Counted from the stretch's first letter, positions 1-64,000 are shown. The stretch: 64,000 nt of DNA from an uncultured delta proteobacterium (GCA_963841435.1 CAWJCS010000006.1:256001-320000); one strand, 5' to 3'. Notes: generated by a model from the letters alone, not told the origin. Program-made: numbers and translations.

Positions 1-1
1 C

Positions 2-964
2 CCGACCGCCCCAACCGACACTCCCGCCGAACACCCGTCCGAAAAGCCCGCCGTCGGCGACAGGAACCCGCCTGATACCCTGTGCACCGGCGAAGCGAGC
101 GAGCCGATGCTGCTCGCTACCGGCACGGACGGAGCGGCTTCAATCGCGGTTTACAACGGCACCGTGTACGTCGCGTCCTTTTACGCGGTCAACGGCAAGG
201 TTTGGAAGATCGCGCGCGACACGGGCGCGCTCGAGCTCATCGCCACGAGCCAGAACGGGCCCACCTCGATTGCCGCCGACGCAAGCGGCGCCTACTGGAC
301 GACCGCCGAGGCCGTCGTCCACTACCGGGCGGGCGGAGTGCTCGAAACCAGCGCGACCAGCCTCGACCATCCGGGCGAGGTCGCCCTCGGCAGCAACGGT
401 TTCTACGTCGCCGACCGCAGCAACACGGGCACGTTTCCCGTCAACACGCAGGGCAGGATCCTCGCCTTCACCCCGCACCGCCGCGACCTCGTCAACGGCC
501 TCGGCCTCCCCACGAGCCTCGCCCTCGATGATCAGAACATCTACTACACCGACTGGGTCAATTTCACCGTCGGCCGCGTCTCGCGGAGCGGCGGCGACGC
601 CGCGACGCTGACCGCCAACGTCTTTTACCCCGACGACATCGCCGTCGAGGGCAACCTCCTCTACTTCACGGGCTACGACCACGGCGTGTTCCGATTCGAG
701 CTTCCGAACGGCCCTGCCGTCCAGTTCTTCTCGACCGACATTGCCCTGCGTGACCTCGCGTTGGACGCGACGGACGTCTACGTCGGCGGCCACGACACGA
801 TCGACTGGAACTCCGGCGCCCTCTACCGCATCCCTCGCAACGGCGGACCGCTGGAGACCGTTAACCAGGGCCACTCCGTGTTCGGCATCGCCGTGGACGT
901 GGCCCGCGTGTACTGGACACGCGGCGGGGCAGGGGAGGTGTGGATGCGCTGCAAGGGGGAGTGA
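2..964 (+). CDS. Beta-propeller repeat protein (DUF5050-like), 5' end probably outside the window
   Basis: Repeated 'P.xIAxDxxxxYWT' blades (GPTSIAADASGAYWT, PTSLALDDQNIYYTD, GIAVDVARVYWT); the frame is open from position 2, upstream of the listed ATG at 107. Confidence 0.75.
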   Translation, partial: PTAPTDTPAEHPSEKPAVGDRNPPDTLCTGEASEPMLLATGTDGAASIAVYNGTVYVASFYAVNGKVWKIARDTGALELIATSQNGPTSIAADASGAYWTTAEAVVHYRAGGVLETSATSLDHPGEVALGSNGFYVADRSNTGTFPVNTQGRILAFTPHRRDLVNGLGLPTSLALDDQNIYYTDWVNFTVGRVSRSGGDAATLTANVFYPDDIAVEGNLLYFTGYDHGVFRFELPNGPAVQFFSTDIALRDLALDATDVYVGGHDTIDWNSGALYRIPRNGGPLETVNQGHSVFGIAVDVARVYWTRGGAGEVWMRCKGE

Positions 965-1134
965 TGGCTACGCGGTCAGCGATGCGCGACCCGCTCATGG
1001 TCCCCTGGCGGCGGTCGAACGCCTGAGCCCCCGTCGAGCAACCACCCATCCAACGCCACCAAGCACGATCGTGGTCCCCGCGCCGCAGAAGAAAAGCCGC
1101 AGTGCAACAGGTTAGGGCTCATTCGGCCTCGTGC

Positions 1135-1746
1135 TCAACCGAGCTTGCTTTTCAGCGCCGCCATCAGCGAGCTCGTCAGCTCCTGCTCTGGCAGGATGCG
1201 CTCGATGAATAGGTCGCGGCTCAGCCGGTCGAGCGCGTCGGCGACGCTCCCATACCAGCGCGAAGAGCTCTTTTCGGCCTCGTTGAGCAACGAAATCGAG
1301 TATTTCTCACTGAGCACCGCACCAGGCGTCGCGAATACCAAGGGAAGAGCGCCCCAAACCCCCCCCATCGTGGGCGCTCGGCTCCCGGATTGTTCGATGC
1401 GCCGAGCGAGCTCGCCCGCGCGAGTGCGGTGGGAAGCGTGGCAATCCACGATCACGCTCGTGTGGTCGTACAAGGCCGGCAAGACCCGCGCCTCGGCGTA
1501 AGCTTCGACGGCTCCGAGCTCGTGGCGACAGAGCGCGATCAAGAGCTCGAACTTGTCGATGTCGGGGTCGGTTCTACGAAAGTCCGCGTCCGTCGTCCGC
1601 TGGTGGAACTGCCGTGGCTCGTCCTCGCGGGCGTCGTCCTCGTCATCGTAGTCCTTTTCCTCTTGCTCGCTGTGCTCGTGCAGGCCCGGACGCACCAGCG
1701 AGCGCGGAACTGGCTCAGTGCACGTCGTTCGTGTTGGTCGTTGCAT
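1135..1746 (-). CDS. Ferritin-like four-helix protein (DUF2383/PA2169-like) with acidic N-terminal extension
   Basis: ELGAVEAY...SHxxRAxELxxRI...GxxxPxxGGVWG pattern; AGGAG RBS upstream. Confidence 0.7.
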   Translation of the reverse strand: MQRPTRTTCTEPVPRSLVRPGLHEHSEQEEKDYDDEDDAREDEPRQFHQRTTDADFRRTDPDIDKFELLIALCRHELGAVEAYAEARVLPALYDHTSVIVDCHASHRTRAGELARRIEQSGSRAPTMGGVWGALPLVFATPGAVLSEKYSISLLNEAEKSSSRWYGSVADALDRLSRDLFIERILPEQELTSSLMAALKSKLG

Positions 1747-1783
1747 GGGATCAAACTCCTTCGCGGGGTCAGGTGCAACATCG

Positions 1784-2275
1784 TCAATGGACGCGCTCGA
1801 GGCCTTCGTGCGTCAGCCAGGCTTCGTAGCGTTGCTTGCGGCGCTCAATCTCCTGGGGAGTCGGGGCGAAGGCGCGCGCGCGGCCAAGAGGACGGCTCGC
1901 CCTCGGCGGGGCTGGCAGCTCGTCCGTCGCCCGCGCCTCCGCGGGCGCTGCCGGAGCGCTTAGCGCCTGGACGGCGTGATACACGTCGGGACGATCGAGC
2001 CCGTCGGGCTCCGGACCAGCCTCGAGCACCGGGTCCCAGGGCAGGGTCGCACGGTCGAGGACCTGGCGGACGCTGGCGATCGCGACGGACAAGCGCGGTC
2101 GAAAGGCAACCACGGCAAGAACGACCGAGCCCGCGATTCCGGCGATGCCCAGGGTTCTCGCAACCAGCGCGCGAGCTCGCGCGGCGTCACGCATCAGCCC
2201 CGCGGGGCTCATCGAGTCCGCCGAGGTTCGTGAGCTCTGACCAACACGGTCGTCGAGCGAGCTCGGAACCTGCAT
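1784..2275 (-). CDS. Hypothetical single-TM protein (alternative in-frame ATG at 2320)
   Basis: GGAAGGAG RBS before ATG 2275; one hydrophobic segment; C-terminus ERRKQRYEAWL...EGLERVH; co-oriented with the DUF2383 gene. Confidence 0.55.
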   Translation of the reverse strand: MQVPSSLDDRVGQSSRTSADSMSPAGLMRDAARARALVARTLGIAGIAGSVVLAVVAFRPRLSVAIASVRQVLDRATLPWDPVLEAGPEPDGLDRPDVYHAVQALSAPAAPAEARATDELPAPPRASRPLGRARAFAPTPQEIERRKQRYEAWLTHEGLERVH

Positions 2276-2331
2276 GAGCTCTCCTTCCCACAGAGGGTTG
2301 GTCGGAAACGGTCGGGCCATGGCTGGCGTGG

Positions 2332-2347
2332 AGCAAATCACGTGCCA
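2332..2347 (-). promoter_or_regulatory. sigma54 (-24/-12) promoter
   Basis: Minus strand TGGCACGTGATTTGCT, a perfect match to TGGCACG-N4-TTGCW. Confidence 0.75.
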
Positions 2348-3201
2348 CCGCCGCCGCGACCCCCAAGGGCCCGGGAGGGGCGAACCTGCCGCTTCGCCTG
2401 AGGGCGCTTTGCGGCGGCGTCGCGTTCTGCCTCGCCAAGACGCTGGCGACTCGCGCAGCAGCGTGGGAAATCCTTGAAGCCAGCCTGGAACGTCGCTCCG
2501 CTCTCGCCAATCAGCGCCAATGCTCGCTGACCAGTTCGGAACCCGCGCTTCAGCGCCTTCTCGTCGAGCTGCCGTGAGTGACACCGCCGGAGCGGACGGA
2601 AACCACGGCTCTGTCGCAGTCACGCGCCCTCGGCGGTCGCACTTTCGCGGCCGGCCATTCGAACAAGGCTGGCCTCCATGGCGCACGAGACGAGATTCAC
2701 TCGCGTGATCGCCCGGCACGAGGACGAGACCTCGGCGCAGGCGGGTTCGAAGACATGGCGGATACCTCCGAGCCACACGCGAACGTGCGGCACAAGAACC
2801 GGAAAACGTCGAGCGACGCCGCAAACGCAGCGTCAACTTGCGAGTCACGAGCCCCGTCTACGAGACGGAGCGCTCGGTTCGTGCGACCAGGGTCGGCCGA
2901 GGATGCGGACTCCGCAACGTTGGGTGGCTCCGGTCCAACAGGTAGGCCTGCGTTGCGATGGTAGCCCGACCGATCGAATCGTCGCACCCGTGTATCGGAT
3001 CTTCTCTGGTTGACCCTGGCCCGCGGCCAGGCTTCTGGCTCTAGATTTCTCGGATGCACGAGCGAGCGTCTTTCGGGGCTGCGCGAGCGATTTCTTAGAC
3101 GCCCGCTTCCCGCACCGGACTGAGAAAGCGCGTTCTCAGCCAGGGTCGGGGCCGCCTTACGCCTCGTCCCCGAGCTCGATAGGCTAGTCTCCAAGCAAGC
3201 T

Positions 3202-4467
3202 GTGACGAGCGCTGGGACGGACGGGACGGGCAACTCTGGTGGACCAGGTGACTGGCTCGTGGGCGGAGGTGAGCTCGGCAGGCTCATGCGCGCCGTGGAC
3301 TGGGCCGAGACGCCGCTCGGGCCGAGAGAGTCGTGGCCTCAGAGCCTCTGCACGGCGGTGAGCCTCTGCCTGGGCTCGCGCCACCCCATCGTGCTCTGGT
3401 GGGGCGACGAGCGCGCCATGTTCTACAACGACGCGTACCGGCCGATGCTCGGCGACAGCAAGCTTCCGCAGTTCCTCGGTCGCTCCGGTGAGGATTGCTG
3501 GGCGGAGATCTGGCACGTCATCGGTCCGATGATGGATCAGGTGCTCGCTACTGGCGAAGCCACCTGGTCGGAGGATCTGTTCCTGCTCATGATGCGCCAC
3601 GGGTACCTGGAGGAGACGTATTTCACCTTCTCCTACAGCCCGATCCGCGACGAAAAAGGCGTTCCACGCGGGATCTTCAACGCCTGCAGCGAGAGCACGG
3701 GCCGCGTGCTCGGCGAGCGGCGCCTTAAGGCGTTGCGCGGCTTGGCGGTGGAAGCCCGAACGGCCGCCGATGCCGCTCAGCGTTGCGCGGACGCGCTCGG
3801 CCAGAACGCCCGCGCCGTGCCCTTCGCGCTCGTCTACCTCTTCGACGAGACGGGCAAAGCGCTACACCTGGGTCTCGAAGTCGGCACGCCCGCGAGCCCG
3901 GAGGCGGTGACCATCGGCACCGAGGAAACGGCCGGATGGCCCTTCTCTCGGGTAGCGGCGGGTGGACGGGCGGAGCTGGTCACGAACCTCGCAGAGCGGT
4001 TTAGTTGCCTGCCAGTCGCGCCCTGGGACGAGCCGGCGCACCAGGCCCTCGTGCTCCCGATTGCACGCCCCGGGTCGCCGCAGGCCACCGGGGTGCTCGG
4101 GCTCGGCATCAATCCGAGGCGGGCTCCGAGCATCTTGAACCAGGCGATCATGAACCTCGTCACCAACGCGCTCGACGCGATCAAGGGTCCTGGCAAGGTA
4201 ACCCTCCGGACCGGAGCAGAAGGCGAGTCGTACGTCATCAGCGTCACGGACACGGGCTCGGGCATTCCCGAGGCCATTCGCGACCGCATCCTCGAGCCGT
4301 TCTTCACGACCAAGCCCGTCGGCCAGGGCACCGGCCTCGGGCTCTCCATCACCTATTCGATCGTGAAGAGGCACGGCGGAGATCTCGAGCTCTCGCCCTC
4401 CGCCACGCGCGGGACGGTGGCGAGCATTCGGATCCCGCGCGCTTGGAGCTCGGGCTCGGCGGCGTGA
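3202..4467 (+). pseudogene. Sensor kinase remnant: PAS-like + GAF fused directly to HATPase_c, with no HisKA
   Basis: N-terminal GGGELG..DWAETPLGP..WP family motif; GAF ends GINPRRA and runs straight into [15 protein letters not shown]...[15 protein letters not shown]; no H-box. Confidence 0.65.
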
Positions 4468-4578
4468 TCATTTTTCAGCCACCACAGGGTCAACCGGGGT
4501 CCACGTGAATCGCCCTCGGTAGACCTGGTCGTGGAGAAATTTTGGAGAAGAAGGGGTCGCCCGACACCCTCCGTCGTC

Positions 4579-5769
4579 CTAGCTAAGAGCGCCCGCGCGA
4601 ACCTCCGGGAACGCGACCCCTGGCCTGGCAAAGAGGTAGCCCTGAAGCAGATCACAACCCAGCGCGACGAGCGAATCGCGCTCGGCAGCGGTCTCCACGC
4701 CCTCGGCGACCGTCAGTTGACCCATGTCTCGGCAGAGTGCCATAACGGAGGCGACGACTTTCTGCTTCACGGGGCTGCTATCGATGTCGCGAATCAGCGC
4801 CATGTCGATCTTGACGACTTCGGGCTCGAGCAAGGTAAACGTGGTGAGGCCTGCGTAGCCCGCGCCGAGGTCGTCCACAGCGATCCGAAAGCCGGACGTC
4901 CGCAAGGCGCTGACGTGGTCGGTCAAGTCCTTCACACCGTCAAGGGACGCGCGCTCGGTCACTTCGAGCACGACCCGCGGCGCCAACCCCGACAAGGTCG
5001 CGGCCCAGCTTACTAGCTCGGGGTCGGCGAGCTCTTCGGGATGCAGGTTGACGAACAGCACGGTGCCCTCACGAGCTCCACGCAAGGCCTTGCCGGCGCG
5101 ATCCCGCACCGTTCGCCCCAAGCGGAAGACTTCACCCAACCGCTCTGCCGCCTCCAAGACCTGGCCTGGGCCAGGGAGGCCGGGTTCCCGACTGCGAAGC
5201 AACGCCTCGTAACCGAAGACGGTTCCGTCCCCGGCGCGCACGATCGGCTGGTACGCAACCCACATCGACTCGAGCGTGCGCTCGAAGCACGCCGCCAGCG
5301 CATCCCGACCGCCGTCGTCGCTTTCGCTGCCAGAGAGCCGTGACAGAGCCTCGCGCTTGAGACGCCCCATTCGCACGAGTTGCCGGGCCTTGGTGACGGC
5401 CCCAAGGAGCGCGCTCGTTTCCACCGGCTTGACCAGGTATTTCAGAACGCCGTGGTCGATCGCCTCCCGTGCACTATCCAGGCCGGGCACCCCGGTCATC
5501 AAGATGACCGGCAGATCCGGATCGTGGCGACGAATCTCCTGCAACAGCTCGAGCCCCGACATGCCAGGAAGACTGATATCCGTCACGACGACATCCACCC
5601 CACCGGCGGCCACGCATTCGAGCGCGGCAGCCGCCGTCGAATGTGTCGTCACCAGGAAATTGTGCCGCTCGAGAGCACGCTTGATCGCCCTCAGCAAGCC
5701 AAGCTCGTCGTCCACGACCAGGACCGTGCCGCGAAGCGATGAGACGGCCGCGCGCCCAAGATGACCCAT
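4579..5769 (-). CDS. REC-EAL response regulator, c-di-GMP phosphodiesterase
   Basis: VLVVDD...TDISLP...KP receiver; YQPIV, YEALLR, DDLGAG, AEGVET, QGYLF EAL motifs. Confidence 0.9.
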   Translation of the reverse strand: MGHLGRAAVSSLRGTVLVVDDELGLLRAIKRALERHNFLVTTHSTAAAALECVAAGGVDVVVTDISLPGMSGLELLQEIRRHDPDLPVILMTGVPGLDSAREAIDHGVLKYLVKPVETSALLGAVTKARQLVRMGRLKREALSRLSGSESDDGGRDALAACFERTLESMWVAYQPIVRAGDGTVFGYEALLRSREPGLPGPGQVLEAAERLGEVFRLGRTVRDRAGKALRGAREGTVLFVNLHPEELADPELVSWAATLSGLAPRVVLEVTERASLDGVKDLTDHVSALRTSGFRIAVDDLGAGYAGLTTFTLLEPEVVKIDMALIRDIDSSPVKQKVVASVMALCRDMGQLTVAEGVETAAERDSLVALGCDLLQGYLFARPGVAFPEVRAGALS

Positions 5770-6237
5770 GTGCTTCTGTGAGGATGGGCTGGTCCTCACC
5801 GATCCGCAATGCTGCGCGCCGATCCATGTGCACCAACGTGGGCGACTGTGTGCTTGGTCGGCCCCGGATGGCGAGCTCGAGCGCATCCGGCGCGTCATCG
5901 AAGCAATCCTTGGGTGAGAGCAGGCGCGCCAGGCAGTCCGAGAGGGTTCAGCGGCGCCACCGCCACGTTGACCTTGGGCCGTCCCACGCTACCCTCCTCT
6001 AAGCTGACGACCATTTGGTCCTTCCATTCAAGTGGGCCAGGTCGGGGGACCAATGCACATGGGATGCTCCAAAGCAGGGCTCGTACCTAGTGGCGAACGC
6101 GGACCCGTCATATGCCGCTGGGCGCCTGGAGATGGCCTTGATGCCCCGGTCCTCACGCTCGCACTGCCTAGCGGGTACGGGACGGCCGTCCGAAAACGCG
6201 TGACGCGTGCGTTCCTTCGGCGCGAGACGAGGCGACG

Positions 6238-8158
6238 ATGACGCCAACCGCCGAACGTGTCCTCGTGGTGGATGACGAGCCGCAGGTTTTGGTCGCGCTC
6301 TCCGATCTGCTCTCGGACGAGTTCGCAATCCTCACGGCGGATTCTGGTGAGCAAGCGCTCACCCTGGCCGAGGAGGAGCCCGACCTGGCGGTCATCGTTA
6401 CCGATCAGCGGCTACCCGGCCTGTCGGGCGACGAGTTGCTCGCTCTGCTCGAGGATCGATCGGCCGCCACGCGCATCCTTGTCACGGGGTATGCCGACCT
6501 CACCGCCGTGATCAGGGCAGTGAACGTAGGTCGCCTTTTCGCCTACGTGTCGAAGCCCTGGAGCGCGGAGGACCTGAGGCTGAAAGTGCGTCGTGCGGCC
6601 GAGCGGTATCGCCTGACGAACGAGCTCGCCCGCGAGCGACAACTGCTCCACGATCTCATGGACAACGTGCCGGACGGCATTTGTTTGAAAGACCGCGAGC
6701 TTCGGGTTTTAGGTACGAATCGAGCGTTTTCCATGCTGCTAGGCGTCAGCGCTCCGGACACGCTCGTGGGCAGGCGGCTATCGGAGGTTCTCGGCGAATC
6801 ACCGGACGCCGGTCACAGCGAAGCCGAGGAACGACGAATCCTCTCGATGGGGTCAGCGGTGCAGGACCTCGTCACCGAGCGCCAACTCGCGCATGGCAAG
6901 CGATGGCTGTCGGAGACCAAGGCCCCGATCCGGAACGCCTCGGGGGAGGTCATCGGCCTCGTTGGCATCACGCGCGACGTGACCGAGCGCGTGGAGACAC
7001 AGGAGGCGCTTTCGCGGGTCGAAGAGCAGCTGCGCCAATCGCAGAAGATGGAAGCGATCGGTCGAACTTGCCGGAGGCGTGGCGCACGATTTCAATAACC
7101 TTTTGTCGGTGATCCTGGGCTACGGCGAGTACGTTCTCGAGCGACATCCCGAGCCGGACGAGGCACGCGACAACGTCGTGCAAATCATCGCTGCCGCGGA
7201 TCGAGCGGCAGCCCTCACTCGCCAGCTACTTGCCTTCAGTCGTCAGCGACCGATAGAGCCCGTGGTCATCGACCTCAATGCCGTCATTCTGGACACCGAA
7301 AGGATGCTGCACCGCCTAATCGGCGCGGAGGTCGTGATCCAAACCGATCTGCAGCCGGACCTCGCCTCGATCCGCGCTGATCCCACTCAGCTCGAGCAAA
7401 TCCTCTTGAACCTGGTCGTCAACGCGCGGGATGCAATGCCGGGCGGCGGCAGCATTCTCATCAGCACGCGGCTTAGCTCGAAGGATGCGCCCGAGCGCAG
7501 CGCAGGACCGAACCCCGCGGCTTTGGTGGAGCTCTGCGTCGCGGACACCGGCAGCGGGATGGACGATGACACCAAGCAGCACCTATTCGAACCATTCTTC
7601 ACGACGAAGCCGGTGGGCAAGGGGACGGGACTGGGCCTTGCCACCGTCTACGGGATCATCCAGCAGTCCGGAGCTCGGATCCGCGTGGAAAGCGACATCG
7701 GCGTCGGGACGCGCTTCCGCATGTGGTTTCCAACGGCAGGCGAGGAGACGCGCTCGTCGCCGCCGCGGCCCGAGCACAAGGGACGACCCCGCGGAGCGGG
7801 AACCGTGCTGCTCGTCGAAGACGAGGATGCCGTGCGGCGCGTGGCGGCAAGGACCCTCCGCGAGCAGGGTTATACGGTCCTCGAGGCGCAAGGGGTGGCG
7901 GAAGCGCGTCAGCTTTGCGAGCAGCACCGCGCGACCATCGACCTGCTGCTGACCAACGTCGTCATGCCGGAGCTCAGTGGCCCGAAGCTCGCAGAGGAGC
8001 TAACCGTCATTCTCCCCGGGTTGCGTGTTCTTTTCATGTCGGGCTACTCGGGCAACGCCTTCCAACACTCGGTCATGCCGGCCGCCTCGTCCTTCGTCGA
8101 GAAGCCCTTCACGCCCGCCGTTCTCGCCAGGAAGGTCGCCGAATTGCTGGACAGCTGA
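6238..8158 (+). CDS. Hybrid histidine kinase REC-PAS-HisKA-HATPase-REC, split by a +1 frameshift at 7065-7066
   Basis: [21 protein letters not shown] is restored by removing one A from GTCGAAC; N, G1, F and G2 boxes present; the C-terminal REC reads LLTNVVMP at the phosphoacceptor. Confidence 0.85.
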
Positions 8159-8260
8159 CTGATTGCAGGGGTCGGTCGCTGCCACGGCTTGGTCCCGCGC
8201 GCTGGGGCAACGCCGCTTCCCGGGTTACCGCTCCACGACGGTGCGCGGTCGCGTCCCTGC

Positions 8261-10852
8261 TCATCCGGAGGGCAGCGTGCTCGGCGTGTAGCGGCGCCCG
8301 AGCAGCCCGGGGATCTCCTGCGGGGCGACGGGCTTCGAGATCAGATAGCCCTGGATCTCGTCGCACTTGAGGAGCCGGAGGAATCGAGCCTGCTCGCGGG
8401 TTTCAACGCCTTCGGCGATGACGTCGAGCTCGAGCGCATGGGCGAGCGAGATGATGGTGGTCACGATCGAGGTGCTCTGCGGATTTTCAACCATCTGCAG
8501 CACGAACGAGCGGTCGATCTTGAGCGCGTCGATCGGGAGGCTCGCAAGGTACGAGAGCGAAGAATACCCCGTCCCGAAATCGTCGATCGCAACCCGCAGC
8601 CCGAGGTCCCTGGCGGTGGCGAGCTTCGCGACACTGCCGGCGAGGTCGTCCACGAACACGCTCTCGGTGATCTCGATATCGATGCCCGCGGCGTCGTGCG
8701 GGTAGAGCGAAAGCACGTGCTCCACGCGTGCGACGAAATCGGGCGCCCCCAGCTGAAGTCCCGAGACGTTCACTGCGATGCGGGGGACCCTCACGCCGGC
8801 GGTTTGCCAATCGGCATACTGCCGCGCAGCGCGCTCGAGCACCCATCGACCGACCTCGCGGATGAGACCGGTCTCCTCGAGTACGGGGATGAACTGCCCC
8901 GGGGACACCATGGCTCCGCCCTCCTCTGCCCAGCGGATGAGCGCTTCGAGGCCGACGATCTGGCCTGATTTCAGATCGACCTTGGGTTGATAGTGGAGAT
9001 CGAACTCCTCCCGCGCGACGGCCCGGCGCAGCCTGGTCTCGAGCGAGAGCTGCTCGGCGACGCGGGCGTTCATCGTCGGTGCGTAAAAACCGTAGGGTTG
9101 TAGGCTCGCCTTGGCGCTCTTCAAGGCGGCCTCCGCGCTTGCGAGGAGGACCTCGGCTCGGTCGCCGTCCGTCGGGAACATGGCTACTCCCGCACGCGTC
9201 GCAACGCTCACCTCGTGCCCGGCGATCAAGAATGCTTCTTTGAATACGCCCGGCAGGTCGTTGTCGACGACCGAACCCACGGACGTTTCACTCTCGAGTG
9301 CGGGCAAGACCAGTGCAAAGACGTTCCCGTCGAAGCGGGCCACGGTGCCAAGGCCGTCGAGCGCCTCGAGCCTGCGCGCGACCTGGATCAGCAGCTCGTC
9401 GCCGCCGCCGCGCCCGAGCGCGTCGTTGAGCTGACGGAATCGGCCGAGGTCCACCAGGACGAGCGCGAGCTGCTGCGCGCTTCGCTCGTGCAAGATCAAC
9501 TGCTGTGAGATCCTATCGAGCAGGAGCCTGCGATTCGGCAAGCCCGTGAGCGCGTCGTGGAAGGACAGAAACTCGACCTGCTGGCGCTTGTCGATGTGAT
9601 CGAGCGCCAGCGAGACGCTGCTCGCCGTTTCGCCAACGAGCTTGAGCACCTCGTCCTCGAAGAAGAAGGCGTCGCGCGCGAAAAGGAGCAGGCTCCGCCC
9701 GCCGCTCGCCCCACGGTGCAGCGGAAAGGCCACCATCGCGCCTAAACCCTGCTCCAGCATCGTTGAACGCAACGCAAAGTCACCCACCGCCTGTAGGTCG
9801 TCCATGACCATGCGGAGCTCGGTGGAATTTTCCAGTCCAGGAACGCTGGCCCAGACGGCCCCGATCACATCCAGCACCGCCTGGTGCGAGACGCCATCGG
9901 CAGCTGCGCGCGACAGGACGTGCGTTCCGGCCACGCCCACCTCCATCACGGCCGCTGCGGCGAGCTCGCCGACGCCGACCGCGACCCTACAAACCTCGCT
10001 GACGAGCTCCGACGGTTCGGAGAGACGGACGATGGCAGCGTTCACGCTGCTCATCAATGCTCGCATCTTGCCGATCCTGACGGCCCGTTCTTCTTCGGCG
10101 CGGCGTTGCGTCACATCGCGCGTGACGCCGACCAGGCCGATGACCGTACCGCCGACCCCGCGAATGGCCGCCTTGCTCTCCGACAGCCAGCGCTCTGCGC
10201 CCCTGCAGCGCAGCTTGCGTGTGACGTCGGAGATCGAGGTCTCCTGCTCGATGAGCGCGCGCTCGGCTTTCTCGGTGGCCTCCGCGTCGGCACCATCGTC
10301 GACGAGGTCTCCCAGCGACCGTCCGAGGACGTCCGACACCCCGGAGCCGAATAGCGTGCCGAACGCGCGGTTGGCGCGCCGGAACCGCAGCTCGAGATCC
10401 TTGAAGTAGATACCGTCGGGAATGTTATCCATGAGGTCATGGAGTAGCTGCCGCTCCTCGGAGAGCTCCTTTGCCAGGTGATAGTGTTCGGCCGCGCGGC
10501 TCACCTTGAGCCTGAGGTCCTCGCGTTCCCACGGCTTCGAGACGTATGCGAAGAGGCGCCCGTCGTTCACCGCACGAACGATTGCGGCGAGATCGGCGTA
10601 ACCGGTTAGCAGGATGCGGGTCGCCGAAGAACGATCGGCAGCCCGCGCAATGAGCTCGTCGCCGCTCATGCGAGGCATCCGCTGGTCGGTCATCACGACG
10701 GCGAGCTCGGGCTCCTGCTCGACGATGTGCAGCGCGCGTTCCGCCGAGCCTGCGCTGACCACCCGGAACTGCTCCGAAAGTAGGTCCTCGAGCGCCACGA
10801 GCACCTGTGGCTCGTCGTCCACGACCAGAACGAGATCCTTGGCAGTGCCCAT
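8261..10852 (-). CDS. REC-PAS-GAF-GGDEF(degenerate)-EAL protein
   Basis: HDALTGLPNR; signature reads RFDGNVF; intact LEALIRW, DDFGTGYSS, AEGVET, QGY. Confidence 0.9.
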   Translation of the reverse strand: MGTAKDLVLVVDDEPQVLVALEDLLSEQFRVVSAGSAERALHIVEQEPELAVVMTDQRMPRMSGDELIARAADRSSATRILLTGYADLAAIVRAVNDGRLFAYVSKPWEREDLRLKVSRAAEHYHLAKELSEERQLLHDLMDNIPDGIYFKDLELRFRRANRAFGTLFGSGVSDVLGRSLGDLVDDGADAEATEKAERALIEQETSISDVTRKLRCRGAERWLSESKAAIRGVGGTVIGLVGVTRDVTQRRAEEERAVRIGKMRALMSSVNAAIVRLSEPSELVSEVCRVAVGVGELAAAAVMEVGVAGTHVLSRAAADGVSHQAVLDVIGAVWASVPGLENSTELRMVMDDLQAVGDFALRSTMLEQGLGAMVAFPLHRGASGGRSLLLFARDAFFFEDEVLKLVGETASSVSLALDHIDKRQQVEFLSFHDALTGLPNRRLLLDRISQQLILHERSAQQLALVLVDLGRFRQLNDALGRGGGDELLIQVARRLEALDGLGTVARFDGNVFALVLPALESETSVGSVVDNDLPGVFKEAFLIAGHEVSVATRAGVAMFPTDGDRAEVLLASAEAALKSAKASLQPYGFYAPTMNARVAEQLSLETRLRRAVAREEFDLHYQPKVDLKSGQIVGLEALIRWAEEGGAMVSPGQFIPVLEETGLIREVGRWVLERAARQYADWQTAGVRVPRIAVNVSGLQLGAPDFVARVEHVLSLYPHDAAGIDIEITESVFVDDLAGSVAKLATARDLGLRVAIDDFGTGYSSLSYLASLPIDALKIDRSFVLQMVENPQSTSIVTTIISLAHALELDVIAEGVETREQARFLRLLKCDEIQGYLISKPVAPQEIPGLLGRRYTPSTLPSG

Positions 10853-11046
10853 GGTAACCACCCTTCAATCCGAGCAATCCGAGCCCAAATCCTAGCACGA
10901 CCATCGCGTATAGGTGACGGGGCGCCCCCTCGTTGACACGCTGAAGAAGAGACACCTATCATCCCACGGTTATCCGGAGAAAAAACGCAGGCTCAGCGGG
11001 CGGCGCGCAGGTTTGGGGCTGCTCGAAGGCGTGGGCGAGGGCGCTC

Positions 11047-12222
11047 GTGGTTGTCGTCTGCTTGCTTGGTAGCTCGCAAGCGGCGGCGCAGGACAGTGGT
11101 GCCGAAGTGCCCTGGGTCGAAGTGCACGGCTTCGTCAGCCAGGGGTTCATCCTGAGCAGTCGCAACAATTACCTCGCGAGGTCGCGCCGCGGCAGCTTCG
11201 AGTTCGCCGAGGTCGGGCTCAACGTGACGAAGAACGTCACGGACGATTTCCGCATCGGCATGCAACTCTTCACGCGGGACCTGGGGCCCGTCGGCAACTA
11301 CAAACCACAGTTCGATTGGTTTTATCTCGACTATCGTTTCCGCGACTGGTTCGGCATCCGGGCCGGTCGGACCAAGCTGCCGTTCGGCCTGTACAACGAG
11401 GATAGCGATACCGACTCCGCGCGCGTGCCGATCCTACTTCCTCAGTCGCTCTACCCGACCGGCAATCGCGACGTGCTGCTCGCCCAGACCGGCGGTGAGG
11501 TTTACGGCTATGTGCCCCTCGGAGCCGTCGGTGCCTTCGACTACCGCCTGTACGGCGGGACCATCTTCATCGACGACACCCTCCTCGCCTCACCTGCGGC
11601 GACCGTGACGCGCGTCGATATTCCGTACATCTTCGGCGGCCGGGGCATGTGGGTCACGCCGCTCGACGGGCTGCGTGTCGGCGGCAGCGTGCAGGCGCTC
11701 CGGATCGAGATCGACTACCAGCTGAGCCCCGCCACCGTAGCCGCGCTCCAGATGGCCGGGCAGCTGCCGACGCCCTTCGGAGGGACGTTCGCGTATCGGT
11801 TGCCCTACCTGCTCGGGGTGGGATCGCTCGAATACGCGGCCCACGATCTTCTCCTGGCCGCTGAATACTCGCGCTGGCACACCTCGTATTCCACGGACCC
11901 CAAGGTCGTACCCGACGGCCACGTCACGGCAACCCGCTGGTACGTGATGACGTCCTACCACGTGGCGCCCTGGTTCACCCCCGGCGCGTACTACTCCGCG
12001 TACGACAACGGGAGCTACGGCCCAAGGCTCCGCAACACGTATCAGCACGATCTCGCTGTGACCGCACGTTACGACTTGACCGACAACTGGCTCGTCAAGC
12101 TCGAAGGGCACTACATGCGCGGCACGCTCGGGCTTTCGAGCGAGCTGAACTCGGGCGAGAAGACGGCGCTTCTGGCGCGTGAGTGGGGCGTTTTTTTGAT
12201 CAAGACCACGGCCTATTTTTGA
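11047..12222 (+). CDS. Outer-membrane beta-barrel/porin-like protein
   Basis: Signal-peptide-like start, HGFVSQG, QFDWFYLDY, RAGRTKLPFGLYNE, C-terminal aromatic AYF; start codon uncertain. Confidence 0.75.
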   Translation: MVVVCLLGSSQAAAQDSGAEVPWVEVHGFVSQGFILSSRNNYLARSRRGSFEFAEVGLNVTKNVTDDFRIGMQLFTRDLGPVGNYKPQFDWFYLDYRFRDWFGIRAGRTKLPFGLYNEDSDTDSARVPILLPQSLYPTGNRDVLLAQTGGEVYGYVPLGAVGAFDYRLYGGTIFIDDTLLASPAATVTRVDIPYIFGGRGMWVTPLDGLRVGGSVQALRIEIDYQLSPATVAALQMAGQLPTPFGGTFAYRLPYLLGVGSLEYAAHDLLLAAEYSRWHTSYSTDPKVVPDGHVTATRWYVMTSYHVAPWFTPGAYYSAYDNGSYGPRLRNTYQHDLAVTARYDLTDNWLVKLEGHYMRGTLGLSSELNSGEKTALLAREWGVFLIKTTAYF

Positions 12223-12232
12223 GGATGCCAGC

Positions 12233-12730
12233 ATGCGCTCGGGAGCCGGTGACCGTCATCCTCTCGTCTTCGTTCGAAGCGGCGGGGTATCGCGAAGGAT
12301 CGTGCTCGCTGGACCTTGGCTGTGCCTGCTGTCGTGGACGGAGCCAGTGGCAGCCGACCGTGCGACCACGACGTTCGTCGTCGTTGCGAATCGGGGCGTG
12401 TCCGTGGCCGTCGTGGAACGCACGTTCCTGGCGGACGCATTCTTGAAGAACCGCACGCGCTGGCCGAGCGACGACCCGATTCGGCCGGTCGATCAGAGCT
12501 ACGACTCGCCCGTGCGAAAGGCATTCAGCGAGGCCGTCCTCAAGCGCTCGGTGGCCGCCGTCAAGAACTACTGGCAACAGCGCATCTTCTCCGGCCGCGG
12601 CGTGCCGCCGCCTGCGCTCGATGGGGATGCCGCCGTGATCGACTACGTGGCGTCGCACGGGGGTTCCGTCGGTTACGTGTCGGCCGGTGCGGCGCTCGGC
12701 GAGACGAGGGTGCTCACGGTGAAGGGGTAG
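12233..12730 (+). CDS. Small periplasmic-binding-protein-like protein (phosphate ABC SBP-like family)
   Basis: FVVVAN...FL...W...F...VL...YWQQRIFSGRGVPP...V..YV....G.VGYV family motif. Confidence 0.75.
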   Translation: MRSGAGDRHPLVFVRSGGVSRRIVLAGPWLCLLSWTEPVAADRATTTFVVVANRGVSVAVVERTFLADAFLKNRTRWPSDDPIRPVDQSYDSPVRKAFSEAVLKRSVAAVKNYWQQRIFSGRGVPPPALDGDAAVIDYVASHGGSVGYVSAGAALGETRVLTVKG

Positions 12731-12737
12731 CGGCGTC

Positions 12738-15700
12738 ATGCAGCTTTCCTTGCGCGCGAAGCTGATGTCGATCGTCGGGGCGACGACGGTGGCCTTCGTG
12801 GCGCTCTTGGCCGTCGAAACCTGGCTGGGCGTTCGTCAGGCGGAAGATCTCGACAACGTCGAACGGCGCATGGTGCCGAAGCTCGAGCTCGGGCCGCGGG
12901 TCGAGGCGTCGTTCGCGCGACTCCGCCAGAACATGCAGGATGCCGTGGCAGCACAGGATGCGGTCGCGCTCGACGACACGATCCGGCAACGCGGCGAGCT
13001 AATCGGCACTCTGTCCGCGGGAGACGCCCTCCCCGCCGGTGATGCCGCGCGGCTCCGGCACGCGATCGTTTCCTACCACGAGGCCGCGTACGCCGCGTCA
13101 CGTCGCCTGCTTCGCGGTGAGAGCGGCGAAGCCATGGTCAACGCGCTGGCGGCCATGCAGGTCAAGCAGCGGGCGACCGAAGAGCTGATCCGGCGCACCA
13201 CGCGTCTCGATCGGGGGGAACTTGCTGGCGGCTTCGCAGCCATCCGAGCGGGCGTTGCCTCGAGGACGCGGTACCTGCTGCTGATCGGTGCACTCAGTCT
13301 GGCGCTCGTGCTCGCGCTCGCGAGCTGGGTCGGCCGGGGCATGCTCCGGACTCTCGGCGACATGTCCCGTGGCGTCTCGCGCTTTGCCACCGGTGACTTC
13401 AAGGAATCGATCCCCGTCACGACAGAGGACGAGCTCGGCCAGTTGGCCAAGGAGGCCAATCAGATGGCTCGCAGCCTGCAGCGTTCGGCGTGGCTCAAGG
13501 GCAGCCTTGCAGCGCTCTCGGACGAGTTGCGCGGGGAGCTCGAGCCCGCAGACGCAGCCGCGCGGGTGATTACCTTCCTCTGCCGGCAACTCGAGGCCGT
13601 CGCGGGGCTCCTCTATCTCGAGAAAGCCGGCGTGTTGAACCCCGCGGCGACGTATGCACGGAGCACGGAACGAGGCCTCCCGGCGCCGAGCTTCGCGCAT
13701 GGCGAGGGCCTGCCGGGTGAAGCGGCTCTGAGAAACGAAATCACCGTCGTCGCCGACCCGCCCGGGGCTTACCTCACGGTTCGCTCCGGCGTCGGTGGGG
13801 CCCCGCCCCGCGCGCTCGTCTTCGTGCCCGTGAAACGCTCGGAAAAGACGCTGGCCGTGATCGAGCTGGCCTTGTTTGCGCCGCTCCGCAACGATGCGCG
13901 CGAGCTCCTCGAGTCAGCTCGCGAGATGATCGGCATCGCGATCGACGTGGCGCGCTCGCGCGCCGAGTTGCGCGCCCTCCTGGAGCGCTCCCAGAAACAA
14001 ACGGAGCTCCTGGGCGCCCAAGAAGAGGAGCTCGTGGCCAACAATCGGGAGCTCGCCGAGCAGCAGGAGGAGCTGCGCCGCGCCAACGAGGAGCTCGAGC
14101 TGCAACGGCGGGCGCTGAGCGAACAGAATGCGGAGCTCGAGGAAGCTCGGGAGACGCTGATTGCAAAGGCGAACGAGCTTTCTCGCGTCAGCAGCTACAA
14201 GTCGCAGTTCCTCTCGAACATGTCGCACGAGCTTCGCACGCCCCTCAACAGCATGCTGCTGCTTTCGCACTTGCTTTCCGAGAACGAGGGGAAGAACCTA
14301 ACTGACAAGCAGATCGAGTTCGCGAAGTCCATCCACGGAGCGGGTACCGACCTGCTCGGCCTGATCAATCAGGTGCTCGATCTTGCCAAGATCGAGGCCG
14401 GCCATGAGTCGGTCAACGTGACCGGCGTCGTGCTCGAGGACGTACTGACCAGTCTGAGGCGCCTCTTCGATCCGCTCGCCCAGAACAAGGATCTCGAGCT
14501 CACCCTCGAGGCAGAAACCGGCGCCCCCGCTCACATCGAGACCGATCGGCAGCGCCTCGAGGGCATTCTGGTGAACTTGCTCGGCAACGCCATCAAGTTT
14601 ACCGGGGCGGGCAGCGTTAGACTGCGCGTCTTCAGTCCCCGACCGCCGCTCCCCGAAGGCCTGAAGGAGGGGACGACGCTTGCTTTCAGCGTGTCGGACA
14701 CCGGCATCGGCATCGACGAGGCGATGCGCGAGCGGGTGTTTTCGCCCTTCGAGCAGGGCGATACGCGAGCTGTCCGAAGCTACGGGGGCACTGGGCTTGG
14801 GCTCGCTATCGCCCGCGAGTCGGCCCGGCTATTGGGCGGCGAGCTTGTTCTCGAAGGGTCCAACGGAATCGGCAGCACTTTCACCTGTTACCTGCCGGAG
14901 CGCTACGAGGGCGTCACGCGCGTCGAGCCCGCTCCGGGCGAACCGGGTCGCCGACCCGCCTCCGACGACCGAGCGAGCCTCCGCCCTGCGGACCCGTATC
15001 TACTCGTCGTGGAGGACGACCCCCTGTTCGCCGAGCAGCTCGTCGAGCTCATCCACACGCGACGCTTCCGTGCCGTGGTGGCAGCGACCGGCGGCCACGC
15101 GCTCGAGCTTGCACAACGGCATCCGCCGCGGGGCGTGCTGCTCGACGTGAAGCTACCCGACATCGACGGCTGGACGGTGATGGAGCGGTTGCGTGACGAC
15201 GCCCGCACCCGTTCCGTGCCCGTTCACTTCATCTCGGGCGTCGACACGCCAGGGCGCGCGCTTTCGCTCGGGGCGGTGGGCTATCTGCGCAAGCCTGCAT
15301 CGAAGGACGATCTCGTGGCCGCCATCCGGACGCTGACGCGACCACCGGCCCTGGAGACGGCCAGGGTTCTGGTCGTCGAGGACGACCCGTCCGCGGGCAA
15401 CTCGCTGGTCGAGCTTTTGCGCAGCGCGTCGATGGACGCAACGCACGTCACGAGCGCCGCTGCGACGATCGACGCGCTCACCAACGAGCGTTTCGGCTGC
15501 GTGGTGCTCGACCTCGGCCTCCCCGACATGGACGGTCTTGGCTTGCTCGAGATACTTCGTGAACGCGGCGACCTCGTGACGCCGCCTGTCGTGGTTCACA
15601 CGGGTCGCGCTCTGACCCGTGAGGAGACGCGCCGCATAGAGCGCTACGCAGATGCCGTCGTCCTGAAAGATGGTAGCTCCGCCGAACGCCTGCTCGACGA

Positions 15701-16166
15701 AGTTCGGCTATTCGTCCTCCACTTGAAGGATTCGAACGGAGGTGCGATCAGCGTGGCAGGCGACGTGCTTCCCGAGATCTCCCTCAAAGGCACCCACATT
15801 CTGCTGGCGGATGACGACATGCGCACCGTCTACGCCGTTTCGGCTTTGTTGCGCGGCAAGGGTGCCGAAGTCCTCGTCGCCGAGAACGGGCGCGAGGCGC
15901 TGGAGGCGCTGGCCGCTCACCCGACTCTAGGTGTCATCCTGATGGACATCATGATGCCCGAGATGGATGGCTACGAGGCGCTTCGACGGCTGCGTGCGGA
16001 CGCTCGTTTCGCAAAGATCCCGGCCATTGCGCTCACGGCGAAGGCCATGAAGGGAGAGAGAGCGCGCTGCCTCGAAGCGGGCGCGACCGAGTACCTCACC
16101 AAGCCCGTTGACCCGGCTCGCCTGCTGACTCTACTCAAGGCCTGTCTGGAGAGCACGTCCGCGTGA
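12738..16166 (+). CDS. Membrane hybrid histidine kinase (HAMP-GAF-coiled coil-HisKA-HATPase-3xREC)
   Basis: Two TMs, DELGQLA HAMP, FLSNMSHELRTPLN H-box, GGTGLGL, three receiver domains. Confidence 0.92.
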   Translation: MQLSLRAKLMSIVGATTVAFVALLAVETWLGVRQAEDLDNVERRMVPKLELGPRVEASFARLRQNMQDAVAAQDAVALDDTIRQRGELIGTLSAGDALPAGDAARLRHAIVSYHEAAYAASRRLLRGESGEAMVNALAAMQVKQRATEELIRRTTRLDRGELAGGFAAIRAGVASRTRYLLLIGALSLALVLALASWVGRGMLRTLGDMSRGVSRFATGDFKESIPVTTEDELGQLAKEANQMARSLQRSAWLKGSLAALSDELRGELEPADAAARVITFLCRQLEAVAGLLYLEKAGVLNPAATYARSTERGLPAPSFAHGEGLPGEAALRNEITVVADPPGAYLTVRSGVGGAPPRALVFVPVKRSEKTLAVIELALFAPLRNDARELLESAREMIGIAIDVARSRAELRALLERSQKQTELLGAQEEELVANNRELAEQQEELRRANEELELQRRALSEQNAELEEARETLIAKANELSRVSSYKSQFLSNMSHELRTPLNSMLLLSHLLSENEGKNLTDKQIEFAKSIHGAGTDLLGLINQVLDLAKIEAGHESVNVTGVVLEDVLTSLRRLFDPLAQNKDLELTLEAETGAPAHIETDRQRLEGILVNLLGNAIKFTGAGSVRLRVFSPRPPLPEGLKEGTTLAFSVSDTGIGIDEAMRERVFSPFEQGDTRAVRSYGGTGLGLAIARESARLLGGELVLEGSNGIGSTFTCYLPERYEGVTRVEPAPGEPGRRPASDDRASLRPADPYLLVVEDDPLFAEQLVELIHTRRFRAVVAATGGHALELAQRHPPRGVLLDVKLPDIDGWTVMERLRDDARTRSVPVHFISGVDTPGRALSLGAVGYLRKPASKDDLVAAIRTLTRPPALETARVLVVEDDPSAGNSLVELLRSASMDATHVTSAAATIDALTNERFGCVVLDLGLPDMDGLGLLEILRERGDLVTPPVVVHTGRALTREETRRIERYADAVVLKDGSSAERLLDEVRLFVLHLKDSNGGAISVAGDVLPEISLKGTHILLADDDMRTVYAVSALLRGKGAEVLVAENGREALEALAAHPTLGVILMDIMMPEMDGYEALRRLRADARFAKIPAIALTAKAMKGERARCLEAGATEYLTKPVDPARLLTLLKACLESTSA

Positions 16167-16989
16167 GCGTCGAGGACGAGCCCGAACGGATCGAAGTCGA
16201 GTTGCTCCTCGAGGCAATCAAGCGCCGGTACGGTTACGATCTGGCTCAATACGTGCCCGGCTCGATGGTGCGCAGGGTGCGCGCCGCCCTCGCTCGGTCT
16301 GGGCTCGAGCACCTGGGCAACGTCCAGCATCGGCTGCTGCACGACCCCGAGTGGTTTTCCTCGTTGCTCGACCAGCTCACCGTCCAGGTCAGCGAGATGT
16401 TTCGGGATCCGGGCTTTTATCGGTTTTTTCGCGAGCGGGTCGTGCCGCTGCTTCGCACCTACCCGGAGCTTCGATTCTGGCACGCGGGGTGCTCGTCCGG
16501 TGAGGAGGTGTACGCGAGCGCGATCCTGCTCGAGGAAGCGGGCCTTTACGATCGAACGCAGATCTACGCCACGGACCTCAGTGCCCGAGCCGTCGCGTTG
16601 GCGAAAGAGGGTGTCTACGCTGCAAACGTCGCGACGAGCTTCGGGAACAATTACGAGCGCTCGGGCGGCTCCGCGCGCTTTTCCGACTACTATTCGGTCG
16701 CGTATGGCCGCATCGCCATGCGTGACGCATTGAAGCGGAACATCGTCTTCTTCCAGCACAATCTCACGCAGGATCACGCCATCGGAGAAATGAACGTCAT
16801 TTTCTGCCGCAATGTGCTCTTCTATTTCGAGAAAGGACCGCGTCGCCGGGTGCTCGAAGTGCTCGCCAACAGCCTCTGCCGCGGCGGCTTCCTGTGCCTC
16901 GGGGCGACAGAGTCGGCGCCCGACCTCGCGGCGGGGACGCTTGTGGAGCTCGCGCCGGGCGAGCGCATCTTCCGTCGCGTCGGGGTCGC

Positions 16990-16993
<4 letters not shown>
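16163..16993 (+). CDS. cheR: CheR-type protein-glutamate O-methyltransferase
   Basis: VSEMFRDP, WHAGCSSGEEVY, IYATD, IFCRNVL motifs; GTGA overlap with the kinase. Confidence 0.9.
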
Positions 16994-18234
<1,241 letters not shown>

Positions 18235-18532
18235 CGTTCGTGCAAAAGCCTTGCTGTAGACGGTCACGCCGTGACTGGAAACGCTGAGCCCTCTCCTCGC
18301 TTTACCGTGCGCGCCGGCCTTCCCTTTCGCCTCCGCGCGACCGATCCCCGGTCACTGGTGAGCACGGACCGGGTTCGTGTCACCCTGCCACCCGGATTGC
18401 GGCTCCGATCCTCCTCAGACGGCCTACTCCGCTCTCGTGCAGACCTGGACGCATCGGTTCCTCGTCCGCCTGGAGCGACGAAACAGCACACCACCGAGAG
18501 CCACGAGGGCGAGCCAGGGGGATGCGGTCCCG

Positions 18533-18750
18533 GGCGTGGACGGGCGCGCCAGGCTGCACCGCTTTCGCTGTCGGCGGACGAAGGAGCCGTACAACGCCCA
18601 GCGAGCAACGGGAGTTGGAGGAGTTGGTGCGGAGGCGGACGGCGCGGGCCGGGCACGTCCGTAGAGCGCGGGTCGTGCTGTTGGCAGCGCAGGGTGTGAC
18701 GTGAACGTGGGGCTCCACGTGGAGGCGCTAGGGGTGAGCGTGCAGCGGTG
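18533..18750 (+). mobile_element. IS630-family transposase N-terminal (HTH) remnant
   Basis: Fragments APLSLSADE / QRELEELVRRRTARAGHVRRARVVLLAAQG* / ALGVSVQ in shifting frames with stops. Confidence 0.65.
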
Positions 18751-18935
18751 AGGGCCGGCACTTTCGCCCTCTGCCTCCCTCCGGCGATCTGGTCGAACAT
18801 CATTTTTTCTGCCCCTTGCCATGACGTTCGGCCGGGCGGGGGGTGCGCCGGAACAGCGGCGGTATTGGGCCGACTTGCTGTGCGCGTCGTACCGTCCTTG
18901 CCCGAGGCCCCGTTATCGGGGAACCTGGAGTCTTG

Positions 18936-20777
18936 GTGTCGTGGGATAGCCGTCGCCCGGCGCGCGCTCTTGCCGCCTGCCTGCTCGCCTTCGTGTGGAC
19001 GATGGGCTGCGGCGAGAGCCAGCGTCAGGGTGGGTCCGCCCGAGCGACCGGCGGCTCCGGCGGCGCCGACGATGGGGGCAAGGGCGGTGCGGGCAGTGCG
19101 GGGACCGGTGTCGGCGGCAGTGCCGGCGGTGGCTCGGGCGGTGACATCTTCGTCGGGGAAGGGGGAATGGACGGTGCTTGCGAGCGCGAGGTCACGCTCC
19201 AAGCAGTGGTGCTCGGCGAGCCGGCACCGTTCGATCTCGTCATCGTGGCCGACCACTCCGATAGTCTCGCCTGGTCGCGCGACGAGCTGACGAGCGGCCT
19301 CCAGAACCTCTTGACCAACGTGCAGGGGCGCTCGGTGCGCGTCTTCTTGCTCACGCCGACGCAATACGGCGCTTCCAGCCAGGCCGCGAACACGGCGTTT
19401 TCCACCACCACCATCGTCGCGTGGCAGGATCCACTGACGCTCGAACCGTTCGAGAACGCCGTCACCGAGTACGTCGAGACGTGCACCGATCCGATGGGCA
19501 TGACGATCGACTGTCCCGAGCCCGCGAGCCAGGTGCTGCGCAGCGAGCATGGGACGTGGAACTTCCTCATACCGGAGCCGATTGCGGTGATCCGGCCGGA
19601 CATGACCGACGCCGAGTTCGCGGACGAGCAGGCCGCCGTCGCCGACGCGATTCTCGCGCTCGGCGGCAAGGGCTCGCCTCAAGAGCAACCGCTCTGCACG
19701 CTGGGTCGCTACGTGAGCCAGCGGGCAAGCATGCTCCCCAAGAATGCCGTGTTCGTCGTGATCAGCGATGAAGACGACGTGAGCGTGCCCGACGACTGCC
19801 TCGTGAGCTTCGACATGTCGATCCACGAGAACGTGACCCAGAGCGGCACGGAGCCCTGCAACGCCGACTGCGACGCCTACCGCTACGGGATGACGGGCGA
19901 CACCTACCTGAAGATCTACCCGTACACCTGCGCGGCATTCTCGGACAAGGGCGCGCGAATCGCCGGCAGCGAGCGAGGCGGCTGGCTCAACGTTCCGTCC
20001 ACCGAAGACTGCACGGGGCTCACGGGCGCCTGCTCTCCCGAGGAGGAAGCCGAGGCTGGAAAGTGGTGCGACAGCGGGCTCACCCTCGTCGAGTGCACGC
20101 GAGAGTGCACGCCCCGGGTGACGCGGTGCGAAGTCACGCTGAGTGACCCGAGCATCGACGCTTGCAACGAATCATTCAGCTACAATGGGCAGACGTGGGC
20201 GAATGTCGCGGCGTACTGCGCCACGCTCGGTACTGGATTTCGCGACTGCTCGGGCGGCGGCGTCAATTACGTGACCTCCACGAGCATCTCGGGCTCGCAA
20301 TCGCACCAAAATCTGATGCCGGGCTCGGACACGGGCGCCGTCGCCAAATACTTCACCTCGCAGGCCGAGGGTGTCTTCGGTGCCGGGCAGTATCTGGTCG
20401 AGGGCATCGTGTTCGATCCGCGCTTCGGCTGCCAGCTCGGCGCCGGCCAGAGCTACGCCACGAACATCGCCGCGGCGATCGGCGACTCGACGCACGTCTT
20501 TTCCCTCTGTGACGCCTACGCTCCCGCACTCGACGGCGTGCTCGACTTCGCCCAAGCGCTCATCGAGACCGAGTTCACGCTCACGCTGAAGGACGACGAG
20601 CACGTGACGGCCGTGGTCGTGATCGACAAGACGGGCTCGGAGCGGACCCTCACGACATCCCAGTACACCTTCGACGAAGCATCGGGGCACCTCAGCATCG
20701 ACAAAAGCGCGATCACCGCCGAGGATGCGAACCTGCGCGTCGAGGTGACCTCGGATTGCAGGCCAGTCGTGAAGTGA
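18936..20777 (+). CDS. Cys-rich lipoprotein with VWA-like domain
   Basis: GGAG + GTG start, lipobox-like TMGC, Gly-rich linker, DLVIVADHSDS (DxSxS), VFVVISDEDD. Confidence 0.75.
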   Translation: MSWDSRRPARALAACLLAFVWTMGCGESQRQGGSARATGGSGGADDGGKGGAGSAGTGVGGSAGGGSGGDIFVGEGGMDGACEREVTLQAVVLGEPAPFDLVIVADHSDSLAWSRDELTSGLQNLLTNVQGRSVRVFLLTPTQYGASSQAANTAFSTTTIVAWQDPLTLEPFENAVTEYVETCTDPMGMTIDCPEPASQVLRSEHGTWNFLIPEPIAVIRPDMTDAEFADEQAAVADAILALGGKGSPQEQPLCTLGRYVSQRASMLPKNAVFVVISDEDDVSVPDDCLVSFDMSIHENVTQSGTEPCNADCDAYRYGMTGDTYLKIYPYTCAAFSDKGARIAGSERGGWLNVPSTEDCTGLTGACSPEEEAEAGKWCDSGLTLVECTRECTPRVTRCEVTLSDPSIDACNESFSYNGQTWANVAAYCATLGTGFRDCSGGGVNYVTSTSISGSQSHQNLMPGSDTGAVAKYFTSQAEGVFGAGQYLVEGIVFDPRFGCQLGAGQSYATNIAAAIGDSTHVFSLCDAYAPALDGVLDFAQALIETEFTLTLKDDEHVTAVVVIDKTGSERTLTTSQYTFDEASGHLSIDKSAITAEDANLRVEVTSDCRPVVK

Positions 20778-20998
20778 GGGCCGAGCCCGCCCGACGTGCG
20801 AGGGGCGGTACTCGACGTTGACGTTGGGAGACTAAGCTGGACCAACCGCTACACCGGGATCAGCTGCGCCCGCCCCGGGGGAACATGGTCGCTGCGAACC
20901 CCGCGAGACAATGCGCCGCCGTGAGGACGCGGTTGGGGCTCACCACCGTCCCGCTGCACTCGAGACTGACGCTCGGGCGTGACTCGCTCTCGGAGTGA

Positions 20999-21214
20999 GA
21001 TGCCCTGCGCCGCCGGATCATTCACTTTGGTGCGTGCGCGCTCGGGGACGCGTGCGACGCGCGGAGCGAGGGGAGCTTCGCGTGCAGCGAGGACGCGAGG
21101 AGCATCGTCAAGTGCTCGGGCGGCCATTTCGTCGCGGACGAGAGGTGCAAGGCGGGGACCGAGTGCCTGGCCGAGCCCAGCAGCACGCGCTGTGGTAAAC
21201 CTGAAAACGCATGA
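20999..21214 (+). pseudogene. 3' remnant of a Cys-rich repeat protein
   Basis: A frame not in the ORF track reads LGDACDARSEGSFACSEDARSIVKCSGGHFVADERCKAGTECLAEPSSTRCGKPENA*, with no start; its stop overlaps the next ATG. Confidence 0.5.
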
Positions 21215-21558
21215 TGCGCGCGGCCGCCGACCTCCTTGCCTTGCTCCGGGCGCTCGCGCTCGTGCTTGGCATGCAGCTTTCGGGTGTCGCGCACTTCGCG
21301 TCGGAGGCGGTGGAGGCGGTCGCGTCCGCGGACGTTCACCACGAGACATGCCCCGCGGACGGTCCGTGCGACGACTGCCCGCCCGGTTGCCCGCGGTGCC
21401 ACTGCTCGAACGGGCTCCGCTCCGTCGCGCCGGAAGCGAGCGCTCCGCTCGTGGGGACGCTCGAGTCGTCGGTCGAGCCGAGCCTCGCTCTCGCGCAGCA
21501 AAAGCCGCCGACTCCCGAGCTGCCGCTGCCCTTCCGCCCGCCTCGTCTCGCCGCGTGA
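21211..21558 (+). CDS. Small exported Cys/His-rich protein (DUF2946-like) upstream of the metal efflux genes
   Basis: Hydrophobic N-terminus, HHETC..CDDCPPGCPRCHC, C-terminal FRPPR. Confidence 0.6.
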   Translation: MMRAAADLLALLRALALVLGMQLSGVAHFASEAVEAVASADVHHETCPADGPCDDCPPGCPRCHCSNGLRSVAPEASAPLVGTLESSVEPSLALAQQKPPTPELPLPFRPPRLAA

Positions 21559-21735
21559 CCTGACGTCGCGGACCTCCGCGGCGCGCCGCGGCCCGACCAT
21601 CACGGGCCCCCAACCGCCAACCCGCTCTTCGCGAGTCCCGGTGCCTCGGCGCCGGTGGCTCCCACGTCTTCCCGGCGCCGGGGCCTCGCAGGCTCTCGGC
21701 ATGCCACTCCCCACTCATTACTCGGGAGTTTCCCC

Positions 21736-22932
21736 ATGTTCCATCGCTCTTGGGCCGTCGTTCTCACGGCGGCCATCGGGCTCCACGTCCCTGCGTGCCA
21801 ACGCACCGTGGAACCGAGCCACGACGACGCTCGCGAGGCCGCGCCCTCCACGAGCGCCGAGCCACCGCACGATCACGGCCACGAGAACCTCACGCGCCGG
21901 CTCGTCGTGACGAAGGAGGTCGTCGAGGCCGCCGGCATCACGGTGGCCGGCGTGAGGAAGGTCGCGCTGTCCGCCGCCCTGAGCCTGCCCGGAGAGGTGA
22001 GCGCGGATCCGGATCGCGTCGCCCGCATCTCCTCGCCCGCCGCCGGCCGCATCGAGGCCGTGAAATTCCGCGAGGGGGAGCGCGTGAAGAAGGGTGAGCC
22101 GCTCGTCGTGGTTCGGGTGCCGGAGCTCGCGAAGGTGCGGGCCTCATACCTGTCGAGCCTCGCGAAGGCGAAGTCGGCGCACGTGAACGCCACGCGCCAG
22201 CGCGCGCTGTTCAGCCAGGGGCTCACCGGCGAGCAGGAGGCGCTGAACGCGGAGACCGAGGCGGAGGCGCTCGACATCGAGGCGCGCTCGACGGCTCAGC
22301 AGCTCGGCGCGCTCGGCGCCGGAGCGGCGGGCTCGTATTCGATCACCGTCAGCTCGCCGCTCGACGGCATCGTCGTGTCGCGGGAGGCGGTCGTCGGTCA
22401 GCCGGCGATCGCCGAGCAATCGCTCGGTACGATCGCTGACCTTTCGGAGGTCTGGTTTCTCGCGCGCGTGTTCGAGAAAGACCTCGGGCAGCTCCGGACG
22501 GGCGCGCCGGCCGAGGTGCACCTGAACGCCTACTCGGGCGAGCACTTCGCGGGCACGGTCGAGTACGTCGGCCAGCAGATCGATCCGGTGGCGCGCACCG
22601 TGACGGCGCGCGTCCGGCTCGAAAACCCGAAGGGCCTCTTGCGGCTGGGGCTGTTCGGCACCTGCCAGGTGTCGATCGCCGGCGCCGAAGCGGCAGGGAC
22701 GAAGCTCGTCGTCGCGCACGAGAGCGTCACGGATGTCGGCGGGAAATCGGTCGTGTTCGTGCGAGAGAAGGACGGCGCCTACGAGCTCCACGAGGTGACG
22801 CTCGGGCGCGAGGCGCTCGGCAAGGTGGAGGTGCTGGGAGGCCTGCGCGAGGGCGAGGAGGTCGTCACCGACGGGGTCTTCACGCTGAAGAGCCTGGTGC
22901 TGAAGGGCTCCTTCGCCGAAGAGGAGCACTGA
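21736..22932 (+). CDS. czcB: RND efflux membrane-fusion protein (CzcB/CusB family)
   Basis: His-rich N-terminus, G.I..V....GE.VKKGEPL, SPLDG.V, ADLSEVW, IDPVARTV. Confidence 0.88.
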   Translation: MFHRSWAVVLTAAIGLHVPACQRTVEPSHDDAREAAPSTSAEPPHDHGHENLTRRLVVTKEVVEAAGITVAGVRKVALSAALSLPGEVSADPDRVARISSPAAGRIEAVKFREGERVKKGEPLVVVRVPELAKVRASYLSSLAKAKSAHVNATRQRALFSQGLTGEQEALNAETEAEALDIEARSTAQQLGALGAGAAGSYSITVSSPLDGIVVSREAVVGQPAIAEQSLGTIADLSEVWFLARVFEKDLGQLRTGAPAEVHLNAYSGEHFAGTVEYVGQQIDPVARTVTARVRLENPKGLLRLGLFGTCQVSIAGAEAAGTKLVVAHESVTDVGGKSVVFVREKDGAYELHEVTLGREALGKVEVLGGLREGEEVVTDGVFTLKSLVLKGSFAEEEH

Positions 22933-22935
22933 GCG

Positions 22936-25900
22936 ATGGCGCTTTTTCGCGCCATCGTGCGCTGGTCGCTCGGGAACCGCCCGGCGGTCGTGCTGCTCGC
23001 CCTGCTCCTCACGTTGCTCGGCGTGCATGCCGCCGTACGGTTGCCGATCGACGCGCAGCCGGACGTCACGAACGTCCAGGTACAGATCATCACGTCGGCC
23101 CCCGCGCTCTCTCCGGTCGAGGTCGAGCAGTACGTCACCGTGCCCGTGGAGCGCGCGATGGCCGGCATCCCGCGGACGACGGAGGTGCGCTCGATCTCGA
23201 AGTACGGCCTGTCCGTCGTCACCGTGAGCTTCGAGGACGGCACGGACACGTACTTCGCGCGGCAGCTCGTGAGCGAGCGCATGCCGGAGGCCGGCGAGGC
23301 CGTCCCCGCCCAGTACGGCCGCCCCGAGATGGGGCCGATCTCGTCCGCGCTCGGCGAGGTCTTTCAGTTCACGGTGGAGAACCCGAAGCTTACCCCCATG
23401 CAGCTCGAGGAGCTCCTCGACTGGCAGATAGGTCCGGTCCTCCGCACGGTGCCGGGGGTGGTCGAGGTGAACAGCTTCGGCGGGGAGGACCGGCAGTACC
23501 AGGTGGTGCTCGACCCGAAGCGCCTGCAGGCGACGGGCATCTCCGTGGCGGAGGTGATCGCCGCGCTCGAGCGCTCGAACGCGAACGCCGGCGGCGGCTA
23601 CATCGAGCACGCGCGCGAGCACTTCGTGATCGGCACGACGGGCCTCGTGAAGAGCCTCGACGACCTGAGGAACGCCGTCATCGGCGCGACGACGCAAGGC
23701 ATCCCGATCACCGTCGCGACCGTCGGGGACGTGAAGTTCGGGCCCCGTCTGCGCCGCGGCGCCGCCTCCAAGGACGGTGAGGGCGAGGTGGTCGTCGGGG
23801 TTGCGTTGATGCTGCTCGGGGAAAACTCCCGCACGGTGACGCTCGCGGTGAAGGACAAGCTCGCGGCGCTGAAGCCGTCCCTGCCCCCCGGCACGAAGGT
23901 GGAGGCGTTCTACGACCGCTCGGCGCTGGTCGACCGCACCATCCGGACCGTCGCCACGAACCTGCTCGAAGGCGCGCTGCTCGTCGTCGGCGTGCTCTTC
24001 TTGCTGCTCGGCAACGTCCGAGCCGGGCTCGTGGTGGCGGTCACCATCCCGCTCTCCCTGCTCGTCGCCGTCATCGCCATGAACGGGCTCGGGTTGTCGG
24101 GAAACCTGATGAGCCTCGGCGCGATCGACTTCGGGCTCATCGTCGACGGCGCCGTCATCATCGTCGAGAACGCGGTCCGCCGGCTCTCCGAGCGGCGGCG
24201 AGAGCTCGGGCGCGACCTCGAAGGGCCCGAGCGCCTGGCGCTCGTGGAGACGTCGACGCTCGAGGTGAGCTCCGCGAGCGTCTTCGGCGTCGCGATCATC
24301 GCCATCGTCTACGTGCCGGTGCTCGCGCTCACCGGCATCGAGGGCAAGCTATTCGGCCCGATGGCGACGACCGTGCTGCTCGCGCTCGGCGGCGCCTTCG
24401 TGCTGTCGCTGACGCTGGTTCCGGTGCTGACGAGCTACTTCGTCCGCCCCACCGCGGCCGAGCACGAGACGTTCTTGCTCCGCCTCGCGGCTCGGGCGTA
24501 CAGCCCCGCGCTCGCCTTCGCGATGCGGCGACGCGTCGCCACGGTTGGCGCTGCGGTCGTCGTGGTCGCGGCCGCGGCGGCCCTGTTCACGCGCGTGGGC
24601 GCCGAGTTCGTGCCGAAGCTCGACGAGGGCGACGTGCTGGTCGAGGCCCGGCGGCTCCCAGGCGTCGCGCTGACGGAATCCGTCGCGACGGACGCGCGGA
24701 TGCAGAAGGCGATCCTGACGGTCCCCGAGGTGTCACACGTCGTCAGCAAGACGGGCGCTCCCGAGCTCGCGACCGACCCGATGGGCATCGAGCAGACGGA
24801 CGTTTACATCGCCCTCCGGGACCGGAGCGCGTGGCGCGCCGGCGTCACCAAGGAGGACCTGGCCGGCGAGATCTCCGCGGCGCTCGAGCGCTCCGTGCCC
24901 GAGGTCGCGGTCGGCATCTCGCAGCCGATCGAGATGCGCACGAACGAGCTCGTCGCGGGCGTTCGCTCCGACGTGGCGGCCCTCGTCTACGGCCCGGACC
25001 TCGACGAGCTCGGCCGCCTGGGGGAGCGCGTCGCCCGGGCGCTGCGCGGCGTCCCCGGGGCGGAGGAGGTACGCGTCGAGCAGGTCGCGGGGCTGCGCTA
25101 CCTCGTGATCGACCCCGACCGGCAAAAGCTCGCCCGCTACGGCCTCGCCGTCGCGGACGTGAACCAAATCACGGAGACGATCGCCGTCGGCCACCACGTC
25201 GGCGACGTGCTCGAGGCCGAGCGGCGTTTCGGCATCGTGGTCAAGACGGACCACGGCTACGCTGGCGACCTCGGCGCTCTGCTCTCCCTTCCGCTCCGCT
25301 CGGTGAGCGGGCAGGTGGTTCCGCTCGGCGACGTGGCGCAGGCCCGTTTCTCGACCGGCCCCGCTCAGATCAGCCGCGACAGCCAGTCGCGCCGCATCAC
25401 CGTCGAGTTCAACGTCGAGGGTCGCGATCTCCTCTCCGTGGTGCACGACGCGCAGGCGGCCGTGGGGCGCGCCGTGAAGGTGCCGACCGGCTACCGCGTC
25501 GAATGGGGCGGCCAGTTCCACCACTACGAGGAGGCGCGCTCCCGCCTCGCCGTCGTCGTGCCGCTCGCGCTCGCGCTGATCGCGTTCCTTTTGTGGATGG
25601 CGCTCGACGACGTCCGCCGCGCGCTCGTGATCCTCCTGAATGTGCCCTTCGCGGTGGTCGGCGGCGTCGTCGCGCTCTACTTGCGCGACATCCCGTTCTC
25701 GATCTCGGCGGGTGTCGGCTTCATCGCTCTGTTCGGGGTCGCCGTGTTGAACGGCCTCGTCCTCATCGCCTTCGCCGATCAGCTCGAGAAGTCCGGCGCG
25801 CCGCCCACGCTCGCCATCCAGAAAGCCGCCGAGCTCCGGCTCCGCCCGGTCCTCATGACCGCGCTCGTCGCCTCGCTCGGCTTCGTCCCCATGGCGCTCT

Positions 25901-26046
25901 CCACCGCCCCCGGCAGCGAGGTCCAGCGCCCGCTCGCCACGGTCGTCATCGGCGGCCTGATCACCGCGACCCTGCTCACCTTGCTCGTGCTTCCGACCGT
26001 CTACTCCCTCGCGGCACGACGGCGTGGGGGCCCAGGAGGGGGGTAG
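22936..26046 (+). CDS. czcA: Heavy-metal RND permease (CzcA/CusA family)
   Basis: LPIDAQPDVTNVQV, NLMSLGAIDFGLIVDGAVIIVEN, RLRPVLMTA, GSEVQRPLA. Confidence 0.95.
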   Translation: MALFRAIVRWSLGNRPAVVLLALLLTLLGVHAAVRLPIDAQPDVTNVQVQIITSAPALSPVEVEQYVTVPVERAMAGIPRTTEVRSISKYGLSVVTVSFEDGTDTYFARQLVSERMPEAGEAVPAQYGRPEMGPISSALGEVFQFTVENPKLTPMQLEELLDWQIGPVLRTVPGVVEVNSFGGEDRQYQVVLDPKRLQATGISVAEVIAALERSNANAGGGYIEHAREHFVIGTTGLVKSLDDLRNAVIGATTQGIPITVATVGDVKFGPRLRRGAASKDGEGEVVVGVALMLLGENSRTVTLAVKDKLAALKPSLPPGTKVEAFYDRSALVDRTIRTVATNLLEGALLVVGVLFLLLGNVRAGLVVAVTIPLSLLVAVIAMNGLGLSGNLMSLGAIDFGLIVDGAVIIVENAVRRLSERRRELGRDLEGPERLALVETSTLEVSSASVFGVAIIAIVYVPVLALTGIEGKLFGPMATTVLLALGGAFVLSLTLVPVLTSYFVRPTAAEHETFLLRLAARAYSPALAFAMRRRVATVGAAVVVVAAAAALFTRVGAEFVPKLDEGDVLVEARRLPGVALTESVATDARMQKAILTVPEVSHVVSKTGAPELATDPMGIEQTDVYIALRDRSAWRAGVTKEDLAGEISAALERSVPEVAVGISQPIEMRTNELVAGVRSDVAALVYGPDLDELGRLGERVARALRGVPGAEEVRVEQVAGLRYLVIDPDRQKLARYGLAVADVNQITETIAVGHHVGDVLEAERRFGIVVKTDHGYAGDLGALLSLPLRSVSGQVVPLGDVAQARFSTGPAQISRDSQSRRITVEFNVEGRDLLSVVHDAQAAVGRAVKVPTGYRVEWGGQFHHYEEARSRLAVVVPLALALIAFLLWMALDDVRRALVILLNVPFAVVGGVVALYLRDIPFSISAGVGFIALFGVAVLNGLVLIAFADQLEKSGAPPTLAIQKAAELRLRPVLMTALVASLGFVPMALSTAPGSEVQRPLATVVIGGLITATLLTLLVLPTVYSLAARRRGGPGGG

Positions 26047-26254
26047 GCGGGGAGTTTTTGCGGAGCGACTCGAGCGTCACCGAAGCGAACCAATCGTCCG
26101 CGGAGCGGGCCCGGGCGTCGTTGGAGCGAACCGAGCGTCATCGGTGCAAGTCCTGACGACACGGCTTGCAGTTTCGGCTTAAGCGCCCCCTGTGGGCCGA
26201 GCGTGGAGATGTTGGAGAAGGCAGAAAATCGGATTCCAAGCAGCTGAAATCGTT

Positions 26255-26287
26255 GTGGAGGCGCCGGGAATTGCACCGTCGCATATG
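26255..26287 (-). repeat. att-like repeat A: 19-bp tmRNA 3'-end copy plus 14-bp non-tmRNA arm
   Basis: gtggaggcgccgggaattg is identical to 30161-30179 and is followed by caccgtcgcatatg, shared with 30027-30059. Confidence 0.85.
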
Positions 26288-26431
26288 CGGGCCCAGGTGG
26301 CGCAGCTCATCGAGGACCTCGACCGCCTGCCGCGCCGGGTAGCACGGAGGGTGTTGACCGAGGCGGACGCGGCGCTGCTGCAGGCGGTTCTCAGCGACGA
26401 GTTCGACTGATTTGCCTCGTGTCGGGGGCGC

Positions 26432-26785
26432 TCAGCCAGCTCTCCAGTTGTCGATGACCATCTCGTACCCGACGGCGCGCACATGCTCAAAATGGGTGAC
26501 GTTGCCGGTGACGATCGGCAAATCGGCGTTGATTCGACCGGCCAGGCGCCCAGCCGCATCGTCGAAGGGCAGAACTTCCGCGGCCGCCAGGGACGCCTCG
26601 AAGTGAGCCACGCGATCTTCGCGCCCCATCCGTCGAAAGCCGTAGACGATCTCGGCCACCGTAACGGCCAACGTCGTGAACCGTCCGTGTTGTGCCAGAT
26701 ACGCCGCGGCTCTTGCTGCAACGGCAGCGTCCTTGTCCTTGATGATCTCTGAGAGGATGTCGGTGTCGAGCAAACGCCTACTCAT
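26432..26785 (-). pseudogene. vapC: PIN/VapC toxin with internal in-frame deletion
   Basis: LLDTD, T.AEI..G and VTGN..HF are present, but the D..IAA.A segment between RINADL and PIVTGN is missing. Confidence 0.7.
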
Positions 26786-27026
26786 CGATCGTCCGCATGC
26801 TAGCGGTGGTCCGCGCCTGGTAGACGAGCGAACACATTTGGTTAACGAGTTCCGGCTCGTCTGCCATTAGTCCAAGCAGCGAAGGTACAGGGGACGCACC
26901 GACCGGCGGCGGCTTGGGTGTATCCTGGTCAGCGTCGTGCACGGCGCGCTCGATGAGTCGGCGACGCTCGTCGAGCGGCAGACGACGAATCGCAGCGAGG
27001 ATCTCGTCTGTGCTGGGGGAGGCCAC
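26778..27026 (-). CDS. Putative antitoxin
   Basis: 82 aa, overlaps the PIN start; ILAAIRRLPLDERRRLI and SLLGLMADEPE motifs. Confidence 0.65.
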   Translation of the reverse strand: MASPSTDEILAAIRRLPLDERRRLIERAVHDADQDTPKPPPVGASPVPSLLGLMADEPELVNQMCSLVYQARTTASMRTIDE

Positions 27027-27336
27027 GGCTTAGTATAGCGTCCGCCGAGAGCTCGGAAAGCCGGGCTGAAAACGCTTCGTTTCAGGCTTAGGCCCCTGGC
27101 GTTGGCCCATGCAGACGCTGGTGGCTTGCCTACGGCAGGCTAGGATGCCGATTTCGGGCAAGGGTGACGATGACGGCGACGTCGGCACGACGCTCCTGGT
27201 GCAGCCACCAGACGAGAGTCTGGGCGGTGGTACCTTGCCCATGGATCGCACCGTTCCCACAGGCGGGCGCGGCTGCATCGTCGCGACGACTTGCTCCAGG
27301 ACCGCATCGGCAGACACCAGCTCTTGTCCGGCTGCA

Positions 27337-27624
27337 GTGGTCTCGCCGGTTGGGTCCTTGACGTTGACAGCCGCGTTGGACCTGCACGACTTCGTGATCG
27401 AGGTGGAGTTCGCCGACGGGATGGCTGGCGAGTACGATCTTTCGCCGTTGTTCGCCAAGAACACGGTGCTGACCCGGCCGTGGGTGGATGCCGATTACTT
27501 CAAGCGGTTCATGATCGATCTCGGTGCGCTCGGCTGGCCCAACGGGCTCGAGCTCGGCCCCGAGACGATTCGGCGACGGCTCGAGGAGCAAGGCAAGCTC
27601 CATCGGTCCCAACGCGTCGCCTGA
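27337..27624 (+). CDS. DUF2442-family protein (5' end uncertain or truncated)
   Basis: IEVEFADG...DL.......F....ID.G.L.WPNG.EL.PE motif; no DUF4160 partner visible upstream. Confidence 0.7.
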   Translation: MVSPVGSLTLTAALDLHDFVIEVEFADGMAGEYDLSPLFAKNTVLTRPWVDADYFKRFMIDLGALGWPNGLELGPETIRRRLEEQGKLHRSQRVA

Positions 27625-27798
27625 GGAGGCCGTGGCGCGCCACGCGCGCAAGTGGGCGGGCGGAGCAGGACGTTGTTCCGCTCCCTCACCCTCCCACCTC
27701 CCGTTGCTTTCCATGGCCGACAATCCCTCAGCCGCAATTGCTCGAGGCGTATACCGCCGGGTGTTCGGTTTCGGCAGAGCTGCTAACCTTCCCCGACC

Positions 27799-29238
27799 GT
27801 GGTGGAAGGACCTCCCGCGCTCAGGACAAGGGCTGTCGGCGCCGTGAGACCGGCCTTGTACCTCGCCGCGCTCGCGCTCGGCGCTCTCTCGGCGCTCGGG
27901 GGTTGCGCGGACAAGTCGGCAGCAGACGACGACGCGCCGCACGCTGCGCGCAGTGGCGCCGGGGCGGCGGGTGCGGCCGCGGGCAGGGGTGGAGGCGCCG
28001 GCTCCGCGCCCCTCGCGGGCGGCGGTGGAGGCTCGGGTACCGGCGGCGTCGCCGGCGCGGCGGGCTCGGCCACGGCGGGCGGCGGGGGCACGGTGTGGGC
28101 GGGCGCGTCTGGGGGCGGCGGCGAGGGCGGCGGCGAGGGCGGAGAGAGCGCCGGCGGCATCGGCCCCGCAGGCGCGGGCGGCGCCGGGCCGGACGAGGGA
28201 GTCTGTGATGGCGACTTCCAGATCAACACGCTGGACCAGTTCGCCGAGTTCTCGGCGCGGCACTGCCGCGTCGTGACGGGAAACCTCGCGATCGCGATCG
28301 TGGACGGGCTCGAGGATATGACGGGCCTCGAGAGCTTGGAGGAAGTTCAGGGCACCGCTTCTATCGGCTACGACCCGGATCTCGGCTCGCTCGTCGGCCT
28401 GGGCAATCTGCACCGCGTCGATATCCTCAACATCGGTGATAGCCCCATCCTTGCGAGCCTTGTCGGGCTCGAAGGCCTCGAACAGGTGCGGCACTTCTAC
28501 CTGACTCGCCTCCCGCACCTCCTCGATCTCTCGGGCCTCGACGGCCTCAAGACCATCACGGGGTCCCTCATCATCGACGAGGCCCCGTCGCTCCAGAGCT
28601 TCGAGGGTCTGAGCTCGATCGAGTCGATGATGGGGCTCGTCGTCCAGTCCTGTGCGTCGTTGCCGGATTTCACGGGGCTCGAGCGACTGAGCGAGCTGTC
28701 GATCGTGTCTGGCCCGAATCCGTCACTCACGTCGCTAGCCGGGCTCGAGTCGCTGGTCAACGCGAACATCGGAGTCGAGGACAGCCCGCTACTCACCGAC
28801 ATCTCGGCGCTTTCGGGTCTACAGGACGCCGAATTCGTGGTGTTCCGGAACGTGGGGCTTTCGGATCTGTCGGGGCTGGAGAGCTTGGTGTCGGCGCATG
28901 CGATCCAGCTGTCGAAGAACGAGCAGCTGGTGGATCTTTCGGGGCTCGAGAATCTGACCGAGATCCGTTCGAATTTGCAGGTGATCGACAATCCGGTGGT
29001 CCAGAATCTGGATGCGCTCGGGTCGGTGACGAGTATCCCGCAGGGGGTTTGGATTTCGGGCAATGCCGAGCTGGAGCATCTCGGGCTCGGTGCGCTGACG
29101 CAGGCGGGGACGTCGTTCCAGGTTTACGACAACCCGAAGCTGCCAGAGTGTCAGGTGGACGAGCTGCTACAGCAGATTGGGATCACGTGTCCGATCAATG
29201 CGTGCAGGGGGAATGACACGGCGGGGACGTGTCCATGA
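27799..29238 (+). CDS. Receptor-L-domain/LRR-like lipoprotein
   Basis: Lipobox LGGC, Gly-rich linker, repeated L..L.GLE.L..I...L.I..N units, C-terminal NPKLP.C. Confidence 0.8.
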   Translation: MVEGPPALRTRAVGAVRPALYLAALALGALSALGGCADKSAADDDAPHAARSGAGAAGAAAGRGGGAGSAPLAGGGGGSGTGGVAGAAGSATAGGGGTVWAGASGGGGEGGGEGGESAGGIGPAGAGGAGPDEGVCDGDFQINTLDQFAEFSARHCRVVTGNLAIAIVDGLEDMTGLESLEEVQGTASIGYDPDLGSLVGLGNLHRVDILNIGDSPILASLVGLEGLEQVRHFYLTRLPHLLDLSGLDGLKTITGSLIIDEAPSLQSFEGLSSIESMMGLVVQSCASLPDFTGLERLSELSIVSGPNPSLTSLAGLESLVNANIGVEDSPLLTDISALSGLQDAEFVVFRNVGLSDLSGLESLVSAHAIQLSKNEQLVDLSGLENLTEIRSNLQVIDNPVVQNLDALGSVTSIPQGVWISGNAELEHLGLGALTQAGTSFQVYDNPKLPECQVDELLQQIGITCPINACRGNDTAGTCP

Positions 29239-29405
29239 GATGCGCGGAGTCTCTCAAGCCCACATGATCGTTCGCTGACGGATCAACTCGTTCGCACGGC
29301 GTAGTGTGCCCAAACCAGATCACCCGGAGATTGCGGCCAGCATCGCCGAGCTCCTCGACGCGAGACCGACCACTGCGAGAGTTTCATGCCGTTGAATTGA
29401 AGCCG

Positions 29406-29815
29406 ATGCAAAACTCGACATCATCATTCGGCTTCGCTGATCCAGCGCTCGCGACTTCGCCGGCGGTAGTTGCGGAGGTCCCCCCCCCAGCCTCGGCACC
29501 AAGGCGGCGTTGCTCGATGAGCTGGATCGGCGCCTGCAGTTTCCCGATTACTTTGGAGAGAACTGGGATGCGCTGGATGAGTGCATTCGCGACCTGTCCT
29601 GGTTGCCGCCAGGTGCTGTCATCGTGAAGCACGTCAACCTGCCGCTCGTCGCTGACCTAGCGAACCTGAAGAAGTACCTCTCGATTCTCAGGGATGCGGT
29701 GCAAGAGTGGTCGAGTTCGGGAGAGCGAGAGCTAATTGTCGTGTTTCCGCCTGAAACTCAGGAGCGAATCGCTTGGCTACTGCGCTCGGCAGCGCGTGAT
29801 GCTGAGACCCCGTGA
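29406..29815 (+). CDS. Barstar-family immunity protein, frameshifted in a C9 tract (29480-29488)
   Basis: TKAALLDEL...LQFPDYFGENWDALDECIRDLSWLP; the N-terminal part lies in another frame. Confidence 0.75.
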
Positions 29816-30026
29816 TCGAGAATCCCATCGTATGGCGGCCGCTCTCAGGCCCGCGGGGGAGCGAGGGGTCCGCGAGGCTATCCCATCGCTGAGCAGCGGC
29901 GGCGCGAGATGGCGACGACGAGCGACGCCACGATGTTTACGGCGCCGGAGCGCGGGGCCCGAGTCGTTTACCTCGGGCGCGGACCCGGGCGACGGCGTTA
30001 CGGCGCCGAGCGTTGCGGTCCGTTGG

Positions 30027-30059
30027 GTGGAGGCGCCAGGAATTGCACCGTCGCATATG
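30027..30059 (-). repeat. att-like repeat B (32/33 identical to repeat A)
   Basis: gtggaggcgccAggaattgcaccgtcgcatatg. Confidence 0.85.
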
Positions 30060-30135
30060 TCGATGGATCGCGCCGCGCGGTCCGGAATGGACAGCGCACG
30101 GCGTCGCACGAAGGTCTAAATTCCCGGCGGCGACA

Positions 30136-30160
30136 CGCTCCCGCCCAATGGGCGGGAGCG
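30136..30160 (-). terminator. GC-rich hairpin directly after the tmRNA 3' end
   Basis: cgctcccgccc-aat-gggcgggagcg, a perfect 11-bp stem with no U-tract. Confidence 0.55.
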
Positions 30161-30501
30161 GTGGAGGCGCCGGGAATTGAACCCGGGTCCGCGAGGCTTC
30201 CGGTCAGCCTTCGTTCACGTGCGTAGCCGCATTGCCCAAGCGGCGGGGTTGCCGGATTCGGCCGGCGCCTAGCTTCCGGTTTTCTCGACCCCGACGCCGG
30301 AAGCGTCGGCGGGGCCCAGCCTTAGTATTGACGCCCTTCCGCTACCAAGACGATCTCACGGTCGGACGGCTTTCACTGTTTTTTAGGCAGCGAGAGCGAT
30401 TGCGTTGTCGTTCGCAATTGGTACGGCCCGATTTTGAAGAGGGTCGGGTGCCTCCGCACGCAGACTAACGTTCAGTCCCCACGTCGAAACCGATCGCCCC
30501 C
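30160..30501 (-). ncRNA. ssrA: tmRNA, tag peptide ANDNAIALAA
   Basis: 5' GGGGGCGATCGGTTTCGAC; 3' GGGTTCAATTCCCGGCGCCTCCA(CC); reading frame GCG AAC GAC AAC GCA ATC GCT CTC GCT GCC TAA. Confidence 0.97.
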
Positions 30502-30523
30502 GAAGGGGTGTGGGTGGACTTTC

Positions 30524-30551
30524 AACCTAACGCCCGGGGCGGGGGAGTCAA
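30524..30551 (-). promoter_or_regulatory. sigma70-type promoter of ssrA
   Basis: TTGACT-16 nt-TAGGTT, about 22 nt upstream of the mature 5' end. Confidence 0.55.
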
Positions 30552-30585
30552 GCGACGGCCAGGCCGGTGAGCCGGCGGAACAGGG

Positions 30586-32247
<1,662 letters not shown>

Positions 32248-32486
32248 TCAATTCGCCCTCTCGGCGCAGCGTCACTGCCGAAAAGATGGCAGCCGCCCGC
32301 CGAGGACTCGAAAGCCAGCCCGCAGAAGGCGCCCGAGGGGCCACCTACTACGGACCCGCAGCGTACACGCGAAACCTCATGAACGCACGGATTCCTTTTG
32401 CCATTGCGGAAGCCGCGAGTCGTGCGCACGTTGTAAAGACGAGTGTCGGGTGCGCGACGACGCCGACGGTAGCAACCCCCCGGGGC

Positions 32487-33461
32487 TCAGTAGGTATCTG
32501 CGCCTGCGCGTCGTTGCCAGCCCTCCACGACGGCGCGCCGGTCGAGCTCCGCGGCTTTGGTCGGGAACGTCCCGGCGGGCGCATCGAACACGAGAGTCGT
32601 TGATTCCGGGCGGACGCTCGCCGCTTTGATCCGCTCCGTCGCTTCCGCGGGCATGGCGCCGCCAATCGCCACGACCGCGTTGCCGTTGGTCCCCGTGGCT
32701 CCGAATTCAACGCCCGCCGAGCAAGCCGGGCTCGCGCAGCGCACGCTCCCACGAGCGCACTCGTTTATCCCGCTCTCGCCCGGAGGCCCTCCGCTGCCGC
32801 CCGACACGTCGATCCCGAATCCCGAAAGCTTGCTTGGCGACAACAGCTCGGCGGCGACGAGCAGTAGCTTTCCGCCGGGAGAGCCGTTCTCCCCGGTGTG
32901 CCCGCGAATGGCCGCCAGGGACCCTTCCGCGGTCGGGCAGGCGCATCGGTTGCCGTCGTCAACGCAGAGCGCCTGAATCTCCCGGTCCGTGGGAGGGTTG
33001 AAGGCGATGCTGGCGAAGGTAGCGCGCTTGCCGCGCCGACCCCGTGTTCCCCGGGCGTCGAAGATCACGTTCTTACCGAGCGAGAGGCCGTTGGTCGCCA
33101 CGATCGCCAGGGTCACGCCGTCGCGCACTCCGATGATCGTGTTGTCGGGGATCATCAAACAGGCGTCAGATATCAGGGTATCTTCGGTGAAGCGTAGCGT
33201 CGGCAAGCGTCGAAACGTCTTGCAGTGCTCCCCGCCCGCCATCTTGACGGGCGCTCCCTGAATTTCGGGGACGAACGCCGAGCGAGCGTCGGTCTTCCAG
33301 CTCACCCCGCTCACGTCGGCGACGGGCGCGGGCGGCGTGGCGGGATGGACGAGCGCGGGTGCCGCAGGCGCTTCGGCAGGCCGCGCGCGCTCGCACGACG
33401 GCGTCGCGAGCGCGAAGACAAGGCCCGCGCCGCGGACCGCGAACCCAAGCATGTGACGCAT
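32487..33461 (-). CDS. Hypothetical lipoprotein with Gly-X-Y (collagen-like) stretches
   Basis: Signal peptide ending PSC; GxxGxxG runs; Cys pairs. Confidence 0.6.
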   Translation of the reverse strand: MRHMLGFAVRGAGLVFALATPSCERARPAEAPAAPALVHPATPPAPVADVSGVSWKTDARSAFVPEIQGAPVKMAGGEHCKTFRRLPTLRFTEDTLISDACLMIPDNTIIGVRDGVTLAIVATNGLSLGKNVIFDARGTRGRRGKRATFASIAFNPPTDREIQALCVDDGNRCACPTAEGSLAAIRGHTGENGSPGGKLLLVAAELLSPSKLSGFGIDVSGGSGGPPGESGINECARGSVRCASPACSAGVEFGATGTNGNAVVAIGGAMPAEATERIKAASVRPESTTLVFDAPAGTFPTKAAELDRRAVVEGWQRRAGADTY

Positions 33462-33649
33462 TTCCGGTTCTTCTCCTGGTCGGCCGGCGAGCCTCGGCGA
33501 GCCTCGGGCAAGCTAGCTGCATGATTCGAGCCATCGTCGGGCGCGCGCGAGACGCATGGTCGCCGAGTGCTTCGAACAGGGGCGGCCCATTCAGGTCCAT
33601 CAAAGTGACCTCGCATCACTTCAACTTGAACGAGGTGTCGGCGTGGCGA

Positions 33650-33943
33650 TCAACCCCACGGCCGCCGGGCGACCCCACGCGAGAGCAGGTGGATCAGTCC
33701 AACGAGGCCCGCCGAGCCGATGATCGACCAGAGGATTGGGAACGGATGTCCGTCGATCGAGACGACCAGGACCCCGGGCAGACGGAAAAATTGAGCGACG
33801 AGCGTCCCGAGCAGAGCGCCCACGAAGCCTATCGCGATCGAAACGAGAAAGCTGCCGGAGCCGCCCGCGAACGAGCGCCCGACCGCGCCGCAAATGCCCG
33901 CCACGACCAGCAACACCAGCAACCCCATCGGCGTCATCGTCAT
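33650..33943 (-). CDS. GlsB/YeaQ/YmgE stress membrane protein
   Basis: GFLVSIAIGFVGALLG-like and FPILWSIIGS motifs. Confidence 0.8.
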   Translation of the reverse strand: MTMTPMGLLVLLVVAGICGAVGRSFAGGSGSFLVSIAIGFVGALLGTLVAQFFRLPGVLVVSIDGHPFPILWSIIGSAGLVGLIHLLSRGVARRPWG

Positions 33944-33956
33944 GCGTCGATGTCGT

Positions 33957-33972
33957 TGCAAGAGCTGCGCCG
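33957..33972 (-). promoter_or_regulatory. sigma54 promoter (predicted 3-nt leader)
   Basis: CGGCGCAGCTCTTGCA, GG-N10-GC. Confidence 0.6.
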
Positions 33973-34001
33973 TCTGGCGGGAGCGCCGTCGGACGGCGGT
34001 G

Positions 34002-34373
34002 TCAGGTCGGCTCGAGTGGTGAGCGCGCGCCCCCGTTCTCGCGGCTGGGGCTCGCCAGACCCTCGTCGTCGAGGATCTCCTGGCCGATTTCGCGGGCCCG
34101 CCTGACGGCGCCCTCGCCCAGCTCTCCTGCCTTCTTGGCCAGGCGCAGCCGAGTTTGTTGGCCGCTGTTCGGCGCGAGCAAGAGCGCGCCGACGCCGCCC
34201 ACGAGAATCCCGGCGCCGAGGAAAACGAGGTTTCCGGGCCAGCTACGGTGACGTCGCGACAGCCCCACGGGTCGCAGCACGTCGTCGAGCTCCAACGACG
34301 CAAACATCTGCGCAAGCTTCGTGCTGGCGATGGCTGCACCGATGGAGAGTAGGGACTTTTTGTCTAGCTTCAT
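34002..34373 (-). CDS. YtxH-like protein
   Basis: FLGAGILVGGVGALLLAPNSGQQTR motif; DDVL..VGL.RR. Confidence 0.8.
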   Translation of the reverse strand: MKLDKKSLLSIGAAIASTKLAQMFASLELDDVLRPVGLSRRHRSWPGNLVFLGAGILVGGVGALLLAPNSGQQTRLRLAKKAGELGEGAVRRAREIGQEILDDEGLASPSRENGGARSPLEPT

Positions 34374-34406
34374 GAGCACCTTTCTGGGTGGCGAGGCTCC
34401 CCTCCC

Positions 34407-34423
34407 AAGCAAGGGGCGGGCCA
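34407..34423 (-). promoter_or_regulatory. sigma54 promoter
   Basis: TGGCCCGCCCCTTGCTT, GG-N10-GC. Confidence 0.6.
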
Positions 34424-34440
34424 GGTCCCTCGCGCACGCC

Positions 34441-34457
34441 AGGCACGGTCAGTGCAT
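34441..34457 (+). promoter_or_regulatory. sigma54 promoter (predicted 2-nt leader)
   Basis: AGGCACGGTCAGTGCAT, GG-N10-GC. Confidence 0.6.
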
Positions 34458-34468
34458 CGCCGGGTGGC

Positions 34469-34828
34469 ATGCCAAGTCACGTTTCCGTCGAGCAACCCAC
34501 TCACGACCCTGCGGTGGCGGCCGCCCGCGTGGTCGAAAGCGCCGTCAATCTCGCGCGGGCAGAGGCGAAGCTCGTGTTCGCCCAGGTGCGAGCCCAGCTC
34601 CTGAGAATCGTCGGGGCAGTGCTGGCGGGCATGCTGGCGACCTCTGCTGCACAAGTGGCGCTCCTTTTGTGCTCGCTCCCGCCGGTCTTGTTTGCGTCGT
34701 GGTCGCGCTCTGCGCTGATCATCGCGGTGCTCCCGTCCCTCGGTGTGAGCGCTGTCGCGACGTTCCTTGCGGTCTGGGCCCTACGAGGCCTCCGCGGCGC
34801 GCCGGGCATCGCCATGGCATCAAAATGA
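34469..34828 (+). CDS. Membrane protein, holin-like (Phage_holin_3_6/YhjD-type)
   Basis: ..LARAEAKL.. followed by two TM segments. Confidence 0.55.
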   Translation: MPSHVSVEQPTHDPAVAAARVVESAVNLARAEAKLVFAQVRAQLLRIVGAVLAGMLATSAAQVALLLCSLPPVLFASWSRSALIIAVLPSLGVSAVATFLAVWALRGLRGAPGIAMASK

Positions 34829-35211
34829 GGACTCCTCAACCCGATCTCGGTGCCGATGCGGCCGGAGCGCCCATCGGTCAAAGCGTTGCCGCAGCCGAAG
34901 CTTCCGTCGCGCGTGCCGGTGTCGCGTTCTCGGCGAGTCTCCAAGAGGCTTCGCTGGTCGGGCGGGAGACCGGCGGGCGCGTCGTCGCCGTCATACGACC
35001 ACTGCTGATCGGCGCGGGTGTTCTCGCTGCCGCTGCAATCGCCGTGCAGCTCTTGCGGGCCCCGGGCCGGGAGCGCAGGCAGGGGGCTCGAACGGCGCGT
35101 TCCGATCCCTTCTGGTCGGAGCTTGCGTACAAGGGAGCGACGTTGGTGATGACCGTGGTCGCGCGCCGCCTCGCCGAGCGCTGGCTGGGGCCGAGCGTCA
35201 AGCGCGCCTGA
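34825..35211 (+). CDS. Hypothetical membrane-anchored protein
   Basis: ATGA overlap with the upstream gene; one TM. Confidence 0.55.
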   Translation: MRTPQPDLGADAAGAPIGQSVAAAEASVARAGVAFSASLQEASLVGRETGGRVVAVIRPLLIGAGVLAAAAIAVQLLRAPGRERRQGARTARSDPFWSELAYKGATLVMTVVARRLAERWLGPSVKRA

Positions 35212-35223
35212 CACTTCCGCCGT

Positions 35224-36030
35224 TCACACTCGGAAAGAAGAAATGGCCACGCCGGCCCTGCCGTTGCGGGGACCGGCAACGGCTGGGAACCACTCGGGTG
35301 TGGCGAGCTCGTTGCGCTGCTTCGGCAGAGGCTCGCCGAGGTCGAGCAGGAGGATCTCGCTTTCTTCCCTCGCCGTCAGCGAGACGACTCGTTCGGTCGT
35401 GAAGCCGGCTCCGTCCCCCGTCGTGAGGACGACGCCGGCGACCGTGAGCTCGCCGTGAACGACATGGAGCCAAGCGCTTCGTCCGGGCAAGAGCTCGTGG
35501 GCCAGGTGCTGACCACGGTAGAGTAGGGCCGAATACACCACGGCGTCCTGGTGGATGCGAAGCGAGCCTCTCCGAGCGTCGGGCGACGCGATCACACAGA
35601 GCCCAGACCTCCGCTCCGCGGCGCTGAAGCGCTTCTGCTGGTAAACGGGCTCCACCCGCGCCTCGGAGGGGTGCAGCCAGATCTGGAACAGGTGTGCCCA
35701 ATCGTCGAGTGAAGCGTTCGTCTCGCTGTGGCGAATGCGGCTGTCCGCGCCCATGCGCTGGAACTCACCCGCGTGGATGACCCCCGAACGTCCCCTCGAG
35801 TCTTCGTAGGCCACCGCTCCCTCGCGAACGTACGTGAGGATCTCGGCATCGCGCGGGGCTTTGCGCGGCGTGCGGGCTCCGGGTGAAAGGTGGCCTTCGT
35901 TCAGGATCTCCAGCGCTCCGAAACCGTCTGCGAACGGATCGGCTCGATCTTCGGGATGGAAGGTGACCCAGACATCTTGCTTCTTCCGCCGAACATGGTG
36001 GCGCTCCTTCGCTCTGCGGAGCGTGATCAT
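35224..36030 (-). CDS. Pirin family protein (YhhW-like), first two metal-binding His absent
   Basis: FGALEILNE, EILTYV.EG, GEFQRM, IRHSE.N, FQIW, SLRIHQDA. Confidence 0.88.
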   Translation of the reverse strand: MITLRRAKERHHVRRKKQDVWVTFHPEDRADPFADGFGALEILNEGHLSPGARTPRKAPRDAEILTYVREGAVAYEDSRGRSGVIHAGEFQRMGADSRIRHSETNASLDDWAHLFQIWLHPSEARVEPVYQQKRFSAAERRSGLCVIASPDARRGSLRIHQDAVVYSALLYRGQHLAHELLPGRSAWLHVVHGELTVAGVVLTTGDGAGFTTERVVSLTAREESEILLLDLGEPLPKQRNELATPEWFPAVAGPRNGRAGVAISSFRV

Positions 36031-36062
36031 CCCTGCCCGCCGACTCTCCCGGCACCGCCTAG

Positions 36063-36259
36063 CACTACTGTCAGAGTCTTGGAGGAACAGCTCACGATCC
36101 GGCAGAGAGAACATGAGCCACGAAAGCAACTGGCGCGGCCAGCGGGCGGCCGTCTTCGAGCACGAAATGGACGCAAGACGTGGGCGCCGCCGTCCGAAAA
36201 GTTCGCCGCTCGCCAATCTGCGAATTTCTCGAAGCAAACGCGAATCTCTGACAGTAGTG
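36063..36259. mobile_element. 197-bp MITE copy 1, IS701-like
   Basis: 14-bp TIR CACTACTGTCAGAG; 4-bp TSD CTAG (36059-62 / 36260-63). Confidence 0.9.
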
Positions 36260-36381
36260 CTAGGCGGCTCGGAGTGGTGCTCTCAGGGGCCGAGGGGGCG
36301 GACAGGACGTTGGCGCCGAGCACGAGAGGATTCTTCGACATGGCTTGCCGCCTAGCTGCACACACACTCCCAAGAGTCGGT

Positions 36382-37269
36382 TCACCGTCCGGGTTCGACG
36401 AGCGTGTTGCCGTCGAGGCTGACGGCGGTCTGTGCCAAAAGCCTGCCGTTGATCGAGGCTCCGGTTCGCAAGTTGATGGCCGTTTGAGAAAGGAGGATGC
36501 CCTCGACGTGGGCGGTGGTGTCGAGATCGACCTCGCCACTGACCTGCCAGAAGACGTTCTTCGGCAGCGCGCCGCCCGTCAAGACCACGCTGGTGGCACT
36601 TTCTACCGTGAGATCCTGGGCTATCTGAAAGATCCAGACGGCCGTGCTGTTGCCCGTGAGCGTCACGTCATTCGGGATCAGAACCCCCGTGCTCCATTTG
36701 TAGACGCCTGGAGTGAGCGTCATCCCGCCGATGTTTCCGGCGCCGAGCTCGGTCACGTCGGGAGCGCGCCCCGCGGCGTCGGCAAAGGCGAGCAGCATGT
36801 CTTCGACGGCTTGGGTCATGTTCGCCGGTGTGGGAGGCGCGTAGTCCGCCGCGTACACCTTCCCGGTCACCTGCGGCGAAGTCGAAAAGACGCTCGTCGA
36901 ATCCGCCGTCAACGAAAAGCCGGTGATCGAGCTTGCGGCGACCGGGCTCACCCCGAGATTTCCGGTGACCGCCGAGGTCGGCACCGTCGAGATGCCGGTC
37001 ATGGCGAGCACGGCATAGCCTTCGGCCACGCCCAGATCCACGGCAGGCCCACCGTCTTCCGCTCCGACTCCGGCAGTTCCTGAGCCGCCCGTGTGGGAGC
37101 CACCCGAGCCGCCCGAGCCACCCGAGCCGCCGGAGACGCTGGAGCCACTGGAGCCAGCGTTACTGGCCTCGCCGCCGGTGCCTCCACAGGCGGTGGAAAG
37201 GGCGAAGGACGAAACGAACAGCAGCGCTGCCCCAGGTTTTGAGAAGTTAGACACCCATTTCATGATCAT
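36382..37269 (-). CDS. DUF3494 ice-binding-like lipoprotein
   Basis: Lipobox LSTAC, Gly/Ser linker, VDLG.A..YAVLA..GIST, GNLGVSP, TLTPGVYKW, WIFQI, NVFWQV, GRLLAQTAV.LD. Confidence 0.9.
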   Translation of the reverse strand: MIMKWVSNFSKPGAALLFVSSFALSTACGGTGGEASNAGSSGSSVSGGSGGSGGSGGSHTGGSGTAGVGAEDGGPAVDLGVAEGYAVLAMTGISTVPTSAVTGNLGVSPVAASSITGFSLTADSTSVFSTSPQVTGKVYAADYAPPTPANMTQAVEDMLLAFADAAGRAPDVTELGAGNIGGMTLTPGVYKWSTGVLIPNDVTLTGNSTAVWIFQIAQDLTVESATSVVLTGGALPKNVFWQVSGEVDLDTTAHVEGILLSQTAINLRTGASINGRLLAQTAVSLDGNTLVEPGR

Positions 37270-37342
37270 TCTCCGCCACCGCCGCCGTTCACTCCCGCGG
37301 CCGGCGCGGGAGTGACACGACGGGGCCGTGCATGGTGTTTCG

Positions 37343-38242
37343 TTACGGCGCCGGGCTTCTCGGCTGGACGACGATCTCGACGCGCCGATTGTTGGCGCGA
37401 CCCTCGGTCGAGCTGTTGTCCGCGATGGGACGCGTGAGCCCAAAGCCCTGCGCGGTGATGCGATCGCCGGCGATGCCCCGCGTCACGAGGTAGTCGCGAA
37501 CGACGCGTGCCCGCTCTTGAGACAATTGCTGGTTGTAGGGAGCTCCACCCTGCGAGTCGGTGTGGCCCTCGACGACCATGCGCGAATCCGGGTCTTCCTT
37601 GATGAGCGCGGTGGCAACGTCGTTGAGCTTCAACTGGGCAGCTGGGAGCAGCTCCGATTTCGCGGACGTGAAGAGGATGCTGCCGGAAAGCGTGATCACC
37701 ATCCCGCGCGCCTCCTGCTTGACCGTCGCGAACTTGGCAAGGTCGGCGGCCGCTTGCTGGGCACGCTTCTCTGCCTCCACGCGCCGCGCCGTCTCGTCCT
37801 TCAGCTGAACGCCCTGGGCAACGTAAGCCACGTTCTGGGCCGTGGCCTGGGTCTTCGTGCGCTCGAGCTCGGCGGCGGTGTTGGCGACGGCTTTCTTCTC
37901 GTCGGCGTGCATGGCGCTCACGACGCCCTCTTTGGCCTGGTTCGATTGGCGCGTGCGAGCGATGACCACTGCCAGCTCGGTCCTGCGCACGGCAACGTAA
38001 GCCTGATCCCTGGTGGTTTGCGTGTCGCCGTTCTCGGCAAACGAGGCCTCGGCCAGATCGAGCTGCTGCTTGGCGGCGTGCATGCCCGCTGGATTGCCCG
38101 TTTGCGCCGGTCCGTTGCTGGCTCGCGCGTAGGCGTCGCGCGCGTTGAGGAGATCCTTGGGCGGGATGCTGGCTGCGCAGCCGCTGATACCGTAGACGGC
38201 GCCGAGCGCAAGCAGGAGACCTATGTTGCGAGTGACATTCAT
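37343..38242 (-). CDS. DUF4398-OmpA family lipoprotein
   Basis: VEGHTDS.G...YN..LS..RA, GFG..RPIADN....GRA.NRRVEI. Confidence 0.92.
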   Translation of the reverse strand: MNVTRNIGLLLALGAVYGISGCAASIPPKDLLNARDAYARASNGPAQTGNPAGMHAAKQQLDLAEASFAENGDTQTTRDQAYVAVRRTELAVVIARTRQSNQAKEGVVSAMHADEKKAVANTAAELERTKTQATAQNVAYVAQGVQLKDETARRVEAEKRAQQAAADLAKFATVKQEARGMVITLSGSILFTSAKSELLPAAQLKLNDVATALIKEDPDSRMVVEGHTDSQGGAPYNQQLSQERARVVRDYLVTRGIAGDRITAQGFGLTRPIADNSSTEGRANNRRVEIVVQPRSPAP

Positions 38243-38616
38243 TTTACTGCTCCCTGAACGGCGTTCGTTTGATCCTGGGCGGCCGAGTCTTCGACGGCTT
38301 CCTGCCGATCGACTCTTGCACCGGTCTCACGCGTCTGCGCGAGAGCGAGCTCCGCGTCTGCCTTGGCTCGAATGAGGAGACTATCGGCGCGCTCGTTGTC
38401 ACCATCGTTCATCGCGAGCTTCGCACCCGCGATCTGGTCGTCCGCGAGCTTCAGCGACAGCTGCGCCCGAGGCTCGCTGTTGGCGCCGAGCTCCCGCGCG
38501 CTGCGCTCTGCGGATTCTGCGTCGGCCATGCGCTGCACCGGCGCCGGGAAGCTCGCCCCACAAGCGCCCCACAAAAGCGGCGCCCCTATCATCATCGGAA
38601 CAATCAACTTGTACAT
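38239..38616 (-). CDS. DUF4398 lipoprotein
   Basis: Lipobox GAC; A.L.LKLA..Q...A, RA.ADAELA. Confidence 0.8.
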   Translation of the reverse strand: MYKLIVPMMIGAPLLWGACGASFPAPVQRMADAESAERSARELGANSEPRAQLSLKLADDQIAGAKLAMNDGDNERADSLLIRAKADAELALAQTRETGARVDRQEAVEDSAAQDQTNAVQGAVK

Positions 38617-38626
38617 GCCCGTCCCC

Positions 38627-38644
38627 CAAGCACCTTCCGTGCCA
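38627..38644 (-). promoter_or_regulatory. sigma54 promoter (predicted 2-nt leader), identical to 39396-39413
   Basis: TGGCACGGAAGGTGCTTG. Confidence 0.72.
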
Positions 38645-38788
38645 GAAGGGACCGAGGTTGCGCGCGGGTCGAGGAGGCTCCGCGAGGCCTGAATGCGCGC
38701 GTCGGCTTCATCAAGATGACGGAGCGCTCCATCAATCCGAGGGCTCTCGAGGCGGCCCAAGCCTTGGGTCATGCGCTGCCGGGGCCGC

Positions 38789-39046
38789 TCAGCTCGACGC
38801 CATTCGCCAGGTCACCGCGTGATAAACGAGCAAAAGCACGATGGCGCCCACCAGGGACATCAGGACCCCGGCCATGCGCCCTTCTCCGTGAAGGCCAACC
38901 AGCTTCCCGAGATAAGCGCCGACGAACGATCCGACGATGCCGATCACCATCGAGGTGATCCATCCGCCGGACTGGCGCCCGGGCACGATCATCCGTGCGA
39001 GCACGCCGACGGCGAGACCAAAGACCAAGAAGAGGAAGAGCTGCAC
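38789..39046 (-). CDS. GlsB/YeaQ/YmgE stress membrane protein
   Basis: GL.VG.LAR.I.PG, IGIVGS.VG..LG, S.VGAIVLL. Confidence 0.88.
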   Translation of the reverse strand: MQLFLFLVFGLAVGVLARMIVPGRQSGGWITSMVIGIVGSFVGAYLGKLVGLHGEGRMAGVLMSLVGAIVLLLVYHAVTWRMASS

Positions 39047-39049
39047 GAG

Positions 39050-39331
39050 CTATCCCTCTCCATTGACCCCGTCGGCTCCAGCTTTCTTCGGTTCCACGCC
39101 TGCGGCCTGCTCGCTCGAGTCGCCGTTTCCCGGACTGATCTTGGCGATCCACTTGTCGAGCTGCTTCTCCGCGTCCTCCTTGAGGATGCCGTAGCGCTGC
39201 TCTAGCTTGCCGAGCAGCTGTTCCCTCTTGCCCGCGACGCTCTTCAGGTCGTCGTCCGTGAGCTTTGCCCACTGAGACTTCAGCTGCCCGGACAGCTCGT
39301 GCCACCGCCCTTCGATTTGAGTCCAGTTCAT
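39050..39331 (-). CDS. csbD: CsbD/YjbJ general stress protein
   Basis: MNW.QIEG.W....G..K..WAKLTDDDL....GKREQL.GKL..RYG. Confidence 0.9.
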   Translation of the reverse strand: MNWTQIEGRWHELSGQLKSQWAKLTDDDLKSVAGKREQLLGKLEQRYGILKEDAEKQLDKWIAKISPGNGDSSEQAAGVEPKKAGADGVNGEG

Positions 39332-39395
39332 CCGTCGCTTTCCTTTGTGCTCGGGGCCACCGCAAGACGATGGGAGGGTGGCCCGGCCTCGCCCT

Positions 39396-39413
39396 CAAGC
39401 ACCTTCCGTGCCA
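39396..39413 (-). promoter_or_regulatory. sigma54 promoter of the csbD operon
   Basis: TGGCACGGAAGGTGCTTG, divergent from the sigma54 activator gene. Confidence 0.75.
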
Positions 39414-39518
39414 CGCGCTTTACCACTCTCCAGACAGGGTAACCCCGTAAAAGACCTGGCGCCTGGGGCGGCCACGTGGTGCGCTGCATCGAATTGAAGG
39501 ACAAGGTCCTTCAATTCG

Positions 39519-41201
39519 ATGGAACCGATGCGCGCCGACGACTTAGCTCACGAGGAGCTCCTGGAGCTGGACCCGGAGGGCGGAATGATCCGGTTTGCCG
39601 GCCAGCGTGCCCTCTTGCTCGATGCCGTGGCCATGGGGCTCTTGCGAAAGTATCTCGTCGAAAACTTCGGCCTCACGGCAGCACGCACGGTCCTCACCCA
39701 GTTCGGCTTCGCCCACGGCTTTCGCATGGCCGAAGCGATGGAAGCCCAATTCCGTTGGGATACCGACGATGACCGCCTGCTTGCCGGCACCCGCATCAAC
39801 GCGCTCGAGGGTCTCTTCAAGGTTGCACTTGGAAGCAATGGGCCGCTTTCGAAAGAGGGCTTGATGCTCGTCGCCTCCTACGAGGCCGAGCAGCACCTCT
39901 TGCACTTCGGTCGCGCCGACGCGCCGATGTGCTGGACCATTTCCGGCCTCACGAGCGGCTACCTCAGCAAGACCGCAGGCAAGGAGATCTACGTTCTCGA
40001 GGATCGCTGCATGGGCCAGGGCGACGCCGGCTGTCACCTCATCGGGCGCACCCGCGAGGAGTGGGGTGATGCTCGCGCCGAGGAGCTACGTTTCTTCGAA
40101 GGCAAGCAGCTCAAGGAATGCCTCGATGTCTCGCTCCACCGCGTCACGGAGACGTTGAAGGCGGCCGAGCAGAAGCTCCGCGCGCACCAGCGTGCGCTCG
40201 TGCGCGTGGTGAGCGATGTCGACGAGCCGCTCGGAATCGTGGCCAAGAGCGCCAACATGCGGCAGCTCCTGGATCTTGCCCGCCGCGTCGCCAAGGTGGA
40301 CTCGACGGTGCTCATCACCGGCGAGAGCGGATCCGGCAAGGAGCGCGTCGCGCGGCTCGTGCACGACGAGTCCACGCGCGCGGGTGGGCCGTTCGTCGCG
40401 GTCAACTGTGGGGCCATCGCCGAAACGCTGCTCGAAAGCGAGCTCTTCGGACACGCGCGGGGTGCCTTCACGGGAGCGACCCAAGACCGACCAGGGCTAT
40501 TCGAGGCGGCCCACAACGGAACCCTGCTGCTCGACGAGGTCGGCGAGGTCTCGGCGGGCATGCAGGTCAAGCTCCTGCGTGCGCTCCAGGAACGGGAGAT
40601 CCGGCGGGTCGGCGAGAACAAGAATCGGAAGGTGGATGTCCGCATCATCGCCGCCACCAACCGCGAGCTCGCTCATGGCGTGGCAGGAGGGAGCTTCCGG
40701 CAGGATCTCTATTACCGGCTCAAGGTCGTCGAGCTCCACGTACCATCGCTCCGTGAGCGGAGGGAGGACATGCTCCCGCTCGCACGGGTGCTGCTCGGGG
40801 AAGCGGCGCTCAGGATGAAGCGCAACATCGTGGGTCTTGCACCGAACGCTGCCGATCAGTTGCTCCGCTACGAGTGGCCGGGCAACGTTCGTGAGCTCGA
40901 GAACGCGATGGAGCGTGCGGTGGCGCTCGCACGCGGAAGCCGCGTCGAGGTGGGAGACCTGCCCGAAGAGATCCGGCAGGCGTTTCCCATGCCCGTCACC
41001 GGCGCTGGCGCCGGCGCGGTGCGGCCGTTGAACGAGGTCGAGAAGGAGTACATTCTCGCTGCGCTGGAGCTAAACGGGGGAAACCAGACCATCACGGCGA
41101 AGCAACTTCACATCGGCTCGGCAACGCTTTATCGAAAGCTCAAGAGCTACGGCTCGATCCGGGGTAGCCAGCCACCGCCCGGCATCCAAACGAGGGGGTG
41201 A
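39519..41201 (+). CDS. sigma54-dependent activator with XylR_N/V4R input domain
   Basis: [39 protein letters not shown]-terminal HTH. Confidence 0.95.
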
Positions 41202-41267
41202 GGCGCGGGCTCTTCCGTCGAGACGCGAGCCGCGCCACGCCCGGGGTCATTCAAAATGAATGATCGG

Positions 41268-41462
41268 TCAACCACTTTGACTGGTGTTTTCGTGCTCGGA
41301 CGAGGGGGTGGCTTCGCTCGCAGTCGGCTCCGGCTCCGCAAGCGGGGCCTCGTAATAGGAGAGGACGAATTGCCTCAGTAGCCCGCGCGCTTCGTCGCGC
41401 TCGACGCCCCATTCGGCGCACAGGTAGTCGAGAAAGTCAGTGGGAAGCGCCCCTTTGGACAT
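41268..41462 (-). CDS. Small hypothetical protein (64 aa)
   Basis: MSKGALPTDFLDYLCAEWGVERDEARGLLRQFVLSYY..., protein-like composition. Confidence 0.4.
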   Translation of the reverse strand: MSKGALPTDFLDYLCAEWGVERDEARGLLRQFVLSYYEAPLAEPEPTASEATPSSEHENTSQSG

Positions 41463-41681
41463 CGAATCGGCCGTGGCCAGGCGTGACTGCCAATGAGGCG
41501 ACTCAGCCGTACGGCGGCAGACCTCCACCGTCGTCGGCTTCGTCAGGGATCCTCGGGACAGGCCGCGGGGAGCCAAGCAGTATCCATGCCCGTCGCGCGC
41601 CGCTCGGCGGTCGGGGTGAGCCTCGACCTGAGCAAGGGCGCGCGAGCGCCAACTGGCGCCGTTCGGCAACGTGGCGGTTAG

Positions 41682-41878
41682 CACTACTGTCAGAGATTCG
41701 CGTTTGCTTCGAGAAATTCGCAGATTGGCGAGCGGCGAACTTTTCGGACGGCGGCGCCCACGTCTTGCGTCCATTTCGTGCTCGAAGACGGCCGCCCGCT
41801 GGCCGCGCCAGTTGCTTTCGTGGCTCATGTTCTCTCTGCCGGATCGTGAGCTGTTCCTCCAAGACTCTGACAGTAGTG
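41682..41878. mobile_element. 197-bp MITE copy 2, identical to copy 1 and inverted
   Basis: Same TIRs; TSD TTAG (41678-81 / 41879-82), overlapping the mscS stop codon. Confidence 0.9.
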
Positions 41879-43402
41879 TTAGCCCGTGAAGAATTTCCGG
41901 ATGCGCTCGACGAGGTACTCGCTCCGGCGCCCCTGATCGGTGTCGCCGTCGGTCGCCGTGGCGATGGCCTGGTTCAGCTGATCCATACGCTCGGCGAGAC
42001 GGGCCGTGAGCCGCTCGAGGAGGGCGGGGGTGCGATCGATGATGGGTTTGAACGGGGCGCGCGAGATGACGATGACCTCGCACTCCGTGAGCGCCGTGAC
42101 CGTCGCCGTGCGGCGCTCGCCGGTCAGGAGCGCGGCCTCGCCGAACAGCGAGCCCGCTTCGAGCGTGGTGATGCGCACCGGAGGACGGCCTTCGGGCGCG
42201 ATGGTGACCTCGACGCGCCCGCGCTCGAGGGCGAAGAGGTCGGAGCCGGTGTCGCCCTGGCGCGCGATGGCTTCGCCCGGGGAATAGAGCGCGCTGTGTG
42301 ACGCCTCGGCCACCGTCAGAAGGTCGGAAGGGCTCAGCGATTTGAAGATGTCGAAGCGCGTCAGCCGTTCGAGCGCGATGATTGGCCCGGCCGCTGCGGG
42401 CGGGTCCGTCGTGCCCGCGCGATCCGGGGCGACGCCGGCCGGATAGTGCAGGCCGATCTCGCGGCGCGGGAAAGGGATGTCGATGCGGGCGCGAGCGAGC
42501 GCGTAGTAGAGCCGTTGACGGACGGCGCCGTCGATGGGGTCCTTGCGCCCGGGGTCGGCGATGAAATAGCGAAAGTTGTAGACGACGCCGACGTCACTGA
42601 AGTCCTGGATCAAAACGCTCGGCTCCGGCTGCGCTGCGACGCCCTCGACGCCGCGGATCGAAGCGAGCATCACCTGGCGTACACGCTCGGGCGACACGTC
42701 GTAGGGGAGCGCGATTTCGGTCCGGCTGCGGACGAGCGGCGTGGGGCGCGAGTAATTTCTGACGACGGCGCGGGCCAAAACGCCGTTGGGCACGACGACG
42801 TGGACGCGGGCGAGCGTGAGAAAATGCGTCGCGCGCCAGTTGATTTCCGTGACCTCGCCGAAGCCGTCGGAGCCTTCCTCGAAGCGCACCCAGTCGCCGA
42901 CGGTGATCGTCTGCTGGCCCTGGAGCGCGAGGCCTGCGAACAGGTTGCCGAGCGTGTCCTGCATCGAGAAACCGAGCACGGCCGTGAGCACGGCGGAGGT
43001 CGTGAGGAGCTGTCCGGGCTCGACACCGATGGCGCGCAGGGCCACGAGCGCCACGATGAAATACAGAACGGCCTGAACGACGTCGCGCAGGATCTTGGGC
43101 CAGGGCTTGCCGAACAGGCGTCCGAAGCGCGTGGTCGTGAAGAGGGTGAACAGCGCGCGCATCATGGAGGCGCACCAGGCGAACACCGCGACGAAGTGGA
43201 GCAGCTTGCTCGGGAACTGATCGCCGACGATGAGGCTCATCGCGGCGCGGGAACCCGCGTACACCAGTAGGAGCACGAACGCCCCGCGGATCTGCCGCCG
43301 GTGCTCGCGCGGTACGAGGATCACGACCACCAGTAGCAACAACGCCCCCAGCCCGAGACCGGTGAGCACGGGCTGAAGGCGCACGATCGCGTCCAGAGAC
43401 AC
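41879..43402 (-). CDS. MscS-family channel with C-terminal cNMP-binding domain
   Basis: GFSMQDTLGNLFAGL, GDWV, G.V.EINWRAT, IPFP; FGEAALLTGERRTATV. Confidence 0.92.
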   Translation of the reverse strand: MSLDAIVRLQPVLTGLGLGALLLLVVVILVPREHRRQIRGAFVLLLVYAGSRAAMSLIVGDQFPSKLLHFVAVFAWCASMMRALFTLFTTTRFGRLFGKPWPKILRDVVQAVLYFIVALVALRAIGVEPGQLLTTSAVLTAVLGFSMQDTLGNLFAGLALQGQQTITVGDWVRFEEGSDGFGEVTEINWRATHFLTLARVHVVVPNGVLARAVVRNYSRPTPLVRSRTEIALPYDVSPERVRQVMLASIRGVEGVAAQPEPSVLIQDFSDVGVVYNFRYFIADPGRKDPIDGAVRQRLYYALARARIDIPFPRREIGLHYPAGVAPDRAGTTDPPAAAGPIIALERLTRFDIFKSLSPSDLLTVAEASHSALYSPGEAIARQGDTGSDLFALERGRVEVTIAPEGRPPVRITTLEAGSLFGEAALLTGERRTATVTALTECEVIVISRAPFKPIIDRTPALLERLTARLAERMDQLNQAIATATDGDTDQGRRSEYLVERIRKFFTG

Positions 43403-43418
43403 GGCGGGATGCTATCAC

Positions 43419-43445
43419 CGGGCCCGGCGCGTCGCGCCGGGCCCG
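43419..43445. terminator. Perfect 12-bp stem-loop after the lipoprotein gene
   Basis: cgggcccggcgc-gtc-gcgccgggcccg. Confidence 0.5.
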
Positions 43446-43463
43446 TTTCGCCTGCCCTGCGGG

Positions 43464-45521
43464 CTACTCGGAGAGGCTCGGCCTGAGCCGGTTGACGAGG
43501 GAGCTCATGGCGGGGTTGTAGCCGTAGCGCTCATCCAGTGGACCGACCTCGCCCGCGACGGCGTACTTCGGGCAGATGCTCGCCGTGAGCCCCGTCGAGG
43601 CGAGGCCGCGCAGCACTTCGAGCTCGCGGACGCTCGGATAGGCCTTCGCGTAGACCTGCGTGCCGTCCTGGTTCGGCGTCGGGTAGTCGCAGAGCGGGCT
43701 GTTCTTCTCGTATTCGTCGGCGTTGCAATCACAGCCGCCCTCGTTGGACATGTCGCAGTCCCGAGGCTCGCTGAGCGGGAAGATGCATGCGAGCTGCAGG
43801 TCGGTGCGAAACCTGTCAGGCGCCTGCTCGTGGCCGTTGATCGTGTTCCAACCGCCGTCGCTCGGGCCCACGACGGCCGCGTTCGGATCGAGCGGATGGG
43901 GAGCGCCGCTCGGGCGTGGATCCACGGACTCGATCATGAGAGGGTCGAGCGGATCCGAGCCGGGGCCACCGAGGACGACGTTCCAGCGACCTTGCGCGTC
44001 GAGCTGTTCGGGCGTGAGGTAGGCGAGGCCGTCGCCCCCGAGGCTCTCGGGCGTCGCGATGTCCTGCCAAGGCACGCCGACGATGCCGAGCAGCACCACC
44101 GAGCGCGGATCACGGCTGTCTTGGTCGGGCGCCGCCGCAAAGATGGGGTTCGGAACGCGGTTGCCGTCGAGACGCGGATCGATCGTGCTCGCGGTGAGCG
44201 CTTCGATGTAGCGGCCGATGGGGTACAGGAAGTCCACGCCGAAGCGCTGACGCTGGTGGAAGCAGCGCAGGTTCGGCGAGTCTTCGCTCACGGGTAGCGG
44301 AGAGTCCGCGCACGCCGGGTCCTCGTCCGGCGACGGGCAGCCGAGCTTCGGCCCGGAGCCGCAGGGTGCGCAACAAGGATTGTTGGGCTGCGCGCAGGCG
44401 GAGGTGCCGTGAGGCATGCGCCAGTTGTTGGCAGCCGGGCCGCCCTTGAACGACGTGAGCCAGCCCTGGGTCTCGTTCTCGTCGACAATGGAGCAATCGT
44501 TTTCGTCGCTCAGCATCACGATGGCGAGCGCCGAGTCCGCGCGCAAAAACGCGGCGCGCTGTGCGAGCACCGTGCCGCTCACGGGGCCGCGCACGCTGAG
44601 GGCGCCGTCGTTCGACATGCTCTCGACGGGGTCCGGATCGACGAGGAAGCGATACCAGGCTTCGAGCGACCCCTCATAGCCGCAGCCGTGCTCGCCGGCG
44701 GCGAGCACGTGGTCCTGAAAATCGACGCTCAATGCGGATGGGTCATCGAGCCCTGCGGGCGCGTACCTGCCGTCGGGGTCCCAGGCCAGAAAACCGAGGT
44801 CGTCGTAGCTCGAAAGGCCCGGACGGACGCTCGGCATCAGACGCGCGCCGTCGTCGTAGTGCGACTGGTCGGTGGCCGTCTGCTCCGAGCAGACGTTGTT
44901 GCTGCCGTGATCGCCGAGGCTCGAGCTGATGACACCGACGTGCAGATCTTTGACGGGTCGGAATTCGGTAACGCCCGCGGGGCAGTTGCCGTCGTTGTCG
45001 CTCGTTGCGCCAGTGGGACTGCCGAATTCGTCGACGCAATCGGGGTGCGTGAACCGTGAGACCAGCATGGGAATCGCCTTTTCGAGCAGCTCTTGCTTGT
45101 CCGCCATCCCGATCGAGTTATCGACCATGAAGAGCAGGTTAACCTTGGAGACCGTGGCCGGCTTGCCCGCAAAGCCGCCGCCGCCGTTGCCGAAGGCGCT
45201 GCTGCCGCCGGTCCCGGGCTCGCCGGCGCTTCCACCCGCGGCAACGACGACGCCCGCCGTGCCGCTGCTGCCGCCGGTCGTCATCTCCGTACCGGCCGTG
45301 CCGCCCGCGCCGCCGGTGGTCGCGCCCGTGCCGCCGGTCGTGGCGCCCGTGCCGCCATCCGCCGCGCCCGCTTCGCCCGTGCCCCCCGTCCCCCCCCCGC
45401 CCGCGTCATCCGAGCCGAGCGCGTAGCGACCGCCGCACCCCCAAGTCCCCGCGACCGAGAGAGCAACCACCAGAACCCCGTGTGTCCGCACCAAGTGACC
45501 TATCGTCATACCCTGGCCCAT
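43464..45521 (-). CDS. Cys-rich lipoprotein of a myxobacterial VWA-like family
   Basis: Lipobox WGC, Gly/Thr linker, LLFMVDNS..MADKQ, GCGYE.SLEAWYRFL.DP, LSDENDCS, AKAYP..REL. Confidence 0.8.
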   Translation of the reverse strand: MGQGMTIGHLVRTHGVLVVALSVAGTWGCGGRYALGSDDAGGGGTGGTGEAGAADGGTGATTGGTGATTGGAGGTAGTEMTTGGSSGTAGVVVAAGGSAGEPGTGGSSAFGNGGGGFAGKPATVSKVNLLFMVDNSIGMADKQELLEKAIPMLVSRFTHPDCVDEFGSPTGATSDNDGNCPAGVTEFRPVKDLHVGVISSSLGDHGSNNVCSEQTATDQSHYDDGARLMPSVRPGLSSYDDLGFLAWDPDGRYAPAGLDDPSALSVDFQDHVLAAGEHGCGYEGSLEAWYRFLVDPDPVESMSNDGALSVRGPVSGTVLAQRAAFLRADSALAIVMLSDENDCSIVDENETQGWLTSFKGGPAANNWRMPHGTSACAQPNNPCCAPCGSGPKLGCPSPDEDPACADSPLPVSEDSPNLRCFHQRQRFGVDFLYPIGRYIEALTASTIDPRLDGNRVPNPIFAAAPDQDSRDPRSVVLLGIVGVPWQDIATPESLGGDGLAYLTPEQLDAQGRWNVVLGGPGSDPLDPLMIESVDPRPSGAPHPLDPNAAVVGPSDGGWNTINGHEQAPDRFRTDLQLACIFPLSEPRDCDMSNEGGCDCNADEYEKNSPLCDYPTPNQDGTQVYAKAYPSVRELEVLRGLASTGLTASICPKYAVAGEVGPLDERYGYNPAMSSLVNRLRPSLSE

Positions 45522-45542
45522 GTGGCCCGTCGCGAAGATCGA

Positions 45543-46400
45543 TCATCTTTTCAGGAGCTCGCGCACGCGCTCGGCATGACGGCTGTTCGGTGCTGCCTGG
45601 ATCAACCGTGCTGCTTCGCGCTCCGCGCTCGCGCGCTCTCCCGCGCCGAGCAGAGCTTCGACGCGCAGCACCGTCGCTTCCGTCGTGAGCGCGCCGTTCG
45701 GAAAGCGAGCACGGTAGGCATCGAGATCGGCGAGTGCCGAGCGCGCGCGGCCGATCGCCAGCTCCTTGCGCACGGTGTCGAGCGCGCGCACTTCTTCGCT
45801 CAGCGTGGAGGCGGCGCGCGCTTCCGCGGCGCTCGTCGTTGCTTCGACGGGCGCGTCGAACGACGCCGTGGAGCCGAGCGCTGCGGCCCGTGGCTCGGCG
45901 ACGGCGGGGGGCTCCATTTCGTCGGGCTCGACCGGTTCGGCTGCGGGTGGTGGTGGCGGAATGACGGCCGTGGTGGCGGGCGCTGGCTCTTCGGGGGTCG
46001 GCGTCGGATCGGCGACCTCCTGCGCGGCGGCGTGCCGTGGAGACGCCGTGGTGGCGACGGGCAGAGCGCTGACGGTGGGCGTCGGCGCCTGCGAATGCGC
46101 CGGGCGGAAGGCGACGTACGCCGTGCCGCTCGTGAGCACGCCGGCCGTCGCGCCGACGGCGAGCAACTTCGCGAGTGACACCAGGGTGAGCGGCTTGGCC
46201 GCCGCGGCGCCGCCGAGGGCCGCTTGCTCGGCCACGACGCTGCCCGCATTCGAGAGGCCGACGGCCATCGCGCCGACACCGAGCACGGCAGCCACGCGCG
46301 GCAGGGCGGTCGCGTCGGGCTCGTCGTCGTCCGCGGAGAGCAGGAGCAAGCGCTCGAGCTCGTCGTTCGTATCGCTGAGGAGCGGAGAAAGGTCGCTCAT
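45543..46400 (-). CDS. Putative anti-sigma factor (TM, Pro-rich linker, TPR-like C-terminus)
   Basis: Overlaps the ECF stop; L.EE...LD..R, L..Y..RFP.G.L..EA motif. Confidence 0.7.
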   Translation of the reverse strand: MSDLSPLLSDTNDELERLLLLSADDDEPDATALPRVAAVLGVGAMAVGLSNAGSVVAEQAALGGAAAAKPLTLVSLAKLLAVGATAGVLTSGTAYVAFRPAHSQAPTPTVSALPVATTASPRHAAAQEVADPTPTPEEPAPATTAVIPPPPPAAEPVEPDEMEPPAVAEPRAAALGSTASFDAPVEATTSAAEARAASTLSEEVRALDTVRKELAIGRARSALADLDAYRARFPNGALTTEATVLRVEALLGAGERASAEREAARLIQAAPNSRHAERVRELLKR

Positions 46401-47041
46401 GGCTTCACCTGGGCTCCGAGCGTCCGCTTGAGGCGTTGGACACCCGTCTGGAAAATCTCGCGCGCTCGCCTGAGCCTCGACGACGCCGTGCCGAGGGGGA
46501 TTTCGAGCAGCTCCGCGACCTCGGGCCCCGTGTAGCCCTCGAGCTCGAACAGCACGAAGGCGGCGCGCAGGTCGTCGGGCATGGAATCGAGAATGGCGTC
46601 GAGCAGCTCGCGCGCCCGCTTGCGGTCGACGAGCGTTTCGGGCGTCGGTTGCGCGCCCGTCATCGCTTCGATCTCGTCGGCGCCGGGGGACGTGTCCGGC
46701 CTCACGGCTCGGGCGCGCCGCGCGTTCGCGGCGACGCGCAGCGCGACGGCGACGAGGAACTGCCGCTCGCGACCCGCTTCGATCTGCTCGAGCTTGCGCG
46801 AAGCGATGATGAACACTTCCTGAGCGGCATCGTCGGCCGCTTCGGCGGGGATGCCGAAGCGGCGCAAAGCGCGCCACACACTGCGGAAGTGGCACTCGAG
46901 CAGGTCGGCGAGCGTCGTCCGTTGAAAGCCCGCGTCAGGGGGCTCACTCTCGCCCGTTTCCGAGACCAGCTCCGGCGGCCCGAGCTCGGGGCCCAGGACG
47001 GCGAGGGTGGGGGAGGGAGTCTGGCGCACCGTTTGGCTCAT
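46397..47041 (-). CDS. ECF RNA polymerase sigma factor
   Basis: VWR.LRR.G, DDAAQEVF, FVLFELEG....EVA.LL.IP.GT.SSRLRRAR. Confidence 0.92.
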   Translation of the reverse strand: MSQTVRQTPSPTLAVLGPELGPPELVSETGESEPPDAGFQRTTLADLLECHFRSVWRALRRFGIPAEAADDAAQEVFIIASRKLEQIEAGRERQFLVAVALRVAANARRARAVRPDTSPGADEIEAMTGAQPTPETLVDRKRARELLDAILDSMPDDLRAAFVLFELEGYTGPEVAELLEIPLGTASSRLRRAREIFQTGVQRLKRTLGAQVKP

Positions 47042-47274
47042 GTGCGGGCAGCGCGAGTTCGATCACCACGCGATGGCAGAGTCGCCACGCGACGCCCAAG
47101 AACCCGACCCAACCACCAGGACCCATTCTAGCAGAGGACGGGCACGCCGGCCCGCAAGCCTTGCGCGTGGCGCGATGGTCGGGGGCGCGCTTTTTTGCCA
47201 CCCCCGCGGACGGGGTAGCCCTCGCCTGGGCGAAGGAGCAGGCCCATGGGGTATCCCTGCGCAGCGACCCCCGG

Positions 47275-47290
47275 CGGCCCGGAACCTGCA
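47275..47290 (+). promoter_or_regulatory. sigma54 promoter (predicted 2-nt leader)
   Basis: CGGCCCGGAACCTGCA, GG-N10-GC, 13 nt before ATG 47303. Confidence 0.5.
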
Positions 47291-47302
47291 AGCAACCGGA
47301 CG

Positions 47303-47795
47303 ATGGACCAGGCCAAAGCTACCTCTTTCGCCCCGCTCCGCGGCTCCCCTGTCCCTGTCTCGACGCCCTCCCCCCCACCGCATGCCGTGGCGGTCGCCGC
47401 GGAAGGGCGGCTCGGCGCGACGCTCGCCCGCCTGCGAGAGCTGCGCGGGGCGCTCCGGAGCGGGCGCGCCGTCGTGGACCCGGCGCCGCTGCTCTCCGAG
47501 CTCCGCGTGGACCTCGAGCTCCACTTTGCGCTCGAGGAGGCAAGCTCCTACTTCGGCGTCGTGCTGCGAGAGCGGCAGTCGCTGTCGCACGCCATCGCCG
47601 AGCTCAGACGTGAGCACGAGCTGATGCTCGGCATGGTCGAGGCCGCTCGCGCCGTTGCCACCGATTCGCTGCGGGCACCCGAGCTCGTGACGTTCCGTCG
47701 AACGGCTCCTCGACGAATTCGAGGTGCACGAGCACGAAGAAGCGAGCCTCTTGCAGGAGTTTTTCCTGCGTGACGACGGTACGGGCGCCGACTAG
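47303..47795 (+). CDS. Hemerythrin-like (HHE) protein with +1 frameshift near 47692-47702
   Basis: HFALEE, LRREH; removing one base restores RLLDEFEVHEHEEASLLQEFFLRDDGTGAD*. Confidence 0.7.
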
Positions 47796-47888
47796 GCTGA
47801 CCGCGGCACGGCGGCGTCTCTACCGGCACCGCCTGCATGGACGGGTGTGCGGCGTCGTCCATGTGAACGAACAGCAAAGGGCACGACC

Positions 47889-48224
47889 ATGAAGAAGTTT
47901 CTCGTTCTCTACAAGGCGACCAAAGCGGCTTTCGAAAAGGCGATGGCAGGTTCTCCCGACCAGCAAAAGGAGTTCATGGCGGCCTGGGATGCCTGGGGAA
48001 AGAAGGCGGCATCCTCGATCGTCGACATGGGGGCGCCGCTCGGCAAGACGTTGCGCGTGACGAAGGACGGCGCGACGCCGACCTGGAACGATCTCGGCGG
48101 CTTTTCGATCCTGCAGGGCGAATCGAAGGAAGCGGTCGCCGACTCTCTCAAGGGGCACCCCCATTTCATGATGCCCGAGGGCTTCATCGAGGTCGTCGAG
48201 CTCATGCCGATGCCGCCCAGCTGA
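47889..48224 (+). CDS. Small YciI/DGPF-like protein
   Basis: MKKFLVLY, MAAW.AW, VD.GAPL, GGFSILQ, HPH, IEV.E. Confidence 0.7.
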   Translation: MKKFLVLYKATKAAFEKAMAGSPDQQKEFMAAWDAWGKKAASSIVDMGAPLGKTLRVTKDGATPTWNDLGGFSILQGESKEAVADSLKGHPHFMMPEGFIEVVELMPMPPS

Positions 48225-48302
48225 GGCGTCTTCTCGGGCGCGGCTCTCGCACGCGGGCGGATCGGGTATCATCCCGGTCGCTCGCGGAGCGAGGGTTTAG
48301 CC

Positions 48303-48992
48303 ATGAGCCAGGAAAAGCTGGATCGCGTCGTCAAGGCTCGACAGGAGCTCCGAGCGCGCTTCGAAGCGCGGATGCGGGCGACGCCCAGCCTGGCGGACGA
48401 CGCGCCCCAGGGCACGGGACCGAAGAACCGCCACGGCATGCCGAAGCTCCCAGCGGGGCAGACCGAGACCAAGAAGTGGCCCGTGCTCGACCTCGGCGTC
48501 CAACCGAGCGTCACGCGCGCGTCGTTCCGCCTCACGGTCAACGGCGCCGTACGAACGCCGGTGACGCTCGACTTCTCGGAGCTGCTCGCGCTCGGTGAGG
48601 TCGAGGACACGAGCGACTTTCACTGCGTGACGACCTGGTCTCGCATGGACCTCGCTTGGAAGGGCGTGCGCGTCGCCGACGTGCTCGCGCTCGCCGAGCC
48701 GCTGCCCGAGGCGCGCGCACTGATGTGCCACGCTTCCGATCGCTACACGACCAACGTGAGCCTGGAAGAGGCGCTGAAGCCCGACGTTCTCATCGCGTAC
48801 GAGGTCAACGGTGAGCCGCTCGCGCGCGAGCACGGCGGACCCGTGCGTATGATCACGCCGCAGCTCTATGCTTGGAAGGGCGCGAAGTGGATCGAGCGGC
48901 TCGAGGTCCTCACGGAGAATCGGCCGGGCTTCTGGGAAGAGCGCGGCTACTCGATGACGGCGTTGCCCTGGCGGGAAGACCGCTACGGCTGA
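48303..48992 (+). CDS. Molybdopterin-binding oxidoreductase (sulfite-oxidase/YuiH-like)
   Basis: LP.GQ, WPVLD, DFHCVTTWS, HGGP.R, YAWKGAKW, GFWE.RGY. Confidence 0.9.
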   Translation: MSQEKLDRVVKARQELRARFEARMRATPSLADDAPQGTGPKNRHGMPKLPAGQTETKKWPVLDLGVQPSVTRASFRLTVNGAVRTPVTLDFSELLALGEVEDTSDFHCVTTWSRMDLAWKGVRVADVLALAEPLPEARALMCHASDRYTTNVSLEEALKPDVLIAYEVNGEPLAREHGGPVRMITPQLYAWKGAKWIERLEVLTENRPGFWEERGYSMTALPWREDRYG

Positions 48993-49041
48993 AGCGGAAT
49001 CGAACCAGCTCGGTGTGCGGCCCGGGGCGCCGTGCGAGCGC

Positions 49042-49984
49042 TCAGGGCAACACGGCGCGGAGCGACGCGCGGCCCGAGAAGCCGAGCACGGGCACGGCGA
49101 ACGCCTCGAACGTCGGGACGAAAGTAGAACGTGGGGTGGGAGAGCGCGACGACCGCTTCTCCATCGAGCGTGAACGAGAGAAATCGGGTCGGCCGCAGCT
49201 CGAGGCGAGCGAGTGGCCCGAGGCTCAGCCAGGGCCGGGTGACGGTCTGCTGGTCGAGCGTCGCGGAGCCGACGCCGCGCAGCGTGCCGACGCCGAGAGC
49301 GGCGCAGGGCGTGAACGACACGAGCCCGGTGCTCGGTAGGCTGAGCGGGCAGAACCAGCCGCGCGCCCCCGTGTACGTGAAGTCGGCGCGCCCCGCGCCC
49401 GTGTCCACGGTGTCGGAGCGGGTCCGTTGCGCGGCGATGCCGAACGAGATGCCCCGCGCGCCCGTCGCGCTCTGGTGCTCGGCGTCGAGCTCGAAAAACG
49501 CGCTCAGCGCGAGCTCCGGTGCGATGCCGCTGTCGAGCGCCGCGCCGGCACCGCCGCCGAAGCGGAAGTGTGCGCGCCGAGCCGGTCGGCGTGGCTCCGG
49601 TGCGGGACGCTGGGCGTGGTCGGGCTCGCTGCGAGAGAGCGCCTCGGGGTCGACGAGCACCGCGGCGATGAGGGCGAGCGCCGAGACGACCTCCTCGCAC
49701 GTCGCGCCCGCGACGGCGCGCGGCGTTTCGCGGCCGTCAATCTCGCGCAGCGTGAGCCGCCCGAGCACGTCCGTCACCCGATCGCTCAGCGTGACGTCGA
49801 AGGTTGCCGCCGTTTCGTCGGCGGCGGCCAGGCGCGCCCGCGGCGTGCGCGCCGAGAGCTCGGCGACGAACGCCGCGCGGCTCGAGCAGCCGGCGGGCGC
49901 CTCGTAAGTGACGTGAAATGGCTGCGGCGCAGCGGCCGCGTGCCCGGCGAGCGCCATGCCGAACGCGAGCCAGAGCGCTCGCAT
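49042..49984 (-). CDS. Exported protein with beta-barrel-like C-terminus, +1 frameshift at 49109-49110
   Basis: Signal peptide, YEAPAGC, C.EV..ALAL; removing one base restores ...PDVEAFAVPVLGFSGRASLRAVLP*. Confidence 0.6.
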
Positions 49985-49991
49985 CGCGAGG

Positions 49992-50654
49992 TCAGGTGCC
50001 CTGCGGCCAGAGCTTTTGTACGACCTCGGTGAGCTTGCCCACGGTGTCCGGCTTCATTCCCGTGGCCGGGTGCGGCCAGGCGAAGCTCCGCGAAACGACC
50101 TGGCTGCACGAGAACGAGACCAAAATGTCGTTCGCCTGGGCGCCGGGACCCGACGCGAACGAAAGGCCCATCTCCGGGTAGATGACGCCGGGTGCACAGC
50201 GTGCGTACTTGTTGTCGTAGCTGTCGGCGTCGCCGAGCAGCTTGCCGAGCTCCTCGCGCAGGTCCGGATCGACGACGGGCGTCTGACCGAGGATGCGGAA
50301 GCCGTGAAAGCGTGGAGCATCGGGCGGCGGGACGACGGGTGCCGCGGGAGCGGCGGCGCCAGGCAAGAGGTTCGGCGGCAAGATGCCCGGCGGGATGAGC
50401 TGCGAGAGACCCTGCGCTCCTTGCTGGATCCAGCTCATGATCTCGGGAGGCACGCCGGGCACGGCGGCGCCGGGGGCAGGCGTTCCGGCAGCGGGCGCCG
50501 CGGCTGTGGGCGGCGGCTCGTAGTTTTGCAGGCGGTAGGCCGTCGCGTTGGACGTTTTGAGGGTGTCGAACGGCGCGGCCGGGGCGCTGGCGCACGCGAG
50601 GCTCGCGAGGCCGAGGAGCGGCAAGAGGGCGGTGTTGCTCGGGGAGAGGCGCAT
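49992..50654 (-). CDS. Hypothetical lipoprotein
   Basis: Lipobox SLAC; Pro-rich region; FHGFRIL, SFSC.Q. Confidence 0.7.
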   Translation of the reverse strand: MRLSPSNTALLPLLGLASLACASAPAAPFDTLKTSNATAYRLQNYEPPPTAAAPAAGTPAPGAAVPGVPPEIMSWIQQGAQGLSQLIPPGILPPNLLPGAAAPAAPVVPPPDAPRFHGFRILGQTPVVDPDLREELGKLLGDADSYDNKYARCAPGVIYPEMGLSFASGPGAQANDILVSFSCSQVVSRSFAWPHPATGMKPDTVGKLTEVVQKLWPQGT

Positions 50655-50738
50655 GGCGAACCTATTAGCCCAGCTTTCGCGGCGTCGAAAGCTTCCCTGC
50701 CACTTGCGGCCGGGAGCCACGGGGAAAAGGTTTGGCGG

Positions 50739-51662
50739 ATGCAGGAGCGCATCGTCGTGACAGGGGGAACCGGCTTCGTCGGGAGCGCGGTGGTCCGGCT
50801 CCTGGCCGCAAGGAGCGCCGAGCTCTTCGTGCTCTCGAGGGGGTCAACGGTCCCCGCGTCGCTCGAGGGCGTCGCCGGTGTGCGGATGCTCGCTTGGGAC
50901 CCGGGCAGCGACGGGGACTGGATGGCGGCGGTGTCGGGCGCGAGCGCCGTCGTGCACCTCGCGGGCGAGCAGGCGGTGGGGCGGCGCTACACCGAGCCGC
51001 TGAAGCGACGCATCCTCGAGAGTCGCGTGAAGACGGCCGAGGCGCTCGTCCGCGCGATCGCACGCGCCGACGCGCCACCGCGCGTGCTCGTGTCGGCGTC
51101 CGGTGTCGGCTACTACGGCGGCCACGACGACGACGCGCCGCTCGACGAATCGGCGCCGCCCGGCAACGACTTTCTTGCGACCGTGTGCGTGGCGTGGGAA
51201 GCGGCCGTTCGCAAGGCCGAGCCGCTCGGCGTGCGCGTCGTCTCGGCGCGCCTCGGCGCCGTGCTCGGTCGCGGGGGCGGTGCGCTCGGCACCATGGTGC
51301 TCCCTTTCAAGTTGTTCGTCGGCGGTCCGTTGGGTAGCGGTCGCCAGCTCTTTTCATGGGTGCACCTCGAGGACGCCGCGCGGGCATTCCTCGCGTGCCT
51401 CGACGATCCGGGCTTTTCTGGGGCGGTGAACGTTGCGGCGCCGGGGGCCGTCACGCAGACGGCGCTCGCGCGTGCTCTCGGCAAAGCGCTCGGCCGCCCC
51501 GCGTTCATGCCCGTGCCGAGCTTCTCGCTGCGCGCGCTGTTCGGCGAAGGCGCCGTCCCGATCCTCACGGGGCAGCGCGCCGTCCCGAAAAAGCTCCTCG
51601 CCGCGGGCTTCGCGTTTCGATTTCCGACCATCGAAGAGGCGCTCGCCGAAGCGCTCCACTGA
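50739..51662 (+). CDS. TIGR01777 NAD-dependent epimerase (YfcH-like)
   Basis: VTGGTGFVG, VVHLAGE, SASGVGYYG, FLA.VC.AWE, GGPLGSGRQ..SWVH. Confidence 0.92.
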   Translation: MQERIVVTGGTGFVGSAVVRLLAARSAELFVLSRGSTVPASLEGVAGVRMLAWDPGSDGDWMAAVSGASAVVHLAGEQAVGRRYTEPLKRRILESRVKTAEALVRAIARADAPPRVLVSASGVGYYGGHDDDAPLDESAPPGNDFLATVCVAWEAAVRKAEPLGVRVVSARLGAVLGRGGGALGTMVLPFKLFVGGPLGSGRQLFSWVHLEDAARAFLACLDDPGFSGAVNVAAPGAVTQTALARALGKALGRPAFMPVPSFSLRALFGEGAVPILTGQRAVPKKLLAAGFAFRFPTIEEALAEALH

Positions 51663-51682
51663 GGCGCCGGACCGCCGAGACC

Positions 51683-51892
51683 TCATTCTGGTCCGACCGG
51701 CTTTCGCTCGAACCCCGCGCACTCGACGACGGGGAGCCGGGGGTAGCGGTCGAACCGGGCGGGCTCGGCCTGGGAGCGCTCGCAGAGGAGATACGTCTGC
51801 TCGCGCGCGCCGCGGACGGTGCGCGCGTACCGGCACTCGGCGCACCGGCCAAGGCGCGGATCGAAGCGGGGCGACCCCGTGCCGATGCTCAC
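51683..51892 (-). CDS. Small Cys-rich protein
   Basis: GxCxxCxYAR...YLLC...RF.RYPRLPV..C.GFE. Confidence 0.65.
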   Translation of the reverse strand: MSIGTGSPRFDPRLGRCAECRYARTVRGAREQTYLLCERSQAEPARFDRYPRLPVVECAGFERKPVGPE

Positions 51893-51995
51893 ACCCGAAC
51901 GATGACGCACGGCGTCAACGGGGGCTCGGCGGCATGCCCCCACTTTCTCTCGCCACCCGCGTGACGCGCGACGAACGCACGCCGGGCGGGGCGAA

Positions 51996-52055
51996 TCAGG
52001 CGAGAACCGGAAGCGGGATCCGGAGTCGCTCGAGCAGCTTGCGCAGGGCTTTCAT
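51996..52055 (-). CDS. Candidate 19-aa small protein MKALRKLLERLRIPLPVLA
   Basis: AGGAG RBS 6 nt before ATG; TTGACC..TAGGT promoter-like motif at 52092-52121; not in the ORF track. Confidence 0.45.
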   Translation of the reverse strand: MKALRKLLERLRIPLPVLA

Positions 52056-52187
52056 GGTCGTCTCCTGGCGTTGAGCGGGATGTGGGGTCTTTACCTACAC
52101 CGTCTCACCTGCCGGGGTCAAGCGACCGGCCCGTTCCTTCGGCCAACAGGCCGCATCGGGGTGGGCGAGCGCGGCTGGGGAGACTGG

Positions 52188-53033
52188 CTAGTAATAGCCG
52201 CCGGCGTGAATGAGCAGACCGAACGAGAGCAGGTGCGCATCGCGCCGGTCGATGAGCTCCTTGCCGTCGTACAACGAGTAGCTCCCGCCGAGCCCGAGGT
52301 CGAGGAACGGGCCGCCGAAGAGCACGATGTGCTCGAGCGGTGAGAGCACGCCGAGGATCTCGAACGAGGCGTCGACGAACGTCGCCCGAGTCTCGAACTC
52401 GCCGAGCGTATCGCCGAGACGTGGGTCGATGACTTCGCGTGTGGCGCGGCTCGTGGAGATCGTGAGCCCCGCGCGTGGCCAGATGCCGAAGGTGCGATCG
52501 AAGGGATAGGCGAACCCGCCACGCACGCCACCGAGCAGCGTGAAGCCGTCGGGCGCTGCGGTCGGCGGTGCCTCGGGACGCTGGCCGGCCGCGCCGTCGA
52601 GCGACACGCCGCGCGTGGCGATCATCCCGGTGCCGCCGACCGTGAAGCCCTGGTAGACGACGTAGTCGAGCGCGAAGCGCGGCAGAGCCGAGGGACTGTT
52701 GCTGTCCATACCGAGCAGCCCGAAAGAGGTGACCTTGTAGTCGTGCGTGATCTTCGCGCCCGTCTCGGCGTCCGTGTAGGTGAGCTTCTGGCGGTCGAGG
52801 AACAGGCCGGACGCGCGTTCGATGGCGAAGACGAACTGGCCGGTCTCGCCGACGTTGTCGAGGGGCTTCGGCGGCGCGACCATGGGCGTCGGGAACGCTG
52901 CCGTTCCGTACGCGCCGGTCGGTGCGGTGTACGTGCCGGCAGCCGTGCCTTGGGTCTGGAAGCCCTGAGCGAGCGCTGGGGCAGCCCCGAGCGACGCGCA
53001 GGCGAGCGTGAGGAGCGCCACGGGGCGTTGCAT
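52188..53033 (-). CDS. Outer-membrane beta-barrel-like protein
   Basis: Signal peptide, PRFALDY, IWPRAG, GPFLDLGL, C-terminal GGYY. Confidence 0.7.
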   Translation of the reverse strand: MQRPVALLTLACASLGAAPALAQGFQTQGTAAGTYTAPTGAYGTAAFPTPMVAPPKPLDNVGETGQFVFAIERASGLFLDRQKLTYTDAETGAKITHDYKVTSFGLLGMDSNSPSALPRFALDYVVYQGFTVGGTGMIATRGVSLDGAAGQRPEAPPTAAPDGFTLLGGVRGGFAYPFDRTFGIWPRAGLTISTSRATREVIDPRLGDTLGEFETRATFVDASFEILGVLSPLEHIVLFGGPFLDLGLGGSYSLYDGKELIDRRDAHLLSFGLLIHAGGYY

Positions 53034-53046
53034 GCGGCGGACTCTA

Positions 53047-54172
53047 TCAGAAGAGCGAGCGCAGGGCCGAAAGGCGTGCGTCGAGCTCCGCTGGGTTCGG
53101 CGCACGCACCGTCACGTGGCCGACCTTGCGTCCCGGGCGTGGCGCTTTTCCGTAGTCGTGGAGGTGCGCGTCGGGCACGGCCAGCACGGCGGCGGCATCG
53201 GGAAGGGAGCCGATGCAGTTCAGCATCGCGCTCTCTCCGACGAGCGCTGGCGAGCCGAGCGGCAGCCCGAGCACGGCGCGCAGGTGCTGCTCGAACTGGC
53301 TCGTGACCGCCCCCTCGATGGTGAAGTGTCCGGAGTTGTGGACGCGCGGAGCGATCTCGTTGGCGAGGAGCTCGCCGCCGGCCGAAAAGAGCTCGATCGT
53401 GAGAACACCCACGTAGTCGAAGCGCCGGAACAAGGCGTCGAGGTAGCCCTCGGCGGCCCGCTGCATCGCGGGTGGGAACGTCCGGGGCCGGCGCGCGAGT
53501 GAACCGGAGAATGCCCGCATCGTGGTGGTTTTCGACCAGCGGGTAGAACGCCGTGGCGCCGTCGGCACGGCGTGCACCGACGAGGCTGAGCTCGCGTTCG
53601 AACCGCACGAAGCCCTCGAGCAGCAGGGGCACGCCGCCGAGTGCCGCGAACGCGCCAGCGATGTCGCCCGGCGCTCGGAGCACGCGCTGGCCCTTGCCGT
53701 CGTACCCGAGGCGTCGCGTCTTGAGCACGGCGGGCAAGCCCGCCACCGTGACGGCGCGCTCGAGGTCGGCCTGTGAGGAAACGTCGAAGAAGGGGGGGGT
53801 GGGGATGCCGAGCTCGGCGAAGCACGTCTTCTCGCGCAGGCGATCCTGGGCGACCTCGAGCGCCACCACGGGGGGGTGGAGCACGGTGCGCGCAGCGATG
53901 GCGCGCGCGGCGTCGACGGGAACGTTCTCGAACTCGTACGTCACAACGTCGCAGCCGGCGAGTCTGTCGAGCGCCTCCGGCGCCCCGTAGTCGAGAGCGA
54001 GATGCTCGCCGAGCTCGGCCGCGGGCGCGTCGGGGCCGGGGTCGACGAACAGGAAGCGGGCGCCGAGCGGCAGGCCGGCGAGCGCCAGCATGCGCCCGAG
54101 CTGGCCTGCGCCGAGCACGCCGACGCGTGGCCCTCGCGGGTCAGCGTCGGAGCTTCGCGGTGCGGAGGACAC
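53047..54172 (-). CDS. purK: N5-CAIR synthetase, +1 frameshift at 53477-53478
   Basis: [60 protein letters not shown]. Confidence 0.93.
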
Positions 54173-54647
54173 TTTGCCTCTGCTCGGTCCGGTAGCGCTC
54201 GAGGGCGCGCCCGAGCTGGGGCCGGCCGCGCGCGACGATCGCCGCCGCGAGCAGTGCCGCGTTGATGGCGCCCGCACGACCGATGGCGAGCGTGCCCACC
54301 GGAACTCCGGCCGGCATCTGCACGATGGAGAGCAACGAGTCGAGCCCCTTGAGGGTGCTCGATTCGACGGGCACGCCGAGCACGGGTACCCACGTTTTCG
54401 ATGCGACCATGCCGGGCAAGTGCGCCGCGCCGCCCGCGCCCGCGATGATCGCTTCGAGGCCGCGCTCGGCCGCGCTTGCCGCGTACTCGAACATCAGATC
54501 GGGCGTGCGATGTGCCGAAACGACGCTCGTCTCGTGGGGGACGGCGAGCGCATCGAGCATCTCCGAAGCGTGGCGCAGCGTTTCCCAGTCGCTCTTCGAG
54601 CCCATGATCACGCCCACGAGGGGCTTTTCGCTCGTCTTTTTTGCCAC
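54141..54647 (-). CDS. purE: N5-CAIR mutase
   Basis: [37 protein letters not shown]. Confidence 0.97.
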
Positions 54648-54742
54648 GCGGAAAGGCACGCACTTTAGTGACTTATCCCACGGGCGCAAGCGTCTGAAGC
54701 GCTTCGCCAGTCTTTGGCATGGGGGCTACACTCGGCCGCCCG

Positions 54743-57700
54743 ATGGGGACCTTTTTCGTTCACGAGAGCCACCGGGTGGAGCTCCTTGCCGGCGAGCTCG
54801 GCACGCTGTTCGAGGCGCCCCACGGTGCGCCGTTCGACCCCGAGGCGATCGTCGTGCCCGGCCGGGGCATGGGCGTGTGGCTGTCGATGCAGCTCGCCCG
54901 CAAGCTCGGTGTCTGGGCGACGCCGTTTTCGTACCCGCGCGCGCTCGTCGAGCGGGTGGTGCGCGCCACGCTCGGCGACGACGCGCTCGGTCCGGAGCCG
55001 CTCTCGGAAGACCTCGTCGAGTGGTGCGTGAGAGAGACCCTGCCGAGCCTGCTCGGTGACCCGGACTTCGAAAAGCTTGCGCGCTACCTCGAGGGGGACG
55101 AGCACGGTGAGCGACTGAGCGAGCTCGCGGCGCGCATCGCGCAGGTGTTCGACCAGTACCTCACCTATCGGCCCGCGTGGATCCGCGCCTGGGAAGCCGG
55201 CGGCGTCGGCATCGTGCCCGAAGGCGAGCGCTGGCAACCGCGTCTCTGGCAGCGCGTGCAGAAGCGGCTCGCGGCGCGCCACGTGGCTCACGTCGAGGAG
55301 GAGCTCCTCGCGCGGCTTTCGGGCGCGCGAGCGGTCTGGGGGCTGCCCCCGCGCGTCTCGCTGTTCGGGTTCTCCACGCTGCCGCCGCTCTACCTGCGCG
55401 TCTTCGTGGCGCTGTCGCGGCGGGTCGACGTGCACCTCTTTCGCTTCGCGCCCGGCCGAGCGCCGACCGGCGAGGCGCGGGCGCCGGGCGGCCTCGCCGG
55501 CATAGCTGGAGTCGGGCCGCTTCTCGGGCTCGGCGCGACGGGGGACGAGCTTTCGGAGGTGCTCGAGGCAACGCTCGCGGCCCAGGGCGTTCGGGCCGAG
55601 CGTCGGCAAACGTTCGAGCGCCGGCCGGTGGCGAGCTTGCTCGAAGCGCTCACGGCGCGGCTCGGCGGCGACGCCGCCATCGACCCGGCGACGTTCCCCC
55701 TGGACGGCGACGAGCGCGCTTCGGTGGCCGTGCATTCGTGCCACGGCCCCATGCGCGAGGTGGAGGTCCTGCACGATCAACTGCTCGCGTTGCTCACGCG
55801 CACGGACGATCCCGTCGCGCCCGACGACGTGGCGGTGCTCGTGCCGGATCTCGCCGCGTACGCCCCGCTCGTCGAGGCCGTGTTCCGGCGCGAACCGGGC
55901 GATCTGCGCTTCATTCCGTTCCGCGTGGCCGACCTCGGAACGCGCGCGCGCTCGCCGGGCCTCGATGCGTTGCTCCGCGTGCTCGCCATGGTGCGCGGCC
56001 GTGTCACCGCCGCCGAGGTGACGGACCTCCTGGGGCTCGATATCGTGCGCACCCGTCTCGGTCTCGACGCGCCGGCCGCCGACCGCATCGGCGCGTGGAT
56101 CGTCGAGAGCGGTATCCGCTGGGGTCTCGACGACGCGCACCTCACGGCTCGGGGTCTCCCCGCCGCGGACGCGCTAACCTGGGAGTTCGGCTTGAGACGC
56201 CTGCTCGTCGGTTACGCATTGCCGAGCGGTGGCGTGCGTTCGTTCCACGGCGTGTTCGGCTACGACGAGGTCGAGGGCAAGGAGGCGGCGCTGCTCGGCA
56301 TTCTTGCCCACTTCGTACGGTCGCTCGGCCGCCACCTGCGCGATTGCGAGCGGCCCCGGTCGCTTTCGGACTGGGCGCTCGCGCTCGCGGACCTCGCCGC
56401 CGAGCTTTTCGGCGAGGACCCCGAGGGGCTGCGCGAGCGGGCGAGCATCGAGCTCGCCGTCGCCGATCTCGTGCGGGTCGCCTCGGCGGCCGGCTTCAAC
56501 GCCGCTCTCGACGTGCGTGTCGTTGCGCGGCTGCTCGAGCGGAGGGCCGACGCGCGCGGCGCGGAAAGCGGGTTTCTCGCGGGCGGCGTGACGTTCTCCG
56601 CCATGGTGCCGATGCGCAGCATCCCGTTTCGCGTGGTCGTGCTGCTCGGGATGAACGACGGCGCCTTCCCGCGCTCGCCTCGCCCCCTGGAGTTCGATCT
56701 GATGGCGAACGGCGCCTTTGCCCGCGAGGTCGGGGACCGCGTGCCGCGCGACGACGACCGTCAACTCTTCCTCGAGACGCTCTTCGCGGCGCGCGAGCGG
56801 CTGATCGTGACGACCAGCGGGCGTAGCGTGAAGGACGACCGTGTGATGCCCCCGTCGGCGTGCCTCGGTGAGCTCGTGGAAGCGCTCGCGGGGCCCGCCG
56901 GGACAGACGGCGCGAAGGAGCGACGCTCGGCGCTCGTCACCGATCATCCCCTGCAGGCCTTCAGTCCCGCGTACTTCGACGGCACCGAGCCGCGGCTGTT
57001 CTCCTACCGCAGCGAGTACGAAACGAGCGCCCAGAGCCTGTCGGGGCCCGCCCAACCGGACCGGCCGTTCGTGACCGAGCTCGAAGCGTTTGCGCGCCCT
57101 CGCGAGCTCGCGCTCGACGAGCTGATCCGGTTCTGGAAATCGCCGCCGACGTACCTCCTGAATCGCCGCCTCGGGATTTACCTGAAAGAACGGCGCCCGG
57201 AGCGGCGTCCTCGCGAGCCGCTCGAGCCGGACGACCTCGAGCGCTGGCACATCGCGAGCGCCCTGCTCGAAGCGCTCATCGCGGAGCCCGATCCGGAGCT
57301 CGCCGTGCCGGCGGTGGAGGAACGCTTGCGTGGCCGCGCGGCGCTCGCGGTCGGCGGCTGGGGGGGCGCCCAGCTCAGCGATCTTCGCGAGGTGTGCCAG
57401 CAGATCGCCGAGAAAGTGCGCTCGCTGCGTGGCGACGAGGTCGAAGGGCGTGAGGCCGTAGCGATCGCGCTTGCGGGCGGCACGAAAATCGCCGGCTCGG
57501 TGCCTTCCGTCTTCGGTGGCCGGCTCATCGAGCACGGCTATTCGACGCTCGATACGAGGCGGGAGCTCGAGCTCTGGATCCGCCACCTCGCGCTCTGTGC
57601 CGCCGAGGGCGCGCCCCGTCAGTCGAGCGTGCGTGTCGGTCGCGACGGCAAGAAATCCGGGACAATCGGGGTGCTGGAGCTCGTCGCCCTCCCCAGGGCT

Positions 57701-58036
57701 CGTGCCATCGAGCATCTCGAGCTGCTCGTCGAGCGCTACCTCGAGGGTCAGGCGCGTCCGCTGCCGTTCTTGCCGCCCGAGAGCGACGCGTACGTCGGAA
57801 AAGTTCGCGCGGGCAAGGCGAACGAAGGGATCGGGGCTGCCCAGCAGAAATACGAAGGGCAGGGCGGCACGCTGCAGCGCGACCCGCACCCCCAGCGGGC
57901 GTTCAATCATCGGTTGCCGCCCTTCAATCCGCTCTTCGACCGTGGCGAGCGCTCGGCCGAACAGACCCGCTTCCACGCGCTCGCGCTCGAGGTCCTCGGG
58001 CCGTGTCACGACGCCAGGGCGGAGGCAGGGTCGTGA
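54743..58036 (+). CDS. recC: Exodeoxyribonuclease V gamma subunit
   Basis: FDQYLTYRP.W, HSCHGP.REVEVL, PMRSIPFRVV.LLGMNDG.FPR, HPLQAFS. Confidence 0.95.
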   Translation: MGTFFVHESHRVELLAGELGTLFEAPHGAPFDPEAIVVPGRGMGVWLSMQLARKLGVWATPFSYPRALVERVVRATLGDDALGPEPLSEDLVEWCVRETLPSLLGDPDFEKLARYLEGDEHGERLSELAARIAQVFDQYLTYRPAWIRAWEAGGVGIVPEGERWQPRLWQRVQKRLAARHVAHVEEELLARLSGARAVWGLPPRVSLFGFSTLPPLYLRVFVALSRRVDVHLFRFAPGRAPTGEARAPGGLAGIAGVGPLLGLGATGDELSEVLEATLAAQGVRAERRQTFERRPVASLLEALTARLGGDAAIDPATFPLDGDERASVAVHSCHGPMREVEVLHDQLLALLTRTDDPVAPDDVAVLVPDLAAYAPLVEAVFRREPGDLRFIPFRVADLGTRARSPGLDALLRVLAMVRGRVTAAEVTDLLGLDIVRTRLGLDAPAADRIGAWIVESGIRWGLDDAHLTARGLPAADALTWEFGLRRLLVGYALPSGGVRSFHGVFGYDEVEGKEAALLGILAHFVRSLGRHLRDCERPRSLSDWALALADLAAELFGEDPEGLRERASIELAVADLVRVASAAGFNAALDVRVVARLLERRADARGAESGFLAGGVTFSAMVPMRSIPFRVVVLLGMNDGAFPRSPRPLEFDLMANGAFAREVGDRVPRDDDRQLFLETLFAARERLIVTTSGRSVKDDRVMPPSACLGELVEALAGPAGTDGAKERRSALVTDHPLQAFSPAYFDGTEPRLFSYRSEYETSAQSLSGPAQPDRPFVTELEAFARPRELALDELIRFWKSPPTYLLNRRLGIYLKERRPERRPREPLEPDDLERWHIASALLEALIAEPDPELAVPAVEERLRGRAALAVGGWGGAQLSDLREVCQQIAEKVRSLRGDEVEGREAVAIALAGGTKIAGSVPSVFGGRLIEHGYSTLDTRRELELWIRHLALCAAEGAPRQSSVRVGRDGKKSGTIGVLELVALPRARAIEHLELLVERYLEGQARPLPFLPPESDAYVGKVRAGKANEGIGAAQQKYEGQGGTLQRDPHPQRAFNHRLPPFNPLFDRGERSAEQTRFHALALEVLGPCHDARAEAGS

Positions 58037-61000
58037 TGCCGGTCGCTCCCTCGTCGGCGTTCGATCCGATGACGGTGCCCCTCGAGGGCAAGATCCTGGT
58101 CGAGGCGAGCGCGGGAACTGGCAAGACGCACGCCATCACGAGCCTGTTCGTCCGACTCGTCGCCGAGGCGGAGCGCACGCCCTCCGAGATCTTGGTCGTC
58201 ACCTTCACGGAAGCGGCGACGGCCGAGCTGCGCACCCGAGTGCGCGCGCGGCTCGTCGAGGCGCGCGAGAAGCTCCGGCCCGAGCGCGCGGCCGAGGCCG
58301 AGAAGGACGAGATACTCGGCCGTTTGGTGCGGGAAAAGGGCCTTTCGCCTGCCACGCTTCGCGAGCGCCTCGAGCGAGCCCTCGGGACGCTCGACGAAGC
58401 GTCGATCAGCACGATCCACGGCTTTTGCCGGCGGCTACTCCACGATCACGCACTCGGGACGCGCGCTCGCTACGACGCCGAGCTCGTCGCCGACCTGCGC
58501 GAGCTCGAAGAGGACGTGCTCTACGATTTCTTCCGTCTCAAGTTCGCGGGCGGCTCGCGCCTGCTCGCCGAGGGAATCAAGAAGAACAAGGTCGGTCCCG
58601 GCGTGCTCCGCAAGGTGTTCGACACCTACCGAAAGCAAGCGGGTGCGCGCACGATTCCCGACGCCGACCGGCTCGGGGACGGCGCGACGCGTGCCGCCGT
58701 CGAGCTCGAGCTCGAGTACCTCGACTACTCCGAACGCGAGCTCGCCGCCCGCAAGGAGCGCGCGAGCGTGCTCGGCTTCGACGACTTGCTCGAAGGCGTG
58801 GCGCGCGCCCTCACGGGCCCGGGCGGGGTCGCTCTCGGGCGGGCGCTCTCGGAGCGCTACAAGGTCGCGCTCGTCAACGAATTCCAGGACACCGACCGGA
58901 CCCAGTGCACGATTTTCGAGGCCATCTTCGCGCGCCCCGAGACCCCGCTCTTCCTGATCGGCGATCCCAAGCAGGCCATCTACGGTTTTCGCGGGGCCGA
59001 CGTGTGGAGCTACCTTGCGCTCACGCGCGACGCGCGTCGCTACACGCTCGACACGAGCTACCGCTCCGATCCCGGCGTCGTGAAGGCGGTGAACATGCTG
59101 TTCGGCGGGCCCCGGCCGTTCTTGCTCGAAGCGATCGAGCACCGCGACGTGAGCGCGCGGCCGGGCGCCGTGGATCAGTTCCAGGCCGAGCTCGCCTCGA
59201 ACGGCGCTCAGTTCGAGATCCTGTTCGTCGAGTCCCCGGCGCCGGGCGTCCCGCTTAGAAAGCCCCCCGCGCGCGCCGCAGCGAGCCGTGTGGCGGCGGC
59301 CGAGGTCGCGGCGCTGCTCGGCGGGCGCGCGACGATCGCGGGGCACCGCGTCGTCGAGAGCGACATCGCCGTGATCACGCGCACCAACTTGCAGTGTTTC
59401 GACGTTCAGGAAGCGCTCAGGCAAAAGGGCATCGTCGCCGTCGTGATCGGCGACAAGGACGTGCTCGAGTCCGACGAAGCCGAGGACCTCATCCTCGTCC
59501 TACCGGCGGTGCTCGACCCCACGAGCGGCTCGGCGCTCCGGCGCGCGCTGGCGAGCGCGCTTTTCGGCCAGACCGCCGACGACATCTCCCGGCTCGACGA
59601 CGACGCTGCGCGTTTCGAGCTCTGGGCGGAGCGGCTGCGTCGCTGGCAGTCGCTGTGGACCGAGCGCGGCTTCATGCGGATGTTTCGCGCGCTCCTGGAG
59701 GAGACCGACGCCGCGGGGCGGCTGCTCTCGCGCCCGGGCGGCGAGCGGCGCATCACGAACTTCCTGCACCTTGCCGAGCTTTGCCATCGCGCCGAAAGCG
59801 AGGAGCACCTCGGCCCTCAGGCCCTTTACTCCTGGCTCGTCGAGCAGCGCGAGGAAGGCACGGCCGCCTCCGAGCACGCCGAGATCCGGCTCGAAAGCGA
59901 CCGCGGTGCCGTGCGCGTGCTCACCGCACACAAGGCCAAGGGGCTCGAGTTTCCCGTCGTTGTCTGCCCGTTCGCCTGGGACGGGCGGCTCGCGATGGAC
60001 GACGGACCGCCGAAGCTTTTCCACGACGAGGACGGCGTTCTCGTGCTCGACCTGAACGTCAACAAGAAGGCGCCGGGTCGCGATTTTGGCCGCGTGAAAT
60101 GGGAGGCGCACGCCGAGGAGCGGCGCGTGCTCTACGTGGCGCTCACGCGTGCCAAGCACCGCGTCACGCTCCTGTGGCTCCACGCGGGCAATCTCGGGGT
60201 CAGTGCCGCCGCGACGCTGCTCCATCCTCCGCTTCGCCTCGACCCGGCGGAGATGCCGACGAGGAACTACCTCGACAAGGGCCGGAACATCCGCGGCGAG
60301 CTCGAGGGCCTCGCCGAGCGCTCGGCTGGCGTCATCACGCTCCGCAGCGTGCCCTTCACGCACGATCGTCCGGCGATCGAGCGCCCGCCCGAGGCGCGCC
60401 CGACGGCGCGTGCCCGGCGCCCGGAGCGACCCTCGCTGCCCGCGCTGCGTACGGGAAGCTTCTCGGCGCTCACCCACCGCGAGATCGTCGTCGACGAGGA
60501 CGAAGCGACGCGCGATCACGACCAGGCAGCAGAGCCGGCACCGGTGACGCCCGACGAGTCGCCGGCGCCGCCGCCCGAGCCGACTCCCGATGCCGATCGC
60601 ATCGTGCTCGACGGCTTTCCTCGCGGGCGGCGCGCGGGCGACTTTTTCCATCATCTACTCGAGAAGATCGACTTCTCGAGCGCGACGGGGCCCGAGATCC
60701 TCGAGGTCGCCAGCGACGCGCTGGGGCGCTTCGGTCTCGCCCGCGGCGAGCCCGAAGCAACGCGCGACGCCTACCTGTCGCAGGTCGTGCGGGCGCTCGA
60801 CGAGACACTCCGGACGCCGCTCTCGCCCGCTGGATCCTTCTGCCTCGCCGACATCACGCCCAAGCGGCGCCAGAGCGAGCTCGAGTTTCGCTTGCCGGTC
60901 GCGCACGAACCGGGCGGCGAGGCGCTGACGCGGGAGCGCCTGGCGGCGGCGTTTCGTGCCCACCCGAGCCCGGAGCTACCTGAAAGCTATGCCGAGCGCG

Positions 61001-61380
61001 TGGCACGCCTCGCGTTCCCGTCATTGCGCGGCTTCCTCAAGGGCTACATCGATCTCGTGTTCTGCCACGAGGATCGTTGGTACGTGGTCAACTACAAGAC
61101 GAACCACCTCGGTGACCTCGTTGCCGACTACGACCGCGCCCGTATGACGGCCGCCATGGCCGAGTCCCACTACTTTCTACAATACCACCTCTACACGCTC
61201 GCCGTCAGCCGCATCCTGTCGCGCTTCGTTCCGGGCTTCGACTACGAGCGGGATTTCGGCGGCGCGCTCTATCTCTTCCTGAAGGGGATGCGCCCCGGGG
61301 CGCCCGGCGGCATTTTCTACGAGAAGCCGCCGCTTTCGCGGCTTATTGCGCTGTCGTCGGTGCTCGGAGGCACGCCGTGA
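58036..61380 (+). CDS. recB: Exodeoxyribonuclease V beta subunit (Walker B reads NEFQD, nuclease motif reads NYKT)
   Basis: EASAGTGKT, IGDPKQAIYGFRGAD, HKAKGLEF, LYVALTRA, GYIDLVF. Confidence 0.95.
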   Translation: MPVAPSSAFDPMTVPLEGKILVEASAGTGKTHAITSLFVRLVAEAERTPSEILVVTFTEAATAELRTRVRARLVEAREKLRPERAAEAEKDEILGRLVREKGLSPATLRERLERALGTLDEASISTIHGFCRRLLHDHALGTRARYDAELVADLRELEEDVLYDFFRLKFAGGSRLLAEGIKKNKVGPGVLRKVFDTYRKQAGARTIPDADRLGDGATRAAVELELEYLDYSERELAARKERASVLGFDDLLEGVARALTGPGGVALGRALSERYKVALVNEFQDTDRTQCTIFEAIFARPETPLFLIGDPKQAIYGFRGADVWSYLALTRDARRYTLDTSYRSDPGVVKAVNMLFGGPRPFLLEAIEHRDVSARPGAVDQFQAELASNGAQFEILFVESPAPGVPLRKPPARAAASRVAAAEVAALLGGRATIAGHRVVESDIAVITRTNLQCFDVQEALRQKGIVAVVIGDKDVLESDEAEDLILVLPAVLDPTSGSALRRALASALFGQTADDISRLDDDAARFELWAERLRRWQSLWTERGFMRMFRALLEETDAAGRLLSRPGGERRITNFLHLAELCHRAESEEHLGPQALYSWLVEQREEGTAASEHAEIRLESDRGAVRVLTAHKAKGLEFPVVVCPFAWDGRLAMDDGPPKLFHDEDGVLVLDLNVNKKAPGRDFGRVKWEAHAEERRVLYVALTRAKHRVTLLWLHAGNLGVSAAATLLHPPLRLDPAEMPTRNYLDKGRNIRGELEGLAERSAGVITLRSVPFTHDRPAIERPPEARPTARARRPERPSLPALRTGSFSALTHREIVVDEDEATRDHDQAAEPAPVTPDESPAPPPEPTPDADRIVLDGFPRGRRAGDFFHHLLEKIDFSSATGPEILEVASDALGRFGLARGEPEATRDAYLSQVVRALDETLRTPLSPAGSFCLADITPKRRQSELEFRLPVAHEPGGEALTRERLAAAFRAHPSPELPESYAERVARLAFPSLRGFLKGYIDLVFCHEDRWYVVNYKTNHLGDLVADYDRARMTAAMAESHYFLQYHLYTLAVSRILSRFVPGFDYERDFGGALYLFLKGMRPGAPGGIFYEKPPLSRLIALSSVLGGTP

Positions 61381-63284
61381 TCTCGAGCCTCGGCGAGCTT
61401 TTCAAAAAGGGCGTGCTCACCGCGCTCGATCTCGAGCTCAGCGAAACGCTGATGGCGCTCACGCACGAGACGCGCGACGAGATCGCGCTCGGCGTTGCGT
61501 TCGCATCCCATGCCGTCGGCGACGGACACGCCTGCGTCGCGCTCGACGAGCTCGTGCGGCGTCGCTTCTTCGACGATGCGGGCGAGCCGCGCGGCGACGT
61601 TCGACTCCCCGAGCTGTCCGCTCTTCGCGCGGCGCTCGGCGGGAGCCTGCTCGTCGATCGGGAGCCCTCCGGCTCCGACGCGGGGCCGACACCGACGCCC
61701 GTGGCCGGAGGCGCGCGCCCCCTCGTGCTCGACGGCGACGACCGGCTCTATCTTCGTCGCTATTTCGAATACGAGGTACGGCTCGCCCGAGCGCTCCGCA
61801 AGCTGGCAGCGCCCGTCAACGCGCTCGACGGTGCGGTGCTGAAGGCGAGCCTCGCACGGCTTTTTCCAGGGAGTCTTCCCGCTGACGATCGGCAGCGTCG
61901 CGCGGCGCTGCTCGCGGCGCTGTCGCGGCTCGTCGTCGTGTCCGGGGGTCCCGGCACGGGCAAGACGTACACGGTGGCCAAGATCCTCGTGCTGGTCGTC
62001 GAGGGGATGCTTGCGCTGGGGCGCGAGCCGAAGTCGCTCCTGCTCGCGCCGACCGGCAAGGCCGCGCAGCGCCTCGTCGAAGCGTTGCGCACCAACCTCT
62101 TCTCGCTCGATTGCGACGAGCGAGTCCGCGCTTTCATGCCCTCCGAGGCAAGCACGATCCACCGGGCGCTCGGCTTCTTGCCCGGTACGCCGACGCGGTT
62201 TCGGCACGACGCCGACAACCCGCTGTCCGCTGATCTCGTCGTCGTCAACGAGGCGAGCATGGTGGATCTCGCGCTCATGACCAAGCTCGCCGAGGCGATC
62301 CGCCCCGATGCGCGCCTCGTGCTCCTGGGCGACAAGGATCAGCTCGCCTCGGTCGAGGCCGGCGCGATCCTCGCGGAGATTTACGCGACGGGGAGCGCGG
62401 GCGTCTCGAGCTCGCTCGCAGCGCGGGCACGCGAAATCGCGGGCGAAACGCTGCCGGTGCAGGACGACGCCGCCCGGGGGCCGCTCGCCGATCACCTCGT
62501 GGAGCTCGATCGCGCGCACCGCTTCGAGGATGGCGGCGCCATCGCCGAGCTCGCCCGCGCCGTGAACGCCGGTGACGCCGACGCGGCGCTCGCCTGCTTC
62601 GACCGACACGAAAACCTCGCGCTCGTCGAGGTCGAAGACGCCCGGGCGCTCGAGGCCGCGCTCGCTCCGCGCGTCGAGCAGGGTTTTCGGGCGCTGTCGT
62701 CGGGCGCGCCCCACGAACGACTCGCTCTGCTCGACACGTTTCGCGTGCTCGCCTGCCACCGCGAAGGGGCGTTCGGCGTCCGCGCGCTCAACGACTGGGC
62801 GGCGCGTCTGTTCGGCGCGGCAGGGCAGGGAGCGCTCTACGACGGCCAGCCCGTGATCGTGACGACCAACGACTACCAGGCCGAGCTCTACAACGGCGAC
62901 ATCGGCGTCGTCGCCCCGCGCGACGCCTCGGCGCCCTCGCCGCTGACGGTGCATTTTCGCGCGACGCAGGGTGGCATCCGCAGCCTCTCGCCCGCGCGCC
63001 TTCCCGAGCATCAGCCGGCGTACGCTCTCACGGTCCACCGGGCCCAGGGCTCGGAATTCCAGGAAATCGCGCTCGTTCTGCCGAGCCGTCCGTCGCCGAT
63101 CGTCACCCGCGAGCTCGTCTACACCGCCGTCACGCGGGCCCGGCGCCGCGTCACGATCTTCGGCTCGCACGCCGTCCTCCGTGCCGCGATCGAGAAACGC
63201 ATCACGCGGGCGTCGGGCCTCGCCGCACGCCTCCGGGCTTCGGATCGAGATCTTGTCTTCCAAGCGCGCTCGGGTCGAGGTTAG
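61377..63284 (+). CDS. recD: Exodeoxyribonuclease V alpha subunit (Walker B reads NEASM)
   Basis: SGGPGTGKT, APTGKAA.RL, LGDKDQLASVEAG, NGDIG, TVHRAQGSEF, YTAVTRAR. Confidence 0.95.
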   Translation: MISSLGELFKKGVLTALDLELSETLMALTHETRDEIALGVAFASHAVGDGHACVALDELVRRRFFDDAGEPRGDVRLPELSALRAALGGSLLVDREPSGSDAGPTPTPVAGGARPLVLDGDDRLYLRRYFEYEVRLARALRKLAAPVNALDGAVLKASLARLFPGSLPADDRQRRAALLAALSRLVVVSGGPGTGKTYTVAKILVLVVEGMLALGREPKSLLLAPTGKAAQRLVEALRTNLFSLDCDERVRAFMPSEASTIHRALGFLPGTPTRFRHDADNPLSADLVVVNEASMVDLALMTKLAEAIRPDARLVLLGDKDQLASVEAGAILAEIYATGSAGVSSSLAARAREIAGETLPVQDDAARGPLADHLVELDRAHRFEDGGAIAELARAVNAGDADAALACFDRHENLALVEVEDARALEAALAPRVEQGFRALSSGAPHERLALLDTFRVLACHREGAFGVRALNDWAARLFGAAGQGALYDGQPVIVTTNDYQAELYNGDIGVVAPRDASAPSPLTVHFRATQGGIRSLSPARLPEHQPAYALTVHRAQGSEFQEIALVLPSRPSPIVTRELVYTAVTRARRRVTIFGSHAVLRAAIEKRITRASGLAARLRASDRDLVFQARSGRG

Positions 63285-63294
63285 GGTCGCCGCG

Positions 63295-64000
63295 ATGTCG
63301 AGCCAATCCGTCGCGCTTTTCCTCGCCACGTTGCTCGGGTCCTGTGCGGCAAGCCGCTCGCGGCCGGAGCCGCCCGCCGAAGCGCCCACCGCCGTCCCGC
63401 CCGCGCCGCACGCCGAGGCGCCCCAGGCTGCCGCGCCGGGGCCCAGCGAGCCGCCGGTCGGCGCCGGCGACGCGGTGGCCGCGACCGAGCCGAAGTCGGC
63501 AACGTCGCCGGAGAGCGCGGCGAGCGCCAAGGAAAGCTCGCGGCCGCGCGATCGAGACCCGACGCCGCGCGCCTGCCCTGCCGGCATGCTGCTCGTCGAT
63601 GGCGAGTACTGCACCGACGTCGAGAACAAGTGCAAAAAGAGCTGGTACGACAAGAGCAACAAGAAGACGATCTGCGAGGAGTTCGAGCCTTGGTCGAAGT
63701 GCGTCGGGCAGAAGGTGCCCAAACGCTTCTGCATGGATCGCTTCACGTATCCGAACGAGGCCGGAGCGCGGCCCGAGGTCATGAATCGCTTCCACCAGGC
63801 CGAGCTCAAGTGCGCCGCCGTCGGCAAGCGCCTCTGCACGGAGACCGAGTGGACGATGGCCTGCGAGGGGCCGCGTTACCTCCCGTATCCGTACGGGTAC
63901 GTGCGTGACTCGAACAAGTGCCTGGGTGACGTAACCTGGGATCACCCGAACATGAAGAAGGTCGCCAAGCGCGATCCCGAGGAGCTGGCGCGCCTCTGGA
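63295..64000 (+). CDS. FGE-sulfatase (SUMF1/EgtB/PvdO) domain lipoprotein, 3' partial
   Basis: Lipobox LGSC; CPAGMLLVDG, FCMDR..YPN, GKRLCTE.EW..ACEG, YPYG; runs off the window end. Confidence 0.85.
   Translation, partial: MSSQSVALFLATLLGSCAASRSRPEPPAEAPTAVPPAPHAEAPQAAAPGPSEPPVGAGDAVAATEPKSATSPESAASAKESSRPRDRDPTPRACPAGMLLVDGEYCTDVENKCKKSWYDKSNKKTICEEFEPWSKCVGQKVPKRFCMDRFTYPNEAGARPEVMNRFHQAELKCAAVGKRLCTETEWTMACEGPRYLPYPYGYVRDSNKCLGDVTWDHPNMKKVAKRDPEELARLW

Follow-up and report, generated by a model that had tools for sequence, protein, structure and literature searches.

The broken genes and the apparently dead catalytic residues in this region are almost certainly sequencing or assembly errors at two palindromes, GTCGAC and GACGTC, and not biology. 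The record appears to be a long-read assembly, most likely from native Oxford Nanopore DNA, of an uncultured Polyangiaceae-like myxobacterium, and its consensus would be wrong at a large fraction of the sites of both palindromes. Within the GAC half-site, A would take the place of G or an additional A would be inserted next to it, and on the other strand the mirror changes (C to T, or an extra T) would be produced. We estimate 4,400-5,900 substitutions genome-wide and, by extrapolation, a few hundred +1 insertions. These consensus errors are probably modification-induced nanopore miscalls, where the modification, the platform and the true bases are what we infer from the assembly.

Frame changes were seen at four places in the window (the whole 64-kb stretch of DNA that was analysed). 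On the plus strand, GTCGAAC at 7061..7067 carries a +1 insertion which splits a hybrid histidine kinase into a REC-PAS half and a HisKA-HATPase-REC half (ORFs 6238-7098 and 7079-8158). The frame change at 7065 falls within the HisKA H-box: the upstream frame stops soon after ...MEAIGR, the phospho-acceptor box is in the next frame, and position 9 of the Pfam HisKA profile is residue 1 of the downstream ORF. A hemerythrin-like ORF on the same strand shows a +1 frame change where GACGTTC (47689-47695) and GTCGAAC (47697-47703) adjoin, and which of these two candidate 7-mers carries the extra base is indistinguishable. A minus-strand gene changes frame by +1 at 49109, about 24 codons ahead of its end, within GAACGTC of the plus strand (49107..49113; GACGTTC in gene orientation); this reading comes from the frames together with third-position G+C judged by eye, and a Pfam search of the gene gave no family. 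The purK gene, also on the minus strand, is split by a +1 insertion at GAACGTC of the plus strand (53476..53482). By Pfam, positions 3-117 of its ATP-grasp profile lie in ORF 52622-54277, positions 114-179 together with PurK_C lie in ORF 53047-53577, and the frame junction is at about 53482-53490.

Asn codons at positions of expected Asp were seen in the recombination genes, where all three sites are GTCAAC on the plus strand. In RecB, the Asp of helicase motif II (DEFQD) is replaced at 58873..58878 (N292; D in 118 of 119 homologues and a gap in one) and the Asp of the nuclease D-Y-K motif at 61087..61092 (N1030; D in 119/119). In RecD, the Walker B Asp is replaced at 62244..62249 (N291). The aligned Escherichia coli residue is Asp in each of these three cases. 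Among the signalling proteins, AACGTC at 7955..7960 (plus strand) gives Asn at the phospho-acceptor position of a receiver domain. This column of 135 receiver domains contained D 122, N 6, E 4, A 2 and R 1, and one of the six Asn lay outside the motif context, which counts against the artefact reading. GTCAAC at 17062..17067 (plus strand) places Asn where a receiver domain has its first acidic residue, a column with D 73, E 44 and N 8, in which 8/8 Asn were in motif context. In CheR, AACGTC at 16793..16798 (plus strand) places Asn directly ahead of the CRNV box, and it aligns to Asp in chain 5ftw_A. Two further sites are weak evidence: GTCAAC at 17341..17346 (plus strand) gives Asn at a receiver position that varies (D 53, A 29, G 13, R 10), and GACGTT of the plus strand at 9320..9325 (AACGTC in gene orientation, minus-strand gene) puts Asn at the Asp position of a GGDEF motif which is already degenerate.

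The preliminary description had listed these 12 sites, and all of them, frameshift and Asn together, show the sequence context it gave. Its four frameshifts at GAAC-type insertion forms of GTCGAC and GACGTC have the contexts named and visible frame changes; domains are demonstrably split at HisKA (7065) and at the ATP-grasp domain of purK, while 49109 and 47692/47702 rest on the frame change. Its expectation of Asp was upheld by alignments or column compositions in RecB, RecD, 7955, 17065 and CheR 16793, and turned out weaker than claimed at 17344 (variable column) and 9325 (degenerate GGDEF).

The genome analysed was 7.78 Mb in 6 contigs. Both palindromes were depleted genome-wide, with 4316 GTCGAC observed vs 6709 expected (o/e 0.64) and 3142 GACGTC vs 4631 (o/e 0.68), and the product forms of a G-to-A change were enriched (o/e 1.39 for GTCAAC, 1.28 for GTTGAC, 1.30 for AACGTC and 1.27 for GACGTT). 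Compared with 444 kb from two congeners of the same G+C (G005 and G007), GTCAAC/GTTGAC was the most enriched of all hexamers (z 9.7) and AACGTC/GACGTT was also high (z 6.9). GTCAAC reached 363/Mb and GTTGAC 241/Mb, vs 93-225/Mb in three relatives. Similar words (CTCGAC, ATCGAC and GACGTG) were unaffected, and only GTCGAC and GACGTC were affected. The confusion is of the purine-purine or pyrimidine-pyrimidine type (G/A, C/T) and occurs in reverse-complement pairs. The identity of the three flanking bases on each side made little difference to the converted share, and no longer motif was found there. The relatives are distant (DNA identity of at most 68%, with 0.16-0.38 Mb sampled from each). 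No relative close enough for a base-by-base comparison was found among the 20 sampled, and the top RecB homologue was 61% identical in protein, so homology-based correction would be weak.

GATC was considered as a third error motif and rejected, its 5827/Mb falling inside the range of three relatives (5514-8950/Mb). GATC-containing hexamers were the most depleted relative to G005 and G007, and only GATTCT remains suspicious.

Codon usage gave a comparison of synonymous and conserved positions. Before GAC, GTT made up 563/2882 of GTT plus GTC codons (0.20), vs 0.02 before GAG in the same genome and 1/58, 1/91 and 2/103 (0.01-0.02) before GAC in three relatives. The share Asn/(Asn+Asp) was 0.52 before GTC vs 0.30 before the synonymous GTG. 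In the relatives it was somewhat raised too (0.34-0.46 before GTC vs 0.22-0.38 before GTG), and the GAC-GTT share was 0.21 in relative G005, so the excess on the GACGTC side is partly natural. In four conserved Asp columns of the 135 receiver domains, AAC replaced GAC in 15/73 motif-flanked codons vs 4/260 others (Fisher p 7e-8). It means that conserved Asp is changed at about the synonymous rate (~0.20), with no selection filter. Premature stops from GT-CGA-C to GT-TGA-C accounted for 4/144 in-frame stop candidates, no clear enrichment, and substrate sites for this change are few. The double substitution GTT-AAC occurred only 40 times; mutual exclusion of the mirror substitutions was rejected as evidence of an artefact, since real mutation gives the same once the site is destroyed.

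Insertions at the two motifs were in excess across the genome. The eight insertion forms were present in 110/865 candidate +1 frameshifts vs 9/831 candidate -1 events, counts which are a biased sample because the strict scan caught 0/4 of the frameshifts in the window. Tested per site, a +1 phase change accompanied GAACGTC in 107/1303 cases vs 228/6482 in five pooled control 7-mers, and GTCGAAC in 80/1343 vs 192/4840 in controls (6.0% vs 4.0%), a modest excess. The combined form GTTCAAC was enriched (11 vs 1.4 expected; per-site +1 in 30/334). The four insertion 7-mers had an overall o/e of 0.95-1.04, which means that most copies are natural. Homopolymers of 4 to 7 bases, or longer ones, were not in excess at frameshift events, which is unlike old nanopore chemistries and compatible with R10.4.1.

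The changes also followed the contig strand. On the contig plus strand there were 2824 GTCAAC vs 1873 GTTGAC (p 6e-44) and 3234 AACGTC vs 2818 GACGTT (p 1e-7), and insertion events were likewise asymmetric (32 GTCGAAC vs 11 GTTCGAC). GTCAAC exceeded GTTGAC on 6/6 contigs and in 18/20 blocks; the excess was present whether GC skew was positive, negative or neutral and was independent of gene orientation (Fisher 9e-30). The control pairs CTCAAC/GTTGAG and AACGTG/CACGTT were symmetric. Real DNA cannot know the arbitrary strand on which a contig is written, and the changes are therefore consensus errors. The converted share was uniform across all 20 blocks (0.46-0.60 for GTCGAC and 0.60-0.73 for GACGTC), and the assembly contains poly-A/poly-T junk (A1573+T445 and T191+A354), a sign of long reads. 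The low number of contigs (6 for 7.78 Mb), this junk and the lack of a homopolymer excess at frameshifts would be indirect signs of native nanopore reads. The preliminary description had read the sites as motif-specific consensus errors, a reading strengthened by the recurrence at the hexamers, the unfiltered Asp changes and the contig-strand bias. It had also proposed a genome-wide count by hexamer context, which found enrichment at both hexamers, and had argued from insertions left unexplained by deamination, which the genome-wide insertion excess bears out.

As to the cause, both palindromes are probably base-modified by methyltransferases of the host, with N6-methyladenine at the A of GAC as the best-fitting modification. 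Such a modification would lead the basecaller to confuse purines on the modified strand, and consensus building or polishing would then settle on the false base at part of the sites, or retain both calls and thereby give an insertion. The true RecB, RecD, purK product and kinases would be expected to be intact and to carry Asp. Profile searches found eight or more genes, or pieces of genes, for DNA methyltransferases in the genome: three full-length and two shorter matches to N6_N4 methyltransferases, one Dam-family enzyme, two of HsdM type (one split) and one split C5-methyltransferase, which adjoins an HhH-GPD glycosylase. For these enzymes Pfam and NCBIfam yielded no more than family names and tied none to GTCGAC or GACGTC; the ORFs beside them matched no family in the same databases, and no cognate nuclease was recognised there. 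M.SalI and M.AatII are adenine methyltransferases. SalI-type and AatII-type modification concerns the same two palindromes, and here it is proposed from an error footprint. For one genome, GTCGAC and GACGTC both appear among the methylated motifs reported (10.64898/2026.06.24.734251), and PMC6329791 gives M.HgiDII as an m5C methyltransferase of GTCGAC. We think it improbable that the footprint marks an unusual epigenetic feature, either a single system modifying the GAC half-site in both arrangements (GTC|GAC and GAC|GTC) or a modification other than plain methylation with which present basecallers cope especially poorly. If it did, this would explain why about half of the sites are miscalled, and methylome motifs would be readable from a finished public assembly alone.

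An artefact without any modification, from a context weakness of the basecaller or polisher in high-G+C DNA or from low or uneven metagenome coverage, is in our judgement unlikely. It is favoured by the genome-internal tests, all of which show the artefact and none the modification, by the lack of a methyltransferase matched to either motif in Pfam and NCBIfam, and by the G-to-A/A-to-G bias that Liu et al. report to persist in amplified DNA (10.64898/2026.01.14.699587). However, the same report describes only minimal excess outside motif regions, the errors fall in two 6-bp palindromes, classic type II sites reported to be methylated elsewhere, and the closely related CTCGAC, ATCGAC and GACGTG escape. 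A context error this large would appear in every high-G+C nanopore genome, and the set of methyltransferase genes also counts against this reading. Consensus errors induced by modification are the preferred reading. That the A alleles are real, made by methylcytosine deamination in both palindromes of a poor-repair lineage with many recently inactivated genes, is very unlikely, although C-to-T (G-to-A on the opposite strand) is the signature of that process, an m5C enzyme for GTCGAC is on record (M.HgiDII; PMC6329791), the genome has its C5-methyltransferase beside a glycosylase, and the scarcity of double substitutions would be expected, as the site is lost with the first change. The plus-strand bias, seen on all 6 contigs regardless of GC skew and of gene orientation, is impossible in real DNA, and deamination leaves the +1 insertions at the same motifs unexplained. 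Moreover, invariant catalytic Asp is changed at the synonymous rate with no purging while the surrounding proteins are well conserved, and in GACGTC the C opposite the changed base is the outer one and not that of the CpG.

Two further readings also accept the recorded bases as they stand. One holds that there are no errors, only natural hexamer or codon-pair bias and a chance set of pseudo-receivers and degenerate enzymes. In the relatives, too, Asn is somewhat commoner before GTC than it is before GTG, pseudo-receiver and degenerate GGDEF domains exist, and 9325 and 17344 are at variable positions. This reading is nevertheless extremely improbable when GTT-GAC is tenfold commoner than in three relatives, GTCAAC is the top outlier hexamer, contig strands differ, and one recBCD operon has lost three catalytic Asp, with Asp retained by 118-119 of 119 homologues at the RecB sites. 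The other, in which programmed +1 frameshifting or RNA editing at the motifs lets the organism restore the message, is hardly conceivable. Nothing speaks for it except that one motif recurs at several frameshifts; changes are found in both gene orientations (sense G-to-A and C-to-T, extra A and extra T), synonymous positions are changed too, and the changes track the contig strand and not the transcript strand.

For the errors at the two palindromes, the practical meaning is that the broken genes reveal nothing new biologically, and RecBCD, purK and the signalling proteins are best regarded as intact. The public genome carries an estimated several thousand wrong bases and, by extrapolation, a few hundred false frameshifts at two hexamers. 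Reports from it of a "catalytically dead" Asp-to-Asn enzyme, a pseudo-receiver, a rare-codon signal or a gene in two pieces should first be checked for GTCAAC, GTTGAC, AACGTC and GACGTT, and for the one-base-longer forms of these four hexamers. The artefact can be demonstrated from the assembly alone by three tests, namely contig-strand asymmetry, invariant positions changed as often as synonymous ones, and comparison of synonymous codon contexts, and these are applicable to other long-read metagenome genomes.

Modification-induced consensus errors in nanopore assemblies are an already known phenomenon. In the portions of the literature covered on GTCGAC or GACGTC with nanopore methylation, no consensus errors at these motifs were found. 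About half of the sites are in error here, far above the rates given for cultured isolates in the published portions covered. Liu et al. (10.64898/2026.01.14.699587) reported G-to-A as the main motif-linked excess on R10, with some sites above 50% alternative base and with strand imbalance; their effect is about 1-2 percentage points at read level in isolates, whereas here the consensus is wrong at ~20-30% per mirror position. Chiou et al. (PMC10687267) attributed consensus errors confined to motifs to modifications outside the basecaller training. Their Modpolish cases are alike in that the motifs are short and conserved and that the error positions by themselves suffice to recover them, and unlike in that they concern GCAGC and GCTGG in Listeria and are corrected via close relatives. 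Lohde et al. (10.1101/2023.09.15.556300) described, for native R10.4.1 data, strand-dependent G/A and C/T ambiguity at RACG/CGTY which was abolished by PCR. Their case involved some hundreds of positions per isolate, verified by Illumina and PCR, whereas here thousands of sites are inferred from the assembly, with GTCGAC and +1 insertions in addition. The two cases share purine/pyrimidine-class (R/Y) confusion, reverse-complement motifs, strand-dependent miscalls and a mere subset of ambiguous sites becoming assembly errors, and RACG/CGTY includes the very change from GACGTC to AACGTC/GACGTT found here.

The preliminary description held that frameshifts and Asp to Asn changes in the window fall in GTCGAC or GACGTC, and proposed that they are nanopore consensus errors caused by modification of both palindromes. 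Every motif context claimed for these sites was borne out when we checked the sequence directly. The insertion forms, which are one base longer than the palindromes, are GTCGAAC in a histidine kinase gene (7061-7067), adjacent GACGTTC and GTCGAAC in a hemerythrin gene (47689-47703), and GAACGTC at 49107-49113 and in purK (53476-53482). All four frameshifts were seen as changes of frame. In the histidine kinase, one frame stops right behind the residues MEAIGR, the HisKA H-box lies in the next frame, and residue 1 of the downstream ORF corresponds to position 9 of the Pfam HisKA profile. In purK, positions 3-117 of the ATP-grasp profile are found in one frame and positions 114-179 in another. 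A +1 change of frame is visible at 49109 and in the hemerythrin gene, where it is not attributable to either of the two adjacent 7-mers.

The substitution forms are AACGTC starting at 7955 and, in CheR, at 16793, GACGTT at 9320-9325 in a GGDEF domain, and GTCAAC ending at 17067, at 17346 in a receiver domain, at 58878 and 61092 in RecB and at 62249 in RecD. Alignment to the E. coli proteins places a catalytic Asp at RecB N292 and N1030 and at RecD N291. Among 119 homologues, the two RecB columns hold Asp in 118 with one gap, and Asp in all 119. The CheR Asn stands opposite an Asp in the alignment with 5ftw_A. The expectation of Asp was weak at 9325, where the GGDEF motif is degenerate, and also at 17344, not flagged as weak before, where the receiver column varies (D 53, A 29, G 13).

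The Pfam family PF12705 (PD-(D/E)XK nuclease), carried by nearly all RecB homologues listed, was absent from the precomputed Pfam list for RecB (58003-61380), and our own profile scan gave 20.2 bits, below the cut-off of 22. Part of the reason may be the Asn that replaces the nuclease Asp. Close to the end of recD, the phase scan described below gave a candidate +1 event at 63221-63263, in a stretch which includes AGATCT; this may simply be a boundary between genes.

The nearest relatives are too distant for a base-by-base comparison. The RecB homologues, named after metagenome genomes of Polyangiaceae and Myxococcota, had a top identity of only 61%, and recBCD DNA was 68% identical in the nearest of 20 sampled relatives. 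The asymmetry with respect to the contig strand is the decisive internal test of artefact origin. GTCAAC and GTTGAC, the products of GTCGAC, are reverse complements of each other, so their plus-strand counts should match in real DNA if gene orientation is balanced, and it is balanced here (2023 plus and 2028 minus ORFs). The plus strand of the contigs had 2824 GTCAAC against 1873 GTTGAC (p 6e-44), and the excess was found in 6/6 contigs and 18/20 blocks of up to 400 kb. It was present in regions of positive (1032 vs 735), negative (907 vs 541) and neutral (859 vs 574) GC skew. Read in the sense direction, GTCAAC and GTTGAC numbered 1202 and 316 in plus-strand genes and 811 and 545 in minus-strand genes (Fisher p 9e-30). 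AACGTC and GACGTT were biased more weakly in the same manner (3234 vs 2818; Fisher p 2e-5), and insertion events on the plus strand comprised 32 GTCGAAC against 11 GTTCGAC. Control hexamer pairs showed no asymmetry (p 0.33 and 0.70; by gene strand, Fisher p 0.16 and 0.31). The pattern follows the arbitrary orientation of the contigs and not genes or replication, which means that it was made by software.

The genome (7,783,927 bases in six contigs, 68.7% G+C) contained 4316 GTCGAC where a Markov model expected 6709, and 3142 GACGTC where it expected 4631, placing both among its most depleted palindromes. By the same expectation GTCAAC, GTTGAC, AACGTC and GACGTT were enriched 1.27-1.39 fold, and CTCAAC, ATCAAC and AACGTG were not enriched genome-wide. 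When all hexamers were compared with 444 kb of two congeners of equal G+C (G005 and G007), GTCAAC/GTTGAC was the top enriched word: its 4697 copies scale to 268 expected in the congeners, where 100 occurred (z 9.7), and AACGTC/GACGTT was also high (z 6.9).

A genome-wide count of Asp to Asn changes and indels by hexamer context had been proposed in the preliminary description. With synonymous codons as control, codon pairs read in frame from 4051 ORFs selected by strict criteria gave an Asn/(Asn+Asp) share of 0.51-0.52 preceding GTC and 0.30 preceding GTG. The GTT/(GTT+GTC) share was 0.20 preceding GAC and 0.02 preceding GAG, and preceding GAC it was 1/58, 1/91 and 2/103 in three relatives. 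Following GAC, GTT reached 0.28-0.29, against at most 0.16 following any other codon. However, the Asn share preceding GTC was mildly raised in relatives too, and GAC-GTT was 0.21 in G005, so the excess on the GACGTC side is partly natural. From the densities we estimate that the excess would amount to about 2,800-3,150 sites from GTCGAC and about 1,500-2,750 from GACGTC. The converted share was uniform along the genome, and flanking bases had little influence on it.

If these changes were carried by the cell, selection should be visible at essential residues. A receiver profile built from four window domains found 135 domains in the six-frame ORFs of the genome. The phospho-acceptor column held six Asn, five of them in GTC-AAC or AAC-GTC context; among its GAC and AAC codons, Asn made up 5/20 of the motif-flanked and 1/80 of the others (Fisher p 0.001). 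Over four conserved Asp columns the figures were 15/73 and 4/260 (p 7e-8). The loss at residues essential for phosphotransfer, about 20%, equals the rate of synonymous GTT-GAC; these changes have thus escaped selection.

Insertions were sought with a scan combining third-position G+C phase and open-frame conditions, with events merged, which yielded 865 candidates for +1 and 831 for -1 events. The eight insertion forms were concentrated in the +1 class (110/865, against 9/831 in the -1 class, whose members are mostly real gene junctions such as ATGA and TGATG). GTTCAAC, the double form with an extra T and a G to A change, occurred at 11 +1 events against 1.4 expected. Homopolymers were not enriched at frameshift events genome-wide. 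Per site, a +1 phase change accompanied 107/1303 assessable GAACGTC (3.5% in five pooled controls) and, with modest contrast, 80/1343 GTCGAAC (4.0% over four controls). Copies of the insertion 7-mers are mostly natural, with observed/expected about 1. The strict scan undercounts, since it recovered 0/4 of the window frameshifts; extrapolation from the per-site test suggests about 200 motif-linked false frameshifts genome-wide.

Some other features of the assembly (here G000, with contigs C2, C3, C5 and C6; the window is G000:C6:256001-320000) may be errors as well. At G000:C2:851351-853368 a run of 1573 A is immediately followed by 445 T, in a genome of high G+C, and at G000:C6:1694909-1695473 a run of 191 T precedes 354 A between AT-rich low-complexity flanks; both look like long-read junk incorporated in contigs. 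GATTCT was enriched at candidate +1 frameshifts (21 events vs 2.7 expected genome-wide, with instances near 1363781 of G000:C3 and near 959438 of G000:C5), with a +1 phase change at 62/540 assessable sites against 3.6-4.8% for GATTCG and GATTCC. This is possibly the mark of a third error context, in which GATCT gains a T. Depletion was seen for AGATCT as well (0.60), although the density of GATC itself did not fall outside that of the relatives. TAG made up 60 of the 144 in-frame stops flanked by coding signal, upstream and downstream, with recurrent contexts such as AG-TAG-C and GCAAG-TAG; these may be a further error class or real pseudogenes.

The errors are consensus artefacts specific to GTCGAC and GACGTC, as the preliminary description proposed, and we infer that modification is their cause. 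The methyltransferase search it had asked for found several genes in the genome, with specificity assignable to none: three full-length N6_N4 methyltransferases, two shorter N6_N4 matches, one Dam-family enzyme, two HsdM-type enzymes (one of them split) and a C5-methyltransferase, also split, adjoining MTaX1 and an HhH-GPD glycosylase. Methyltransferases lie, among other places, at G000:C5:1636625, C5:1323682, C6:1000658 and C3:1365235. The Pfam matches of an HsdM-type N6_Mtase (locus L073:4750-5675, G000:C2:6749-7674) and the C5 methylase (locus L075:4770-5803, G000:C2:544769-545802) are each in two pieces, so both genes contain a frameshift or some other break in this assembly. The result is of little biological interest and of moderate value as a warning for any functional reading of this genome, where the error load means that single-base defects require confirmation at read level.

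The errors in the two hexamers share a position: either the G of GAC is miscalled or an extra A stands next to it. Reads of one strand would give A and those of the other the mirror error, and a majority vote close to 50% would flip part of the sites; by conjecture, an aligner splitting G and A into separate columns might keep both and leave an insertion. One genome is reported to have both hexamers as methylated motifs, with the mark on the A beside that G (10.64898/2026.06.24.734251). M.HgiDII is an m5C enzyme for GTCGAC (PMC6329791), so the modification may also be m5C. Earlier publications have described artefacts of this type. With native R10.4.1 data, Lohde et al. reported G/A and C/T ambiguity at RACG/CGTY which was strand-dependent and gone after PCR (10.1101/2023.09.15.556300), and Liu et al. 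reported G-to-A as the chief motif-linked R10 error, exceeding 50% at some sites, with strand imbalance (10.64898/2026.01.14.699587).
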